A stretch of DNA of 61,065 nt, filler included, from Stramenopiles sp. TOSAG23-6 (Eukaryota): the NCBI GenBank assembly GCA_900128565.1. It is 16 parts of 16 records of this genome, joined end to end, with 100 filler letters (N's around TTAATTAATTAA, not from the genome) between each part and the next. Parts side by side here need not be neighbours in the genome. Positions count along the whole stretch, not along the records: positions 1 to 3,765 come from LT637387.1; positions 3,866 to 7,613 come from LT637388.1; positions 7,714 to 11,455 come from LT637389.1; positions 11,556 to 15,296 come from LT637390.1; positions 15,397 to 19,136 come from LT637391.1; positions 19,237 to 22,973 come from LT637392.1; positions 23,074 to 26,800 come from LT637393.1; positions 26,901 to 30,613 come from LT637394.1; 8 more parts are not named here. One strand, written 5' to 3'. Below are positions 1-61,065 of this stretch, in pieces (within the stretch, counting starts at the first letter, position 1; each line of letters starts with the position of its first letter). Made by a program: the position numbers and the translations under genes. The notes below the pieces were generated by a model. The model saw only the letters and a program-made list of their open reading frames with translations. It ran no database searches and was not told the origin of the DNA.

Positions 1-169
1 AAATAATAATAAAATCAAAGTATCAAAATTGTCTACATTTTTTTTTTTTTTTTTTTTTTTTTGTAAAAAAAAAAAAAAAATTTTTACCTAAAAATTTTTT
101 TTTTTTTTTCGTAAAAAAAAAAAAAAATTTGTACCTAACAATTTTTTTTGATAATTTTTTTTACAATAT

Positions 170-721
170 ATGTTTAAAAAAGAAACAACGTCAAGTTTTC
201 CAGGAAAATATGGAATTAAAAGATGAACAGGAGCGACTTGAAGGGGAAGTGAAACGCTTGAAAAAAAAACTGTTTAACCCTAACCCTAATGACATATGTT
301 TTATTTTTTTTTTCACAAAAAATCGAATGTTTTTTTTTCGTACGAAATTTTGTACCTAACAAAAAAAATTTTAAAGAAAATTTTGAAATATTTTTCCAAA
401 ATACACGTTGCTACAAAAAAAGGCGTAGAAGGTATAAAATGGTTATCAAAATGTGCAAATGCAGGTAATAGTGAAGCTCAATACGAATTGGGTGATCGTT
501 TTTTTGAAGGTGATGGTATTGAGGAAGATAAACAAGAAGCTATCAAATGGTATCGTCAATCGGCAACTGGAGGAAATCGAGAAGCACAATTCTGGCTAGG
601 TAAATGTTATTGTTTAGGTGATGGTGTTGATGAAGACGAACAAGAAGCTATTAAGTGGTTGACTGAAGCTGCTAATGCTGGCCATCCGGACGCACAAGAA
701 ATGCTTGATGAAGAATTTTAA
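170..721 (+). CDS. Coiled-coil + Sel1-like repeat protein, 3' part (exons ~170-293, 407-721)
   Basis: Sel1 repeats AQYELG..FFEGDGIEEDKQEAIKWY and AQFWLGKCY..GDGV; removing 294-406 joins ...NPND|VATKKG in frame. 5' boundary approximate. Confidence 0.75.
294..406 (+). mobile_element. Introner-like intron, AT-AC ends, flanked by AC/AC duplication
   Basis: gac|ATATGTTTT...TTCGTACGAAATTTTGTACCTAAC...TTTTCCAAAATACAC|gtt; phase-0 join of ORFs 129 and 296. Confidence 0.75.
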
Positions 722-1148
722 ATGTTTTGTATCGTATTTCTCTGATTGAAATTTCATAGTATTTTTGTTATTTTTGATATACAAACAGAATATTCAATAA
801 AACATTTGAAAATATCGTATTACATAGATAAAAATCAACAAAATTGTTTTTTCTTTTTACACTGTTACAATGGTAATTTAAAAAAAAAACAAAGTACAAA
901 TACAAAACTAAAAAACTAAAAAACTAAAAAAGTAAAAAACTAAATCATCAATTTTTTTAATGTTTACAATATTTCATATATTTGAAATTTGTCAAGTAAA
1001 AATACAAAACTAAATTATCAAATGTAAGTAAGAAACAAATTTTTGTTCTCCAAACATTTTCCATCTTTATGTTTTTCTTTTTTTTACGGTCAAATATTAG
1101 TCAAATGTTATTCAAATGTTAGTCAAATGTTATTCAAATGTTTGTAGT

Positions 1149-1799
1149 TTAATCAGACTCATCATCATCATCATCAGACTCATCATCATTTTCTTGAATG
1201 AATGTAATCCATTCCAATGTTTGAACACGTGCTTCCACACGGCCTTTTAAGGTTTCACTTTTATCATCAGACCAATCAACAAATGCCTCTTCAGATATAA
1301 TATCATTATCATACAATGTCATAAAAATCACTTCAATCAATCCTTTCGGAAACTTAATTTCATAACAAAATGATTGAACTGTAAATACACCATTTTTCAT
1401 TGTCTTTTTACAGGATTTTCCAAGAGTACTATATAAAACACGATAAAAGTCTCCACCTTCAGCAATTTCTGAAATAACATTTTCATCATCTTCATTCTTA
1501 GATACCATTGATGCAAAATTACCTTTCGATTTCTTTAGTAAATGTAATAAAACAGCAGTTAAAACATCAACACCACAACTGCCTTTTAATTTTTTACGAA
1601 GTTCCTTATCAACGATTCCTGAAGAGATCAAATCGAAGATTTCAGAGTTGACTGGAATGTTTTCTATCGCATCTGTCACAATTTTCGGAAGTGGAATAAA
1701 ACTGTCCAATAATTCTTTTGCTTTGGTATTTAGTGTAGAACAATCAACATACGATTTAGAAATTATTTCCTTCAAAACATCTTGAAATATTTCTGGTGC
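1149..1799 (-). CDS. Terminal exon with a W2 domain (eIF4G/eIF5/eIF2B-epsilon C-terminal type)
   Basis: LYDNDIISEEAFVDW and LEWITFIQE plus acidic tail; preceded by AAAACAG acceptor at 1800. Confidence 0.7.
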   Translation of the reverse strand, partial: APEIFQDVLKEIISKSYVDCSTLNTKAKELLDSFIPLPKIVTDAIENIPVNSEIFDLISSGIVDKELRKKLKGSCGVDVLTAVLLHLLKKSKGNFASMVSKNEDDENVISEIAEGGDFYRVLYSTLGKSCKKTMKNGVFTVQSFCYEIKFPKGLIEVIFMTLYDNDIISEEAFVDWSDDKSETLKGRVEARVQTLEWITFIQENDDESDDDDDESD

Positions 1800-2199
1800 C
1801 TGTTTTTTGAAAAATATTGTAAAAAACATGTTGTACAGATGAGTTTTTTTTTTTTGAGATTTTTTTTTTTTGAGATTTTTTTTTTTTTGTAGTGGGGAAA
1901 AAAATGTAAACATAAAAAAAATAAATGTTTCAGGCGGAAACAATCAGTCATCCGTAGGTTATCTAGGCCTACATTCAGAGGGCTTGGAATAGAAAGTTTG
2001 TCCTCATTAACATAAATTTGTTAGGTGCAAAAAATTTCGTATGATTTTTTTTTTGATTAGGGTTAGGGTTACGTACATAATATCGCATTCGTTTTTTAGG
2101 CCTTGTACTCCTTGTTGCTGTTCTAGGATCCGTCATTATTTTTTCAGGTGAAAAATCAGATAAACGTCTGTTTTCATCCGAATCATCATCAGTTGACTC

Positions 2200-2301
2200 A
2201 TGTATTATGAAAAATATTTTTTTTGTAATTTTTTTTGTTAGGTACAAAATTTCGTACGAAAAAAAAATGTAGACAAAAAATTGAAAAAAAATAAAACATA
2301 C
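2200..2301 (-). mobile_element. Introner-like intron, GT-AT
   Basis: gat|GTATGTTTT...core...AATACAT|gag gives SSDSSD|ESTDDDSDE. Confidence 0.65.
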
Positions 2302-2655
2302 ATCACTTGAATCACTAGAAGAAGAATTTGACTTATTTTTTTTTGATGTTTTTGATGTTTTTGATGTTTTTGATGTTTTTGATGTTTTTGATGTTGAACG
2401 TTTTGCATTATTATGTAATAGAATATGCTCAAAATCTTTATTTGATTTATTATTTTTTTTGTTTTTTTTTTTGAGATTTTTTTTGAGATTTTTTTTGAGA
2501 TTTTTTTTGAGATTTTGTTTTAGGGCTTGGTGGCGCTGGACGATATATGTATTTTGGAAAAATATTTCAAAAACAAAAAATCGTTAGGTACAAAATTTAC
2601 TATTAAAAAAAAATATTTTTTTAGTAAAAAAAAAAATTGAAAAAAAATAAAACAT

Positions 2656-3700
2656 ATACCAGAGCCCATGAAGTATCTTTTCCAGGTATTAACTTAAAAG
2701 GTTCACCTTTTTTTCTTTTGTGGTAATTATAACGGATACTCATCTTTCCTAATCGCTTAGTTGGCATGAAAAAAATATCTTTATATTCATTACATTGTAT
2801 AGTGTTAAAACCAATTCTGGGATACAAGCCTTTTTCACTTTTAAATTCAAGGATATCATCTTGAAATTGTTTTTTTGAATTACTGACGGAGGCGAAAAGT
2901 TGGAAATGTGTTTTGTAAAAATATTTCGAAAAAAAATTCAAAAAAAATCGTTAGGTACAAAATTTCGTACGAAAAAAAAAACATAAATTCGAAATTGAAA
3001 AAAAAAACAAACATACATTTTGTTTCCAAAAAAACTGTGCCACACTAGCGACACGATCTCTATAGTTTCGTTCATGTGTTCCAATGGATGTATTGTAAAA
3101 CAAATTTAAAAAAAAAAATGTTAGGTACAAAATTTTTTTACCAAAAAAAAAAAAAAATTTGAAAAAAAATTTTGTTAGGTACAAAATTTTTTACCAAAAA
3201 AAAAAAAAATTTGAAAAAAAAAAAAATTTTGAAAAAAAAAAAAAACATACATTCTCCGGATGAAGAACAACAAGAATCGTCAAATGAAATATATTGCTTG
3301 GTAGGTGCAAGTGGTAAATGACCATCATAGTCATCAACAATAATAACTGTTCCTTGTCGAAATCCTGATCCACTCGCATCCAACCCGAGATAAGCACGAG
3401 CATATTTTGTGAAATTTTTTTTTTTTTTTGTAAAAATTGTTAGGTACAGAATTACGTACAAAAAAAAATTTTAAAAAAAAATTTTAAAAAAAATTTTAAA
3501 AATTTTAAAAAAAAATTTAAAAAAAAACATTTTTAAAAAATTGAAAACGTACATCGGCGTAGCTTTCAATAAGCCTACCATTACTACGACTATATACGTA
3601 TAATGACATGGCAGTTTCCTTATTTGTCATATCAAATCCAAAAAATATTCTTAAATTGTAATTCTGTGCAGTATTTGAAAGAGAATTAGTAGCCTCATTT
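2656..3700 (-). CDS. Multi-exon uncharacterised protein fragment, split by introners at 2906-3016, 3088-3250 and 3402-3552
   Basis: Three successive GT-AT removals give one frame: IESYAD|ARAYLG...SSGES|IGTH...WKQN|FQLF. No family recognised; ends approximate. Confidence 0.5.
2906..3016 (-). mobile_element. Introner-like intron, GT-AT
   Basis: aat|GTATGTTTG...core...AAAACACAT|ttc, phase 0 on both sides. Confidence 0.7.
3088..3250 (-). mobile_element. Introner-like intron, GT-AT, with two branch-point cores
   Basis: gaa t|GTATG...AATACAT|cc att, phase 1 on both sides; TTTTGTACCTAAC twice. Confidence 0.7.
3402..3552 (-). mobile_element. Introner-like intron, GT-AT
   Basis: gat|GTACGTTTT...TGTACCTAAC...CAAAATAT|gct. 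Confidence 0.6.
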
Positions 3701-3765
3701 TTGTTTTCGTTTTTTTTTGTATTTTTTGTATTTTTTGTATTTTTTGTATTTTTTGTATTTTTTGT

Positions 3766-3865
3766 NNNNNNNNNNNNNNNNNNNNNNNNNNNNNNNNNNN
3801 NNNNNNNNNTTAATTAATTAANNNNNNNNNNNNNNNNNNNNNNNNNNNNNNNNNNNNNNNNNNNN
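3766..3865. other. Artificial contig linker N-TTAATTAATTAA-N (first of 15, about every 3.8 kb up to ~57312)
   Basis: Identical six-frame-stop 12-mer inside N runs, recurring at near-regular spacing. Confidence 0.97.
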
Positions 3866-3915
3866 CGTACGAAAAAAAATTCGATTTTTTTGTTAAAAAA
3901 AAAAATAAAACATAC

Positions 3916-4792
3916 ATACAGGAGAAGAACGAGGAGCAGACTCTCGTTTGTCTCCATCACGGTCGGACCACGTGAGGTTGTGTCCTCTAATGTCCTTAGT
4001 AGAAGAAACTGTATATACTACGGTTTCTTTGTCTTTATCACCCATCTTCCACTTACCATCATCAAACCAAATCATCTTTTGTGTTTGATGCTGCAGAAAC
4101 GTTTGTTTGTCATATGACAAAGAAACATCAGTTGGACTATATACTCCATTGTAAATCGTCCTGACTGCATTTTTTACTTTAATACCAATTTGTGATATTT
4201 CTTTGAAGGGTAAAGGGTTATTCTCAACATTTATTTCATCTTTTGCATGAGAGTGTGGTTGTGCGCCACCCATGCTGCTTATTACATCTTTTGCATGAGA
4301 GTGTGGTTCGTGAGAGTGTGGTTCGTGAGAGTGTGGTATATGAGAGTTTTCATGAGAATGTACGGTCACGGTACCATCTGGATTAGTGTGCTGGTGATAG
4401 TGCGGGATAGATCTCTTGTGTTTTGCATCGATTTTATGGCGTATCAATAGCACACTAACTGTAACCAAACTTGCAAACAGTAAAAAAACCACAGCTAACA
4501 GAGGTATGATTGTTCTACGCCTGTCGTCTTTAACTTTAACATACTTACCAGAAGATGCCTTTCCAGGTTTATCAGTATTATGAGCTTGGTCGGTATTCTT
4601 CCAAGGGCCGTTCTCTTCAGAGACTTGACCCTCAACGTCAAAACAGAGTGAATCCGCTAAAGATGGGAATCTAGACGAAGAACTACCCGAACTGTCATCT
4701 TCCTTTTTAACCTTCTCAGGATACACTTCCCTAGACGAAGAACTACCCGAACTGACACCTTCCTTTTTAAGATTCTCAGGATACACTTCCAT
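3916..4792 (-). CDS. Single-pass membrane protein with His-rich repeats, 5' exon
   Basis: TM segment IIPLLAVVFLLFASLVTVSVLLI; PHSHE repeats; duplicated VYPE..KKE..SSGSSSSR; ends at an introner donor. Confidence 0.6.
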
Positions 4793-5123
4793 ACCTTGTT
4801 TTCTATGTAAAACAATAAACACAATTTGCGCTGTTCGCTGTGAATGAAAGTTTTCACTGACGGAGACTCTAGAGAGAGTGTGTGAAAGAAGTGTATCTGA
4901 GCACGTGACGACAACTCAGCTGACTCTGTCCGGTAGCAAATTGTTTGATTTGCTACCTTTGCTGCTTAGGTAATATTTCGTGTGAGTGTGTTCTTTTCTT
5001 GAGACAGGTTTGTTCAAGCATTTGTGTGGCCACTGGCCAGTCAACCGACATCTTTTGCGCAAGTCACATTCAATACGTACTCTTGGTGTTGTTGCATTTA
5101 GCTTCATCCCGCAATTCTATATT

Positions 5124-6899
5124 ATGGGCTCTCTTGCATTTGATGAGTATGGCAGACCTTTCATTGTATTGAGAGAACAAGGCCAAAAGCAGCGTTTAAA
5201 AGGTCTTGACGCACAAAAGTCCAACATCTTGGCTGCCCGCATGGTTTCTAACTTACTTCGTACTTCCCTGGGGCCGAAAGGTATGGACAAGATGCTTGTC
5301 TCTCCTCACGGTGACGTTACTATTTCTAATGATGGTGCCACCATTATGAAGAAGATGAATGTAGAACATCAGATTGCTAAATTGATGGTAGAGTTGTCTC
5401 AATCACAAGATGATGAAATTGGTGACGGTACAACGGGAGTAGTCGTACTCGCGGGTGCACTTCTCCACCAAGCATCGAAACTTCTCGATAAAGGTCTTCA
5501 CCCAGTACGTATCGCAGACGGTTTTGAACGCGCCGCAAAGGTCTCTGTGGACCACCTTGACAACATAGCTGATACAGTCATATTTAGCGAGGATAATGTA
5601 CAACCCCTTGTAGAAACTGCCATGACTACGCTTTCTTCCAAGATCGTAAATGTTGAGAAACGTCGGATGGCTCAAATTGCTGTTGACGCAGTCACCAAAG
5701 TTTGTAACTGGGAACGTCGTGACGTCAATTTTGATCTCATCAAGATGCAGATAAAAGTTGGTGGTAAACTTGAAGAGACTTGTTTGATTGATGGTGTTGT
5801 TCTGGACAAAAATTTCTCGCATCCACAGATGCCAAAGGTTGTCAAAGATGCCAAAGTTTGCATTTTAACTTGTCCGTTTGAACCCCCAAAACCAAAAACG
5901 AAGCACAAGTTGGATATTAAAACTGCAGAACAAGTAAGCAATATTTCTATCAGTTATATAAGCAATATTCTCTGTCCAAATACTAACTTTTACTATTTGC
6001 TTACAAATCATTTTCTCTCCCAACACTTTTTTATTTTCTATCCAAATATGTATTCATTCTTTTTATATTCTTCTTATTATTTCCACACTCAACAGTATGA
6101 AGCCCTTCATGAAGTCGAACAAAAATATTTTCTTGAACAAATTAAACGTATCAAAGATGCAGGTTGTAATATGGTATTTTGTCAATGGGGATTTGATGAT
6201 GAAGCAAATCATCTTCTTCTTCAGAATAATCTGCCAGCTGTACGCTGGGTAGGTGGAGTAGAAATTGAACTTCTTGCAATAGCAACAGGTGGTCGTATCG
6301 TACCACGTTTCGCCGAACTCACCGAAGCAAAATTGGGCAAAGCTGGAAGCATCCGTGAAATTGAATTTGGTAATCAGCGTGATCGTATGATGGTCATTGA
6401 GGAATGCGCTAATTCAAAATCTGTAACTGTTTTCATTCGAGGTGGAAACAAAATGATCTGTGATGAAGCACAAAGATCTCTTCATGATGCAATGTGTGTC
6501 GTTCGCAATCTTATCAAGAATAATCGAGTCGTGTACGGAGGTGGTGCAGCTGAAATATCAATGGGAATTGAAGTGGCAAAAGCTGCAGATGCGGAACCAA
6601 GTATGGAACAATATGCGATGCGTGCATTTGCACGAGCATTGGATGATATTCCATTGGCTTTAGCAGAAAACGCAGGCCTTGATCCAATTAAGCACGTTGC
6701 AAAGGTGAGAAAGCAGCAGATAGAGACTAATAACCCTCATCTAGGTATTGATTGTATGGACAGTGGCACTGATGACATGAAGAAGCAGAATGTCATTGAA
6801 ACTCTAATCGGTAAGAAACAACAGATTATGCTTGCCACGCAACTGTGCCGAATGATTCTCAAGATTGATGACATCATTACTCCAACTGGTTATGCATAA
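5124..6899 (+). CDS. CCT5: T-complex protein 1 subunit epsilon (exons 5124-5933, 6096-6899)
   Basis: [65 protein letters not shown]. Confidence 0.97.
5934..6095 (+). other. Ordinary GT-AG spliceosomal intron, not of the introner family
   Basis: caa|GTAAGC...TACTAAC...CAACAG|tat; 162 nt whose translation is foreign to CCT5. Confidence 0.9.
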
Positions 6900-7475
6900 A
6901 ACATTAAATATTTGCTTCAATCAATGGTATATCTTTAAAGGTGAGAGAGGATCTATTTTCTCAATATCGTATAGAGTGATAATGATCTAATAATTAGAAT
7001 TATTGATTCTAGAATTTTTTTTCATAGCCAATAAATTACATGTACTGTACATATACTACCACTATTATTATTATACATCATCCATTTACTACATATATGT
7101 TACAGTAATTTATTTTGATTATTTTAAAGGGTATCATTAAGCAACTCCACAGGAAATCCCGCGCGTACCAAATAATTTGTAACTGTGTGAAGAGGATACT
7201 GTGCAGAGCAATCTTTCCAAATACATTGAACACATGCATTACTCGCAACTCCAGCTAAGTCATTATTTTTATCTGCTTTCAGTTGATGCAAGTATTGAAA
7301 TTTTTAGTGATTTGGCTGTTTTACTCCAACACTCTTCCGTGAAATATTTAAATATAACTCTTATTGGACCTCATACAGAACGTACATTGGTGAACAAAGA
7401 ATTCACAAATTTATCTGTAATTGGAGTCACTGATGATGCATGTATCCCAAAATTATGTATTCGATACTCTGACAT

Positions 7476-7574
7476 GTACGTTTTTTTCATTATGAATTTC
7501 AAGTTTATTTTTTTAACTACAAAATTTCGTACCTAATAAATTTCAAACTGTAAAACATATTTTTCACAATACAT
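7476..7574 (+). mobile_element. Introner-like intron, GT-AT, in an unidentified ORF (~7201-7613)
   Basis: gac at|GTACGTTTT...TTTCGTACCTAAT...CAATACAT|t ctc. Confidence 0.55.
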
Positions 7575-7800
7575 TCTCCGATATCCTATGAACTACAACC
7601 ACAGAATGCTGTGNNNNNNNNNNNNNNNNNNNNNNNNNNNNNNNNNNNNNNNNNNNNTTAATTAATTAANNNNNNNNNNNNNNNNNNNNNNNNNNNNNNN
7701 NNNNNNNNNNNNNAAATTAATAAATTCGTTTTTGATGGATCTTTTGTGACCACAACACTGTCCACACACACTTCGTGTGTTTACAGAAGTATCTTTTAAA

Positions 7801-10236
7801 ATGGAAGTTTTAGACCAAAATGAACGCAATGCTACATTCGGAGCGACTATATTTCACGACTTAGTAGTAGGAGATAAATCTCAAGTAGTACAAGCTAAAT
7901 CATTACGAAATAATTGCTGGAAAAAAGCTTTCCACAGAATAAAAATGGATAATGTTACAAAAACTCATAAGAACATTTCTGGCAAAAGCAGAAAGAAGCT
8001 TACGAAGAGCTGGAAGAATGTATTTAATAGAGTGAAAATGGCAAATTCAGTAATGCATCAATTTGGACATTCTTCAAAATGGCTTGAACAGTCTAGGGGA
8101 TATCGTCGTGCCAGGGAAAAAAAACGGATGTCTTTATCACTTGACATTGACTGTGCCCAAACAGTTAGTAGTTGTAGTAGTAGCGAAGAAGACACTGAGA
8201 TGAATAGACCAAAAACTAGTGATACGAATACAAAAAGCAAAATACAAAGTTTGAGTAATTTGGGTGTAGATACAAAATCCATACATCGCATACGTCAAAA
8301 AAGGCCATCACTTCGTGCTGAACCGTCGTTTTATTTCGATACTTCAGGAATATTTACACATAATTCAGGTTTCCAGATCTCTCCTCGAGGACTTCGAGAT
8401 TTAGAGATACAAGGAAATTTCAGAGATAACTTTACTAGTAATACCAAAAGCAGTGACTTAATTCAGAAGCAAGATTTAAGTTCAAGTCAATCTTGTACAA
8501 AAAACACTGGAAAAATCAAACGTAAAAATGTTTTTTTATTTGATGAATTTTCTTCATCTCAATACCAGTCAAATACTAATAAGGCCATAAAAGAAGTTAG
8601 TATATATAAAGAGCAAGCTATGCGTCATCAATTACTTGCTGAACTTCGGTCCTTATCCTTTAATATTATATCAGCAGAATCCGTGCAGAAAAACCCATGT
8701 TGGAATTGCAATTTACAATTTGTCAATAGAAGTAGAAAAGTAGTGACTTTTGGTAGACATAAATATTCATCCAGGAGATTTTGTTCTGCCTGTTCAGCGA
8801 TATTTTGTGGATATTGCAAACGTTTTAAAATGAAGCGATTAGGAAAATCTGCACACACTTATATGTTTTATTTCAATTTCGAATTTTGTTTTCGTACGCA
8901 ATTTTGTACCTAACGATGTTTTTTTGAAATATTTTTCCAAAATACATGGATCTGCCTGGATTGTGATGCATCTGCACAACTTCAAATAAATCAAAATAAT
9001 CAGAAAGGAAATGACAAAACAAAATCTTGTATTGATATAGTAAACATTCATGATGTCTTTGTTTCTGGTGGAGCAGCAAAGATTGGTATTGCAATGGAGT
9101 ATATGTCACATGGTTCATTACAAGATTTGATAGATCAGGGGATTTATTTCTCAGAATCGATGTTAACAGTTATTGCACAGCACTGTTTTCGAGCTCTCAA
9201 ATATTTACATACACGAGATCCGCCTCTCATTCACCGTGATATAAAACCTGCTAATGTGTTGCTTAATGCTGCTGGGCAAGTGAAGTTATCTGATTTTGGA
9301 TTAGCAGCCGAATTAAAAGACAAACAAGCTAATATACAAATGAATTCATTGTACAACACAGAATATCAATCTACTGTGACAACTCCTAGAGGTAGTATTT
9401 TCAATAAAGAGTATGTTGGAACAGCTCAGTTTATGTCACCTGAGCGTTTAGATGGACGAGGTGCAGGATGCTCTAGTGATGTATGGTCTATGGGAGCCAC
9501 TTTACTTGCCTGTGGACTCGGGTTTGCTCCTTTTATTGGTAAAAATCATTTTGAATTACAAGAAAGTGTCTGCAAACGAAAACACCCTGAATTATCCGAG
9601 GACTTATTCTCATTGAAATGTCGAGATTTTATTGATTTATGTCTCAAAAAAAATCATAGAAAAAGACCCACAGCGTATCAGCTACTTTTATCTCACCCAT
9701 TTATAGACTCGGCGAGGGTTACTGAGGCAAGGAAGATTGCACTTCCATGGAAATATGGTCAACAAAACAACATGAATAATTTAAGTGAGCAGTCAAAGAA
9801 CGAATTGCTGAAAATTGCAAAAATAGTAGCGGAATTTTATTGTAATAAGTCACTGAAAAATGCTAATACCTCTTCGAATTTTATAGTGGATGAAGAATTT
9901 ACAAATAGTTTTAATCCTCTTCATATATTCGGTCTTGCAGAGCAATTGCTTCTACCTGTTGATGAAGTTCGAACCGCTTTTAATGCAGCTTTTTTAGCCG
10001 AACGTTCTAAACAAAAAAATACACATTGTCAAAGTGACCCCACTGAGAGTAGAAAGGATGCTTACATAAATAATGAATCGACATTAAATAGAAAACAAAA
10101 TAAAACTCGGCAGCGTCGACCTTCAGAGGTTTGGCGAAATATTTTTAATCCGAGGGGATTAAAGTCTACAGCTGGGACTATTCTAAATAGAGGTGTTATT
10201 TCTGCTGGAAGAATGCTTCAAATAATTCGTAAATAA
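7801..10236 (+). CDS. MAP2K/STE7-like kinase with a FYVE-type zinc finger (exons 7801-8860, 8948-10236)
   Basis: AIKEV...RHQLLAELRSL, IAMEYM, HRDIKPAN, LSDFG, VGTAQFMSPER, SDVWSMG; CxxC...CSAC..IFCGYC...WICLDC. Confidence 0.85.
8861..8947 (+). mobile_element. Introner-like intron, AT-AT
   Basis: act t|ATATGTTTT...TTCGTACGCAATTTTGTACCTAAC...CCAAAATACAT|gg restores H-T-W-I-C-L-D-C and removes the stop at 8911-8913. Confidence 0.75.
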
Positions 10237-10304
10237 ACAAGAATCAAAAACAACAAAAATAATTTATAAAGCAAATATTTCGTATTAAATAGATATTTTT
10301 TTAT

Positions 10305-11320
10305 TTATTTTCCATCTACTAGTTCAGCTAATCTTTTGGATCTTATTTTTCTTCGTTCAGTAATAGTTAAATCACTTGAATTAAAACTTGTCCTTCTTCG
10401 CCTTGAGTTTGAACGCAAATCTTCACGTCTGTTACTTCTATTTTTTACATTTACTGTGTCTTTTAATGAACTATTAGGGTTACGATTAAGGTGGGGGTTT
10501 GATTTGGTACTATTTCGAATCATCTCAACATGTATTTTATTTAATTTTGCACTTTGAACTTTCTGATGTAGTGTGAAAAAATATTTTAGAAAAAAAATCG
10601 TTACATACAAAATTTCGTACGAAAACAAATAAACTTTAAATTCATGATGAAAACATACATCCTCGATAAGATCAATACTTAAAACTTGTCTAATGGCGGT
10701 AATCCAATTTTTCATGACCTGCCCGTAATGCATTTTTTGTTCAGCTCCCATTGATGATAAAGGTCTTAATAACCATTTTCTATTTGTTGTATTTAAAATG
10801 TAATGTGAAACATATTTTTTTTTTTGGTTTAAAACATTTTGTTAGGTACAAAATTTTTATAAAAAAAAAATAAATTCGAAATTGGTAAAAAAAAAATAAA
10901 TTCGAAATTGGTAAAAAAATTCAATTTTGAAAACAAACACAAGTTTAGGTCGGACATCCCTCACACTTTTACATTTCGTAGTAGTATTTGGTACCACCCA
11001 GCTATTTCGTCTACTTCCACCAATGTAGTTGTATGCTATATTTTTTGTGTGTTTATCTCTATTCTCCCAATGTAAAATAATTATCCCGTTACCCGGTGCC
11101 TTGACCGTTCCCTGATTTTTCAAAACGTTGACAGAATGTACAAGAAAAATTTCATCATCAAAATTCTCTACCATTTTTTCTCGACAACAAGAATTAGGGT
11201 TAGGGTTTGACACAACATCCTTCGTTTCATTTCCATCTTTTCGTTTTTGCTTAAATCGAACAGAAAATTTGATACTTGGTGATTCAAAAAACGTAGTATC
11301 TTTTACAAGGAATTGCCAGT
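10305..11320 (-). CDS. PH-like domain protein, 3' part (introns 10798-10938, 10566-10658)
   Basis: PKLV-LNTTNRKWLLRP...MKNWITAIRQ resembles a PH C-terminal strand and helix; both family introns are 3n long and in frame. Confidence 0.5.
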
Positions 11321-11562
11321 GTACAAAAATTGTGAAAAATATTTCAAAAAAAAACCATTAGGTACAAAATTTCGTATGAAAAAAAACTTAAATTTGAAAT
11401 CGAAATTAACGATAAAAACATAAAAACATAAAAAAAAAAAAAAAAATTAAATTTTNNNNNNNNNNNNNNNNNNNNNNNNNNNNNNNNNNNNNNNNNNNNT
11501 TAATTAATTAANNNNNNNNNNNNNNNNNNNNNNNNNNNNNNNNNNNNNNNNNNNNTTTAGCT

Positions 11563-13134
11563 GTGACTCGGGTTCTGATGTCTCTTCTCGTGATCCGCGA
11601 CATTTACCTTCGGTTTCAAAATCAATACAGTTATTCTTTCTGGTTTACAGAGAAAGGAGGATTACCACAAAATTATGTTCACCCGAAAATTATACATAGT
11701 GCTTCTGTATCTATATTTATGGCATCTGCGGCAGATTGGTGGCCAGCATTAATCTTTTTCATACAGTTTTGCGCTACAGTGTGCTTATTAGTTGGCTTCT
11801 GTACACGAAAAGCAAACATTATTGTGTGGTTCTTTTACATGAGTTCACACAGGCGACTACCTTTAACTCAAGATAGTGGATCTATTATACTTATGTTATT
11901 ATTGTTTTGGTCTATTCTGCTTCCAATGAATGCAACACTTTCAATTGACTCCATGAATAGAAATATTCCAAGAGTAAAATCTCTCGTGCTCAGTGGAGGA
12001 AGTGTTGCATTAGTATTACAAATATTTTACATATACATTTTTGCAGTGCTCTTTAAGACTGGTTCTACATGGATAGATGGGACTGCAGTTTATTATGCTA
12101 TGAGTGGTTTGCAACATAGTCGCGAACCATTTTCAACATTTATAAGAGACCATGAAATCCTATGGAGATCTGCTACTCATTTTGCTCAGTTTTGGGAATT
12201 CTATGGTGCTTTACTAATACTATGTCCTTTCTTTTTCGAAAAAGTTCGTACTTTCACATGTCTAGTATTTCTTTCATTGCATATAGGTTTTTTTGTGTTT
12301 CTTATACTTGATGACTTTCCATACATATGTATGGCATATTGGATCGCATTGTTTCCAGGAACAGTTTGGGATATGTTAAGATGGGAACTAGATAATAATG
12401 CATCAATTAATGAAAAGAAATTAAAACATTTATCGCGGCCAATGAAAGTGGTGTCTCGCATAAAATTTGTTTTCGACATTCTTTTCCAATGTGTGGCTTT
12501 ATATTTAATATGTGTTATTTGTTTAAAAAGTAATTTGAGGTGGTTGAAAGGATACGAGTGGGAAATGAGCAAAATGGAGGACAATATTGCCCGGGCACTA
12601 TCATTACACCAAAAATGGTCAATGTTTGCACCAAATCCCTCAAGAAATACTGGATGGTACATACTTCCAGCTGTAATGAAAAATAATGAAGAATTGGATT
12701 TGTTGGCAAATGGTTTCTTTAAACCTGGACCTGTAAATTGGGCTACTGGTGAGGAAATTGATTCATGGACAGTATCAATTCCGCCACAAAACAAAATATC
12801 AAATCGTGAACCAAAATTTACTAATAAAACGTTTTTACATTTAAGTCGTCTGCAACCAGCAGTCCGTTTAAGTGAATTAGAAAGTCAAAAGTGGTGGAGA
12901 TATTTTGTATATCTTCGCAAGAATAACTATAAGGATTTGCGACGAAATTTTGGTAAGGGTATCTGTCGTGTCTGGAACTCATCTCATAGTGGTGGAGAAA
13001 GACTTCATTCATTCATGCTTGTATGGATGTGGTATAAAATAGGAGCTCCATACGATAATTCAGTTTCTGAAACAAAGCCAACATTACTTTATAATCGTCA
13101 TTACTGTTTCAAAGAAGACTTTCCCAAAAAATAA
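11563..13134 (+). CDS. HTTM-domain multi-pass membrane protein, intronless, 5'-truncated
   Basis: LLVGFCTR, LLLFWSILLP...SID, QIFYIYIFAVLFKTGSTWIDGTAVYYAM, LHIG, QKWSMFAPNP. Confidence 0.8.
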   Translation: MTRVLMSLLVIRDIYLRFQNQYSYSFWFTEKGGLPQNYVHPKIIHSASVSIFMASAADWWPALIFFIQFCATVCLLVGFCTRKANIIVWFFYMSSHRRLPLTQDSGSIILMLLLFWSILLPMNATLSIDSMNRNIPRVKSLVLSGGSVALVLQIFYIYIFAVLFKTGSTWIDGTAVYYAMSGLQHSREPFSTFIRDHEILWRSATHFAQFWEFYGALLILCPFFFEKVRTFTCLVFLSLHIGFFVFLILDDFPYICMAYWIALFPGTVWDMLRWELDNNASINEKKLKHLSRPMKVVSRIKFVFDILFQCVALYLICVICLKSNLRWLKGYEWEMSKMEDNIARALSLHQKWSMFAPNPSRNTGWYILPAVMKNNEELDLLANGFFKPGPVNWATGEEIDSWTVSIPPQNKISNREPKFTNKTFLHLSRLQPAVRLSELESQKWWRYFVYLRKNNYKDLRRNFGKGICRVWNSSHSGGERLHSFMLVWMWYKIGAPYDNSVSETKPTLLYNRHYCFKEDFPKK

Positions 13135-13404
13135 AATAATGTTACAAATAAATTTAACAAATATTACTTTGCGAAAACTTTAATCCCCCACGAAATATTT
13201 TGTGCAGTTACCGGGTATCTATAATGATATCAGATTTCGAGGTTTTGACCGCCGACATCGACTAGACACAGACACAGGAATCAATCATACTGTAGGATGA
13301 TAAAGAGAGATGATGACACATTGCCGATTGTCTAAGTCAAATAATAGTATTTCTCGTTAACATTATCTCTGCATTTTTTCACAGCCATCTTAGAAATAAG
13401 AAGA

Positions 13405-15214
13405 ATGACGGAGTTATATATGCGGGATACAATAATAGAGTATCCTTTACCGAAATTACAACTGAGTGGCTCTTCATTGTGCTCCGATACGCATGGAAAT
13501 AGTAGGGAGTGCAAAAACGTTCTCTTAGATTGCAACAACTTACGATTTTGTTTTGGTTGTGCATCTAATATTCTAAATAATCGAAACATTACAGTATCTC
13601 GAAAGGTGGCAGTTATGGAAGATATGAATACATGTTTATATGTTTTGGATGGATCTCATCTGAGTGTACAGTCCAGAGTAAGGTTAGGTGAAACTCTGTG
13701 TGAACTCCTCAGCTCTTCTACACCCGAAATTTCAGAGCTAGCGTTTGAAGTTCTCGAAAGTCACTTCTTTACACCACTGTTCAAACATCTTTTAAAAATT
13801 GTTGTCAATATAATTAAGAAACTAGGTTGGTCTAAATCATTTCAATATCTCGATTTATTGTTTAGAATATGTTCAAAGAATGAAAGTGTTGCTCAAGAAC
13901 TTTCTCTACATTCTCATTTTTTATGTGGTCTAGTTCACGGACTAGGTTGCCTCATTGGTCAAATTCGTTTAATTTCTTGCAAACTCGCTTTCCTTTTGAT
14001 AGATACAATTGACACCAATAAATCCTATTTCAATGAAGCATTCCGCATGAATCCAGAAATCTTATTCATGAATCTCAAATTTGCAACGACTCTCATGAGT
14101 AGTTCTTCTGGATCTCTCGGTGTACCTTCAGATTTGAAAAGTAGTTATAATACATATAATACAACAAATGATAATTCTATTGATTATATCACAAAATTTG
14201 GTAGTACTATAGGAAACACTGTCCATGGGGCGAATACGACATTGAAGCTATCTCCCGAAGAATCTCTGGAATTTGTAAAGTATATGTACGTTTTCTTCTG
14301 AAAATTCCAATATTTCGTGTGACAATTTAAAAACAATATGTTTTTTTACTATGAAAATTTTGTACGTAACATTTTTTTCAAACGTAAATCATATTTTTTC
14401 ACAGCACACAATCCAACTTCTTCGAGTATTACTTACACATGATAATAATTCAATTCAATGGATGTTTTTTCGAAATAGTATAAAAAGTAATAATAAGCCG
14501 CAATATAGCAATCCGTTAGGTACGAAAATGGGTACAAATTTAATTTCAAATTTGCAAAGTAACTTTTCTCAAGATGATACCAACAAGCTCAGCTATGGTT
14601 TCAACGTTTTGATTTGCACTTTAAAAACACTTTTTTTAAGAAATGATATCGGAAATATGATTGGAATATCCTTTATGAATGGTATTCTAAAACAATGCAT
14701 TACACTAAATGATTCTCGTNNNNNNNNNNNNNNNNNNNNNNNNNNNNNNNNNNNNNNNNNNNNNNNNNNNNNNNNNNNNNNNNNNNNNNNNCATTTTTTT
14801 TCATACGAAATTTTGTACCTAACAAATTCTAGTTTTTTTTTTTTGAAATATTTTCCCAAAATACATGAATGTTTCATTTATTTGTCAAATGTCAAAATTA
14901 TTAATGAAAAGTTTTGTAGATAATGACATAACAGAATATATATTTGAAGCAATACGAAATTTCAATACACTTGAAATAAATAAAAATAATGGTATGAACA
15001 ATAGCACAAACAAACAAAACTTCAAAATCAATATCGAATTTGAAAATACTCAAAATGTAAAAATTGAAATATTAGATACTTTACTGTCACTCATATATAC
15101 TCCTGATTTTGCCTTTTACAAAAGATCTACTACTATTGTTGGAATCTCAATGGTAATGGTACTTGCAGAATTAGCAATTAAGAATGGTAATTCAACATTA
15201 ATCTTACGTGCTAT
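13405..15214 (+). CDS. MEI1/PRD1-like meiotic double-strand-break factor, 5' part with introns
   Basis: RFCFGCASNILNNRNITVSRK...LCELL...ELAFEVL...AQELSLH..LVHGL follows the MEI1 N-terminal pattern as I recall it (RLCLACALELL...VRK...LADEL...LLRGL). Confidence 0.55.
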
Positions 15215-15455
15215 GTATGTTTTATTTTTTTCAAATTCGATTTTTTTTTTCGTACGAAATTCTGTACCTAACGATTTTTTTTTGAAATATTTTTCCNNNN
15301 NNNNNNNNNNNNNNNNNNNNNNNNNNNNNNNNNNNNNNNNTTAATTAATTAANNNNNNNNNNNNNNNNNNNNNNNNNNNNNNNNNNNNNNNNNNNNTTAG
15401 GTATGAAATTTCGTATGAAAAAAAAAATTAAATTAGAAATTCATATAAAACATAC

Positions 15456-18400
15456 ACCTCCCAAACTCTTTAAATAATGTAAAGTTTCCTCTTTAGCAAC
15501 TTCTTCACTCACATCGAAAACTAATTTATTAATTACATCATTTCCTTCTACATTTTTGAGCTTGACTATATTCTGATTTTTCACTCTACTCAGAATGAGC
15601 TTTGTAATATTGAGTGTTTTATCACCGCCTTCAATTGAATAGTGTATCGGCGTTTCACCCGCAGCATCTATTATATTAACTGATGCTTGCATTGTAACAA
15701 TACACCAGCGAGCCATCTTCAATGAACTGGACTTGGCAGCAGCATGAGCTAGACCCTGTAAATAAGTTTTGCTTTGTAGCTGCATTAGAATTGCTATTGG
15801 AATATGAGCAATTCTCGAAAAGTCAACGGCTTTATAATTCCTCAAATATGTAAGAGAAAGACACTCGTCCATATTATCTTCCGTAATTGCTTTATACATT
15901 GATAAAAACCATTCTGACATTCGTTTTTCCTTCATACGACAAATCCACCATCGTTCTATTTTTTTACAACTCGATTTCATATGATTCTGGACTCTTAGCA
16001 TATGGCGCAATCTCCAATTTCTTTGCACAACAGAAATACTCCACTTGTGAGAATAATATTTGATTTTATACTGTGATCTCTTAGCCCATCTAGATAATAA
16101 AATTTGGGCTTCTTTTATGCGGAAAAATTTATTCCGGGCTATAAACATACGCACTGTTGCATTCAACACTGATGTACCTATATATACTACACGCGCCATT
16201 GAACGATTTAAACACATTACACTAAACGCTGCTAATTCGGCATTTGATTGATTTTCTAATTCTGCTCTTCTGATCATCTTTTTGAGTAAATACCTCCCGA
16301 GAACTCCACGAATATGTTTTTGTACTCGCTTTTTCACTCGAAGATTATGTAATGCAGATAGAAGAGAATGACCAATGGATGATACTGCAATCTTTTCTTT
16401 CGATAGATTGATATAGTATTCTGTAAGTGCATTTAAGTCTTTGCTTGTTCTTTTTCTACTTAATCTCTTGCTGGCCTCATAAAATAAGGAATATAGATGA
16501 AAACTTTTCCAGCTGCGTTGGACAACTTTTGACGCGTCTACTGCAGCAATATTCCACTTATACTTTTTGCGTGCCTTTATACAATAAATCATTGATTGTA
16601 CCTTTCGTATTTTTGGTTCTAGTGCTTCATATTTTCTCTTGCTCAATACAGCGCGATATGTAAGTCCCAAATGTATTTTGGAAAAATATTTCAAAAAAAA
16701 TGTAAAAAAATTGTTAGGTACAAAATTTCGAACGAAAAAAAAAATTGGAATTTGAAAAAAAAATAAAACATACATTGGTCACTGCTTCAACATATTGGCG
16801 AAGTTTTTCTCGAGCGACCCAAAACTTTGACCACGTTTGAATAGTTGTAGTAACCTTGGACTGATGCCAGGTAGTCAATATATCGAGTGAGTTATCTTTG
16901 CCAAAAAAAAGTGTATGTATTTTGGAAAAATATTTCACAAAAAAAATCGTTAGAAACAACATTTCGTACGAAAAATAAATTCAAAATTGAAAAAAAACTA
17001 AAACATACATCTCCCATTGCCCAAAAATGTTTCTCTGAAGTTTCACCGGTAGCTGCATCCTTTATAGTCTTTGGCTTAGGAAGGACCGCATCAGCAATTT
17101 GTTTGGTTGCCTCTTTTGAATCCATGTTTTTATCCATACCCAGTAAAATGTGATATCCTTTTAGAATACATCGATTTTTCCAAAAGTTATCGTAGGTTTC
17201 TCTAAATGGGTATCCTTCCTTTTTAATCTTTACAACAGCCATCACACCTGCGTATAACAATTGCCTATATGTCTTCCAATCGTTAAATGCAGCTTCTCCA
17301 TCTATCGGTCTATAGTGTATATCGTTTGGTTTGACACATCGCACGTAATGAGGCGTGGTTGAATCTAAACTTTTTGACAGAGACGACAGCTGGTGAAGAT
17401 ATTTTGAGGCTAATGTTTTGAACTTTTTACCTTTCTTTTTCTCAGAATACAAATCTTTCACAAATGAAACAGTTGAACCTTGTACCAGTTCCGTCAACTG
17501 TGGTGGGAGTTTGTCCTTATTTTTTGGTAGAAATTCTTTAGCATTGTACTTGACATTTCCTGCGAAATGCACAATGTAGAAAATATGTTGCTTTTTCTTG
17601 TCACAAAAAAAGTATTCAGAAGCAGCCTTGGCCATTTTAGTTTTAGCTTTCTTAAAAATTCCTTTCTTTTTGCCATATTTTTTTGAACACATTGACAAAT
17701 AGTCTTTGTAATCTTTATTATCACTCATATCATCGAGCATAGGAAAAATACCCATAAACTTTTTTGTTTTCTTTGCTACTAAATTGCAGCAAGGACCATT
17801 GTCCTTATGTTCTGGTAACATTGAGGCATCCAATCCTTCACCAATATATGTATTGGCTTCATCATCAAACACATGATGATTAAACAGATATTGAAGTTTT
17901 TCGTTCGCAAAATTGATACAAAGTTGCTCAATTGAATTATTGGGCATAAGTTCAAACCCAAAGATATCCAGTAATCCCACAAAAGACTGTTTTTCGGACT
18001 TTGGCTCTAAGACTCCATTGCAAACATCATCAATCAACCAGTCGAAGACATGATCGTAAATATCTTTCGCCAAAGCATTGCGATTATCTTCAGATTTACT
18101 TGGATTACATGGTTTGTCTGCAAACTTACCTCCAGGTAAATTAATTCTATAAATTACGAGCATGTCACCGAAGGTTTTGGGCAAACCAAGTAATTCTGCA
18201 ACTTCTTCACAATAGCTTGGATCTTTAACTTTTGCTCCATCTCCATCTTTAACAAACTCAACACTTAATAGTTTGAGGCATCCTGCAATTGTGGCCCAAA
18301 GTACATGCTGTTGAGCCTCATCTACATTTGCAGCAGTAAGAGCAGCCCTAACGCCAGTGTCATCAGGATCATCTGCTAGAGGAGCATTCATCTTTAAGGC

Positions 18401-19137
18401 ATCATAATCAGCACCAAGGCCGTGTCCAATGAGTGAAGATCCACCTTCACAAAGTTTCGGATAATCATCGCAATTTTTCAATTTAAAATCTTCAACCTCT
18501 GTATGCCCACCTTCTTTTCCACCTCTGATAATTTCATAAAAGATGTGATAACTTCTTTCACCGGAACCTTGACCACATATATTGCGAAAAAATATTTTTT
18601 TTTGGTTTAAAAAATTCATTAGGTATACAATGTTTTGAAAAAAAAATTAATTTAAATTCATGATGGAAACGTACATAAACGTGCTTTTTCCAATAAGTAG
18701 TGCTCTAATTCCGCACCAATGATTTTACCGTCATTGAACCAAATCTTTGTAAATTTACCAAATCGGGAGGAATTATCATTCATGTTTGTTTTTGCATTTC
18801 CAAAGGCCTCTAAAAAAGGACTAACGCCCGCCACTAAAGAGGTTACATCTACGCCTCCTGTGAGTTTCTCTCCTTGTGACAACTTACGCCAGTTGGATAA
18901 TTTAGCTAAATATTTCATTATGAACCCACAAGCAACTGTCTTACCAGCACCAGATTCACCTGAGACTACGCAACTTTGATTTATTTTTTCCAAAGAAGTG
19001 TCTTGGCTGCCCCAATATGCGAAATGAGCCGAGGCATATGCATTCGGTTCAGTACCTAATTTATAATTTTTTTGATTTGGATACTCCGCAATATCTACCA
19101 TTTTTGGAAGTAACATATATGGGTTTAAGCATAGTAN
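15456..19137 (-). CDS. Myosin with IQ-like neck and C-terminal ankyrin repeats (partial, 3 internal introners)
   Basis: SGESGAGKT, LEAFGNAKT..NDNSSRFGKF, ERSYHIFY, LDIFGFE, EQLCINFANEKLQ, PHYVRCVKPN; tail GETPIHY. Confidence 0.93.
16671..16773 (-). mobile_element. Introner-like intron, GT-AT
   Basis: acc aat|GTATGTTTT...CCAAAATACAT|ttg gga, phase 0. Confidence 0.8.
16915..17008 (-). mobile_element. Introner-like intron, GT-AT
   Basis: gga gat|GTATGTTTT...CCAAAATACAT|aca ctt gives WAMGD-TLFFGK (myosin converter G.TK.F motif position). Confidence 0.8.
18577..18674 (-). mobile_element. Introner-like intron, GT-AT (diverged)
   Basis: tta t|GTACGTTT...CAATATAT|gt ggt gives LLEKARLCGQGSGERSYHIFY with normal myosin spacing. 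Confidence 0.85.
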
Positions 19138-19346
19138 NNNNNNNNNNNNNNNNNNNNNNNNNNNNNNNNNNNNNNNNNNNTTAATTAATTAANNNNNNNN
19201 NNNNNNNNNNNNNNNNNNNNNNNNNNNNNNNNNNNNTGATAGTCCCTTGCGTTGAAAAAGGAGGCAAGAGCAAGTTCCAGGTTCATGTTCTAACTTCTCG
19301 ACCGGTTGACATTCAGCCAGCAACTAAAAAGCCTAGCAAAGCTCAG

Positions 19347-20739
19347 GTGGACCTCATCAAAATTGAGTTGGAAGAGAAACAAGAGGAGCACGCTGCAGCC
19401 TGGGCCTCGAAAAAGGCAAAGAAGAAGAAAAAAAAGAAGGAAAAGAAAAGGAAAAAGAAACACGAAACATCAAGGGATAGAAAGAGGGCTAAGCGTAGAC
19501 GTAAAGCTCGTTCTAGTTCTTGGTCTACATCGTCGTCTAGTTCAGGGGAAGAAGTCTCCTCTAGTCATGCTCGACCAAATCATACAAACTACCTCGACGG
19601 AGAGCGTCTAATAATAGATTTACTTGTTGGTAGGGATTCTCTGAAGTCAGATTTATTAGCTGTATTGTCGGCATTGGATAACAGTCAGTCTATAGATCTT
19701 GGAGATGTTGCTGACTCAACTGTAAGAAATTCTTTAACGTCGATATTTAGACAAATTGGACTTTTTGAAACTCACGGAAAGAAGCAATTTAAAAAGTCTG
19801 ACTTTAGTATTAGTTTAGTTGATAGATACAAACACCTTTTGTCTAATAATGATAGTACCAGTTCTAGTGACAAAATATCAAAGGATGCGGCTGTGATTGA
19901 CAATGATGATAAACTTGTTGAGAAAAAACAAGAATGTATTCCAAAAACTGTCAAAATTATTGGAGCTTCTAAGCCCCCTCAGGGATGGGTACAACAAACT
20001 TCATCAAATGTCATGGTTGATCATATTCCTTCTGCTGCAGAAGAGTCATCCGAAGATGAATGTATTGGACCTTTCGCTGCAGAGTCAAAGTATTCTAGAA
20101 AAGCTGATCCAAGTACAGTTCAAATGGTAGCAAAAAGTGCGGACAAGGAAAAACGACGTCGTCGTCGAATGAAGAGAAGAATGTGGCAAAAGCGAACTGG
20201 TTTAAAAGTTGAAGATACAAGTAGTTACTCTGATAGTGATGATAATAATGAAGCTTCTTATAAAACATCTATGCCTACACAAAGGGATTCTTGGATGACG
20301 TCACTTCCTGATAAAGGGGATACTGCTAGAATTTTAGGAGCATTGGAGAAAAAGGGTAAAACGCGACATTTTCGGACAGATGATTCCACAAATATTCACC
20401 AAGATTCGTCCTGGACAGACACTCCAGGTACTAAAAAAAAAAGAAAGGCCACAACCAATTCAAATTCTTCAAAATCTGAGAGAAATATAAAGAAAAAAAA
20501 ACAGAACATAGAAAGTAAACGACTTTTAGATTTACATGTACGTTTGCAATTTCAATTTATTTTTTTTTGAAAATTTTGTACCTAACAAATTTTAGTTTTT
20601 TTTTTTGAAATATTTTGTCACATCACATAAATACATCATTGAATAATAGTTAGGTTCTAGATGCAAGGTCCGAGATATGAAGGGTGTGAATAGCGCTGTT
20701 GCTGATGCTACTTCTGGATTAAATAGTCGTTTTTCCTAA
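19347..20739 (+). CDS. GPALPP1/DUF3752-like protein, partial; 3' junction unresolved
   Basis: CIGP, RDSWMTSLP, SSWTDTP, LLDLH and a terminal LNSRF; introner starts at 20538. Confidence 0.55.
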
Positions 20740-20834
20740 ATATTTCTTTGATTATTAAAAACTTTAAAAAAAAATGCTCCAATTCAAATTTATTCATACT
20801 TAATTTCCATAATATTCTCAGTATATACTAGTAA

Positions 20835-21228
20835 TTAATTGTATAGTAAACTAAATAAATATTCGCACTCAAGTGTACCATCAGAAGGTAAAAGAGTTGA
20901 CATCACACCAGATTGAGTCTGACTAACGCCATATATTTTGGAAAAATATTTCAAACTTTTTTTTGTTAGGTACAAAATTTCGTACGAAAAAAAATTGGAA
21001 TTTGAAAAAAAAATAAAACATACATCAACTGAGCTTCCTGAAATCAGCGACACAAGTTTCTGAATTATTATTCTGAGATTGCTGTCCAGGTCGAATTTCC
21101 ATAGCCATACATGTATTGTGAAAAATAGTTTTGATTTTGTTTTGTTAGGTACGAAATTCCGTATGAAAAAAATATATAAAAAAAAAAAAAAAAAAAAAAT
21201 AAAACTTTTTTTNNNNNNNNNNNNNNNN

Positions 21229-21265
<37 letters not shown>

Positions 21266-22415
21266 AACTTTTTTTTGTTTAGGTACAAAATTTCGTATGA
21301 AAAAAAAAAATTCGAAATGAAATAAAACATACAGGTCCCTGAGCATAACTCTTTCACATATTTTTCGTAACCTGGGATAACTCCTTTACAAACCTCTGAG
21401 AATTCCTCAGCTGCACCCAGATCTAAATCAAATGAGGATAAAGCAGAGATTTCCCAGCCAGTAGCAAGAATTTCAGATACCACTGAGCCAGTATTTTTTG
21501 CTTTTACAGCATGTGGTAATACAATACAACATGTATTTTGGAAAAATATTTCAAAAAAAATCTAAAAANNNNNNNNNNNNNNNNNNNNNNNNNNNNNNNN
21601 NNNNNNNNNNNNNNNNNNNNNNNNNNNNNTCGATTTTTTTGTAAAAAAAAAAATAAAACAAACATGTACAATTAGTTAAAGTGGCCGAAGAATTGGAAGC
21701 ACTTCCCAATTTTCTTTGTCCATCACCCCAGAACATATCACAAAAATCGCCACCAAAAGCCAGACCACCAAAACGAGTGGAAAAAGTATTGTCAAAAAAT
21801 ATGTTTTGAAGTTTGAAATTCGTTAGGTAAAATACTTTAGAAATGGTACAAAAATAGAAAAAAAAATTACGGGACAACGTACAACTACGCCATTCCTCGA
21901 GACCGTTTTGATGACGCAGCTCCATCACGAGAGCAGATTCTTTTGTGAGAGATCCCAATGATACAGATTCATCACCTAGAGTACTTACAAGTCTCTTGGC
22001 GTCACCGTCCGAAAATCGGACCATTTTAAGACGAGACAGCTGGAAATATTTATCTACAAGGTCAATGACAGATCCCATACGAGAGTAACTGTTAACAACA
22101 ACTGCACAAAATGCTNNNNNNNNNNNNNNNNNNNNNNNNNNAAACACTCTTTGTATAAGGATCAGCAAAATCAACAATTTCCATTTGTCGTGAATAGACA
22201 ATTATCTTTGCTCCAATATAGAGGTCTGATTTTCCAACACCTTCATATGGAACGCGTTTCAAAAAACAACGATTATTTTTAAGATCATATAACTCAATCT
22301 CGGGTAGCTCCCCACGACGTACAAAATAAGTCATTCGATATTTCCTTATAATCTCCGCTTGAGAGTCAAACCATTCAAGAATGAATCCAAAAGATTCATC
22401 ACATCCAGTCGGCAT
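20835..22415 (-). CDS. NME7: Nucleoside diphosphate kinase 7-like (DM10 + NDK domains), four family introns
   Basis: FILEWFDSQA...ELYDLKNNRCFLKR...DLYIGAKIIVYSRQ; TNCTCCIVLPHAV; AEEFSEVCKGV; SGTCMAMEI; DGTLECEYLF. Confidence 0.85.
21111..21332 (-). mobile_element. Introner-like intron, GT-AT, two cores, contains a gap
   Basis: acc t|GTATG...AATACAT|gt atg gives SGTCMAMEI. Confidence 0.8.
21531..21663 (-). mobile_element. Introner-like intron, GT-AT, contains a gap
   Basis: aca t|GTTTGTTTT...AAAATACAT|gt tgt gives TNCTCCIVLPHAV. Confidence 0.85.
21784..21882 (-). mobile_element. Introner-like intron, GT-TT with TT/TT duplication
   Basis: agt t|GTACGTT...TACCTAAC...CAATACTT|tt tcc; 99 nt, in frame. 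Confidence 0.55.
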
Positions 22416-22661
22416 TGTAGAAAATGATGGACAATAATAATTATAAAATGCTCAAAGTNNNNNNNNNNNNNNNNNNNNNNNNNNNNNNNNNNNNNNNNNN
22501 NNNNNNNNNNNNNNNNNNNNNNNNNNNNNNNGGTTTCCGACGAATCAAAAAAGAAGCAGGTTTGCGCGAGAAAATTTTTTGAAACAAACGCGGTTCTGAA
22601 AACAACTTTTTTTTTGCTGGAAGAGAGAAGAGAAAGCGATAATATAATATTATCACCGACT

Positions 22662-22973
22662 ATGAATGGAACTTTCGAAACTAAAGGTACTGATAATGTA
22701 CCGGTATCTAGAAAAGGTCTATTCAGATCTTTTAGAGAAAAAAAAATTGGAGGGGTTCTTCGAATCTTGCGGGCATTGAATATTTGCAATGGTTTACTTT
22801 TACTTCTCATTTACCCTATGGGTTTTCTCGCAAATATGATTTCTTTTGACATCACCTTCTACTTTTTTAGCTTCTATTGTATTTGCTTTGCCCTTCTACT
22901 GATATGTTTTGAGATAAATCTTACTGCGTGTCGTCAAAAGCTGAGAAAGAATTTTGGCTTCATGTTCAGCTTT
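22662..22973 (+). CDS. COPI-associated/TVP15-like Golgi membrane protein, partial
   Basis: FYCICFALLLICFEI...LRKNFGFMFSF. Confidence 0.7.
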
Positions 22974-23159
22974 NNNNNNNNNNNNNNNNNNNNNNNNNNN
23001 NNNNNNNNNNNNNNNNNTTAATTAATTAANNNNNNNNNNNNNNNNNNNNNNNNNNNNNNNNNNNNNNNNNNNNTTTTTTTTTTAACAAAAAAATCGAATT
23101 TTTTTTTTATAAAAATTTTGTACCTAACGTTTTTTTTCAAATATTTTTCCAAAATACAT

Positions 23160-23666
23160 GGTGGGATTTTTACATTAACTGATAATGATGGATCGAATAT
23201 AATTCACCTCTCTAATGTAAAATGGTCAGGTCGATGGAGTCCTCTATTCCATGCGACAGTAGTAGAAAGTAGCACTGTAAATGTAACTGATAGTGACATT
23301 GCAAATAGTAAAAATATTAGAGCACAATATATTGATACATCCACACACGGTATTCAGATACAATATGGAGGTGGTATTACAAATGTAATTACTAGAAGTA
23401 TTCGCGAAAAAGAGTTAGTCAAACATATGATTCCAAAAGAAGAAAAAGATTTATCGAAATGGTTACTATCACCTATGCCAGGAAAACTTGTATCAATTTC
23501 TGTCAAAGAAGGAGATCAAGTCCAACCAGGACAAGAACTCGCTATAGTCGAGGCAATGAAAATGCAAAATATTCTACGGGCTGAGAAAAAAGGTGTTGTG
23601 AAATCTTTACTTTCTAGTGTTGGTGCAACACTTGTCGTTGATGATCAAATTGTTGAGTTTGATTAG
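23160..23666 (+). CDS. PCCA: Propionyl-CoA carboxylase alpha subunit, last exon (biotinyl domain)
   Basis: LLSPMPGKLVSISVKEGD...IVEAMKMQNILRAE; exon follows AAAATACAT. Confidence 0.8.
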   Translation, partial: GGIFTLTDNDGSNIIHLSNVKWSGRWSPLFHATVVESSTVNVTDSDIANSKNIRAQYIDTSTHGIQIQYGGGITNVITRSIREKELVKHMIPKEEKDLSKWLLSPMPGKLVSISVKEGDQVQPGQELAIVEAMKMQNILRAEKKGVVKSLLSSVGATLVVDDQIVEFD

Positions 23667-23750
23667 AAAAATAAAGTTAAAATGTTTTTATAATTTGAAC
23701 AATTTATATTTATTTTACTTTGAATTTTTAATTTAGCTGAGACATCGTGA

Positions 23751-25668
23751 TCATTTTTCTTTTTCCAATTGTGCATGAAATTGACGTTTCATTCGATTCA
23801 GTATATTATTCAAACATTCACTCGAGTTTTCTTCTATTGACTGAATTGCAATTTTGTGTTGATCATGAAGAAAACTGAGACGATCTTCAGACTGATCAAT
23901 TGCATTTATCAATATTTTAAGCTTTTCTACAACAAATGTTTGAAATCCACGGACTGCTTCAATATCGCTTTTTAATTGCATATCTAATTTCGCTTTATTT
24001 TCAGACAGATTTTTATTGCTTTCTTGTCGGACATTTTCTTCTTTCCGGAGAAAAGATTGACGAAGTTTATAGGACACCTGGATAATTCAAAAATAAGTCA
24101 AATTCGATATTTTTGTTAGGTAGAAAATTTGGTAGAAGAAGAAATATTTGAAATTGAAATGAATAATGAAAACATACTTGTGCGTTATGAACCCGAACTT
24201 TTTCTTTTTCAACCTCTTTGATTTTTGAAGCAATTTCGGCAGCTCTTACTCGCAATTTATTTTCTTTTTCATATAATTGATTAGTATCTTGGAGTTCATA
24301 AGGAGAATATTCACTACTTTTGTATTCAAAGTTTGGAGTATCAAAGAAAGATTCATTTGTTTTTGTATTTTTTATCTTTTTTTCTTGTTGATTCTTCTTT
24401 GTTTTCATTGAATGCACTGATTTCTCTATTTTTCTTGTCCTTTTGTATTGAAAATCAGTGGACAACTTTCTTGCACGTCTTACAGTTTTGTCTATTCCTT
24501 CAGTAGTTTTATCCAACTGAAATTTACTCGATAAAACTTTCGTGTTGTTGTTTCTACCCGTTGAACTTATGACATCACCACTGCTGTGACTCCATGACGA
24601 TAACTCCTCCCACTGAATACTTCCGTTACCGTCTAGATCTAGCATATTGAAAAGCTTCAAAAGAGTCGAGGTACTTGGCACTGGTCTGATTCCTAAAGTA
24701 GCAACCCCAGTAGAAAACTCTCTAAATGTCAGATTATCATTTCGATCCCCGTCAGCAGCAGAAAACAATTCACCAGCAGTCCTAGATCGTTTTTTTAATT
24801 GTTGTCTCAAATTTTGTAAACTTTTACGACCTCTATTTGTGAGAGTAATATTCCTTGTTTTATTTAACTTTTCATTTATTCTCTGCTTTCGCCATTTTTC
24901 TAACTTAGCACGACGCCGTTGCTGCTGAGAAGAATCCATATTTTTTGTTTTGCACTTAGAAACATCTTTTTCTGAATTTTTTGTTTTGCATTTAGAAACA
25001 TCTTCCTCTGAAGAATTCTCCTCATTATACTTGAAGTCAAGATTTATATGTTGGTTTGCTGTGTTACCTACACGTCTTTCCCTTTGCTCCTTTCGTGATA
25101 CTGGTGACGATTTAGAAAAAGTTTCAGAAGTAGATTCCCAGTTTTGTAAAAGTTCTACTATTTCGTGCAGGCTTTCTCTTCTACTTGTTTCATGACCTCG
25201 AGCTCCACAAAAGGTACTCTTTTTCCGACGGATTTTCTCTAATTCTAGGTTTGAAGGATATAACCGATTAATTGTATCCGCTACCTTTTGAGATTTCTGT
25301 ATACATTTGTTACTCTCAGTAATATCAGTTGCTTCCATAGTTTGAAGGCTTTCTCTTTGTTGAACTGTAAAAATTCTTCTTCTTCTTCTAGATGAAGAGG
25401 ATGGACTTCTTCCTGATATATCAACAGAAGGTGAAAAATTTAGTCGACCAGTTTTACTGTTTAATATAGCAATTTCTCTGCTTCCTGGAAAACCGATACG
25501 TCCAAAAGCTGAATCTGAGGTATCCGAGGAAACGTTTGGAGCTTGAACCTTCAGATTGACAGTATGTGGATGAATCGTATCACGTTCTTTTCTAGGAGAA
25601 GTTTTTTGGGCATCTTTATCCTTAAATGACAATGTATTTGATGGCAAATCATCGCCACTATTTCCCAT
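23751..25668 (-). CDS. EF-hand pair + coiled-coil protein (intron 24078-24177)
   Basis: DGDRNDNLTFREF and DLDGNGSIQWEE; caa|GTATG...TACCTAAC...CCAG|gtg is a GT-AG member of the family. Confidence 0.7.
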
Positions 25669-26041
25669 CTATATTCCTCGGTGAACTACCAAGTTTTTTG
25701 TAGGTCTATTTTGTTTTTTGTTCGTGCTATATATTCGTATTGACATTCGTATAATATTCGCTTTTTTTTTCACACAAGGGAAAAGAACATTTGAATTTGA
25801 AATTGAAAAAGCAGTTACTTCGTTTTTCGATTTCAAAAACCCTAACCCTAGCTAGTTCCCCAATTTTTGAATGATGATTCAAAAAATTTAATGTTGATGG
25901 CTAGTCAAAAAGTAGCAAATAATTATATAAATCGAAAAAATTCGAATTGGATTTGATTCGATTTCCAGATTTGATTTCATTGCGAAGTTCGAACGGTATT
26001 ATTGCTGTCGCTATAATTAATTCTTTCTGGCGTGTGGAAAT

Positions 26042-26712
26042 ATGGCACTTATGCGGGAACCAATGCTTGAAAATCCCAACGTCTTGGATCATGTGATGCC
26101 TCCAGAAGAAGAAATTGAAATATTTAGTCCAAACTCAGGTAAAGTACATGAGTTTTGGCGGACAGATACAATGTTAGATTCTGGTAAAGGCACTGTTCTG
26201 AGTTCTACACTTGTGTTAGCCAATACTGTCATCGGTGCCGGTGTTTTAACTCTGCCATATGCTGTTAAAGAATGTGGTCTTATTTTAGGGGGTTCTCTTA
26301 TCATTATTATGGCTCTCCTGGTTTCACTTACTCAGAAATTTATTGTGTATGGTTGTTTAGATCACCAGCCACGATCTTATGAAGAACTTGTACGGTCACT
26401 TTTTGGTACAAAATGGGGTAGTTTAATGGAAATAATTGTATTTGTATACCAATTTGGTGCTTGTATTGCTTACCAACTTGTTGTGTATAATCAGTTGCAC
26501 CCTTTGCTTCTTAAATGGTATGGTAGTGATAGTATTTTTGTCTCTCGAGGAGTTGTAATTATTTGCACAGGTGTTGTAGTACTCCCAATATGCATGCTAA
26601 AAGATCTGAGTGCTCTAAAGTATACCTCCTTCATTGGTGTTCTCGCCCCTTGCTTTATGTGTTGTGTATTAACATATAAAGGTATAGATCATTTGGTAGA
26701 GGCACCCACCAT
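26042..26712 (+). CDS. Amino acid transporter (AAAP/SLC38 family), first exon
   Basis: LANTVIGAGVLTLPYA..CGLILG, SYEELV..LFG, LKDLSALKYTSFIG. Confidence 0.9.
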
Positions 26713-26986
26713 GTATGTTTTATTGTTTTTCAAATTTGATTTTTTTTTCGTACGAAATTTTGTACCTAACGATTTTTTTTTCAAATATTTTTCCAAAATA
26801 NNNNNNNNNNNNNNNNNNNNNNNNNNNNNNNNNNNNNNNNNNNNTTAATTAATTAANNNNNNNNNNNNNNNNNNNNNNNNNNNNNNNNNNNNNNNNNNNN
26901 TTGGAAAAATATTTCAAAAAAAAATCGTTAGGTACAAAATTTCGTACGAAAAAAAACCTTCGAATTTGAAAAAAAATAAAACATAC

Positions 26987-27851
26987 ATGGCCTTTGTTTT
27001 TGTACTAACTCATCCATATCAACATCGCGTTGTGGATGCATAGGGACAGGTGCACCAGTACGTTTAAATACGAATACGTTTTGGACCAAGCCTGAAGGAC
27101 AACCATCAACAGCTTTGTCAACGATTCCTTTTAAGTCCAAAGTTCGACCTCCACGTTTTCCCTGATCAACAGTTACAACCCACTTTGTTTGGCAATTTTC
27201 AATGCGAGATTGCAACGCACTAGCAGAAAATCCAGCAAATACAACTGAATGGGGAGCACCAATACGAGCACACGCGAGCATCGTGTATGCTAATTCAAGA
27301 ACCATGGGCATGTAAATTGTTACCGGATCACCTTTTCTGACACCTCGTGACTTAAGAGCGTTGGCAACACGGCATACGTTACTGAGTAATTCACGATATG
27401 TTACTTTCTTGCTCTGACCAGGTTCATCAGCTTCCCAAATAATTGCTACCTTGTCACCACGATTTTTCACATGTCGGTCAACACAGTTGGTACATGCGTT
27501 AAGTTTACCATTCACAAACCATGCAACACTTCCTTCCTTGAATCCACCAAAAAGGGTAGCATCAAAAGGCATGGACCATTTAAGTTCTTCTTTTGCAAGA
27601 CGTCCCCAGAATTCTGGATTCAGACTATCACTATGCAACTTCTTATACTGACTCATATCATTTATGAAAGCACCCCTTGCAGCCTTTGCTGGTGGAGGAT
27701 AAAATGTCGGTGCCGGCGCAACGACAGGCGGGAGTTCTACGACAGACTTTTCAGCTTCCGCAACCTTTACAGCCGATGCAGGTACTGGATCAACTTCCAT
27801 AGAATCTTGCTTTGGGGCAACTGGATCAACGGTAGGTGGATTGTCCGTCAT
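26987..27851 (-). CDS. ACS: Acetyl-CoA synthetase, first exon
   Basis: WFVNGKLNACTNCVDRH, AIIWEAD, IYMPMV..MLACARIGAPHSVVFAGFS. Confidence 0.95.
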
Positions 27852-28178
27852 TTTTCTCTGGATAAGTAAAATATTATATATATAATAGCCCAAATCAAGA
27901 AGAAGAGTGTGTGTATCGGTATATCCAATGTCAAAAAAATATTACGTATATAATTTTGACAACAATTAATTGACACGTACGCAAAATTTAATTTTAAATT
28001 CGAAATTGCTATTACCAGAAAATGTAACAGTATTGCAAAAAAGAGTATCAATCAAGATATCGGTACCGTATCAGATTCTACTCAGTATTTTTTTTAGTTT
28101 TTGGACACTCACACTTCAGCTCGAAAACAAGTACGAAATGAAAAGTTGAATTAAACATAAAAAACACAGCAGAATAGT

Positions 28179-29579
28179 ATGGATTTTTGTTTGGTTGAGG
28201 GTGATAGTCACGCTTTCAAGTGTGCAGTATATCAGTGTTATGCGGCACAAATATTCAATGAGAATGATGCTGCCTCTGCTATTGAAATTGTTCAGATGAA
28301 AGTACCGAAAGGAGGTATACTAAGTTACGCTTGGATTTTGGATAATAACGAAATGGAAGATCTCGAAGAAGTAAAGCCTGAATCTATAACGGGAATAAAG
28401 TACTCTTATGACCCTGATGACACTGGCGTTGGTGATAAGCTAATCTACTTATTAGAGCGATCACTGATAAGAAACTGTGTCCTCATTTTGGTACGTTCAC
28501 CAACTAAAAATAAACCTCCATGTTACCTTGGTACTGGTAGATTCCGAATAGCTATACTATGTGCAAAACATGTATTAAATATTTATAAAATAAAAATAGA
28601 ACACTTGAAAAAAATGCGTAAGCTCGAAGAAGAAGCAAAAAAAGCAGCTGAAGAAAAAGCACTTGAAGATAAAAAAAATGTCTGGAAAGGTTTTAAAAGT
28701 TTTGCGCATGATAAAGTGGACACAAAAAAACCTTTCAGTGATAAATACACCGTCCTCCCAACTTCTCAAATATGTGCTAAATCGGTAACTTGGCCTAAAA
28801 ATCACAGAGCTGTTCGTGGTGTCATAAATTTAGGTAGAAAAAAATGCCGCCCATGCCATTTTCTTGATGGACGAGTTTTGGAACAGGAAATGACTGGAGA
28901 GGCTAAAGTATTCTCAGTGTTGAATCAACCAAATCATTTATTACCAAGACCTAAAAATCCAATACATCCACCACGATTAAGTAGGGCTGACATTGTAGAG
29001 TTATGTAGTATGAAAACGCCTCCATTTGGTGTTCGTGTAGCATTACATTTAGTAAGTGTTCTTTTAGAAGAAATTGATTCATCATGGCAGAGTTGTTTAA
29101 AAATGATGATGTCAATGGAGCGTTGGCATAAAGCGTTATCTTGTATTGATATATTATCAATATCTCCCGAAGCCATAGAAACAATTCGCATACAACTTCA
29201 GCAAGATGCGCTGATGCCAAACGTAGTCCAACGGGAGTCGCTTACGGCTATATGCATTGTCGACTGGCTCAGTGAAATTATTTGTAAATATGACGAATTA
29301 AAGAAACTTTCAGAAGCACCAAAAAAATCAAAGTTGAAAACATCTCTACTTTACGCAATGAAAAGACGAAAACGAAGGCAAAAACCAAGACTCAGGAAGT
29401 CTTCATATGGGGATTTTGTTAAACAATTAATGGCACCTGAAAAATGTCCTAGACAACTTATTGAAGTGGCTAAACCAAGCATAGGAGAAGGACTACCAAT
29501 ACCTCCAAGAATGTCACAAGATGTATTTTTTTTTGACGAGTTCAATGAAGAAGAGTTTGAGAAAAAAATTCAGAAATAA
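28179..29579 (+). CDS. IMPACT/UPF0029-like domain fused to a dynein microtubule-binding-stalk-like domain
   Basis: DDTGVGDKLIYLL...NCVLILVR...LGTGRF; LSRADIVELCSMKTPPFGV...SWQSCLKMM...PNVVQRESLTAICIVDWL. Confidence 0.65.
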   Translation: MDFCLVEGDSHAFKCAVYQCYAAQIFNENDAASAIEIVQMKVPKGGILSYAWILDNNEMEDLEEVKPESITGIKYSYDPDDTGVGDKLIYLLERSLIRNCVLILVRSPTKNKPPCYLGTGRFRIAILCAKHVLNIYKIKIEHLKKMRKLEEEAKKAAEEKALEDKKNVWKGFKSFAHDKVDTKKPFSDKYTVLPTSQICAKSVTWPKNHRAVRGVINLGRKKCRPCHFLDGRVLEQEMTGEAKVFSVLNQPNHLLPRPKNPIHPPRLSRADIVELCSMKTPPFGVRVALHLVSVLLEEIDSSWQSCLKMMMSMERWHKALSCIDILSISPEAIETIRIQLQQDALMPNVVQRESLTAICIVDWLSEIICKYDELKKLSEAPKKSKLKTSLLYAMKRRKRRQKPRLRKSSYGDFVKQLMAPEKCPRQLIEVAKPSIGEGLPIPPRMSQDVFFFDEFNEEEFEKKIQK

Positions 29580-29672
29580 ACAAATTTGAAATTCATTCAG
29601 TTATTTGTAAAAGAGGCAACATTTCTTTATAATATATATTCTATAACTATATTTCTAACTAGAATATGCCCC

Positions 29673-30525
29673 TTATTTAGAGTTGTCTGTTCTTTTATCG
29701 CTACTACTACGAAAATAATCAATAAATGAATTTAACTGTGAAGTCCGCCCTGCTTTAGCCACACCTTTCATAATATGATCAGGCCGTAAAATATCGAATA
29801 TCAAAACACATCGATATTTTCCAGACAAATTGAAACCTGAATGTACTTTGGAAAAATATTTCAAAAAAAAAATCGTTAGGTACAAATTTCGTACGAAAAA
29901 CACGAATTTGAAAAAAAATTAAAACATACATGCATTCGACTATCTTCAAAGACTAAAATTTCTCCTTTCTTGTGAAATCGAGATTTACCATCAACCCATG
30001 TGTTGTGAAAAATATATTTTTTTAGTAAAAAAAATTAGTCAAAAAATATTTGGAAAAAAAATGTTACGTACGAAATTTCGTACGAAAAAAACATTTAAAA
30101 TTAATGATGAAAACTTACAGACACCCGAGGTATCCGCTTCTGGTATAGACAATGCAATATGGCATCTTAGAACATGATTTGATAATTGTGCCCATCCAGT
30201 ATGAGGTGTTAGCCTTGTCCGAGGGCCCATTTGTTCTAAAAAATATATTCAATTCGAGATGAGTTAGATACAAACTTTGGTACAAAAAAAAATTCGAAAA
30301 ATGAAAGTTTTTTTTTATGTTGAAAAAGTACATGCGAGAATACAGTGCTGTTCTTATACCAGGAATTGACTTTAAAATTGACACAGTTTTTGGGCATTGA
30401 CAGCAATTGGATTCTACCCACTCCGATTTGGACGAGTCATATGCTGGAAAAGTGTGTAAAAATGGGAATACTTTCCATTCTTCCCCTTTTTTTGTATCAT
30501 AGAGGGCCTCAGGCCAAGCGTGCCT
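29673..30525 (-). CDS. Aspartyl/asparaginyl beta-hydroxylase-like dioxygenase, 3' part (3 GT-AT introns)
   Basis: Spliced: WKVFPF...CPKT..ILKSIPGIRTALYSRMGPRTRLTPHTGW..LSNHVLRCH...GVWVDG...VFEDSRMHSGFN...RCVLIFD. Confidence 0.88.
29841..29929 (-). mobile_element. Introner-like intron, GT-AT
   Basis: atg cat|GTATG...CCAAAGTACAT|tca ggt; the AG 5 nt upstream would be out of frame. Confidence 0.85.
29998..30118 (-). mobile_element. Introner-like intron, GT-AT
   Basis: gtc t|GTAAGTTTT...CAACACAT|gg gtt gat gives SGVWVDG. Confidence 0.8.
30229..30331 (-). mobile_element. Introner-like intron, GT-AT (diverged)
   Basis: cgc at|GTACTTTT...AACAAAT|g ggc cct gives YSRMGP. Confidence 0.8.
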
Positions 30526-30766
30526 GTTTAAGGTAAATATGAATAAATAGTCAAGAGATGAAATTTACATGACAACGGAAAAAAATATTTTTTTTTGTAA
30601 AATTTAATGAAATNNNNNNNNNNNNNNNNNNNNNNNNNNNNNNNNNNNNNNNNNNNNTTAATTAATTAANNNNNNNNNNNNNNNNNNNNNNNNNNNNNNN
30701 NNNNNNNNNNNNNTGCGCTGACTGAAGGCAATCAAACTGATATAGACACTCATACCAATCAAAGAG

Positions 30767-32476
30767 ATGGAGTTATTTCTTTGTAGTAATGGTTTTGATT
30801 ATTTGACAGAAAGTTTTGACTGTCTCAGTGACTCGAAAAGATTTGATAACACAGGTAACAGATTTCATGATGTAAATGAAGATTTCAATTGTATCAGTGG
30901 TGTACAGTTGTCATCAAATGTATCATTAGATAGAACAATAGAAAATTCGAAACCGATTCGAAAATTTAATGAATCGGCTTTAACAGCACTAATAGCATCA
31001 ATAGTAACACCAAATGATTCAAAAACAAAATCTTTATATTCCAATTCGATGACGTCAATGACGAATAGTCGTCATCAAAAAGATAGAGATTGTATTATTC
31101 CTTCTGGAAGTCGAGCTATACAACTACTAACCAAAGCAAGATGTGGGAGTAATCAATGTTATATAAATTCTAGTCATTTAAATGTTCTCATCAAAACACT
31201 GTTGAAAGCGAATCATTTTGGGTGCCTTCGTTTGGCTCAACAATTGTGGTGTGAAAGTCAATATAGTAATATATCCAACACACTTGGAAAAAATACATCA
31301 GCAAAACTTCTTCATATGTTATGTGATTTTTATACAGCTGATAAAAAACGTTCCATCGTAAATAGCAGTATTACGAAATATTCCATTACTCCTCTGATAA
31401 ACTATTACCTATACACAATCAATGATAATGGTGATGCTATATTAAATAACAAATCCAAAAAAAACAAACAATTGTCAAAGGAAAATATCCGTCAACATTT
31501 TAATTCAAATTTAGTTCAAGCTCTTTGCCGAGCATGTGGATTATGTGGCGATATCGAAAATGTTCGTTATTTTATTGAATGTTTTCAAAATGATGAAACT
31601 TCTTCTCAACCAAAATCTTTTTTAAAAAGCTCTGAAATTCGTGTTGCCGTGCGGGCTCTTACAGATGTTGGTGGGCTTCGAGAGGCTTTCCATTTACTTA
31701 AGAAAAACTCTAATTTTGCGATTCATTCAAAAAATGCGGATCAAAAACGACAGGCAGAATTTAATTGGAGTATACTTTTTGATTGCATCGAAAAAGACGT
31801 TGATTTAGACGTCGCACGCGATGCAATGCATTTTATGATAATTCGCCAAAATCTTTTCCCTAATGTTGATGGAAACATACGTAAATCATTAGATAATATG
31901 ATGGTACGTTTAGCATCTGCGCGCCGGAGAATTCACCTGGCTGAACAATCCAATTTAAATTTAAGTGATAGAGTTGTATCTAAACAACATTTTCCTGTAT
32001 TAGGTTTTGCAGGCCTTGAATCTGAGCAGCAGAGTAATAACAATATTTTGAGTAAACAAAATGTTTCGAATCAACCTGTAATGAATGATAGTATTCTTCG
32101 AGGAGACGTTGCCTTTGATATATCAAATATTTTATGGCCATTGCAAGAAGACATAGAAGAAGATACTTCATCAGAGGCAACATCTTGTGAAGCACAAAAT
32201 AGGAAAGAATACAAAAGTAAAACAGTAATGATGGATAAAAATACAAAATCAAAAGATGAAAGCAAATCGTATGCATCGGCGTATATATCGAAACATATGA
32301 GTAGTGAAACAATTTCATCGAGTCTTCAACTTATCGCTGCTGAAGGCTCACATCTCTTGCAATCAGACCATGATGATTGTAGAAATGAAATACTTGAAGA
32401 GCATGTTGATAATATGTTTGATCTTTTAGAAAATGTATTATTTGAATGGGATCCGAGATTAATCATTAGTCATTGA
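30767..32476 (+). CDS. Uncharacterised helical protein (possibly PPR-like), 5'-truncated
   Basis: 569-aa open frame; weak patterns such as LVQALCRACGLCGDIE and ALTDVGGLREAFHLL. Confidence 0.55.
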   Translation: MELFLCSNGFDYLTESFDCLSDSKRFDNTGNRFHDVNEDFNCISGVQLSSNVSLDRTIENSKPIRKFNESALTALIASIVTPNDSKTKSLYSNSMTSMTNSRHQKDRDCIIPSGSRAIQLLTKARCGSNQCYINSSHLNVLIKTLLKANHFGCLRLAQQLWCESQYSNISNTLGKNTSAKLLHMLCDFYTADKKRSIVNSSITKYSITPLINYYLYTINDNGDAILNNKSKKNKQLSKENIRQHFNSNLVQALCRACGLCGDIENVRYFIECFQNDETSSQPKSFLKSSEIRVAVRALTDVGGLREAFHLLKKNSNFAIHSKNADQKRQAEFNWSILFDCIEKDVDLDVARDAMHFMIIRQNLFPNVDGNIRKSLDNMMVRLASARRRIHLAEQSNLNLSDRVVSKQHFPVLGFAGLESEQQSNNNILSKQNVSNQPVMNDSILRGDVAFDISNILWPLQEDIEEDTSSEATSCEAQNRKEYKSKTVMMDKNTKSKDESKSYASAYISKHMSSETISSSLQLIAAEGSHLLQSDHDDCRNEILEEHVDNMFDLLENVLFEWDPRLIISH

Positions 32477-32585
32477 AAAATAAATTAAAAATGGAAGATT
32501 ACTTGTATATTTTGTTTTGGTTTATTTATACAGGGTACATGTCTCTTTCACACCTACAATGTGCTTTTCTATGTGTTTTAAACTA

Positions 32586-32890
32586 TTTTTTTGTTTTTCC
32601 CAATTTTTGTATTGTTTTTTTGTTTTTCCCAATTTTTGTATTTTTTTTTTATTTTTCCTAATTTTTGTATTGTTTTTTTATTTTTCCCAATTTTTGTATT
32701 GTTTTTTATTTTTCCCAATTTTTGTATTGTTTTTTATTTTTCCCAATTTTTGAATTGTTTTTTTGTTTTTCCCAATTTTGCATGCATTATTTTTTTATTT
32801 TACCCAATTTTTCTATTGTTTTTTTATTTTACCCAATTTTTCTACTGTTTTTTTATTTTTCCCAATTTTTCTACTGTTTTTTATTGTTTT
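32586..32890. repeat. Degenerate ~30-nt minisatellite between convergent genes
   Basis: About 10 units of TTTTTCCCAATTTTTGTATTGTTTTTTTA. Confidence 0.85.
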
Positions 32891-33006
32891 GTATTTTTTT
32901 TTTCTAATCAATCTATTACATTTCTCACAAGTAAATTCGACATAAATTTAAATGGTAGCAGCAAATATGTTGAATATATACTGAGTATTCTCAATAATCC
33001 TCTGAT

Positions 33007-34425
33007 TCATCCAAAAAAATTAAAATTTTCTGGTGATCTACGGCTTGCGCCTGCGCCTGCCGACCGCCCCGTACGTCTTCGACGTCGTCTTCCAGCTGGT
33101 CGCGAAGTTCTGGAGGGAGGATTTGGATCAACTGGTTGGGTTTCATCATCAGCTAGACCACCAAATGTAAATGTTAAAGGCTCACTCGCTGCACTAGCTG
33201 GTGAAGCAGCAGATGAAAACGCTTGTGAATCATCTACTGCTGAACTACCAAATGTATCCGCAGCAGGAGCACCAAATGCAAATACTGGAGTTTCATTCGA
33301 TGCACTCGCTGCTAAAGCATCAGATGTTTTTGAATCTTCTGGTGAACCCCCACCAAATACAAATGTATTAGATACACTTGAACTTTGTGCACCAGGAGGA
33401 CTAAATGAAAATGTACCAGGTCCAACTGGTGCACTAGCGGCTGCTGAAGCACCACCAGATGCAAATGTAAAAGGCTGACTTGCACTTGGTACACCATCGG
33501 GTGGTGAACCACCACCAAATGAAAATGATGCACCAGCTGCTGGAGTAAGTGAAGCACCTGATGAAGTTGATTCTGGATCACCAGATGAGGCAGAAGATTC
33601 ACCATTTGATCTTGGTGTATCAGCGGCCGAACCACCAAATGAAAACGAGTGAAAAACAGGGGTCTCCTCTTCAGCGGGCCAAATTGGTTCAATCCTTGGT
33701 GTAATCTGCGGCGGCAAAGATATTTCCGATGATTTTTCTTCAGCCAACTTCTCCATGGTCGGGAACTTCAACGTTTTGCGAATGGTGTTGAAGTGCAACC
33801 GGATAGCCTTGGCTACGGACGAATCCTGCCCATACTGTTCAACCATTCGCTGCTCCAAATGCTGCAATTCCTCCAGTAGTACAGACACTTTTTCTTCGGA
33901 ATCTTTAGATAAAGCCACTTGTTCTGAAGTTCCACGATTTGTCCATTTTTTCTTTATGAAAATAAGTAAATTACGTAATTTTGGCTCATGCTGTATAAGT
34001 AATTCAACAATTTCTGAACTTCCTGCTGAATCTGCCGCAGTTAAAGGTAATATTCCATTTGCATCTGCTTGATTCACATCAGCACCCTCTCGTAGAAGTT
34101 TTAGGACCATTGCTGTAAAACCACACTGGGCAGCAACATTCAAAGGTGTAGCACCATCTTCTCTGAGTGCAGCATTATACTCTTGTGCTATACGTATTTT
34201 TTTCTTGGTCGCCTCATTTGCATAATCCATGACTGACTTTCCCTCATTATCCAGTAATGTTGTATCAGCACCATATGTCAAAAGTACTTCAAAAGGTTGG
34301 AGACCTAGAAAAGAAATATCTGTTTCAACAGTTTCTTGTGGAAGGGGTGCATATTTTTGTTCTACTTTTAAATACTCACTGATTAAATAATCTTCCAAAT
34401 GTTTTCGTTGTTCACTTGATAGATC
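33007..34425 (-). CDS. Ankyrin-repeat protein with FxF(G)-rich low-complexity tail, 5'-truncated
   Basis: GATPLNVAAQCG...GADVNQADANGILPL; SFSFGG x2, FTF, FVFGG, FAFG, FTFGG. Confidence 0.7.
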   Translation of the reverse strand, partial: DLSSEQRKHLEDYLISEYLKVEQKYAPLPQETVETDISFLGLQPFEVLLTYGADTTLLDNEGKSVMDYANEATKKKIRIAQEYNAALREDGATPLNVAAQCGFTAMVLKLLREGADVNQADANGILPLTAADSAGSSEIVELLIQHEPKLRNLLIFIKKKWTNRGTSEQVALSKDSEEKVSVLLEELQHLEQRMVEQYGQDSSVAKAIRLHFNTIRKTLKFPTMEKLAEEKSSEISLPPQITPRIEPIWPAEEETPVFHSFSFGGSAADTPRSNGESSASSGDPESTSSGASLTPAAGASFSFGGGSPPDGVPSASQPFTFASGGASAAASAPVGPGTFSFSPPGAQSSSVSNTFVFGGGSPEDSKTSDALAASASNETPVFAFGAPAADTFGSSAVDDSQAFSSAASPASAASEPLTFTFGGLADDETQPVDPNPPSRTSRPAGRRRRRRTGRSAGAGASRRSPENFNFFG

Positions 34426-34617
34426 NNNNNNNNNNNNNNNNNNNNNNNNNNNNNNNNNNNNNNNNNNNNTTAATTAATTAANNNNNNNNNNNNNNNNNNN
34501 NNNNNNNNNNNNNNNNNNNNNNNNNATGTATTTTGGAAAAATATTTCAAAAAAATATCGTTAGGTACAAAATTTCGTACGAAAAAAAAATTCGAATTTGA
34601 AAAAAAGTAAAACATAC

Positions 34618-36076
34618 ATGGTCTGCTACGCACTTTTGAATTGGTTTCAATACTACTAGGGGTTATAATAGATCGTTTTACTCCTGATAGAAAAGGTTCA
34701 AACACATGACAATTTATAAGTTGTGAGACGTTTTGGGATTCTTCAGCAACATTTGACAAAGAAGACATTACTCCGGATCCATAAATATCTTTCAACAAAG
34801 GTACCAAATTGTTACGAAGCTTGCCTCTATTACTCCATTTCGGTGTGCTGTCTTTGAAATAAGGAACACCAAAAGTATGCGAATAATCAAAAATATCTTT
34901 TTTTGGATGATTTAATAAAGGTCTCCAGATACTGACATTATTAATGATACTTATTGAACTCATACCGGCAACATTGAGAACACTCCTTCCTTTCATAATA
35001 TTACTTATTACATTTTCCTGTACATCGCCCCGATGGTGTCCAAATAAAATCGAAGGACATCCAGGAAAGGATTTCATTAATTCCTTGTAGAGTGAAAAAC
35101 GAATGTTTCGTGTAAAAGCTTCATATACATCACGTCCACCACCCCCACCACGAGTGGTCGCTCGAGACATCTCTGTGATACGACGAGACTTCAGAAAAAT
35201 GTTCTTTGACTCGCACCATTTTCCTACAAATTTCGCTTCATCTAAACTTTCTCTCCGATTTGCATAATCTACATGGACGGCTGTGACCTGGAAATTATAT
35301 TTTGAGCCATTTTTGTCTACGTATTCACCATCACGAATAACACATAAAATATCAGCAATAACCATCGAATCAACACCGCCGGAGAGAGAGACAGCTATCG
35401 TGTCATGTATATTCTGATCAAAATGCGCGTCTAAAAAATGTAGCATCGAGTGAACGATAGGCAGTTGTGGAAGCTTCGCGCGAGTAATTGCATCAGGAGT
35501 AAATTCGTGGAACTCAAGTATATCGCCAATGTATGGGTTTTCCTTGCCTTCAAGTCGTTCTAATCGACTTTTCGTTGTTTTGCGAAATCGCTGCAATAGA
35601 CTCGCTGAAGCCTTATTATTCACCAAACGACTATTTACTAGATCAAGCACAGTATTTAGTCTTTCGACATTTGGTGAGTGACGCAATGGCATAAGAGCAA
35701 ATACTAATTGAGGTGCAGATAAGTGCTTGTGCCAGCCACGGTGTATGAAGTCATAACAAAGTTTGAGGGCTTTACGGTCCGTCTGATCTATTTTATCGCG
35801 GTTATTTCGGTATACGTGACGGGGAAACTGATCTAATATGAGTATAAGAGCTAAGCATGATTGAGGGTGCATCAACCAGTCGCATAATTTATCAGCTTCA
35901 GCTTGCTGAAGTAACGAACCAAAACGTTCCGCAACTTCAACATCAGCTGAAGATTGACGTTGACAGTCAGGGAACCATAAAGTTTTGTATTTTTCACAGA
36001 TATTTTGTTCCGTGCCAGATACATCGTCATTGCCAAACCAAAAAGAGAGCACTGAATTAATATCATGTTGTGACAT
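34618..36076 (-). CDS. tilS: DUF924 + tRNA(Ile)-lysidine synthase (TilS, PP-loop) fusion, first exon
   Basis: VLSFWFG...WF..D...LALILILDQFPRHVYR...LMPLRHS; SLSGGVDSMV, HVDYANR, GHHRGD..EN, RPLL, DSTPKWSNRGKLRN. Confidence 0.85.
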
Positions 36077-36352
36077 TATTGATAATACAGGTAATGTTTC
36101 TTACAATATGTGCATCTAATTACAATGAGGGGCTGCTAACTACTATAGTAAGTAATCTTTTGTGTAAGTACAAGATTGAAATTTGACGTCGACCACACTG
36201 AAACTCTTCTTTCCTGGATTTCGTGTTTTCCGTTAATTTTTCCCGCCCAAAAGCGTATCCAACTTTTTTAAAAATTTTGAAAACAAAGTGCTTCAACCCT
36301 TCAACTGCTCCTTCATTTTATCTTTCTTCGGATTAAAGATCTTTGAATCACA

Positions 36353-36934
36353 ATGAAATTTTACCATGCTGGAGAAACTTTTGGCTCGTTTATTTTCGTA
36401 AGTCAAGTACTTGCCGCAAGGGGAGACCACTTGAAAATGGCGGTTTCCCTTATTGTCGCAATTACGGCATCTCACGGAGCGCTCATTAATCCAGCCGGTG
36501 AAATTCTGGGTATGGCCACAGAAACATCAAACTTCGATCCATCTGCGCTTTTTTCCCAGCTTCTTGGAGCTTTTATTGCATTACAATGCCATAACGCTCT
36601 TTATGGGGAAAACCGAACAGAAAAAACAAAGTTTTCTTACGGCGCAAGTGACTATCACAAGGCGGTTTTACAGGAGTTCATGGGGACTTTGACTCTCGGC
36701 GCAGTTGCTCAGTCAAATGATGCTTTTGCAAACGCTGCTGCACTATTCTTTGCACTCAACACTTTCAAAGGTGACTTCAATCCTGCTGTCGCTCTCATCC
36801 GTTACCTGAATTCAACTGAACAAGACACTTACAACCTTTTTACTCAAGTTGCTGCACAAGTAACTGGATGGTTCGCAGCTGGAAAACTTTTGGCTACCAT
36901 GAACGCATACAGCGGCAGCAGCGGATATTATTGA
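36353..36934 (+). CDS. Compact, divergent MIP/aquaporin-like channel
   Basis: Two NPA motifs (SHGALINPA, GDFNPAVAL), GETFGSFIFV, QEFMGT, SQLLGA. Confidence 0.7.
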   Translation: MKFYHAGETFGSFIFVSQVLAARGDHLKMAVSLIVAITASHGALINPAGEILGMATETSNFDPSALFSQLLGAFIALQCHNALYGENRTEKTKFSYGASDYHKAVLQEFMGTLTLGAVAQSNDAFANAAALFFALNTFKGDFNPAVALIRYLNSTEQDTYNLFTQVAAQVTGWFAAGKLLATMNAYSGSSGYY

Positions 36935-37287
36935 AGATGTACATCGGATATATTATTATTTGATAGACTTCTGACATTTAAGGAATAATGTCTTTGGTTT
37001 AATTTTTCAAGCTTTGTTTTGAGGTTAAAATCTCGGTTGAAATATAAAAATAAAATTCTTATTTTTTATAACCCTAACCCTAACCATTTCGATTTATTTT
37101 TTTTTCAGATCGGTCCAAGGATATAGATTCCTTGATCGGTCACTTTTTCAAATTGAGTATTCTTGTCATTCTTGTCGACTTCTTTGTTGTGGGTTGTATC
37201 GGCTTTTGGTGGAAAAAAGAGTCCAGAATTGTTGTTGTTTGTTCCCATCATAGACAAAGCAGCATTTCATAGTCTTGATCAAATAAT

Positions 37288-38183
37288 ATGTCATCAAATG
37301 CAGATTCGATTTATGTCCGTGGTAGCAGTGATATTTTTGAGTATTTAACTACAACCCTCAAAACTCGTATTATGATGCTCGATGGGGCAATGGGGACAAT
37401 GATTCAAAAGTACAAACTTGGTGAAGAAGAGTACCGCGGTGCTCGGTTTAAAGACTTTAACGCCCCTGATGGAATCAAAGGAAACAACGACGTACTTTCT
37501 TTATCACAACCTCAAATCATTCGGGAAATTCATGAAAAATATCTTGAAGCTGGTTCTGATATAATCGAAACTAATACTTTTTCGGGCACAACTATTGCCA
37601 TGGCTGACTATCGTATGGAAGACCTCGTCGATGAAATGAATTTTGAATCTGCACGAATTGCTCGTCTAGCGTGTGACAAATATACAACGATGGATCCCAA
37701 TAAGCCGCGTTTCGTCGCGGGTGCGATAGGGCCAACTAATCGTACCCTATCGATATCACCGGATGTTGAAGATGGGGCGACTCGTAATGTGACTTTTGAC
37801 GAATTACGCGAAGCGTACAAGCAACAAGCTCGAGGGCTTCTTCGTGGTGGTTGCGATATTTTAATGGTTGAAACTATATTTGATACTATGAATGCAAAGG
37901 CGGCACTCTTTGCCATTGATGAGTTATTCGAAGAACTAAATACAAAATGTCCTGTATTTATATCTGGAACAATGTACGTTACCCTAACCCTAAGTACATA
38001 CACATGGAATTTTATATCGAAATTTTTTATGAAATATTTCAAACATGGAATTTTTAAATCGAAATTTTGTTTTAACAAATTTCGTAACAAATTTGAAATA
38101 CTTTTTCACAGTACATTGTCGATCAAAGTGGTAGGACACTAAGTGGTCAAAATACTGAAGCATTTTACACATCTCTTCGGCAT
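37288..38183 (+). CDS. MTR: Cobalamin-dependent methionine synthase, 5' part (exons 37288-37973, 38117-38183)
   Basis: [67 protein letters not shown]. Confidence 0.95.
37974..38116 (+). mobile_element. GT-AT intron (diverged family member with a telomere-like doublet)
   Basis: aca at|GTACGTTACCCTAACCCTAA...CACAGTACAT|t gtc gat gives [15 protein letters not shown]; the CAG just upstream is out of frame. Confidence 0.9.
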
Positions 38184-38336
38184 GTATGTTTTATTTTTTT
38201 TCAATTTTGAATTTTTTTTTCGTACGAAATTTTGTANNNNNNNNNNNNNNNNNNNNNNNNNNNNNNNNNNNNNNNNNNNNTTAATTAATTAANNNNNNNN
38301 NNNNNNNNNNNNNNNNNNNNNNNNNNNNNNNNNNNN

Positions 38337-40517
38337 AATGTCGGTGATAATGGACGGGAAAGTAATTCTTCTCTGAACTTTAACTCTAAATTATGAGAAC
38401 TTTCAATAGTTCTGTTTGTATTTTTTATAAACTCTTCCTGTAATTTTAGAAATACATCATCCTCATTTTTATTTGAATCGTCGACGCTTTCAATTGGTAA
38501 CAACGGTAAACTTTTTCGAGCAGATTTCCAAGAGTTAATGATATCATTGTATATATCATCCAAATTCATTTTTTCAAGAACTGTCTTGCGGGTAATTTTT
38601 GATGTTAATCCTAACGACACCTCTTCAAACTTTTCGAATAGTTTTACATCAGGTTTTGTTAGTTTTCCTGCGATATGAAGTTCAGGGAAATTATTCATAT
38701 TAAGTTCTACAAATTGGGATATTGTGAATGGTGGAATAAATTTTTTATCATATCCTTTATCCCATTCGTAATCTTTACCGCTAATTAAATGAGACCCAGG
38801 AAATTGAACATGAGGGTAGTGTTGAATTTCATTATACCACCATGAGTATGTCATCATCGGCTGATGTAGGATTGTCAAGTCTGTTCTAAATCCTTCACAA
38901 AGTGTCAAGTAGCGGAGAACTGTCCATTGTAAGTCGTAAGTAGTTATTAGAAGGGAACCCTGAGGAATATGCGAAACAAGAGCTTTTCCATATTCTTCAA
39001 TATAATGAGCATTGCTCATATCTTGCTCTGNGTACCAGTAGTCTGTTTGGTATTTAATCATGTATGCACCGACTCCAGCAATGATGAAGAGATAGAAGTA
39101 CCAAATTTTGATTTTCAAAGATTCCTTCGATATCCATGAAGATAAGCTAAATTTGCACAGAATATATTCAATTCTACAAACGTCAAAAAGTACATGAAGC
39201 CAAGCTGAAGCTCCGACCCCAAATGTAATGAAGATAATAACATTTGGTTGCATCCAAAATCTCATATGAACNCCAAACAACANCCCTTGGGACAGTGGGA
39301 TATTAGATAATGTATGGAAAATTATCAAGTAAAATGCCCAGGTGAATAATAGAATTTGTCCAATGGAATTTTGTGNTTTTGANANTTNTTTTTTTTNGGT
39401 GCNTTTAGATTNCCCNTTACGACCCCTGTCACGTAGTAATGTTTTTATTGAAGTGATTCTTTTTGAAACTACTTTTTTCCTATTAATATATGGACTATGA
39501 GGGATTTCTCCCATACCAAACTGCCACATAACCTTGAAACCTACAAAGATAAAAGGAATACACAATGGTGAAGGCAACTCTCGTGTAAATAGATCAGAGA
39601 AATAATTAAATAACCTCTCCATTAAACCTGCGACCTTTTCATTTGCACGATTTCCAGAATATAACTGAAGCGTTCCATAATCAGCACGGCGGAAATGATG
39701 GAAAAAACCACACGTATTGAGAAAAAATATTTTTTTTGTAAAATTTGTTAGGTACGAAATTTCGTAGGAAAAAAAATNAANTCGNAANTCATAATGAAAA
39801 CGTACTTATTGTTCCCGTATTTCCCCAACTAGATGGATTAGGAAAATATTTTTCAGCGACTATTAGATATAAGTATGGAGTTAAACCAAGAAGATAGTAA
39901 CCAGCTAGTCGCCAAAACAAAGCTTTAGTAAGTACCCGTTGATGAAACAAAATCCAAAGAAACCAGGAAATTAAAGGTATCTGAAACAGTACTGTTGTAT
40001 GTTGGTTACACATTGCCAAACCACAACAAAATGAACCAAAAATAGCAACATTCGGATCATTTTTCTTTGAAAATAAACATGTAAGATAGACAATCAAGGC
40101 TGCAAAAAAATTATTCATTGCAAACACTTCACTTGATATTGCGTACAACCAGACAAGTGGNGATATTGAATAGAGAATACCAGCCAGGGCGGCGACGACA
40201 ATATTACCTCGTCTTGTATCACGGGTTAATAAATCAACACTTAGGAATACAAAAACACCAGCTAANGAGGCAAAACAACATGACATCATATTTGATCGCC
40301 ACGCTGGAGTACCACCTAACCATTCCATTCGCTTTGTAGCTATGTTGGATAACAATATAAATAGTGGATATCCTGGAGGATGAGCAACACCAAGGCTACA
40401 TGACTCTGCAACTAATTCACCACTATCACCTCCAGCAACAGTCGGATACACTGTCTGTATGTATATTGACATTGGTATTGCAAACACAAGTGCAGAAACT
40501 GTTAGTAAAAGCATCAT
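38337..40517 (-). CDS. TMEM260: TMEM260/DUF2723 membrane glycosyltransferase-like protein, partial (intron 39712-39805)
   Basis: PTVAGGDSGEL....LGVAHPPGYPLF, EVFAMNN, CNQHT, WG..GTISGFFHHFRRADYGT, RFWMQPN. Confidence 0.88.
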
Positions 40518-40753
40518 AGATGCTTTTCCCGGTTTCGCTTGATCTTTCCTTTTTGAAAAGCTAAAGAGAGAGAGAAGAAGTCGCTGCTGTTGCTTGTTCC
40601 TAAAGATTTTTTGAACGATTTTGAATTTTGAGATTTATTTCGTGTTTTTTGAAGTTTGAAACTCGAACTGAACTCGCTCCTTCAGCTCTTATTTTATTTT
40701 TAAAACTTTTTTTATCTCCTCGATCTTTCGCTTTCGAGTGAGTGAGTGTGACT

Positions 40754-42047
40754 ATGATATCTTTTTCTATTCTCCTCGGTATAGTTGCAATCGCTACCGT
40801 GTGCATTATTTACGATCAATCTGAAAAAAATCAACATCGTCGTTTGGATATATCGTTAAATTCGGAATTGCGTCACCGACGTCTAGTTTCTTCAGTAGAT
40901 GGTGACGCGTATGTATCTATGGATAGTGTTGGCTCTTGGGGAGGAAAGTGTACTTGCCCTAGTGGAGAAGTATTTGCAGTAGGAGATTTGAAACAATCGT
41001 GCAAAAATCTTGCATGCTTTGGCGGAACAACAACAACTCCAAAGTGTGACCCGGATAAGAAAACATCAGGAAATTGGAGTAAAAAGAGTGTTCACTGTGG
41101 TGGATCTCTTCACCTACAATATCTTCAGGATTCAGCTTTAACTATGAAAGATGCAGCGAGTGCAAGCTCTAGTAGCATCGACGTGATATATGATAATATG
41201 GAAGGCGCGGGAGGATATGGTGGAACTTGTCTTTGCCCTTCAGGAAAAGCTTACTTCGCTGGTGATGCAAATGGCAGCTCTTGCAAAGACATAATGTGCT
41301 TTGGTGGTGTTATGACAAGCTGTCAAAAATTTGAAAATACCTTATGGAAGAATAAAGGTGTTGCATGTAGCGCAATGATCAGTGGTACCGTGGGTGAAGC
41401 TGTAAAGAAACACNAATCTGNAAAAAAAATACTTAAAGCAGCACAAGTTGAATTTACAGAGGCAAGTGGAGGAACTACACAATGTGCTCAAGAAATCAGG
41501 GGCTATGACGATTGTATCTGTAAAGGTGGACAAATTAGGATGGGATATTCACATCGTTGGACTCACTGGATAAGAAGCGATCGAATGACATGCAACTTTG
41601 AAAATTGGCGAAAAGATCCTTATCAAGGTAAAGCAAAAATCTGTCAATGTAAAATAGAACCAAAAGATGAAAAAACTATAGAAAACGCGAAGGATGCTTT
41701 AGTTACAGCAACGACAAATGAAAATGACACGAAAATTGTAAGAGAAAAAATGGTAAAAGATGATAAAGAGAAAAAGTCGCTGTTTAAGATAGCACTGGAA
41801 ACTTCACCTAATAATTATAAAGAAGCTTACAATGATTTGTTGGCAGCTAAAGCAATAGCTGATGCAAAAGCTGAAGCAGATGCAAAAGCAAAAGCTGAAG
41901 CAGATGCTAAAGCAAAAGCTGAAGCAGATGCTAAAGCAAAAGCTGAAGCAGATGCAAAAGCAAAAGCTGAGGCAGATGCAAAAGCAAAAGCCGAAGCAGA
42001 TGCTAAAGCAAAAGCTGAAGCAGATGCTAAAGCAAAAGCTGAAGCAG
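40754..42047 (+). CDS. Secreted or anchored Cys-rich repeat protein with an AKAEADAK stalk, partial
   Basis: N-terminal hydrophobic segment, RRL motifs, two GG.C.CPSG..F.GD..C...CFGG modules. Confidence 0.65.
41857..42047 (+). repeat. 24-nt coding tandem repeat (AKAEADAK), at least 7 units
   Basis: GCAAAAGCTGAAGCAGATGCWAAA units running into the gap. Confidence 0.9.
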
Positions 42048-42600
42048 NNNNNNNNNNNNNNNNNNNNNNNNNNNNNNNNNNNNNNNNNNNNTTAATTAAT
42101 TAANNNNNNNNNNNNNNNNNNNNNNNNNNNNNNNNNNNNNNNNNNNNACATTTTTACATTTTTACATTTTTAGATTTTTATTAAAAAAAAAAAAAAAAAA
42201 AAAATCACAATATATTATTCTTGCAATGGTTTGGGCCATCGTCTATTCTAATACAAGATACTGCCTATATGACTTTTGATGGTTATTCAGGTGTGCCCAA
42301 TGTAGTGAGTGGAGAGCAGCATATAGCTCCAATGTGGATATCAAATCCTATGATTACGAATGAAAATGCAGCGGCCAAGTTGTATTATATGAGTCATGTT
42401 CAGAATGGATTTCTAATTTTAATGCATTATTTACTTGGCTCGAGTTCTTCTGCCGACATTTGCTTTGTGTTTGGTCAATATGATATGGAGACATATTTTC
42501 ATCGTTTGAGAGCAGAGGAAATACAAAAAGTGAACAAGTTGTTACAGCAAAGTCAACAGATAGCTATGGTAAAGCAACCAATTGAGACAGTCAATGGTAG

Positions 42601-44527
42601 TCTTCTTGCATCATCTCACAAGAAACATCTCCCGAAAGTGAGATTGTGGAGCTTAAGCCACCACCACCACCACCACTACATGTACCGCCAAAAAGCCAGC
42701 CGTATCTCGATGCTCTTCGTCAAAGACAGAAACCTAAACCACAGAGGTCAAAACCATCAGCTGAATCAAAACTTCTCCAACATTCTGCTGCTGCAAGGCA
42801 TCCGAAATACACACGAAACACACGAAAACCTAGAAGAAGTAGACAGAGGAGAGGTAAGCCGCCAATGACCTTTAATGCCTTTAAGTCCATTGCTCGTAGA
42901 GAGGGTGCCAGATTTCCGCCAGATCTCAAAGGCAACACAGCAATAGGCAATTCTTTCCAGCTTTTGTCCGACGAGTCTCAAAGTCTACTGGGCCAAGACG
43001 CGGAAGCAACATTTGAGAAAAAATCAGATGGTCAAAAAGTGGGTAAACACAATGGCAGAGTTCAGACAACGGGTCTTGCCAATAGTATACCAAACAGAGA
43101 AAAGCATCGTCAAAAGGGTAACAAAAAGGCCAGAAGACAAGAACGGCGTAAGCGGATCAAAGAACAAATTGCAACAGCCGAAAGAAAGCATCAGGAGCGA
43201 CTTACCACACAAAAGACTCAGAAGCACAAACTGTTTAAGCTCAAACGAGAAGTAGAGCGTACAAACATTTGGTTGACTGAAAATCATAATTTAATAGCAT
43301 TTGAAATGAATCAGGAAAAGCGAAAAAAAATGCTTGAAATATATCACGAAATGGTGAAAAGTGGATCGAAATTTACACAAAAAAATGATCAATACTTTAT
43401 AATGCAAACTTGGTATTCCAATATAATTGATTTGGACATTGAAAGGAGTACATTGTTAGATGATTCCAATGAGGCAAAAGCATTCGAAAGGAGGGAAAGG
43501 ATTATCACAGAGCAGTTTGATGCGAAATATCCGAATTTACGATTGGAGTACACAGATGTCTGTTGTGTAAACTTCACTTTTCTCATTTTTTTGAAAATTT
43601 GATTTTTTTTTCGTACGAAATTTTGTACCTAACAAATGTTTTTAGATTTTTTTTTTGAAATATTTTTCCAAAATACATGATGTAAGAAACATGGAAAATA
43701 ACTTGAGAATTGTTCAAGAAAATATTTCACGAGTTCATCAGCGTTTTTTATCGTTACCTGAGGCACGTCAGAATACTGCTGATGTTGTTTTTGCTTTGTA
43801 CTATTATGCCTACGAACAGGAAAGGTTGGCACAAAATGAAGTGTCGAGGTTTGTGCAATATTACGGTCAAGATACCTATGATGAATGGAAGTGCGGCATC
43901 CGTAAACAGTTTGAAATCCTGAGAGAAAGGGTTAAAAACAATAAGTCTGAGGTAATGATTACAGATAAAAAACGATGGGATAAAATAAAAGCGGGGCGAA
44001 CTACTCAAAAACGACTTAGACCTGGCCGTAGACGGCAAACCTTTGGTAGACGGCGCGGCAAGAAAAATCAAAGGAAAGCACAAGAATTTGCTTTGAATAG
44101 AAAAGTACAGGAGGCAAATGCAATTTTCACCGAATTATCCGATTTTTTAAGAAAATATCCTGGAAGAAGTTTCTTAAATGAACTCGAGACATCAACGGAA
44201 GCTATCAACTATTACTGCACATCGCTGGAATTTAAAACTACTGATATAATTTGGGCTTATCAAATGAAAGAACAGCAGTATAAATTGTTTGAAAGATTGA
44301 GAAGAGAAGTATTTGCTATTTTGGAAGAATTTATGAAAATGAGTGATGACGAAAAAGATGCATATAAAGAAAACATAGCACAGCAATTACTCATAATTCA
44401 TCTTCGAATGCAGGTGGTAAGTGTAGGTTCGAAATCTATTTCGGTTGAATGGTGTGATAAAATTCTACGTTTTTTTGTGTTTATAGTACTGATGAGATCA
44501 TTTATTTTGTTATTTTATGGGTTCTAA
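42601..44527 (+). CDS. Uncharacterised basic coiled-coil protein (GT-AT intron 43558-43678); probably continues ORF 42221
   Basis: gat|GTCTGTT...core...AATACAT|gat joins the 318-aa and 290-aa ORFs at phase 0. Confidence 0.55.
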
Positions 44528-44558
44528 TCTATAATAAAATCTGGTGTTTTGGCTTACT

Positions 44559-45790
44559 TTACCAAGTATGATTACTCATTGTACCAGGAAATACTTTTAA
44601 TTTTCCACGCTCAGTGATAATAGCATCAACATAAGCCTTCCTTCCACCCACCAGTCCCTTTTCTTCTATTATTTTAACGAGCGCATTATAATCTGTACAA
44701 TTGTTTTCAGTACAACAAGTCAAAAAACTTCTGGATTTGTTATAAATTAGGCAATCTTGCCCTGTTTGAATCTTTACGCAAAAAGTGTCTCCATATTTCA
44801 TTCCTTTTGGTGGTTTCCCCTTCCACATTTTGCTAATTCCTTTACCAGTTGATATTGAAATAAAACTGCCCTTCTCCATATTAGTAGGAGTAATTATGTG
44901 GGAAATTTTTTTGATCTCTTTTCTAATCTTTTTACAATCTTTTTTGTGTGCTGGCCAGTGAGATTTTTGACACGCACTGTTGCAATAAAATACAGATTTA
45001 CAGCGACTACATGTTAAAAGTTTCGCACCTTCACTTTGAGGAATCTTGCCACAAAATGAGCAGCCTCGGTTCTTCTCGTATGCAACCTTTGCTGCCTTAC
45101 AAGCGCCTCTGGACATGATTTGAGTTAGAAGGCAATTGCCTTTCACCGCATCAAACGCAGTGAGACCGGCACCGCATTTCAAAAGAGGATTAGCACCAAG
45201 TTCACCAATAAGAAATTCAAGCACTTCTTTTGTTTTAGGTAGCTCGATGGATGCGTGTACTGCAGTTTCCAGAAATCTATCTGGAATGTCGACGAGCCCT
45301 GTTATTGTATCCTTATTATCATCTTTCAAGTTCAAACGTTTATATTCTGCGACACAAATCCTTGCAATATCCTTAGTGGCATCACACAGCAAGTGAGCAC
45401 AACAATGATGTATGACAGTTTTACCAGTAAGTTCCTTTGAATCCACGCGAGCACCAGCTTTCAAGAGTTCTCGAACAACTCCAACATGACCTGGCGTGTT
45501 ACTACCCAAAGCACTTCCTGATGAATAGCTCCAATTACAGCCAAGTGAAGTGGACTATACCGTAAGAAAGTCTCCCTTCTCTCCAAAAGCTGTCGTTTCG
45601 CATTACCATTTACTTTTGACAACATTTTAACGACACCTGGTTTGTTACCTTGAATAATCAAGAAAGCAAAAGGGGATAGCTTTTGATTTTGAAGACACTC
45701 CTGAATATCACCTCCTTCGAGAGACTGCAACCTCAAAAATTGTTGTTTGTATTGATTCAAAATAGGAGTTTGATCGCCATCTCCGAATGG
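44559..45790 (-). CDS. Ankyrin + MYND zinc-finger protein with an apparent frameshift near 45510
   Basis: SPLHLAV, VVRELLKAGARVD, CSFC...CSRCKSVFYCNSACQKSHWPAHKKDC. Confidence 0.8.
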
Positions 45791-46008
45791 GTTGTTTTTA
45801 TTCAGATTGATATTTGTCGTCTTTGAACGTTTGAACTTGAAAGATGATAATAAGGATANNNNNNNNNNNNNNNNNNNNNNNNNNNNNNNNNNNNNNNNNN
45901 NNTTAATTAATTAANNNNNNNNNNNNNNNNNNNNNNNNNNNNNNNNNNNNNNNNNNNNATAGTATTTGAAATAAATAAACATTTTTGTCATGTAAAAGCA
46001 ANCATCAT

Positions 46009-47688
46009 TCATTGTTTGAATAAAAACAAAAATATTTGCAAACCCGGCGGTTTACCAATCGCTTTTTTGTCGTTTCCAATGTCATATGTGTTTTTACCGT
46101 GATTACCTGTCATCATGTCAGTAAATTTTTTTGGACTAAAATCACTCAATATTGTATTTTGATATGCGATACTTGTGACACTTTTATAACTATCCAACTG
46201 TAGTCTTCTCCGAGCATCGGTGTCCATAGGAACAGATGAGATCAAAACTAAATCTTTTCCATTTTTAGTCGTCCCGAAACCATTTGTGTTTTTAATTGTT
46301 GCATATATCAAATTTTTTTCGTCGTTGTCGCAATTTCCTCGACATTTATCGAATAACTCATGATGTGTTGAATCAAGTGAACATCTGCCATTTTTGAAAT
46401 TGAATTGTTGTGTTATTGTTATTTCACCACAACTGTGTCGTCTTACATCATTTTCTATCACAACTCCAGATTCACAAATTACAGTAACATGTTTATCACA
46501 GACATGATCTTTGGTAATCAAGTATATGATAACACCAAGTAAACCAAGTAAGAGTGTACATGCGATAGAAGTCTGCATGATCTTGGGTGTACATCGTTTA
46601 GTTTGATTTCCGCTCAAAATTGTTGAATTTGTTTTCATTTCATTTTCTTGAACAAATTTCAAGACCCGGTGGATATGGTTTGAACTCTTGGTGATCTTTT
46701 CAAATGAAATTGTAAATTTATATGCAAAGCGGAGAACAACAGCAAGACAAATTGTATCAATCACAACTTCATAAGAACCAAGATCCCTACTTAGATACAA
46801 ACTTAATTGAATTGATCCTAAGAACGAGGTAGTAATCAGCAACTGTATTATAAACACAAATGTTGAGTGATAATTTTGTTTCTCTATTGACAAGAGAAAG
46901 TTTTTCAAAGGTGCACTGTCGTCGCCTTTCTTTGNAGGCTTATCATTCTTCAAAAGATCTTCATTATGTTTCAGTGAATATTTTGTTGCAAACAACAAAG
47001 TAATAAACAAAATAAAAAGCACCCCAAGAGTATATACACCATATAACCATTTCCGAATCATGAGAAAAGTCAAGACAGCAACAATTACAAAAACAGATTC
47101 AAAACATTCTGGAATTAGACAAAAATAAATGTATTGTGTTACTTTGATGTCGTTCGAGAACAATAGTTTCTTAATCTTTCCAATTTCTTTAGGAATTCTT
47201 GCAATAATTTTTGAGCTGAAATCGTTTCCACATTTTCGTAACCAGTGTTGACTAATCTGCCGTATTAAAATAGCTGTAATCACAAAGAACCAAATATACA
47301 TTGAAAGTGAAAATATGTTAACTGGACCACGATATTTAACATTGGCACCCGTAAATGACTCGAGTACAAAGTCAAATAAATAAATATCAAATGCCAAAAA
47401 CGAAGCATACATTATTTTGAGTAAAAATATAAACAGAATAGTGAATACAGACATAGTATTCGTTGGTCGAATGATATTCTTGAACGTTGACCACAGCCCA
47501 AATGTCGGTTGTTGAATTAAAGGTAACCTCTTGTCATAGTCCAGGTGTGGATGATGCTGACGTTTCTCCGATTCTTCTGGTTCTTCTGACTTTTGATTTT
47601 TTGGTACAACTACATTTGATTGTGCACCTTTTGTTTCCTCATCGACTCGTATACCAAGAGGATTCGATTTTGCTTGAGTAATTGGCAT
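46009..47688 (-). CDS. Multi-pass membrane protein with a Cys-containing extracellular region, unknown family
   Basis: About 7 hydrophobic segments followed by a Cys-bearing region with an RRRL motif. Confidence 0.55.
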   Translation of the reverse strand: MPITQAKSNPLGIRVDEETKGAQSNVVVPKNQKSEEPEESEKRQHHPHLDYDKRLPLIQQPTFGLWSTFKNIIRPTNTMSVFTILFIFLLKIMYASFLAFDIYLFDFVLESFTGANVKYRGPVNIFSLSMYIWFFVITAILIRQISQHWLRKCGNDFSSKIIARIPKEIGKIKKLLFSNDIKVTQYIYFCLIPECFESVFVIVAVLTFLMIRKWLYGVYTLGVLFILFITLLFATKYSLKHNEDLLKNDKPXKKGDDSAPLKNFLLSIEKQNYHSTFVFIIQLLITTSFLGSIQLSLYLSRDLGSYEVVIDTICLAVVLRFAYKFTISFEKITKSSNHIHRVLKFVQENEMKTNSTILSGNQTKRCTPKIMQTSIACTLLLGLLGVIIYLITKDHVCDKHVTVICESGVVIENDVRRHSCGEITITQQFNFKNGRCSLDSTHHELFDKCRGNCDNDEKNLIYATIKNTNGFGTTKNGKDLVLISSVPMDTDARRRLQLDSYKSVTSIAYQNTILSDFSPKKFTDMMTGNHGKNTYDIGNDKKAIGKPPGLQIFLFLFKQ

Positions 47689-48115
47689 AGTTTCCAAATT
47701 GAAAGATAATACTGTTACAGATGGAGAGATATAGAGGAGGAGGAGGAGAAGATATATACGCGCGAAACAAAGAAAAAATTAAAAAACATTTGAATTTTTT
47801 TGAATTTTTTCGCGCAAAATTTGCTTGTTCGAATTTATTTTAATTGTGAAAAAAAAAAGTTGATCAAAAGATGAGAGAGAGATCAGCATCACACGAAAAC
47901 TCGTGAAAACTAAGCTAAATAAAAATTCAACATGTTTTCGACAATATTTTTTTTTACTTATACGTAAATTATATAATATATAATATTCTATATATAATAT
48001 AACAATATCATTTCCAAAAAATTATAATTTATTTTATAATTTTTTGATTTTTTTGTATGAAATTTTGTACCTAAGAATATTTTTTTTCATACTACATTTT
48101 GTACTTTACATATAT

Positions 48116-48596
48116 TTACATTACGAGATCTTCTGGATTTGTTGACGAAGAAAGACCTTCATCATAATTTTGTTGAATTCTCTCCGTCCAATATGAAAAA
48201 TTGTCATTTTTTGTACCAAATTTCGTACCTAAAGATGATGTCGTTGTTTTCGTACCAATTTTCGTACCTAAAGAATTCTCTTTATCCTCAATATTTAGTA
48301 TATTGGGAACTTCTCCTTTGACAATGTGTCCAACGACAATGTAGAATCAAAACATATGTCTCAAAAAAAAAAAATGTTAGGTACAACTTTTCATATAAAA
48401 ACAAAATTTCAAAAAAAAAAATTCAAAAAAAAAAAAATCATAATTTTTTTTTTGAAATGAAAACATAAAAAAAAAAGGAAAACATAAAATGAAGACATAC
48501 ACAGTGATATCATCTGGTTTACCACCAATACTTAATTCAGCTGCATTCTTTCCAAGTTGTTTTCGTGCATTTTTAGAAAATGGTGAATCAACAGTT
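48116..48596 (-). CDS. PPTC7: PP2C-family phosphatase, PTC7/PPTC7-like, last two exons (missing from the ORF track)
   Basis: DSPFSKNA...GGKPDDITV|VVGHIV... after removing GT-AT intron 48339-48500; stop at 48116-48118. Confidence 0.75.
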
Positions 48597-48766
48597 TAAT
48601 ATTGTGAAAAAATATATCAAATTTGAAATTTGTTACAAAAAATTCCTTTAGGTACAAAATTTCGTAGCAATTTTTTTTTTTTTTTTTTTTTTTAATTTCG
48701 TACGAAAATTTGTACCTAACAAAAAAAAATTTTCAAAAAAAAAAAAATATATTTTTACCCTTACAG

Positions 48767-49602
48767 AGTGAACAATTTCAAGCTGATAATATTAAAAAAT
48801 GTAAAATCTTTATTGGGCCAAGTTGTAATTCAGTGTTTCTTCGAAACTGTGTAGATTGTAGCATCACTGTTGCTTGTAAACAATTGCGAACTCGGGTATG
48901 TTTTTCAAAATTATTATTATTTTTTTTTTTTTTTTGGTTTTCGTACGAAATTTTGTACCTAACAAAAAAAATTTAAAAAATATATTTTTTTCACAAAACA
49001 GGATTGTTCCAATTGTGACATATTTTTATATGTAAAAACTGATCCAATCATTGAAACCTCATCATTAATGCGTTTTGGACCGTATAATGGATCTTATCCA
49101 TTACAAGATAAACATTTTGTATCTGCTAAATTGGATCCGAATGATAACCATGTACTTTTTCTTTTTTTTTTTTCATATGAAATTTTGTACCTAATTTTTT
49201 TTTTTTTTCGTACGAAATTTTGTACCTAAACTAAAAAGATTTTTTTTTTTGTTTTTTTTTACAATACATTGGAAAAGATTATTTGACTTTAATAAAGGAG
49301 ATCCTTCCATTCCTGAACCTCATTGGGAATTACAAAATGAAGAAAGTAATCCTGAAATGTGGATCATAAATGATGAAATTTTGGGTACAACTGAGTTTGG
49401 AGAACCCGTGAACCCGGTACCATTTGATGCTGGTTGTGTTGTTAGAGACCAGGAAGGCAATATTTTAGATGGAATTGGTGAAATTGGTGGAATTAAAGCA
49501 TTTTCTTTTGGTACTTCTCAAGAGGAAGCTGCCAAAATTATGGAAAAAGATGCAGAGAAGGCAGCTGCAGTAGCTGCTGCAAAGGATGTGAAGCAATTTT
49601 AA
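48767..49602 (+). CDS. XRP2/TBCC-domain protein (exons 48767-48895, 49002-49151, 49270-49602)
   Basis: EQFQADNIKKC...SVFLRNC..C.ITVACKQLRTR|DC.NC...TDPIIE...FGPYN..Y...NH|WKRLFDF; first intron GT-AG, second GT-AT, same family. Confidence 0.85.
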
Positions 49603-49766
49603 AAATTCAACAAAAATAAAAAAAATAAAAAAAATAAAAAAAATAAAAAAAATAAAAAAAATAAAANNNNNNNNNNNNNNNNNNNNNNNNNNNNNNNNNN
49701 NNNNNNNNNNTTAATTAATTAANNNNNNNNNNNNNNNNNNNNNNNNNNNNNNNNNNNNNNNNNNNN

Positions 49767-52227
49767 AATTAGAACGACATCGTAAAGAACTAGAGGAACA
49801 ACAAAAACAAATGGAACTTGAAATAGAGAAGCAACGTATAGCTGATGCACAAAAACTTGCTATGGAAAAACAAGCACATGAAAAACTAGGGATGGAGCAG
49901 GAGGAAAGACAGCGCCAGAAACAGGAAGCATTGGACATCCAGCGGCGGGAATTAGAAATGCTACAAACCCAACTTCAAGTTGAGAAAACAAACATGGCAA
50001 AAGTGCACGCCGAAAAACTTGCTCAAAAGGAGTTAGTAAATGAAAAACAAAGACAAGAAGAACATGATAGACAACTAAAGCAACAAGAAACAATAGAGAA
50101 GCAGCGACAAGAATTAGCAGAACAGCAAAGACAGATTGAGTTGCTCAAGAGGAAGAAGCAAAGGCAAAACAACAAAAAGAGGAAGAAGAAAGACAACGCC
50201 AGCAACAAGAAGCAATAGAAAGGCAGCGACAAGAATTAGCAGAACAGCAAAGACAGATTGAGATTGAGAGAGAAAAACAACGCGCTCTTGAAGCTGAAAG
50301 AATTGCTCAAGAGGAAGAAGCAAAGGCAAAACAACAAAAAGAGGAAGAAGAAAGACAACGCCAGCAACAAGAAGCAATAGAAAAGCAGCGACAAGAATTA
50401 GCAGAACAGCAAAGACTTATTGAAGAAAAGCGATTAGAGTTAGAGAAGGATCGCCTGGATCGCGAGAAAATAAAAGAAAAACAGCAACAAGAACAGATTG
50501 ATTTGCAAAAGCGTATGACAATGCTTCAGCAGAAGAAAGATGATACATCGACAACGAAATTCACCAGCAGTCTTATCGATGCGAATAATGCGGAAGTTGT
50601 ATCTTTGCAAAAGCAACGTGAAGAGGCGGACTCTCTTCAGCAAAGATTAACAAAACTAGAATCTGAAGCCCGGCTTCGAGATTCTGAGAAAATAGAAAAG
50701 GAGCGCCTCAGGTTAGAACAAATGAAAGAGGAAGTTCGGCAATTAGAAATATTAGCACAGGATAGAGATCGATTGGCTAAAAATAGGCGGAATGTAGATT
50801 TAGAGATGCAAAATATGCTTGAAAAGAAACAGACTGCTTTGCGTGCAAATACCCAAAAGGAGAAAGAACGTGCAAACGAACTGCGCAAACACATTGAAGA
50901 AATACAAAATCGTCATCGTGATTCTGAAGCTGCAGAAAAACGAGCAGAAGAAGAAGCAAAACAACAAATTATCGCAACACGCGAAGCGCAGACAGCTCTA
51001 AGAAAACTGGCAGAAAATGAAAGTGTCATGGCAAAAAATGCACGTAAAAGTATTGATTCAGTATCCATGGTGTCAACGAAAGTTCCGTGTGATACCTGTC
51101 GGGCATCGATGGATTTGTATAACTTTAGTGGGGCATTCGCAGCTGCGAGCAGCGATCATTTGGAATGTCTTCAATACTATATTCAATCTCCCGATGATTT
51201 ACAAAGTCATCATAGTGAATACGGAACACCTCTTCATTTCGCCGCTGCATATGGTCACATGAGATGTCTTAGTTTTTTGCTTGAATTCGGCGCCGACGCG
51301 ACTGCAACGGATAAAGTTGGTAAAACACCATTGTTCTATGCATGTACGGGCAATCATTTTAATTGTTCAGCACTTCTGCTAGATACGTGCGATGAAACAA
51401 TGGACATGCAGGATAGTAATGGCGATGCTCCTCTGCACGCTGCCGCTAGCTCGGGTAACACAGAATGTTTACAACTCCTGCTCCAAACTGCTGCAAAACC
51501 CAATGTGGCTAACAATGATGGTCACACAGCAGCACATTTAGTATCCACAAAAGAAAATCTTCAACTACTTCATGAACATGGTGCAAATATTTTCTGTGTC
51601 GATTTACTCGGGCGTACACCTCTTTTCATCGCATGTGCTAATGACAACACATCGTGTGCATCGTTTTTATGTGAAATAGATGAAGACCGTTCTGTCTTGG
51701 AGTATTACGATAACCGCCTAGATACCCCATTACATGCAGCAGCATGCAATGGGGCAACATCTTGTGTACAATTATTGTTGTCTTATGAAGTAAACCCTAA
51801 TTGTGTGAATAATGCAGGCCTGACGCCGTTCGATCTTTCCAAGATTGGTTCCCATACTGAAACAATGGAAATAATCTCTCAATATGGAGGGGTAGCCAGC
51901 ACGGATTTACACACTGATATTGAAACAGATACTGATAAACAACATGATGCTGTCGATGATTCACAAAACGAAAATGAAGACAATGAGTATTATTGGGAGG
52001 AACTTGTCGACGAAGACACAGGCTGTAAGTATTATTATAATACTAACACAGGGGAATCTCGATGGGCAAATGATCAAGACGAGGAGCGGCAAATTACTAC
52101 TGAAATCGAGACAACATCAGCAGCCGAAACTGGAGAAAGTGAGCGCAATGTAAATGAAGATACAGAAACTAGTGATTCGGAAGATGATGGAATAAAAGCA
52201 CCTCTCATTACACAATCAACTAAATAA
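49767..52227 (+). CDS. Coiled-coil + ankyrin repeat + WW domain protein, 5'-truncated
   Basis: E/Q/K-rich coil; TPLHFAA, TPLFYAC, APLHAAA repeats; WEELVDEDTGCKYYYNTNTGESRW. Confidence 0.85.
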
Positions 52228-52285
52228 ATTGAATAAAAAATAAACAAATAATTATAGTAAAATATCATTTGTTTCAAACATATTT

Positions 52286-53380
52286 CTAACAACGCATGTA
52301 TCGCTTCCTATTGGTAGGGGTACCATACGGAGAACTCTGTTCCATTTGACCAGCAGCATGTTGCAGGTTTGTTGCAAGACCAGAAAGTTTCCCTAGCATA
52401 CCATTATGCAAAGCTCTTAAATCATTTTTATTCAGCGAAGTATCGCGCAATCCTTTCATATCATAACTTTTTCCTACACCCCCACCATCAACATCCAGAC
52501 CAACATCATGACTAAGGTCATTGGAAATTGAATGAACACCCTCTCTATTATTACGCACATACACATCATCTCCGAAGCGATCAGGAGTAGAAGAGAACTG
52601 TCTGATCGGACTTCGACGCTCGTACGTCATAGATGATTGCATATTGAGCTTTCGAGGTGATGATGCTCGCCTGCGTTGAGGTGTCGACGAATTGTTATTA
52701 ACCCTATTTTCTCCAGTACCTCGCGAGAATTCGCGTATATGAAACTGATACGAATCATTTTGANNNNNNNNNNNNNNNNNNNNNNNNNNNNNNNNNNNNN
52801 NNNNTGTTTTGAAAGAGTTGCCTAGATTGATGCCGTACAGGTGATGATGATGTATAATCCACAGAAGCTTGGAGTTTCCGCGCAGCATCGACAAGTTCAT
52901 TTGTGTCTTGAACTTGCTGCAATACAGTGCGAGATAATTTACTTTTTTGTGCAGACAATTTGTGAACTGCATTTGCTGATCGATTTAATTTGTTCTGTAG
53001 ATCAGAGACTTTTTTATCTTTGATTCTGATGATCTCCTCAAGTTTCTTATGCCTACTGACGTTTCGATCTGATCGATGCCGACTTTGTAACAACTTTTGT
53101 TCACATGCAGATGTTGCTTTACGTTGCAATTCAAGTTCAACAGTTTTTGCTTCAACTTCCTGAATAAGAAGACTGTTACTTTCTGCTAAACTGCGGACTT
53201 GTTTTTTCAATTTTGAGACTTTTGTTATGATATCCACCATGAATTACATTCACTTCTTAATCTCATTACATCTTTATTATGCTTTTCCAACGCATTTTTC
53301 TGATGCCCGCGTTCTACTAAAGATGCGCTCTTAAATGATGAAACTAGACGAGATAGAGAATCAAGACGCAATTCTTGAGC
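52286..53380 (-). CDS. Coiled-coil protein, 3' part (gap and apparent frameshift near 53235)
   Basis: Three adjoining minus-strand ORFs after an AAAATTCAT acceptor. Confidence 0.45.
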
Positions 53381-53633
53381 ATGAATTTTGGAAAAATATT
53401 TCAAAAAAAAAATTTTAAAAATTGTTAGGTACAAAATTTCGTACGAAAAAAAAATCGAATTTGAAAAAANNNNNNNNNNNNNNNNNNNNNNNNNNNNNNN
53501 NNNNNNNNNNNNNTTAATTAATTAANNNNNNNNNNNNNNNNNNNNNNNNNNNNNNNNNNNNNNNNNNNNATACGAAATTTTGTATCTAACAAATTTTAGT
53601 TTTTTTTTTTTGAAATATTTTTCCAAAATACAT

Positions 53634-54308
53634 GCAGGTCAATTTGTTATGGAAGGGTTCATGGAATGGCATATAAAGCCGTGGCAGCGTGTTGCAATAA
53701 CTCGTTCTATTGCTATTGGTCCTGCAATATTTGTTGCAATGGCAGCATCTGGCCATCCTGCTGCAGCGGACACTCTTGATCAATGGTTGAATATTTTACA
53801 ATCTGTTCAGTTGCCATTTGCAATTTTACCTGTATTACACTTTACAAGTCAAGAACGAGTGATGTATGTTTTATTTTTTTTTCAAATTCCAATTTTTTTT
53901 TCGTACGAAATTTTGTACCTAACAAAACAATTTTGAACTATTTTTCCAAAATTCATGGGTTCATTCGCGATTGGAAAATTTATGAAGATTTCCATTTGGT
54001 TCGTCTCATTGATGATTATTATTATCAATTTTTTCCTAGTTGAAAATTTTGTGACAAATCCTCTCAGTCCAACTCCACACAATTCTTTTTTTTACGTCAG
54101 TGTAAGTATCATTTGTATATTATATTTGGCTTTCATTACACGTATTGTTAAATCAGACATTTTGGGATTTTTGTATTATATTGGCTTAATTACCGATGCA
54201 ACACGTTTGAAATATTCACCGATGCGTAAATCCAGTCAATTAGTTGTGTTTAATCCTCTCTATGATGATATCAATTTCACTGAGGCATTGATTCCTAATG
54301 ATATGTAG
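53634..54308 (+). CDS. NRAMP: NRAMP/SLC11 divalent metal transporter, last two exons
   Basis: AGQFVMEGF, ITRSIAIGP, WLNILQSVQLPFAILP.LHFTS...MGSF. Confidence 0.92.
53864..53956 (+). mobile_element. Introner-like intron, GT-AT
   Basis: gtg at|GTATG...core...CCAAAATTCAT|g ggt gives ERVMGSF; I see no AG in the intron. Confidence 0.88.
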
Positions 54309-54378
54309 AGGCGTTGATTCCTAATGATATGTAGATGCGTTGATTCCTAATGATATGTAGAGGCGTTGATTCCTAATG
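54282..54378. repeat. 26-nt tandem repeat (~3.7 copies) spanning the NRAMP stop codon
   Basis: GAGGCRTTGATTCCTAATGATATGTA repeated. Confidence 0.9.
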
Positions 54379-54814
54379 TAGAGATTTGACAATGTGTGGG
54401 GAGGGGGGTACTTTATAAGGACCTCCTCATATAAATGGAGTTTATTATCTTCAAAATTTGTATACTTATGAAAATCAATCTGAGAGCTGAGGTAGTTTCA
54501 GTGTGGTTGTTACATGTGCTGTTTCGTTAGACATCTTAAAATGGAGGATGAGGAACCTGGTGATACTGGGCTATCTTCGAGGTGTGAAACAGTGCATAGT
54601 TACTATATTTTTGATTGGGTGTAAAGTACAATAAATTATTTTAAACACGAATTGAATAATACGAACGAATACACCTTTTTTATAGTATTGACGCTAATTA
54701 CTGTCTAAAACTTTCTTCCAAAAATAATATTCTATTCAAATAATACAATAGCGAGTTTTGTAAATAGATTACTTTTGGGCTCAATAGCTACAAATGTCAC
54801 AAATTGACTTGGCA

Positions 54815-55399
54815 TTATACATCATCCATCGACTTTTCAACGCAAACACGAATTCGACGACGGTAAGCCTTTTTATCTTTGAGAAACATTCGAGCTGCAT
54901 CTGGATTTGCAGGACTAGCAGGATTTGGATCCGTTAAAAGCGATTGTATTGATGTAAGAATAGAAGCTACAGTGTAGATAGGTGACCAATTCTTTTGTAT
55001 AATATCTAGACAAATTGTACCATCTGCGTATACATTTGGATGAAACATATCCGTTGTAAAACGAATACGGGGTGGCTTAATGGGATATTCTGTAGTAAAA
55101 GATAGATTCAGCGTGTAGACACCTCCTTCCCACGGCGAATCTTCTGGTCCAAAGACACTTGCTTTCCACATAAACATATTGCTATCACAGACCGGTGCGG
55201 CACTGCAACCTTCTGGTGGGTCGTCTAACATACTTCTGAAATCTCTAGCTAGTCGTCTTTGTGCTGCCGACGCCTCTTTCCTTGGACGTTTTGCTTTCGG
55301 TTCCATTGACTTTGGTGAACTCGCCTCTCTCACAGACCCGACGATACCGGTATTGTCCTCAGTTTCAGTTTCAACTGACGTTGTAGAGCTGGATGACAT
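54815..55399 (-). CDS. RAD6: Ubiquitin-conjugating enzyme E2, RAD6/UBE2A type
   Basis: AQRRLARDF, FHPNVYADGTICLDIIQKNWSPIY, IQSLLTDPNPASPAN. Confidence 0.9.
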   Translation of the reverse strand: MSSSSTTSVETETEDNTGIVGSVREASSPKSMEPKAKRPRKEASAAQRRLARDFRSMLDDPPEGCSAAPVCDSNMFMWKASVFGPEDSPWEGGVYTLNLSFTTEYPIKPPRIRFTTDMFHPNVYADGTICLDIIQKNWSPIYTVASILTSIQSLLTDPNPASPANPDAARMFLKDKKAYRRRIRVCVEKSMDDV

Positions 55400-55899
55400 T
55401 GAGAGATAGTGTGTATAACACAGAAAAGCACACTATATTCTGGAATCCGTTCCGTCGTCTTACCAAATACTACGATTTCTGCTTTATTATATATAGTCTA
55501 TCAGAAAGCAAAATGTTTACTTCACTTGTCTATTCTAGTTAAAGCCTTACTGAAAGTAATACGAATGTTCTATTATTTTTTTACTTTGTCCAGCAGCTAC
55601 AAACAGTGAAAATGGAGTAGTAGGTATAGTAAGCGTTGTTGTTGTTGGCCGCAAAATTTTCATCAGTCTCTCGAGAGACGTCAGTCGGTCAGTCGAATGA
55701 CATTGTCAAGAATTTTCTTAAGAATTTCTCTTACGGCTAAATAACCGCTAAGCTAACGCTAACTTAGGGTTAGGGCTATTCATTCATTCAGTTCAGCTAG
55801 AAAGTAGTGTACCACTTCGCACACTTCATAGGTAATATTATAGCGCCTATATTGTAAACTAAGTCTGTCATACAGCAATTTTCCGATAAGTATATAACC

Positions 55900-57179
55900 A
55901 TGACGCAAGATAAAATGACTCTATTGGATTGGCAGATGGTATGCTGCCCAGATGCACCTCTGGATTATGACTGGGAGGGAGGTGAATTCAAGTTAAAGAC
56001 GAATTGTGACGTTCAAATTCCATTGATTATTACCGAGGGTGAGGAGGTTCAAGATATGTATGGAGATGGGACATTTATCGCTGCAATTATGACCGTGAAA
56101 CATTTTGAATACCACATGTCAGATCAATTTATGGGTAAGCGTGTTTTGGAACTAGGTGCTGGTACTGGAACACTTGGCCTCGGAGCCGCTTTATTTGGGG
56201 CACAAGAGGTAATATTATCGGATCTACCGTGTCAACAGTCTCTACTACAAAAAAATATTGATAAAAATATGGATATCTGGAGGAAGACCAATCATGAATT
56301 TCATAAAGTGACAGTAGAAGAATTAAATTGGTTCAATTTTGATGAAGAACATGCCAAACGCCTTGGATCGTTTGACTATATTTTAGGTTCTGAGCTTCTT
56401 TTTATTGATGAACTATTAGAGCCCTTGGTCCGTGTATTTCGTTTTTTGACTGATATTAATCCAAAATGTATTATTTATATTGGTTACCAGAATAGAGGTC
56501 TTACACAAGAAGAAGAATTCGCTGATGCTTTGGGCAGTGAGTTTAGCTATACTTGTGTTTCTCCAGAAGAACAGCATCCTCAATATCGTGTGAGACAATG
56601 TGAAGATTTGAAAATATTTCGTGTAACCAGAAATGATAATAAAAGCATGATACTGAAAAACACTAAATGTAAAGAAAGTAATACTATAGAAGAATCTTCA
56701 TCCGTGAAATTGGAAATATGTCATGAATATAATGACGAAGATGGCAATATCAAGCCTAATATTATAGAATTCAACAATACTAATCTTCGGATTCTTCAAA
56801 AAACTGTTGAAGGCACAGGGAGTTACATATGGGAAGCTGCTTATGTTTTAATGCGATACATTGAAAATAAACCTATGGAATGGTTTCAGAGAAAAGATGG
56901 AAGTTTTAAACGAATATTAGATTTTAGTGGCGGCACTGGGATGGTTGGAATTGCTGTAACAAAATTATTACTCAACTTTTTACAGACTAAAAATAGTACA
57001 AATCCTAACCCTAACCCAAATCCTAGAACAGTTTCAAATCCAAAGAAAAATCATCAAAAAGTGAATGTTTTTATATCTGAATTTGGATCGCAACAACTTG
57101 ACTTGGTTAGAGAAAATTGTGAGTTAAATCAATGCGAAGAAAATGTAACTGTGCTCTCTCTTGGTTGGGCTAAAGATAT
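55900..57179 (+). CDS. Tandem two-domain METTL21-like protein methyltransferase, first exon
   Basis: RVLELGAGTG...ELNW...DYILGSEL; then GTGSYIWEAAYVL...RILDFSGGTG...LSLGW. Confidence 0.8.
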
Positions 57180-57427
57180 GTATGTTTTATTTTTTTTTCA
57201 ATTTTGAATTTATTTTTTTCGTACGAAATTTTGTACCTAACAAATTTTAGTTTTTTTTTGAAATATTNNNNNNNNNNNNNNNNNNNNNNNNNNNNNNNNN
57301 NNNNNNNNNNNTTAATTAATTAANNNNNNNNNNNNNNNNNNNNNNNNNNNNNNNNNNNNNNNNNNNNTTTTTCGTACGAAATTTTGTACCTAACAAATTT
57401 TTTTTGAAATATTTTTCCAAAAAACAT

Positions 57428-57654
57428 GTGGTATTTATTTTGGCCAACTCCTTGGTATGGCGGATCATTTAAGTTTTACATTAGGCCAGAATGGCTACAA
57501 AGCATACAAGTATGTACCATATGGACCATTAAATGAAGTACTTCCGTATTTGGTGAGGAGAGCACAGGAAAATAGTGACATAATGCAGGGTGTTGGTGGT
57601 GAAATAAAAATGTTGAAGAAGGAATTAAAAAGACGTTTATTACCTGTCAAATAA
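57428..57654 (+). CDS. PRODH: Proline dehydrogenase, last exon
   Basis: YFGQLLGMADHLSFTLGQ.GY..YKYVPYGP..EVLPYLVRRAQENS. Confidence 0.9.
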
Positions 57655-58115
57655 ACATTTAAGCATTTGTGTGGAGCTATATTAGTATTGATACCAAGGG
57701 AAAGAGTATCCATATACTATTGATGGGTGTATTGTAGTCCATCTTTGAAAATAAATTTAGTTTTCTTTTACTGTTTCTATATGTTTTATATATTTTGTTT
57801 TTGTTTAGGTACAAAATTTCGTACAAAACAAAATGTCTCTATATGTTTTATATAAACTTGTTTTATAAACCTTTCACCCTAAAAATACAGAATGAAGTGT
57901 TGAAAGTCTAGGTGTAGGGTCGGGTTCTAAATGTCTAGTAGGTGGCAATTAGTGTTGCATTGTAATAGTATTATACAGTAAAACAAATAGTTTATAATAT
58001 ATTAATGCATTTTTTTTCAAATTATTTATCATTTTACATATTCCAAACTCAAACGTTTTAATTCTAAAATAATAAACTACAATTTCACCACAGATTAGAT
58101 ATCTTGATCTTTTAT

Positions 58116-59780
58116 TCAACTTGAATTTTCAAAATTCTCATATCTCTCATAACCTGGTGCTTTCACATCTATTAGCCATCGTAATACTTCAAACTCGTTA
58201 TAATTATTTTCAGCTGCTGAAATACACGTACGTTCATTCCATGGACAAGGTGGATTTTGACTTCTTAACCATTTTAATACTTCTAAGTGACCAAATTCAG
58301 CTGCTTGAGAACACGTATCTTCATTCCATGGACAAGGTGGATTTTGACTTCTTAACCATTTCAATACTTCTAAATGACCTTCAGAAGCTGCATAGAGACA
58401 AGTATCTTCATTCCACGGACAAGGTGGATTTTGACTTCTTGCCCATTTCAATACTTCTAAGTGACCAAATTCAGCAGCTAAAGAACACGTATCTTCATCC
58501 CAAGGACAAGGTGGATTTTGACTTTTTACCCATTTCAATACTTCTAAGTGACCACATCCAGCTGCTTCAGAACATGTTCCTACATCCCAAGGACAAGGTG
58601 GATTTTGACTTCTTAACCACTTCAATACTTCTATGTGACCAATTCCAGCTGCTTGAGAACACGTATGTTCATTCCAAGGACAAGGTGGATTTTGACTTTT
58701 TACCCATTTCAATACTTCTAAGTGACCATTTCCAGCTGCAAAACCACACGTAGATTCATCCCATGGACAAGGTGGATTTTGACTTCTTACCCATTTCAAT
58801 ACTTCTAACTGACCACTTCCAGCTGAAAAATGACATGTTCCTCCATTCCAAGGACAAGGTGGATTTTGACTTCTTAGCCAGATCAATACTTCTAAGTGAC
58901 CATTTCTAGCTGCTCCATAACACGTATCTTCCTTCCATGGACAAGGTGGATTTTGACTTCTTAACCATTTTAATACTTCCAAGTGACCATTTCCAGCTGC
59001 TTGAGAACACGTATGTTCATTCCATGGACAAGGTGGATTTTGACTTCTTAACCATTTCAATATTTCTAAGTGACCATTATAAGCTGCAGACCTACATGTG
59101 ACTTCATTCCATGGACAAGGTGGATTTTGACTTCTTACCCATTTCAATACTTCTATGTGATCATTTTTAGCTGCTGTACTACACAGCCAACGATCCCATG
59201 GACAAGGTGGATGATGACTTCTTAACCACTGTAATCTTTCTAACTCACCTAATTCATCTAAGACCCCTACTTTGAGAAGCCTTAATGTATAACGCGATTT
59301 CTTTGAAAAGTTGAACCCAGTCATCCAAGCTCTATCTTGACCATGTAGTACAAGTCTGCTTGCAAGTCTATCTTTACTAGGTAAAAAATTTGCAATGACG
59401 ACAGCAGGGCCTAGTCCACTAAAAACTCGTTGAAGTTTCTCTTCTTCTTCTGCTGTTCTCTGGCGCTGAGGTAAACCAAGTGCATTTCGCAAGTCGGTTA
59501 TAATTTCTGCAACTTCTGCTGATTTATAAATTCTTGTACGTTCTGTTTCAGCAATAAACTTTCCAAGAGATGTGACAAAATCAATTGCATCCTTACTCCT
59601 ATACTTTCGTGTAAGCACAAAGTCTATAGACTCACTGCAGTTTGACAATCGTCGACGTTTTTGATTGTGTTCTACAGATATTTTTGTTGACTGTAGGTTC
59701 ACTTTTACATTTTCCTCATTCTCTAAAGGCTTTACAGAAGTATTTTGCTCATGCAATACATTTCTTGTGCGGTTAAGCAT
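58116..59780 (-). CDS. Ankyrin-like CPW-repeat protein, 12 units of 29 aa, intronless
   Basis: GHLEVLKWLRSQNPPCPWxxxTCxxAAxx; 87-nt DNA periodicity from ~58240 to 59230. Confidence 0.88.
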   Translation of the reverse strand: MLNRTRNVLHEQNTSVKPLENEENVKVNLQSTKISVEHNQKRRRLSNCSESIDFVLTRKYRSKDAIDFVTSLGKFIAETERTRIYKSAEVAEIITDLRNALGLPQRQRTAEEEEKLQRVFSGLGPAVVIANFLPSKDRLASRLVLHGQDRAWMTGFNFSKKSRYTLRLLKVGVLDELGELERLQWLRSHHPPCPWDRWLCSTAAKNDHIEVLKWVRSQNPPCPWNEVTCRSAAYNGHLEILKWLRSQNPPCPWNEHTCSQAAGNGHLEVLKWLRSQNPPCPWKEDTCYGAARNGHLEVLIWLRSQNPPCPWNGGTCHFSAGSGQLEVLKWVRSQNPPCPWDESTCGFAAGNGHLEVLKWVKSQNPPCPWNEHTCSQAAGIGHIEVLKWLRSQNPPCPWDVGTCSEAAGCGHLEVLKWVKSQNPPCPWDEDTCSLAAEFGHLEVLKWARSQNPPCPWNEDTCLYAASEGHLEVLKWLRSQNPPCPWNEDTCSQAAEFGHLEVLKWLRSQNPPCPWNERTCISAAENNYNEFEVLRWLIDVKAPGYERYENFENSS

Positions 59781-60147
59781 TATTCCAAATCTCTACAATG
59801 TTTTTGTTGTGATAATAATATGATAGGTACCCGAACTTGACAATCTCTAGCTCAAGAGACACCATTGCCAAATTTGATCGAAGAATCGACCGTTTAAAAT
59901 TAGTCTAACGTAATTCGTACCAAAACTTTGTACCTAATTTTTTACGTTGATTGGTCAAAAATTATACACGCTAAGCACGGACGATATAATTATTAAATTA
60001 TTGTTAAGCAAAACCAAAGCTTTAAGCTTCCCCAATCTAAATTTGATATTATCCGAGTAAACCTCTCTCTCTACTCACAAAACTTAAACGCCGAAATAGA
60101 TTGCAGTCTATAGTATTATAGTAGCCTTTAGAAGCGATTATTTTGCA

Positions 60148-60993
60148 ATGCTTCCTGCTGCTTTAGAAGTTTTCAAGCATGGTGTGGAGAGCATTTTTGA
60201 TTACTTGTTTGTTGTTGCTGGTGGAGAGTTCCTATTTTTCTGTGTTACTGTTGGCAGCACCCTTCTATATTTAAAACTCTCCGGAAGAGATGGCATGCCT
60301 CGCATGTTTGTACGGGCTCTTGTCATATGTGTGGCTCTTGTAGAAGTGATATTCCTTCTTCACTTTTACTTTCATGGAGCAGAATTCCTCCAGTCTGATA
60401 TTGTAAAAAAGCACTGGCCTGAGTTGAGCACTCCAAAATATGAAAAACAATTCGACGATGCGTGTGAAACTCGTTTGGTGAGTGTGAAATTGTGGATGAA
60501 AGGAGAGATTCCTGCAATAGATGTAGTCAAGGAAAACATTGATGGGTATGTAATGAGTCACTTGTTCGGACATACAATTGTGACAGCTTTCGTTACACAA
60601 GCTCCATTAGTCGGTTTTGTAGTATCATTAACTCATGAACTTCTTGAAGCAATCTACAGTCACGCATACCCTCCATTCTCTGAGTGTTGGTGGGATTCGT
60701 ATGTCCTCGATATTGGATCAAATTTTGTTGGTTGCTTTATTTTTGGTCCATTTCTAATGTGGTTATTTGGTTTTAAACAACGTAATTTTTTTCGTTGGCC
60801 TCACTTTATCATGATTATTGCCTGTGTAGCGAATCAAATGACAACGTTCCCTGTGACCTTTTGGCTTCCTCATGTATTCGGTATACCACCAAAACATCAT
60901 ATAGCTGTTTTAAACATGATGTTATTACAAGTGAATTGGAATATGATTATGCTTGATCAAGCCTGGAAACGAGCTCAAGGAGATGAAGCCTAT
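60148..60993 (+). CDS. PTDSS: Phosphatidylserine synthase (base-exchange PSS family), first exon
   Basis: IDGYVMSHLFG, HELLE..YSH..PPFSECWWDSYVLDI..N..G. Confidence 0.8.
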
Positions 60994-61065
60994 GTATGTT
61001 TTTTTTTTTCCAATTTCGAATTTATTTTTTATAGTAAATTTTGTACCTAACAATTTTTTTTAGAT

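What the first reader, a model, noticed from the sequence alone, without database searches (positions are those of the whole stretch)
294..61065. Window-wide intron family with non-AG acceptors: mostly GT-AT, suggesting AG-independent splicing
Seen: about 50 copies of one element, G/ATAYGTTTT - T/A tract - TTCGTACGAAATTTTGTACCTAAC - TTTTGAAATATTTTTCCAAAATAC-NN. Every copy that interrupts a gene is in sense orientation. In about 20 copies with both flanks visible, the frame is restored by removing GT...AT. Conserved motifs fix the removed length: MetH ISGT-I-VDQSG, myosin EKARL-C-GQ..ERSYH, NME7 TNCT-C-CIV, NRAMP V-M-GSF, AspH DSRMH|S, XRP2 NH|W, PPTC7 DDITV|VV. Only a few members (24078-24177, 48896-49001) end in AG. 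Known: G+5/T+6 donors and a CTAAC branch point are U2-type, and U2 acceptors are almost always AG; abundant transposon-derived non-canonical introns are described in a few lineages such as Fritillaria and Amoebophrya. Inference: the major spliceosome here picks the 3' site from the element's own motif or structure, not from AG. I cannot confirm this is undescribed.
Basis: partly seen in the sequence, partly recalled or inferred. Interest (0 to 1): 0.95.

Follow-up and report, generated by a model that had tools for sequence, protein, structure and literature searches.

The report
Transposon-like introns ending in AT, not AG
A marine protist genome is packed with copies of one short mobile element that serve as introns and are cut out of RNA at GT...AT instead of the near-universal GT...AG, which makes it a natural test case for how cells find the end of an intron.

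Summary
The window is 16 short contigs joined by linkers. It carries about 45 copies of one 90-160 nt element (24-mer core: 32 hits against 0 in shuffles; 43 nhmmer hits). By a crude ORF test, 39 of 43 lie in the sense of the flanking reading frames.

I curated 29 complete introns: 23 GT-AT, 2 GT-AG, and 1 each of AT-AC, AT-AT, GT-TT and GT-GT. A polyA metatranscriptome contig joins 16774 directly to 16670, removing exactly one element, while independent DNA contigs keep it. Solved structures and homologues fix five further junctions with no gap. An AG between the branch motif and the 3' end is passed over in 11 of 29.

A 2-nt direct repeat, mostly AT, makes GT..AT and AT..AC give the same mRNA in 20 of 29 introns. 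One copy without this ambiguity favours the GT reading.

The best named relatives are stramenopiles. A 99%-identical public gene model reads straight through an element.

This resembles Fritillaria and Amoebophrya introners but keeps a canonical 5' site. I found no description in print. How the 3' site is chosen was not shown.

The parts
16671..16773 (-). Intron in the myosin gene, GTATGT...ATACAT, 103 nt
   Evidence: RNA contig X6 record 19 joins 16774 to 16670 with no mismatch. The junction is gap-free against 7 of 8 homologues.
16915..17008 (-). Intron in the myosin gene, GT..AT, 94 nt
   Evidence: RNA piece ends fall at 16914 (X5 record 11) and 17009 (X6 record 20). DNA contig X2 record 6 spans 16749-16936 unchanged. 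Gap-free against 8 homologues.
18577..18674 (-). Diverged family member in the myosin motor domain, GTACGT...ATATAT, 98 nt
   Evidence: Collinear with 8w41_A: residue 235, then 238 at query residue 2. Collinear with 8 homologues. DNA contig X2 record 7 covers it.
37974..38116 (+). Intron in methionine synthase, GTACGT...CACAGTACAT, with an AG 5 nt upstream left unused
   Evidence: Against human MetH 4ccz_A the upstream exon ends at 214 and the downstream exon starts at 216. Sequence read.
39712..39805 (-). Intron in a TMEM260-like gene, GTACGT...ATACGT, with no leftward rotation possible
   Evidence: The alignment with 14 homologues favours a cut before GT (TISGFF) over a cut 2 nt upstream (TMCGFF). 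Public model P0256 reads through it.
294..406 (+). Family member with an ATATGT donor and an ATACAC end (AT..AC), flanked by the repeat AC
   Evidence: Frame is open for 97 and 104 codons.
8861..8947 (+). Family member, ATATGT...ATACAT (AT..AT)
   Evidence: Frame is open for 370 and 428 codons, and the downstream exon is a protein kinase.
7476..7574 (+). Diverged member, GT..AT
   Evidence: Upstream frame is open for 97 codons. The downstream exon is cut by the contig end after 12 codons.
14286..14412 (+). Diverged member, GTACGT...CACACAAT, with the AG at CACAG unused
   Evidence: Frame is open for 312 and 102 codons.
20538..20628 (+). Member lying after a 433-codon ORF; only 5 codons follow it
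   Evidence: Weakly supported: it may sit near a stop codon or in a 3'UTR.
43567..43678 (+). Member with a GTAAAC donor, GT..AT
   Evidence: Frame is open for 322 and 282 codons. An in-frame AG 33 nt upstream cannot be ruled out for this copy.
48896..49001 (+). Family member ending in CACAAAACAG (GT..AG), cut at the same position as the AT ends
   Evidence: alignment.
49152..49269 (+). Member with two tandem cores, GTACTT...ACAATACAT
   Evidence: Frame is open for 63 and 110 codons.
53864..53956 (+). Intron in the NRAMP gene, GT..AT
   Evidence: Frame is open for 97 and 116 codons. The upstream exon matches NRAMP structures. The downstream exon has no PDB match.
2200..2301 (-). Member, GT..AT
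   Evidence: Frame is open for 94 and 74 codons. An in-frame AG 3 nt downstream is not excluded.
2545..2659 (-). Member with a GTATATGT donor, ending ATACATAT
   Evidence: Frame is open for 97 and 189 codons only with these ends.
2906..3016 (-). Member, GT..AT
3088..3250 (-). Member with a duplicated core, GT..AT
3402..3552 (-). Diverged member, GTACGT...AAATAT
10566..10658 (-). Member, GT..AT
   Evidence: An in-frame AG 3 nt downstream is not excluded.
10798..10938 (-). Member with a GTTTGT donor, GT..AT
   Evidence: Frame is open for 139 and 163 codons.
20931..21023 (-). Member, GT..AT (ATATAT end)
21531..21663 (-). Intron in the NME7-like gene, with an N gap inside, GTTTGT...ATACAT
   Evidence: The downstream exon starts exactly at the start of the second NDK domain (8g2z_1M residue 238). 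The upstream exon has no meaningful PDB match.
21784..21882 (-). Diverged member, GTACGT...ATACTT (GT..TT), flanked by the repeat TT
   Evidence: Frame is open for 77 and 50 codons.
24078..24177 (-). Diverged member ending in CCAG (GT..AG)
   Evidence: Frame is open for 497 and 108 codons.
29841..29929 (-). Intron in the Asp/Asn hydroxylase-like gene, GT..AT
   Evidence: Frame only. Pfam coordinates do not reach the exon ends.
29998..30118 (-). Intron in the same gene, GTAAGT...ACACAT
   Evidence: Frame only.
30229..30331 (-). Intron in the same gene, GTACTT...AACAAAT, with the AG at TTTAG unused
   Evidence: Frame only.
48339..48500 (-). Intron in the PPTC7-like phosphatase gene, GT..AT
   Evidence: Sequence read; frame. 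The junction gives DDITV-VVG.
34526..34617 (-). Complete element whose downstream exon is lost at a contig end
38184..38236 (+). Donor half of a second MetH intron, cut by the contig end
53570..53633 (+). Acceptor half of an NRAMP intron at a contig start, ending ATACAT

Best explanation
This is a high-copy, non-autonomous, MITE-like 'introner'. In the sampled contigs of a marine stramenopile it supplies nearly all the introns that can be seen.

Each copy sits in a gene in the sense direction. It carries a yeast-like 5' splice site (GTATGT or GTACGT), a CTAAC branch motif, a T run and a conserved 3' block (...ATATTTTTCCAAAATAC, or CACAATAC in older copies). It is flanked by a 2-nt direct repeat, mostly AT, which looks like a target-site duplication.

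RNA processing removes the element plus one copy of the repeat. The intron therefore runs from the element's GT to the dinucleotide two bases past the terminal ATAC. That dinucleotide is usually AT, and sometimes AC, TT, GT or AG.

Shown: the elements are precisely absent from polyA RNA and present in DNA; there is a sense-strand bias; the spliced products are collinear with homologues; upstream AGs are skipped.

Inferred: a U2-type spliceosome does the cutting, with the 5' cut directly before GT. It places the 3' cut by the element's 3' block or its position rather than by AG. The element spread by cut-and-paste-type insertion that duplicates two bases.
For: Family size: 32 core matches against 0 in shuffles and 43 nhmmer hits.

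Sense bias: 39 of 43 hits.

Termini: 23 of 29 complete introns are GT..AT. The last dinucleotide equals the exon dinucleotide before the donor in 20 of 29, against 15.1 expected; P about 4e-4 by shuffling. The only AC and TT ends have AC and TT flanks.

RNA: X6 record 19 joins 16774 to 16670 with no mismatch. The ends of X5 record 11 (16774-16914) and X6 record 20 (17009) fall at the predicted junctions.

DNA: X2 records 6 and 7 keep the introns, and no base difference is listed at the splice sites.

Collinearity: myosin against 8w41_A; MetH against 4ccz_A; three myosin junctions are gap-free against 7 to 8 of 8 homologues; the TMEM260-like junction is gap-free against 14 homologues.

AG is not used: 11 of 29 introns have an unused AG after the branch motif, and 15 of 29 have no in-frame AG from 45 nt upstream to 30 nt downstream.

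Cut before GT: at 39805-39712, which has no leftward rotation, the GT reading gives I-S. In the homologues the second position is S in 6 of 14 and A in 4 of 14. The alternative reading gives M-C, and C occurs in 0 of 14. The two AG-ending members are canonical GT-AG only in this register.
Against: Only one junction is fully documented by RNA, and two more by piece ends. All three are in one gene, in assembled contigs from two runs of one study.

For 20 of 29 introns the mRNA cannot tell GT..AT from AT..AC. The one discriminating copy rests on two moderately conserved residues.

For 14 of 29 introns an in-frame AG lies within 45 nt upstream to 30 nt downstream. Only for MetH and for myosin 18577-18674 do homologues show it is not used.

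The terminal inverted repeat is very short (GTAT..TTT / AAA..ATAC). No transposase and no empty site were seen, so the transposon origin is inferred.

No spliceosome component could be examined, because no whole genome is held and the window has no Rfam match.

Element-containing RNA contigs are abundant. Retention, lariats or DNA carry-over cannot be told apart.
Confidence: 0.72

Rival explanations
1. The same elements are spliced, but in the other register. The cut falls 2 nt upstream of GTATGT and directly after ATAC, so most are AT..AC introns. They would be U2-type AT-AC introns, or introns of a minor-spliceosome type.
For: In 20 of 29 introns a 2-nt direct repeat makes this register give the identical mRNA. 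Eighteen of 29 would then read AT..AC. AT-AC termini are a known workable pair (stated in the review PMC11282704, passages).
Against: The remaining copies would start with AC, TT, GT, GG, AA, CT or TG, whereas the GT register gives GT in 26 of 29. Neither /ATATCC-type donors nor a branch motif close to the 3' end are present; CTAAC lies 20-47 nt from the end (the U12 consensus is from my own recall). The two AG-ending members are canonical only in the GT register. At 39805-39712 the homologues favour the GT register.
Confidence: 0.15
2. Excision is at the RNA level but not by the spliceosome. The inverted ends pair and bring the junctions together, as proposed for euglenid and hemistasiid nonconventional introns.
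For: The short inverted ends AUGUAU / AUACAU could pair. Such introns also carry direct repeats at their borders (PMC11282704 and PMC12621601, passages).
Against: RNAalifold on 14 copies finds no end-to-end helix: -2.3 kcal/mol and 0 compensatory pairs. The variant donors (ATATGT, GTACGT, GTTTGT, GTAAGT) show no matching change at the 3' end (read by eye). A strong U1-type donor and the CTAAC motif are conserved even in old copies, which nonconventional introns lack (PMC6221363, abstract passage).
Confidence: 0.06
3. The elements are removed from DNA (as with ciliate internal eliminated sequences), or they are assembly artefacts. The AT ends would then have nothing to do with splicing.
For: Short AT-rich elements bounded by a 2-nt repeat, one copy of which stays behind, resemble such sequences (my own recall).
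Against: An independent metagenome assembly (X2) carries the elements at the same places. The joined form is seen in a polyA RNA contig. A sense bias of 39 of 43 is not expected for excision at the DNA level.
Confidence: 0.02
4. Most copies use ordinary AG acceptors a few bases away, and the apparent AT ends come from frame-based curation.
For: In-frame AGs exist 3 nt downstream at 2200-2301 and 10566-10658, and 33 nt upstream at 43567-43678.
Against: RNA and homologue collinearity fix the AT end in myosin (3 introns), MetH and the TMEM260-like gene. Fifteen of 29 introns have no in-frame AG nearby. All 7 acceptor-only copies also end in CAT.
Confidence: 0.05

Closest known systems
Non-canonical, MITE-derived introns of the tunicate Fritillaria borealis and F. 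pellucida
   Same: The introns derive from short elements with inverted ends and a target duplication. The 3' splice site lies in the duplicated bases. 3' AT is the commonest end there too (34-44% of introns), followed by AC. A pyrimidine-A-pyrimidine triplet forms the intron's last three bases (PMC13326754 section 21, read whole; PMC11282704 passages). Here 22 of 29 introns end in such a triplet.
   Different: Fritillaria 5' ends are mostly AG, and only 5% of its introns are GT/AG. Here the 5' end is a strong GTAYGT in 26 of 29. The Fritillaria triplet is also usual before the 5' site; here that holds for only 8 of 29. The host is an animal, whereas this is a protist whose best named relatives are stramenopiles. 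The duplicated U2AF subunits reported there could not be looked for here.
Introner elements of Amoebophrya (parasitic dinoflagellates)
   Same: Repeated introns with inverted repeats and 3-5 nt direct repeats across the borders, non-GT-AG ends, and boundaries that are ambiguous because of the repeat (PMC7789003 passages).
   Different: In Amoebophrya no dinucleotide pattern dominates, hairpins of 8-20 nt are the hallmark, and U1 was not found. Here one pattern dominates (GT-AT in 23 of 29), the inverted ends are only about 7 nt, no hairpin is predicted, and the donor looks made for U1.
Canonical introner elements of Micromonas pusilla and Aureococcus anophagefferens
   Same: A MITE-like element brings one splice site and the other arises in the target duplication. 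They occur in thousands of copies, in sense orientation, in unrelated genes (PMC11282704 passages; PMC7789003 passage).
   Different: Those are GT/GC-AG, because the duplication supplies an AG. Here the duplication is AT, and the acceptor is AT.
U2-type AT-AC introns
   Same: The copy at 294-406 has an ATATGT donor with an AC end, the classical first-base/last-base pairing (the pairing rule is from my own recall).
   Different: That is 1 of 29. The common pairing here is G first and T last, which is not a described class.

Membership tests
Introner elements (transposon-derived spliceosomal introns) | Many similar copies as introns in unrelated genes | tested here: met
   43 nhmmer hits in 59 kb. 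Hosts include myosin, MetH, NRAMP, a kinase, a TMEM260-like gene and others. Identity to the consensus is 58-90%.
Introner elements (transposon-derived spliceosomal introns) | Sense-strand bias in genes | tested here: met
   39 of 43 by ORF openness. All 29 curated introns are in sense.
Introner elements (transposon-derived spliceosomal introns) | Target-site duplication at the borders | tested here: met
   A 2-nt direct repeat in 20 of 29, against 15.1 expected; P about 4e-4. No empty site was seen, so duplication on insertion is inferred.
Introner elements (transposon-derived spliceosomal introns) | Terminal inverted repeats | tested here: inconclusive
   Only GTAT(G)TTT against AAA(A)TAC, about 7 nt. 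Internal palindromes AAATTCGAATTT and TTCGTACGAA are present.
Introner elements (transposon-derived spliceosomal introns) | Removed from mRNA | tested here: met
   One RNA contig shows the exact joint, and two contig pieces end at the junctions. Five further junctions are fixed by homology.
Fritillaria-type non-canonical introns | 3' end is a pyrimidine-A-pyrimidine triplet instead of AG | tested here: met
   22 of 29 end in CAT, TAT or CAC.
Fritillaria-type non-canonical introns | Non-GT 5' ends (AG most often) | tested here: not met
   GT in 26 of 29 and AT in 2 of 29, in a GTAYGT context.
Fritillaria-type non-canonical introns | Duplicated, diverged U2AF1/U2AF2 | not testable with these tools
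   No whole genome is held.
U12-type (minor spliceosome) AT-AC introns | Extended /RTATCCTT donor and a TCCTTAAC branch site near the 3' end (consensus from my own recall) | tested here: not met
   Donors are GTATGTTTT or ATATGTTTT. CTAAC lies 20-47 nt from the 3' end.
Euglenozoan nonconventional introns | Stable pairing of the intron ends, and no U1-type donor | tested here: not met
   RNAalifold gives -2.3 kcal/mol, with only a 6-bp internal hairpin. The GTAYGT donor is conserved. The host's best named relatives are stramenopiles, not euglenozoans.
Ciliate-type internal eliminated sequences | Removed from DNA, with no strand bias | tested here: not met
   The elements are present in two independent DNA sources and absent from an RNA contig. 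The strand bias is 39 of 43.

The most novel reading that the evidence does not exclude
A whole lineage of abundant marine heterotrophic stramenopiles (the nearest labelled protein is tagged MAST-3-like) has shifted its 3' splice-site rule from AG to a position- or motif-defined site that usually ends in AT. The shift arose independently of the tunicate Fritillaria, after a burst of roughly ten thousand copies of one 2-bp-duplicating introner. Its public gene models are systematically wrong as a result. Because the 5' site and branch site stay textbook, the lineage isolates the 3' site question cleanly.
Probability: 0.5. Interest if true: 0.88.

Novelty: new variant of a known kind. Interest (0 to 1): 0.8.

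Why it matters
The terminal AG is one of the most constant signals in eukaryotic genes, and very few lineages are known to do without it.

This case has ordinary, strong 5' and branch signals and one dominant non-AG end, carried on a single young element family. It would let the rules of 3' site choice be tested directly, through U2AF, the second-step factors, and the pairing of the first and last intron bases.

It would also give a second, independent example of a spliceosome adapting to a transposon's target duplication.

There is a practical side. A 99%-identical public gene model translates an element as protein and loses a conserved segment. Proteomes predicted for this group with GT-AG-bound pipelines are therefore likely to be corrupted at many genes.

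Tried and rejected
Tools that were not available:
- No whole genome is held, so snRNAs and U2AF, Prp8, Slu7 and Prp18 could not be inspected.

Read laying:
Only one contig (15397-19136) could be laid, so RNA evidence exists for one gene only.
- Parts of that contig without RNA cover say nothing. The table of joints was cut: 77 joints were not shown.
- The element bin has about 10,000 times the depth of single-copy bins in DNA run X2 (61106 against 5.99). The tool warns that this is not a copy number.

Searches that found nothing:
- Rfam scan of the window: 0 matches.
- The 24-mer core in metagenome contigs and viral contigs: 0 hits.
- A 20-mer of the 3' block: 15 loci, none with an nhmmer match to the element, so all are chance.
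- No transposase domain in the large ORFs.
- phmmer of the upstream exon of intron 43567 against 1.84 billion representatives: 0 hits. The C-versus-Y test of register could not be made.

Homology checks that fell short:
- The NRAMP downstream exon has no PDB hit.
- The NME7 upstream exon has only chance hits.
- Pfam coordinates for the hydroxylase-like exons do not reach the exon ends.

Ideas tested and dropped:
- A diplonemid origin, raised by papers on noncanonical introns in marine diplonemid single cells, was rejected. CCT-epsilon, myosin and the TMEM260-like protein all have stramenopile best named relatives.
- Pairing of the intron ends found no support.
- Homologues' predicted proteins were searched for translated element motifs. 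None was found among the 255 proteins held at that point. P0256, fetched later, does contain one.

Papers:
- Not found in print: 'GT-AT' plus 'introner' gave 0 papers. Searches turned up no description of such introns in stramenopiles.
- Only passages were seen of PMC5778133, PMC9903769, PMC3998028 and PMC6972860.
- Supplements are closed and could hold splice-site tables.
- Gawryluk et al. 2016 is not held, and a look-up of Henriet et al. 2019 was not attempted. Both are known to me only through papers that cite them.

Full report
WHAT THE WINDOW IS

The 61,065 bases are not one stretch of a chromosome. Fifteen linkers of the form N44-TTAATTAATTAA-N44 divide the window into 16 contigs of about 3.8 kb, ordered by falling length. 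Eleven of the 32 contig ends lie within 12 nt of a copy of the element under study. This fits an assembly that breaks at a high-copy repeat.

The DNA is 34% G+C and gene-dense, with long exons. Pfam finds CCT-epsilon, a myosin head, a protein kinase, an amino-acid transporter, an acetyl-CoA synthetase N-terminus, a TMEM260-like transferase, NRAMP, a lysine methyltransferase and many ankyrin proteins. It finds no transposase.

WHOSE GENOME IT IS

- The best named relatives of CCT-epsilon are oomycetes, brown algae, a xanthophyte, chrysophytes and a pelagophyte, at 62-64% identity.
- The TMEM260-like protein is closest to oomycete proteins, at about 45%.
- One EukProt protein, P0256, labelled GSMAST32.ASY1.ANO1.2688.1, is 99% identical to it.
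- I take the organism to be a marine heterotrophic stramenopile of the MAST-3 kind. This is a lineage-level inference from labels and best hits.
- A diplonemid origin is rejected on the same hits. I considered it because papers report noncanonical introns in marine diplonemid single cells.

THE ELEMENT

The 24-mer core occurs 32 times at up to 3 mismatches, against 0 in shuffles. A profile from seven copies finds 43 separate hits at E<=1e-3.

The majority consensus has four parts, in this order:
- GTATGTTTTATTTTTTTTTCAATTTCGAATTTTTTTTT
- CGTACGAAATTTTGTACCTAAC
- an A/T run
- GAAATATTTTTCCAAAATAC, followed by two more bases

Copies are 58-90% identical to this consensus. The older copies (7476, 10658, 18674, 3552, 14286, 21882, 39805) still keep three blocks: GTAYGT at the start, a (T)ACCTAAY or GTAAC motif, and ...ATATTTTT(C)CACAATAC near the end. 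Conservation of the 3' block in old copies is the main reason to think it functions in splicing.

ORIENTATION

By a crude measure (the sum of the longest open frames in the 240 nt on each side), 39 of 43 hits lie in the sense of the flanking coding sequence. The 4 exceptions are:
- two in a hydroxylase-like gene, where closely spaced introns break the ORFs but the sense frames join;
- one in the region between two divergent genes;
- one cut by a contig end.

A weak antisense fragment lies at 14512-14558 (E=0.013).

BOUNDARIES

I curated 29 complete introns by requiring long open frames on both sides. Read from the conserved GTAYGT, the termini are:
- GT-AT: 23
- GT-AG: 2
- AT-AC: 1
- AT-AT: 1
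- GT-TT: 1
- GT-GT: 1

Seven further copies with only the 3' end on the contig all end in CAT.

The two bases of exon before the donor equal the last two bases of the intron in 20 of 29. Shuffling gives 15.1 on average, and 20 or more in about 0.04% of shuffles. The single AC end and the single TT end have AC and TT flanks. This is what a 2-bp target-site duplication would leave. It also means that in those 20 introns the registers GT..AT, TG..CA and AT..AC give the same mRNA.

RNA AND DNA EVIDENCE

Runs that hold contig 5 were found: two DNA runs labelled 'organism A', seawater metagenomes, and polyA seawater metatranscriptomes. Laying X5, X6 and X8 (RNA) and X2 (DNA) on 15397-19136 gave the following:
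- RNA contig X6 record 19 has record positions 19-133 on 16774-16888 and 134-271 on 16533-16670, with no mismatch or gap. It therefore skips exactly 16671-16773.
- RNA contig X5 record 11 has a piece that spans exactly 16774-16914, the exon between two elements.
- RNA contig X6 record 20 has a piece that ends at 17009, the last exon base before the next donor.
- DNA contigs X2 record 6 (16749-16936, no difference) and record 7 (16975-18760) carry the elements. The difference table lists no change at any splice site.

So the AT ends are not assembly errors, and the elements are taken out at the RNA level. These are assembled contigs from two runs of one study, and they cover one gene.

HOMOLOGY EVIDENCE

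- Myosin. The exon ending ...HYLLEKARL aligns to myosin VI 8w41_A up to residue 235. The next exon's second residue aligns to 238, leaving exactly the one split codon.
- MetH. The exon ending ...ISGT aligns to human 4ccz_A up to residue 214. The 22-residue exon [11 protein letters not shown]... aligns from 216. The AG in CACAG, 5 nt before the real end, would shift the frame.
- Myosin, all three junctions. The product spliced by these rules aligns without a gap to 7-8 of 8 homologues of 52-67% identity. One homologue shares the exact string LCGQGSGERSYH.
- TMEM260-like gene. The spliced product aligns without a gap to 14 homologues.

WHICH REGISTER

Intron 39805-39712 has different bases before the donor (AA) and at its end (GT), so it cannot be rotated leftward.
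- A cut before GT predicts ...GNTGT-I-S-GFFHH. A cut 2 nt upstream predicts ...GNTGT-M-C-GFFHH.
- At the second residue, the 14 homologues have S in 6, A in 4 and C in 0. At the first residue they mostly have V, L or W, and M in 0. This favours the GT register.
- The same register makes the two AG-ending members ordinary GT-AG introns cut at the same aligned position as the AT ends.
- It also makes 294-406 a classical AT-AC pair.
- The other register would give eight different 5' dinucleotides.
- I put the GT register at about 4 to 1.

AG IS NOT THE SIGNAL

- Eleven of 29 introns contain an AG between the branch motif and the 3' end that is not used. Examples are TTTTAGTTTT, CACAGTACAT, CACAGCACACAAT and TTTAGAACAAAT.
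- Fifteen of 29 have no in-frame AG anywhere from 45 nt upstream to 30 nt downstream.
- In three copies an in-frame AG close by cannot be excluded from frame alone: +3 nt at 2200-2301 and at 10566-10658, and -33 nt at 43567-43678.
- The distance from CTAAC to the cut varies from 20 to 47 nt, so distance from the branch point does not set the site.
- The first pyrimidine-A-pyrimidine after the branch motif (the TAT in GAAATATTT) is not used either.
- What stays constant is the block ending A(C/T)NN, in 25 of 29 by my reading.

STRUCTURE

RNAalifold on 14 copies predicts only a 6-bp internal hairpin in the TTCGTACGAA palindrome, at -2.3 kcal/mol and with no compensatory change. The variant donors (ATATGT, GTACGT, GTTTGT, GTAAGT, GTAAAC) show no matching change in the 3' block. 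Pairing of the ends as the guide is therefore not supported.

MOST LIKELY MECHANISM

The donor and branch motifs point to a U2-type spliceosome that cuts before GT. The element brings the donor, the branch site, the T run and a 3' block. The second cut falls two bases beyond the element's terminal ATAC, inside the duplicated target bases. These bases are AT because the element prefers, or creates, AT.

This is the logic described for introners that supply one splice site and co-opt the other from the duplication (PMC11282704, passages). Here, however, the duplication does not supply AG, so the host machinery must accept A-pyrimidine, or place the cut by the block.

A is kept at the second-last position in 27 of 29. 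I recall from the cryo-EM literature that this A contacts the branch adenosine, which would fit a spliceosome that has relaxed only the last base.

COMPARISON WITH WHAT IS KNOWN

- Fritillaria. In F. borealis and F. pellucida, 3' AT is the commonest intron end (34% and 44%), followed by AC. A pyrimidine-A-pyrimidine triplet ends the intron, the introns come from MITEs, and in F. borealis U2AF1 and U2AF2 are duplicated, with the diverged pair binding non-canonical 3' ends (PMC13326754, abstract and section 21). Those introns mostly start with AG rather than GT, and the host is an animal.
- Amoebophrya. Its introners have hairpin-forming inverted repeats and no dominant termini (PMC7789003, passages).
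- Surveys. Large introner surveys start from annotated introns and check families with unfamiliar splice sites by hand (PMC12130899, passage). An unannotated or GT-AG-annotated single-cell genome would be missed.
- Print. I found no paper that holds both 'GT-AT' and 'introner', and none that describes such introns in stramenopiles. Passages of four genome papers on marine stramenopiles do not mention it. Their supplements could not be seen.
- Public annotation. The public model P0256 translates the whole element at 39805-39712 as VRFHYEFRIYFFSYEISYLTNFTKKIFFLNTC and drops the conserved GLTPYLY...SWGNTGTIS segment. The introns were evidently not recognised when that genome was annotated.

VERDICT

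The reading 'non-AG acceptors, mostly GT-AT, AG-independent choice of the 3' site' is supported for the boundaries, but remains inferred for the machinery and the signal. It is a new variant of a known kind: transposon-derived non-canonical introns. It occurs in a new lineage and has an unusually clean signature.

Noticed in passing
window 3766-3865 and 14 further sites (linkers at 3810, 7658, 11500, ... 57312): The window is 16 contigs of about 3.8 kb joined by N44-TTAATTAATTAA-N44 linkers and sorted by falling length. Eleven of the 32 contig ends lie within 12 nt of an element copy, so the assembly breaks at this repeat.
   Followed up: yes
P0256 against window 39712-39805 (-): A public EukProt gene model that is 99% identical to the window's TMEM260-like protein translates the whole introner in frame (32 residues) and loses a conserved 27-residue segment. 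Gene models for this organism are probably wrong wherever such introns occur.
   Followed up: partly
window 37979-37996 (+), 2052-2072 (-), 277-290 (+): The telomere-like repeat CCCTAACCCTAA lies just after the GTACGT donor in two introns (MetH, and a possible intron starting at 2076). It also lies in the exon just before the element at 294. It may mark a second intron subfamily or a preferred target.
   Followed up: no
window 48560-48780: Two element cores lie head to head (48647-48670 on the minus strand, 48697-48720 on the plus strand) between two divergent genes. The plus-strand copy ends in ...TTACCCTTACAG. These may be 5'UTR introns of the two genes.
   Followed up: partly
window 14512-14558 (-): A weak fragment of the element (E=0.013) lies antisense within a plus-strand open frame. 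It is the only antisense piece seen inside a putative exon.
   Followed up: no
window 16647-16771, table 2: The summed contig depth over the element bin is about 10,000 times that of single-copy bins in DNA run X2 (61106 against 5.99), and about 4,000 times in RNA run X5. This hints at thousands of copies and at abundant element-containing RNA. The tool warns that these figures are not copy numbers.
   Followed up: no
window 2330-2520 (-), 32580-32760 (+), 49600-49666, 50140-50420: Several coding-looking regions are built of short tandem repeats, for example GATGTTTTT units, K/Q/E-rich runs, and a repeated FPNFCIVF-like unit.
   Followed up: no
window 39031-39416, 39778-39788, 40161-41421, 46002, 46935: Single N bases are scattered through two contigs, some inside the intron at 39712-39805. 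This suggests low-quality consensus in those places.
   Followed up: no
window 42601-43566 (+): A 322-codon open exon upstream of intron 43567-43678 has no relative at E<=0.001 among 1.84 billion representative proteins.
   Followed up: yes

What the first reader, a model, noticed from the sequence alone, without database searches (positions are those of the whole stretch)
37974..38116. Nearby YAG or AAG acceptors are bypassed in favour of AT
Seen: the MetH intron ends ...TTTTTCACAG TACAT|. The CAG follows a pyrimidine tract, yet using it breaks the frame; the AT five bases later rebuilds [16 protein letters not shown]. The AspH intron 29841-29929 (CCAAAG TACAT|) behaves the same way. Inference: 3' site choice is not first-AG scanning even when an AG is available, the strongest single-locus test of the model.
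Basis: partly seen in the sequence, partly recalled or inferred. Interest (0 to 1): 0.75.

Follow-up and report, generated by a model that had tools for sequence, protein, structure and literature searches.

The report
Transposon-made introns ending in AT
In this marine protist-like genome most introns are copies of one small mobile element that start with a normal GT but end with AT, and the splicing machinery appears to skip usable AG sites a few bases upstream, a behaviour so far described mainly in Fritillaria tunicates.

Summary
MetH is interrupted at 37974-38116. Only removal ending at the AT (38115-38116) rebuilds [16 protein letters not shown], and this model scored best against 119 of 120 homologues, with 1 tie. 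Using the CAG at 38109-38111 gives a stop. The AspH-like intron 29841-29929 behaves the same way (75 of 75), and so does a third intron, 30229-30331, which skips a TTTTTTAG (75 of 75).

These are not isolated oddities. They belong to a roughly 90-nt introner/MITE-like family, with 46 core copies in 61 kb. The element carries GTATGT, a CTAAC branch motif and a T tract. It is flanked by a duplicated AT, and that AT becomes the 3' end.

Boundaries can slide by 1-3 nt, so GT..AT can also be read as AT..AC at the MetH intron. Copies whose exon does not end in AT exclude the AT-AC register.

No RNA evidence was obtained: one search gave no spliced contig. Its CCT5 groups with unnamed environmental sequences and not with the single animal included.

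The closest known parallel is the set of transposon-derived 3'-AT introns of Fritillaria. I file this as a new member of a known kind.

The parts
37288..37973 (+). MetH exon 1 (homocysteine S-methyltransferase domain), from the ATG to ...ISGT + AT
   Evidence: ORF. Homologues at 58-74% identity carry PF02574. Ungapped alignment.
37974..38116 (+). MetH intron 1, 143 nt, GTACGT...CACAGTACAT. It can equally be read as 37973-38115 or 37972-38114.
38072..38088 (+). Two branch-site-like motifs, TTAAC (38072-38076) and GTAAC (38084-38088), 41 and 29 nt from the 3' end
   Evidence: Sequence; motif distances. Their function is inferred.
38109..38111 (+). Bypassed CAG after CTTTTTC, 5 nt upstream of the productive 3' end
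   Evidence: Using it gives a stop or an extra or changed residue.
38115..38116 (+). Terminal AT of the intron in the GT..AT register. It is identical to the last two bases of exon 1.
38117..38183 (+). MetH exon 2 ([23 protein letters not shown])
38184..38236 (+). Start of MetH intron 2, a standard copy of the element (CAT|GTATGTTTTATTTTTTTTCAATTTTG...), cut by the contig end
29841..29929 (-). AspH-like intron B, 89 nt, a near-consensus element copy: GTATGT...CCAAAGTACAT. The bypassed AAG is at 29848-29846.
30229..30331 (-). AspH-like intron A, 103 nt, GTACTT...TTTTTTAGAACAAAT. The bypassed TAG is at 30238-30236.
29998..30118 (-). AspH-like intron C, 121 nt, GTAAGT...CACAACACAT. The upstream exon ends CT, so only GT..AT or TG..CA fit.
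29676..30522 (-). AspH-like (PF05118) exons e1 30522-30332, e2 30228-30119, e3 29997-29930 and e4 29840-29676
   Evidence: Pfam hits on e1 and e2. 183 relatives at E<=0.001. Two of them score 95-115 bits on PF05118. Spliced model.
16671..16773 (-). Reference copy of the introner-like element inside a myosin gene: AAT|GTATGTTTTATTT...TTGTACCTAAC...GAAATATTTTTCCAAAATACAT|
5934..6095 (+). Contrast case: an ordinary GTAAGC...CAACAG intron in CCT5 that is not element-derived

Best explanation
The MetH and AspH-like introns are diverged copies of an abundant miniature transposon (an 'introner') of about 90 nt that has inserted into many genes of this genome.

The element brings its own spliceosomal signals. 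These are a strong 5' splice site (GTATGT or GTACGT), a branch site (ACCTAAC) and a T-rich tract. It inserts at an AT, which is duplicated. Splicing then removes the element plus one AT copy. The intron therefore starts GT and ends ...ACAT, and the open reading frame is restored exactly.

This organism's spliceosome accepts AT at the 3' end, as well as AG and probably AC. It picks the ...A(C/T)AT site at the end of the element rather than the first AG after the branch point. When a point change created an AG 5-8 nt upstream, that AG is skipped.

Shown: the junctions, the repeat family, the duplicated AT, the sense orientation, and the frame restoration.

Inferred: that removal is spliceosomal, that the cut is in the GT..AT register at these two loci, and what molecule reads the AT.
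For: Junctions:
- The GT..AT model is best for 119 of 120 MetH homologues (1 tie), 75 of 75 for AspH-like intron B and 75 of 75 for intron A.
- The spliced AspH-like model aligns across all three junctions with 75 of 150 representatives. Gaps within 3 residues of junction A occur in 0 of 75, and of junction B in 2 of 75.

Family:
- The core TTGTACCTAAC, allowing up to 1 mismatch, occurs 46 times in 61,065 nt.
- 5' and 3' ends are conserved.

Curated set of 22 non-AG introns:
- Termini are GT-AT in 19, AT-AC in 1, AT-AT in 1 and GT-GT in 1.
- The last triplet is CAT in 15, TAT in 3, CAC in 1, AAT in 2 and CGT in 1.
- A branch-like motif lies 29-58 nt upstream of the 3' end in 21 of 22.
- The longest flanking ORFs are in phase in 18 of 22. 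Of the 4 misses, one is correct by homology, one is cut short by a contig end, one has two near-equal upstream ORFs, and one is unresolved.

Duplicated target: exon position -2 is A in 22 of 26 and -1 is T in 25 of 26.

Register: introns whose exon does not end in AT (29998-30118, 43567-43678, 10798-10938, 2545-2659) allow GT..AT but not AT..AC.

Strand bias: flanking ORFs of 90 or more codons lie on the element's own strand for 27 of 46 copies and on the opposite strand for 1 of 46.

AG bypass: an AG lies in the last 30 nt in 5 of 22, and every one is out of frame.

AG-ending copies of the same element exist, for example ...CACAAAACAG| downstream of 48896 and ...TTATCCAG| downstream of 24177. 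So T and G alternate at the same position.

Precedent: Fritillaria uses 3' AT in 34-44% of its introns (PMC13326754, section 21 read).
Against: No RNA evidence. The one read-laying run found no contig spanning the MetH junction. It found only one unspliced low-depth contig, 37850-38070 in run X2.

No snRNA gene is in the window and no whole genome is held. The machinery therefore could not be examined.

At MetH and AspH-like intron B the register is ambiguous.

I set two of the curated boundaries (2545-2659 and 14286-14412) after seeing the reading frames.

One copy (21111-21332, which contains an N gap) does not restore the frame under the rule.

An automated, uncurated boundary call gave 12 of 19 informative copies in phase. 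Several of the misses are visibly mis-aligned ends.

Many AT and TAT sites between the branch motif and the real end are also skipped, so the terminal AT alone cannot be the signal.
Confidence: 0.72

Rival explanations
1. The introns are really AT..AC introns, either U12-type or U2-type AT-AC. Under this reading the register is two bases to the left (ATGTAC...AGTAC), the end is a known kind, and the AT is exon.
For: At MetH and at AspH-like intron B, the -2 register gives AT..AC and the same mRNA (shiftL 2 and 3).
Against: The -2 register is impossible, or not AC, in other copies. Intron A would be AT..AA. Introns 29998-30118, 43567-43678, 10798-10938 and 2545-2659 do not allow the shift.

The 5' end is GTATGT/GTACGT, not the U12 ATATCC/GTATCC box. 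The branch-like motif sits 29-58 nt from the 3' end, not the roughly 10-20 nt typical of U12 introns. The U12 consensus values are recalled, not from a call.
Confidence: 0.04
2. Excision is not spliceosomal. It is guided by pairing of the two intron ends, as in euglenid nonconventional introns. The terminal inverted repeat plus the duplicated AT form a helix in which the two cuts are staggered by 2 nt.
For: Exon -2..intron +4 pairs with the last 6 intron bases at 6 of 6 positions in 7 of 22 introns and at 5 of 6 in 6 more. The centroid and minimum-energy folds of the MetH intron and of copy 16671-16773 both close the ends. Diplonemid and euglenid noncanonical introns show such pairing (PMC12621601 section 9; PMC11282704 passages).
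Against: 9 of 22 introns have 4 or fewer pairs, including homology-verified introns A and C (3 of 6 each), yet they still end in AT.

Fold z-scores are not significant: -1.31 and -0.31.

The element carries GTATGT, CTAAC and a T tract, and it is sense-oriented in genes. A symmetric structure-only mechanism would not require any of this.
Confidence: 0.1
3. The AG is in fact used. Either a compensating non-GT donor rescues the frame, or only unproductive transcripts result, or these gene copies are decaying or mis-assembled.
For: An AT donor at 37972 with the CAG is in frame and adds one residue (ISGTYIVDQ). The analogous AspH-like model adds one residue (RMLHSG). No RNA data contradict partial AG use.
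Against: These alternative models scored lower than GT..AT for 119 of 120 MetH homologues and 75 of 75 AspH-like homologues.

They need AT-AG or AC-AG pairs not otherwise seen here.

The same AT-ending architecture restores long ORFs in 18 of 22 introns across many genes, which argues against local decay or assembly error.
Confidence: 0.05
4. The elements are removed from DNA, like ciliate internal eliminated sequences, and not from RNA. On this view the assembly shows a germline-like state.
For: The elements are short, AT-rich, numerous, bounded by a duplicated dinucleotide of which one copy is retained, and derived from a transposon.
Against: Strong sense-strand bias: 27 of 46 copies against 1 of 46. 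Oriented spliceosomal motifs are present. The element sequence is abundant in an RNA library: 826 contigs of run X2 laid on the stretch, with summed depth highest over its two element-bearing ends. That library may also hold DNA.
Confidence: 0.03
5. The window comes from a Fritillariid tunicate, so this is simply the published Fritillaria phenomenon.
For: 3' AT is the most frequent intron end in F. pellucida (44%) and F. borealis (34%). The introns there are transposon-derived, and the last triplet is YAY (PMC13326754 section 21; PMC11282704 passages). Here the last triplet is YAY in 19 of 22. The assembly is fragmentary and marine.
Against: In a CCT5 tree the window groups with unnamed environmental sequences (support 100/100 with an 83%-identical one). 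It sits apart from the only animal and the only plant included, across a branch supported 96/93 (19 of the 120 hits were chosen, one animal only).

The best named hits for CCT5, MetH and myosin are stramenopiles, chytrids or bacteria, not animals.

The 5' ends here are GT in 20 of 22, whereas F. borealis is mostly AG/AC and AG/AT.
Confidence: 0.06

Closest known systems
Non-canonical U2-type introns of Fritillaria borealis and F. pellucida (Henriet et al. 2019, not read, known only as cited; Soo et al. 2026, PMC13326754, sections read)
   Same: The introns are numerous and end in AT or AC rather than AG. The last three bases are YAY. They are of MITE/transposon origin with inverted repeats and target duplications. 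A minority of ordinary GT-AG introns coexist with them. AG sites are not required.
   Different: Here the 5' end is a strong canonical GTATGT/GTACGT (GT in 20 of 22), not AG. The exon upstream ends in AT (NAT) rather than YAY. One element family dominates. By CCT5 the host does not group with the animal sampled. Nothing is known of its U2AF or snRNAs.
Introner elements of Micromonas, Aureococcus and other protists (Huff et al. 2016 and the Gozashti et al. surveys; PMC12130899 and PMC11282704, passages read)
   Same: Hundreds of near-identical short introns are made by a non-autonomous DNA transposon. The element supplies one splice site and the branch signals. The target-site duplication supplies or completes the other splice site. 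Insertions are in sense orientation.
   Different: Described introners use GT-AG or other accepted pairs. The 2025 survey checked families against known 5' (GT, GC, GA, AT) and 3' (AG, AC) sites and discarded those it could not verify, so a 3'-AT family would probably be missed. Here the duplication is AT and the 3' end is AT.
Euglenid nonconventional introns and hemistasiid diplonemid noncanonical introns (PMC12621601; PMC11282704)
   Same: The intron ends pair with each other with a 2-nt offset. Short direct repeats sit at the borders. A transposon origin is suspected.
   Different: Those introns lack conserved terminal dinucleotides, a polypyrimidine tract and, mostly, a branch motif. Here all three are conserved, and end pairing is absent in 9 of 22.
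Amoebophrya non-canonical introns and introner elements (PMC7789003, section 10 and passages read)
   Same: A marine protist with inverted repeats of 8-20 nt and direct repeats of 3-5 nt over the borders.
   Different: Amoebophrya shows no preferred dinucleotide pair and U1 snRNA was not detected. Here GT..AT dominates, with a textbook 5' site.
U12-type AT-AC introns
   Same: One of the equivalent registers at MetH reads AT..AC.
   Different: The 5' box, the branch-to-3' distance and the non-shiftable copies do not fit.

Membership tests
Fritillaria-type non-canonical spliceosomal introns | 3' end is AT or AC, with YAY as the last triplet | tested here: met
   19 of 22 curated introns end in YAY (CAT 15, TAT 3, CAC 1). 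Two end AAT and one ends CGT.
Fritillaria-type non-canonical spliceosomal introns | [quoted passage not shown] | tested here: not met
   Only 5 of 22 upstream exons end in YAY (read off). Instead -2 is A in 22 of 26 and -1 is T in 25 of 26, with no preference at -3.
Fritillaria-type non-canonical spliceosomal introns | Non-GT 5' ends predominate (AG/AC and AG/AT in F. borealis) | tested here: not met
   GT at the 5' end in 20 of 22. Two copies start ATATGT.
Fritillaria-type non-canonical spliceosomal introns | Host is a larvacean tunicate with duplicated U2AF and no U12 spliceosome | tested here: inconclusive
   The CCT5 tree does not place the window with the one animal included. No genome is held and no snRNA is in the window.
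Introner elements (transposon-generated introns) | Many introns share one repeated sequence with conserved termini | tested here: met
   46 core copies in 61 kb. Conserved 5' and 3' ends.
Introner elements (transposon-generated introns) | A target-site duplication flanks the element and contributes a splice site | tested here: met
   AT precedes the 5' GT in 22 of 26 (A at -2) and 25 of 26 (T at -1), and AT ends the intron in 20 of 22. One AT stays in the mRNA, as the homology-verified junctions require.
Introner elements (transposon-generated introns) | Terminal inverted repeats | tested here: met
   (AT)GTAT...ATAC(AT). 6 of 6 complementary positions in 7 of 22 and 5 of 6 in 6 more. The repeat is short and imperfect beyond that.
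Introner elements (transposon-generated introns) | Canonical GT-AG (or otherwise accepted) termini | tested here: not met
   19 of 22 are GT-AT. A few copies of the same element end in AG.
Introner elements (transposon-generated introns) | An autonomous partner or transposase is identified | not tested
   No search for a transposase was made. The whole genome is not available.
U12-type (minor) introns | 5' box RTATCCTT, and a branch box close to the 3' end | tested here: not met
   The 5' ends are GTATGT, GTACGT or GTAAGT. The branch-like motif is 29-58 nt from the end. The consensus values are recalled.
Euglenid-type nonconventional introns | End pairing is required; there is no polypyrimidine tract and the borders are variable | tested here: not met
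   A T tract and a CTAAC motif are conserved. The borders are uniform. Pairing is 4 of 6 or fewer in 9 of 22.

The most novel reading that the evidence does not exclude
An uncultured marine protist lineage has independently evolved AG-independent 3' splice-site choice. The position of the 3' cut is dictated by the architecture of one invasive introner, not by the terminal dinucleotide. That architecture is its ...ATAC end plus whatever dinucleotide was duplicated on insertion, helped by pairing with the 5' exon and intron end.

This reading is suggested by copies ending AT, AC, AG and possibly GT at the same element position, and by the match between the last exon bases and the last intron bases.

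If so, the genome is a natural mutagenesis series for how a spliceosome measures its 3' site.
Probability: 0.3. Interest if true: 0.8.

Novelty: new member of a known kind. Interest (0 to 1): 0.6.

Why it matters
The near-universal AG at intron ends is usually treated as a fixed requirement of the second step of splicing. The larvacean Fritillaria has been the main documented case of wholesale escape from this rule.

A second, apparently unrelated lineage now shows a mobile element that supplies a perfect 5' site and branch site but leaves the 3' end to a duplicated AT. This suggests that relaxation of 3' site recognition can evolve repeatedly under introner invasion.

It also offers dozens of natural variants per 60 kb for working out the rule. 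These include AG created upstream, and AT changed to AG, AC or GT.

Practically, gene finders and introner surveys that assume AG or AC ends will mis-annotate such genomes. One example is an in-frame CCT5 intron already present in a public protein set as a 591-residue read-through product.

Tried and rejected
On 34526-38236 it gave no joint at the MetH intron. The only listed joint (37083 to 38090, side 21, with 20 letters between) looks like a repeat artefact. RNA contigs matched mainly the neighbouring ORF 36303-36957. No conclusion on splicing can be drawn from this.

Machinery and wider sampling. The whole genome is not held. Rfam at gathering thresholds found nothing in the window. A scan of metagenome contigs for a 22-nt element core gave 0 matches.

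Earlier scan notes held nothing relevant.

Naming the organism. The CCT5 tree, the myosin search and the cluster look-up give only unnamed relatives. Papers on MAST single-cell genomes say nothing about intron ends.

PDB and Pfam searches with single short AspH-like exons e3 and e4 gave nothing. They were replaced by alignment of the spliced model to 150 representatives.

A palindromic target site, suggested by the folds, was not borne out by the flank counts. Beyond the AT, only G at +1 (13 of 24) stands out.

A fixed ruler from the branch motif is rejected, because distances range from 29 to 58 nt.

The automated boundary assignment mis-placed several ends and was replaced by a curated coordinate list.

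Full report
What the window is. The 61,065 bases are about sixteen contigs of 3.7-3.8 kb in order of falling length. They are joined by spacers of 44 N, TTAATTAATTAA and 44 N. Each gene is therefore seen only in pieces, and many contigs end inside the repeat described below. GC content is 25-41% per 2 kb. No whole genome is held, and Rfam finds no RNA gene at gathering thresholds.

The observation. One search shows ...ATATCTGGAACAAT followed by GTACGTTACCCTAACCC...CTTTTTCACAGTACAT and then TGTCGATCAAAGT. The upstream ORF (37288-37973) is the N-terminal homocysteine-binding domain of methionine synthase. Joining 37973 to 38117 gives ...[31 protein letters not shown]. This aligns without a gap through the junction to 10 of 10 homologues inspected.

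I compared four splice models against all 120 listed homologues. The 37974-38116 model scored best for 119 and tied for 1. The same donor with the CAG acceptor reads ...[14 protein letters not shown] and then a stop. The two in-frame rescues of the CAG, with an AT or an AC donor, add or change a residue and scored lower.

The AspH-like gene lies on the minus strand. Its exons hit Pfam PF05118. It has 183 relatives at E<=0.001, and two of them score 95-115 bits on PF05118.

A model built from four exons aligns across all three junctions with 75 of the 150 listed representatives; the other 75 are partial. Gaps within three residues occur in 0 of 75 at junction A and 2 of 75 at junction B. They occur in 20 of 75 at junction C, which lies in a length-variable loop, and the best-scoring relatives are ungapped there.

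For intron B (29929-29841...CCAAAGTACAT|) and for intron A (30331-30229...TTTTTTAGAACAAAT|) the AT-ending model was best for 75 of 75. The AAG and TAG acceptors give frameshifts and stops.

A correction on the borders. The exon before the MetH intron ends AAT and the intron ends CAT. Cuts one or two bases to the left therefore give the same mRNA, so GT..AT equals TG..CA equals AT..AC. At AspH-like intron B four registers are equivalent. Sequence alone cannot say which bonds are cut at these two loci.

What it really is. Reading ORFs into introns showed the same peptide-like read-throughs again and again. This led to a repeat of about 90 nt. It reads GTATGTTTTATTTTTTTTCAAATTCGA, then a T run, then CGTACGAAATTTTGTACCTAAC, then a T run, then GAAATATTTTTCCAAAATACAT.

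Its core TTGTACCTAAC, allowing one mismatch, occurs 46 times in the window. AspH-like intron B is a near-consensus copy. MetH intron 1 and AspH-like introns A and C are diverged copies that keep the 3' module. For example, GAAATACTTTTTCACAGTACAT corresponds to GAAATATTTTTCCAAAATACAT. The consensus has no AG in its last 30 bases, so the bypassed AGs are single A-to-G changes inside the element.

I compiled 22 non-AG introns by coordinates.
- Termini are GT-AT in 19, AT-AC in 1, AT-AT in 1 and GT-GT in 1. The GT-GT copy is in a contig with many single Ns.
- The last triplet is CAT in 15, TAT in 3, CAC in 1, AAT in 2 and CGT in 1.
- A CTAAC, TTAAC, GTAAC or CTAAT motif lies 29-58 nt upstream of the end in 21 of 22.

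The longest ORFs on the two sides are in phase in 18 of 22. Of the four misses:
- One (intron C) is right by homology.
- One has only 13 codons before a contig end.
- One has two nearly equal upstream ORFs, of which one fits.
- One (21111-21332, with an N gap) is unexplained.

Two boundaries (2545-2659 and 14286-14412) were fixed by me after looking at the frames, so they are not independent tests. A fully automatic assignment gave 12 of 19 informative copies in phase, against about 6 expected by chance. Several of its ends were plainly mis-aligned.

The base before the intron is T in 25 of 26 copies, and the one before that is A in 22 of 26. Further upstream there is no preference. The first exon base after the intron is G in 13 of 24. 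One AT remains in mRNAs whose protein alignments are ungapped. The AT is therefore target sequence duplicated on insertion, not part of the element.

Register. Copies whose upstream exon does not end in AT decide between the readings. Introns 29998-30118 (exon ends CT), 43567-43678 and 10798-10938 (exon ends GT) and 2545-2659 (exon ends TG) allow GT..AT but not AT..AC. Intron A would be AT..AA. GT..AT is the only reading that fits nearly all copies. The U12-like reading also fails on the 5' box and on the branch distance.

Spliceosomal or not. Long flanking ORFs (90 or more codons) lie on the same strand as the element for 27 of 46 copies, and on the other strand for 1 of 46. This is expected if oriented signals (GTATGT, CTAAC, T tract) are needed. 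It argues against DNA-level excision and against a purely symmetric, structure-guided cut.

The ends do pair. Exon AT plus GTAT is complementary to ATAC plus AT, at 6 of 6 positions in 7 of 22 introns and 5 of 6 in 6 more. Folds of the MetH intron and of copy 16671-16773 close the ends, although the z-scores of -1.31 and -0.31 are unremarkable. The geometry, with cuts offset by 2 nt, is that of euglenid nonconventional introns. But 9 of 22 introns, including verified introns A and C, lack the stem and still end in AT. I therefore treat the stem as a legacy of the inverted repeat, possibly a helper, and not as the determinant.

What chooses the 3' site. It is not the first AG. An AG lies within the last 30 nt in 5 of 22 introns, always out of frame. 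In four of them it is 5-8 nt from the end and 22-35 nt from the branch-like motif. It is not the first AT or the first YAY either, because several of each are passed in every copy. Nor is it a fixed distance from the branch motif, which ranges from 29 to 58 nt.

The site is the ...A(C/T)A(T) at the end of the CA/A-rich stretch that follows the last T tract. Copies of the same element end in AG at the equivalent place, for example ...CACAAAACAG| downstream of 48896 and ...TTATCCAG| downstream of 24177. One copy ends AC with exon AC (294-406). The last base thus seems free to vary and tends to mirror the exon end. That pattern is an inference from few cases.

An ordinary, non-repeat GTAAGC...CAACAG intron sits in CCT5 (5934-6095). 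Canonical and AT-ending introns therefore coexist.

Who it is. The runs that hold parts of the MetH contig are marine metatranscriptomes. The best named relatives are as follows.
- CCT5: oomycetes, brown algae and other ochrophytes, at 62-64% over the unspliced query.
- MetH: a diatom, oomycetes, chytrids and Bacteroidota.
- Myosin: unnamed EukProt gene predictions at 49-67%, sharing a myosin-ankyrin-GYF architecture.

I built a CCT5 tree from 19 of the 120 hits: twelve named ones and seven top unnamed ones. It groups the window with unnamed environmental sequences. Support is 100/100 with an 83%-identical one, and 96/93 for a clade of 7. The window sits outside the oomycete-plus-ochrophyte clade and apart from the single animal and the single plant.

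This points to an uncultured protist. It does not prove that, and it does not strictly exclude a tunicate. Names could not be recovered.

Comparison with what is known. Soo et al. 2026 (PMC13326754; outline, sections 4, 21 and 26 part 1, and passages read) report the following.
- 95% of F. borealis introns are non-GT/AG.
- 3' AT is the commonest end in F. pellucida (44%) and F. borealis (34%).
- The last triplet is almost invariably YAY.
- Larvaceans lack the U12 system.

A review (PMC11282704, passages) attributes these introns to MITEs with inverted repeats and target duplications, citing Henriet et al. 2019, which I could not read.

The present case shares the AT end, the YAY triplet, the transposon origin and the coexistence with a few canonical introns. 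It differs in three ways. The 5' site is canonical. The exon end is NAT rather than YAY. The host appears to be different.

It also fits the definition of introners, except for the AT end. The 2025 survey (PMC12130899, passages) states that families with unfamiliar splice sites were discarded unless verified, which may explain why such a family is not on record.

Searches for 'GT-AT' with 'introner' found 0 papers. Wider searches found no description of GT-AT introner families in protists. Subscription journals and supplements were not searchable.

Verdict. The underlying object is an introner family whose duplicated AT serves as the 3' splice site. I rate it a new member of a known kind, of moderate to high interest.

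Noticed in passing
whole window; spacers e.g. 38237-38336: The window is a chain of about 16 contigs of 3.7-3.8 kb in order of falling length, joined by N44-TTAATTAATTAA-N44 spacers. Many contigs break inside the intron repeat, so the repeat seems to limit the assembly.
   Followed up: partly
294-406 (+) and 8861-8947 (+): Two element copies start ATATGT instead of GTATGT, and no GT lies just upstream. They restore long ORFs as AT..AC (exon ends AC) and AT..AT respectively. An in-frame alternative using the GT 4 nt downstream with an AC end cannot be excluded.
   Followed up: partly
39712-39805 (-), TMEM260-like gene: This copy ends ...CAATACGT|. The ORFs of 118 and 97 codons are in phase only at that site, so the 3' dinucleotide would be GT (or TG). 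The contig carries many single Ns, so a sequencing error is possible.
   Followed up: partly
about 48896-48985 (+), 24177 downward (-), about 1800 (-): These copies of the same element end in ...ACAG| or ...CCAG|, in frame with the next ORF. Their upstream exons end GG or AA, not AT.
   Followed up: partly
5934-6095 (+), CCT5: This canonical GT-AG intron is 162 nt, in frame and free of stops. A 591-residue read-through product identical to the unspliced ORF is already present in the public protein collection (P0121), so it is a likely mis-annotation.
   Followed up: yes
37981-37994 (+), about 2055-2070 (-), about 270-290 (+), about 56950-57000 (+): Telomere-like CCCTAACCCTAA units occur just inside some introns, directly after GTACGT, and inside ORFs where they read NPNPN. 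The 12-mer occurs 6 times. This may be a sub-family of the element.
   Followed up: no
36347-36931 (+): A 195-residue ORF with no Pfam hit is the part of the MetH contig best covered by RNA contigs of three studies. These include a 420-nt contig with no mismatches in run X1.
   Followed up: no
21111-21332 (-): This element-bearing interval has an internal N gap, and its flanking ORFs (76 and 91 codons) are not in phase under the GT..AT rule. It may hold two elements, or an assembly error.
   Followed up: no
15444-18646 (-): A myosin head is followed by IQ-like and ankyrin regions and is split by two standard element copies. The closest relatives are unnamed EukProt predictions with myosin, ankyrin and GYF domains.
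   Followed up: partly
58119-59792 (-): A 558-residue ORF holds tandem ankyrin repeats with a recurring ...LEVLKWLRSQNPPCPW... unit.
   Followed up: no
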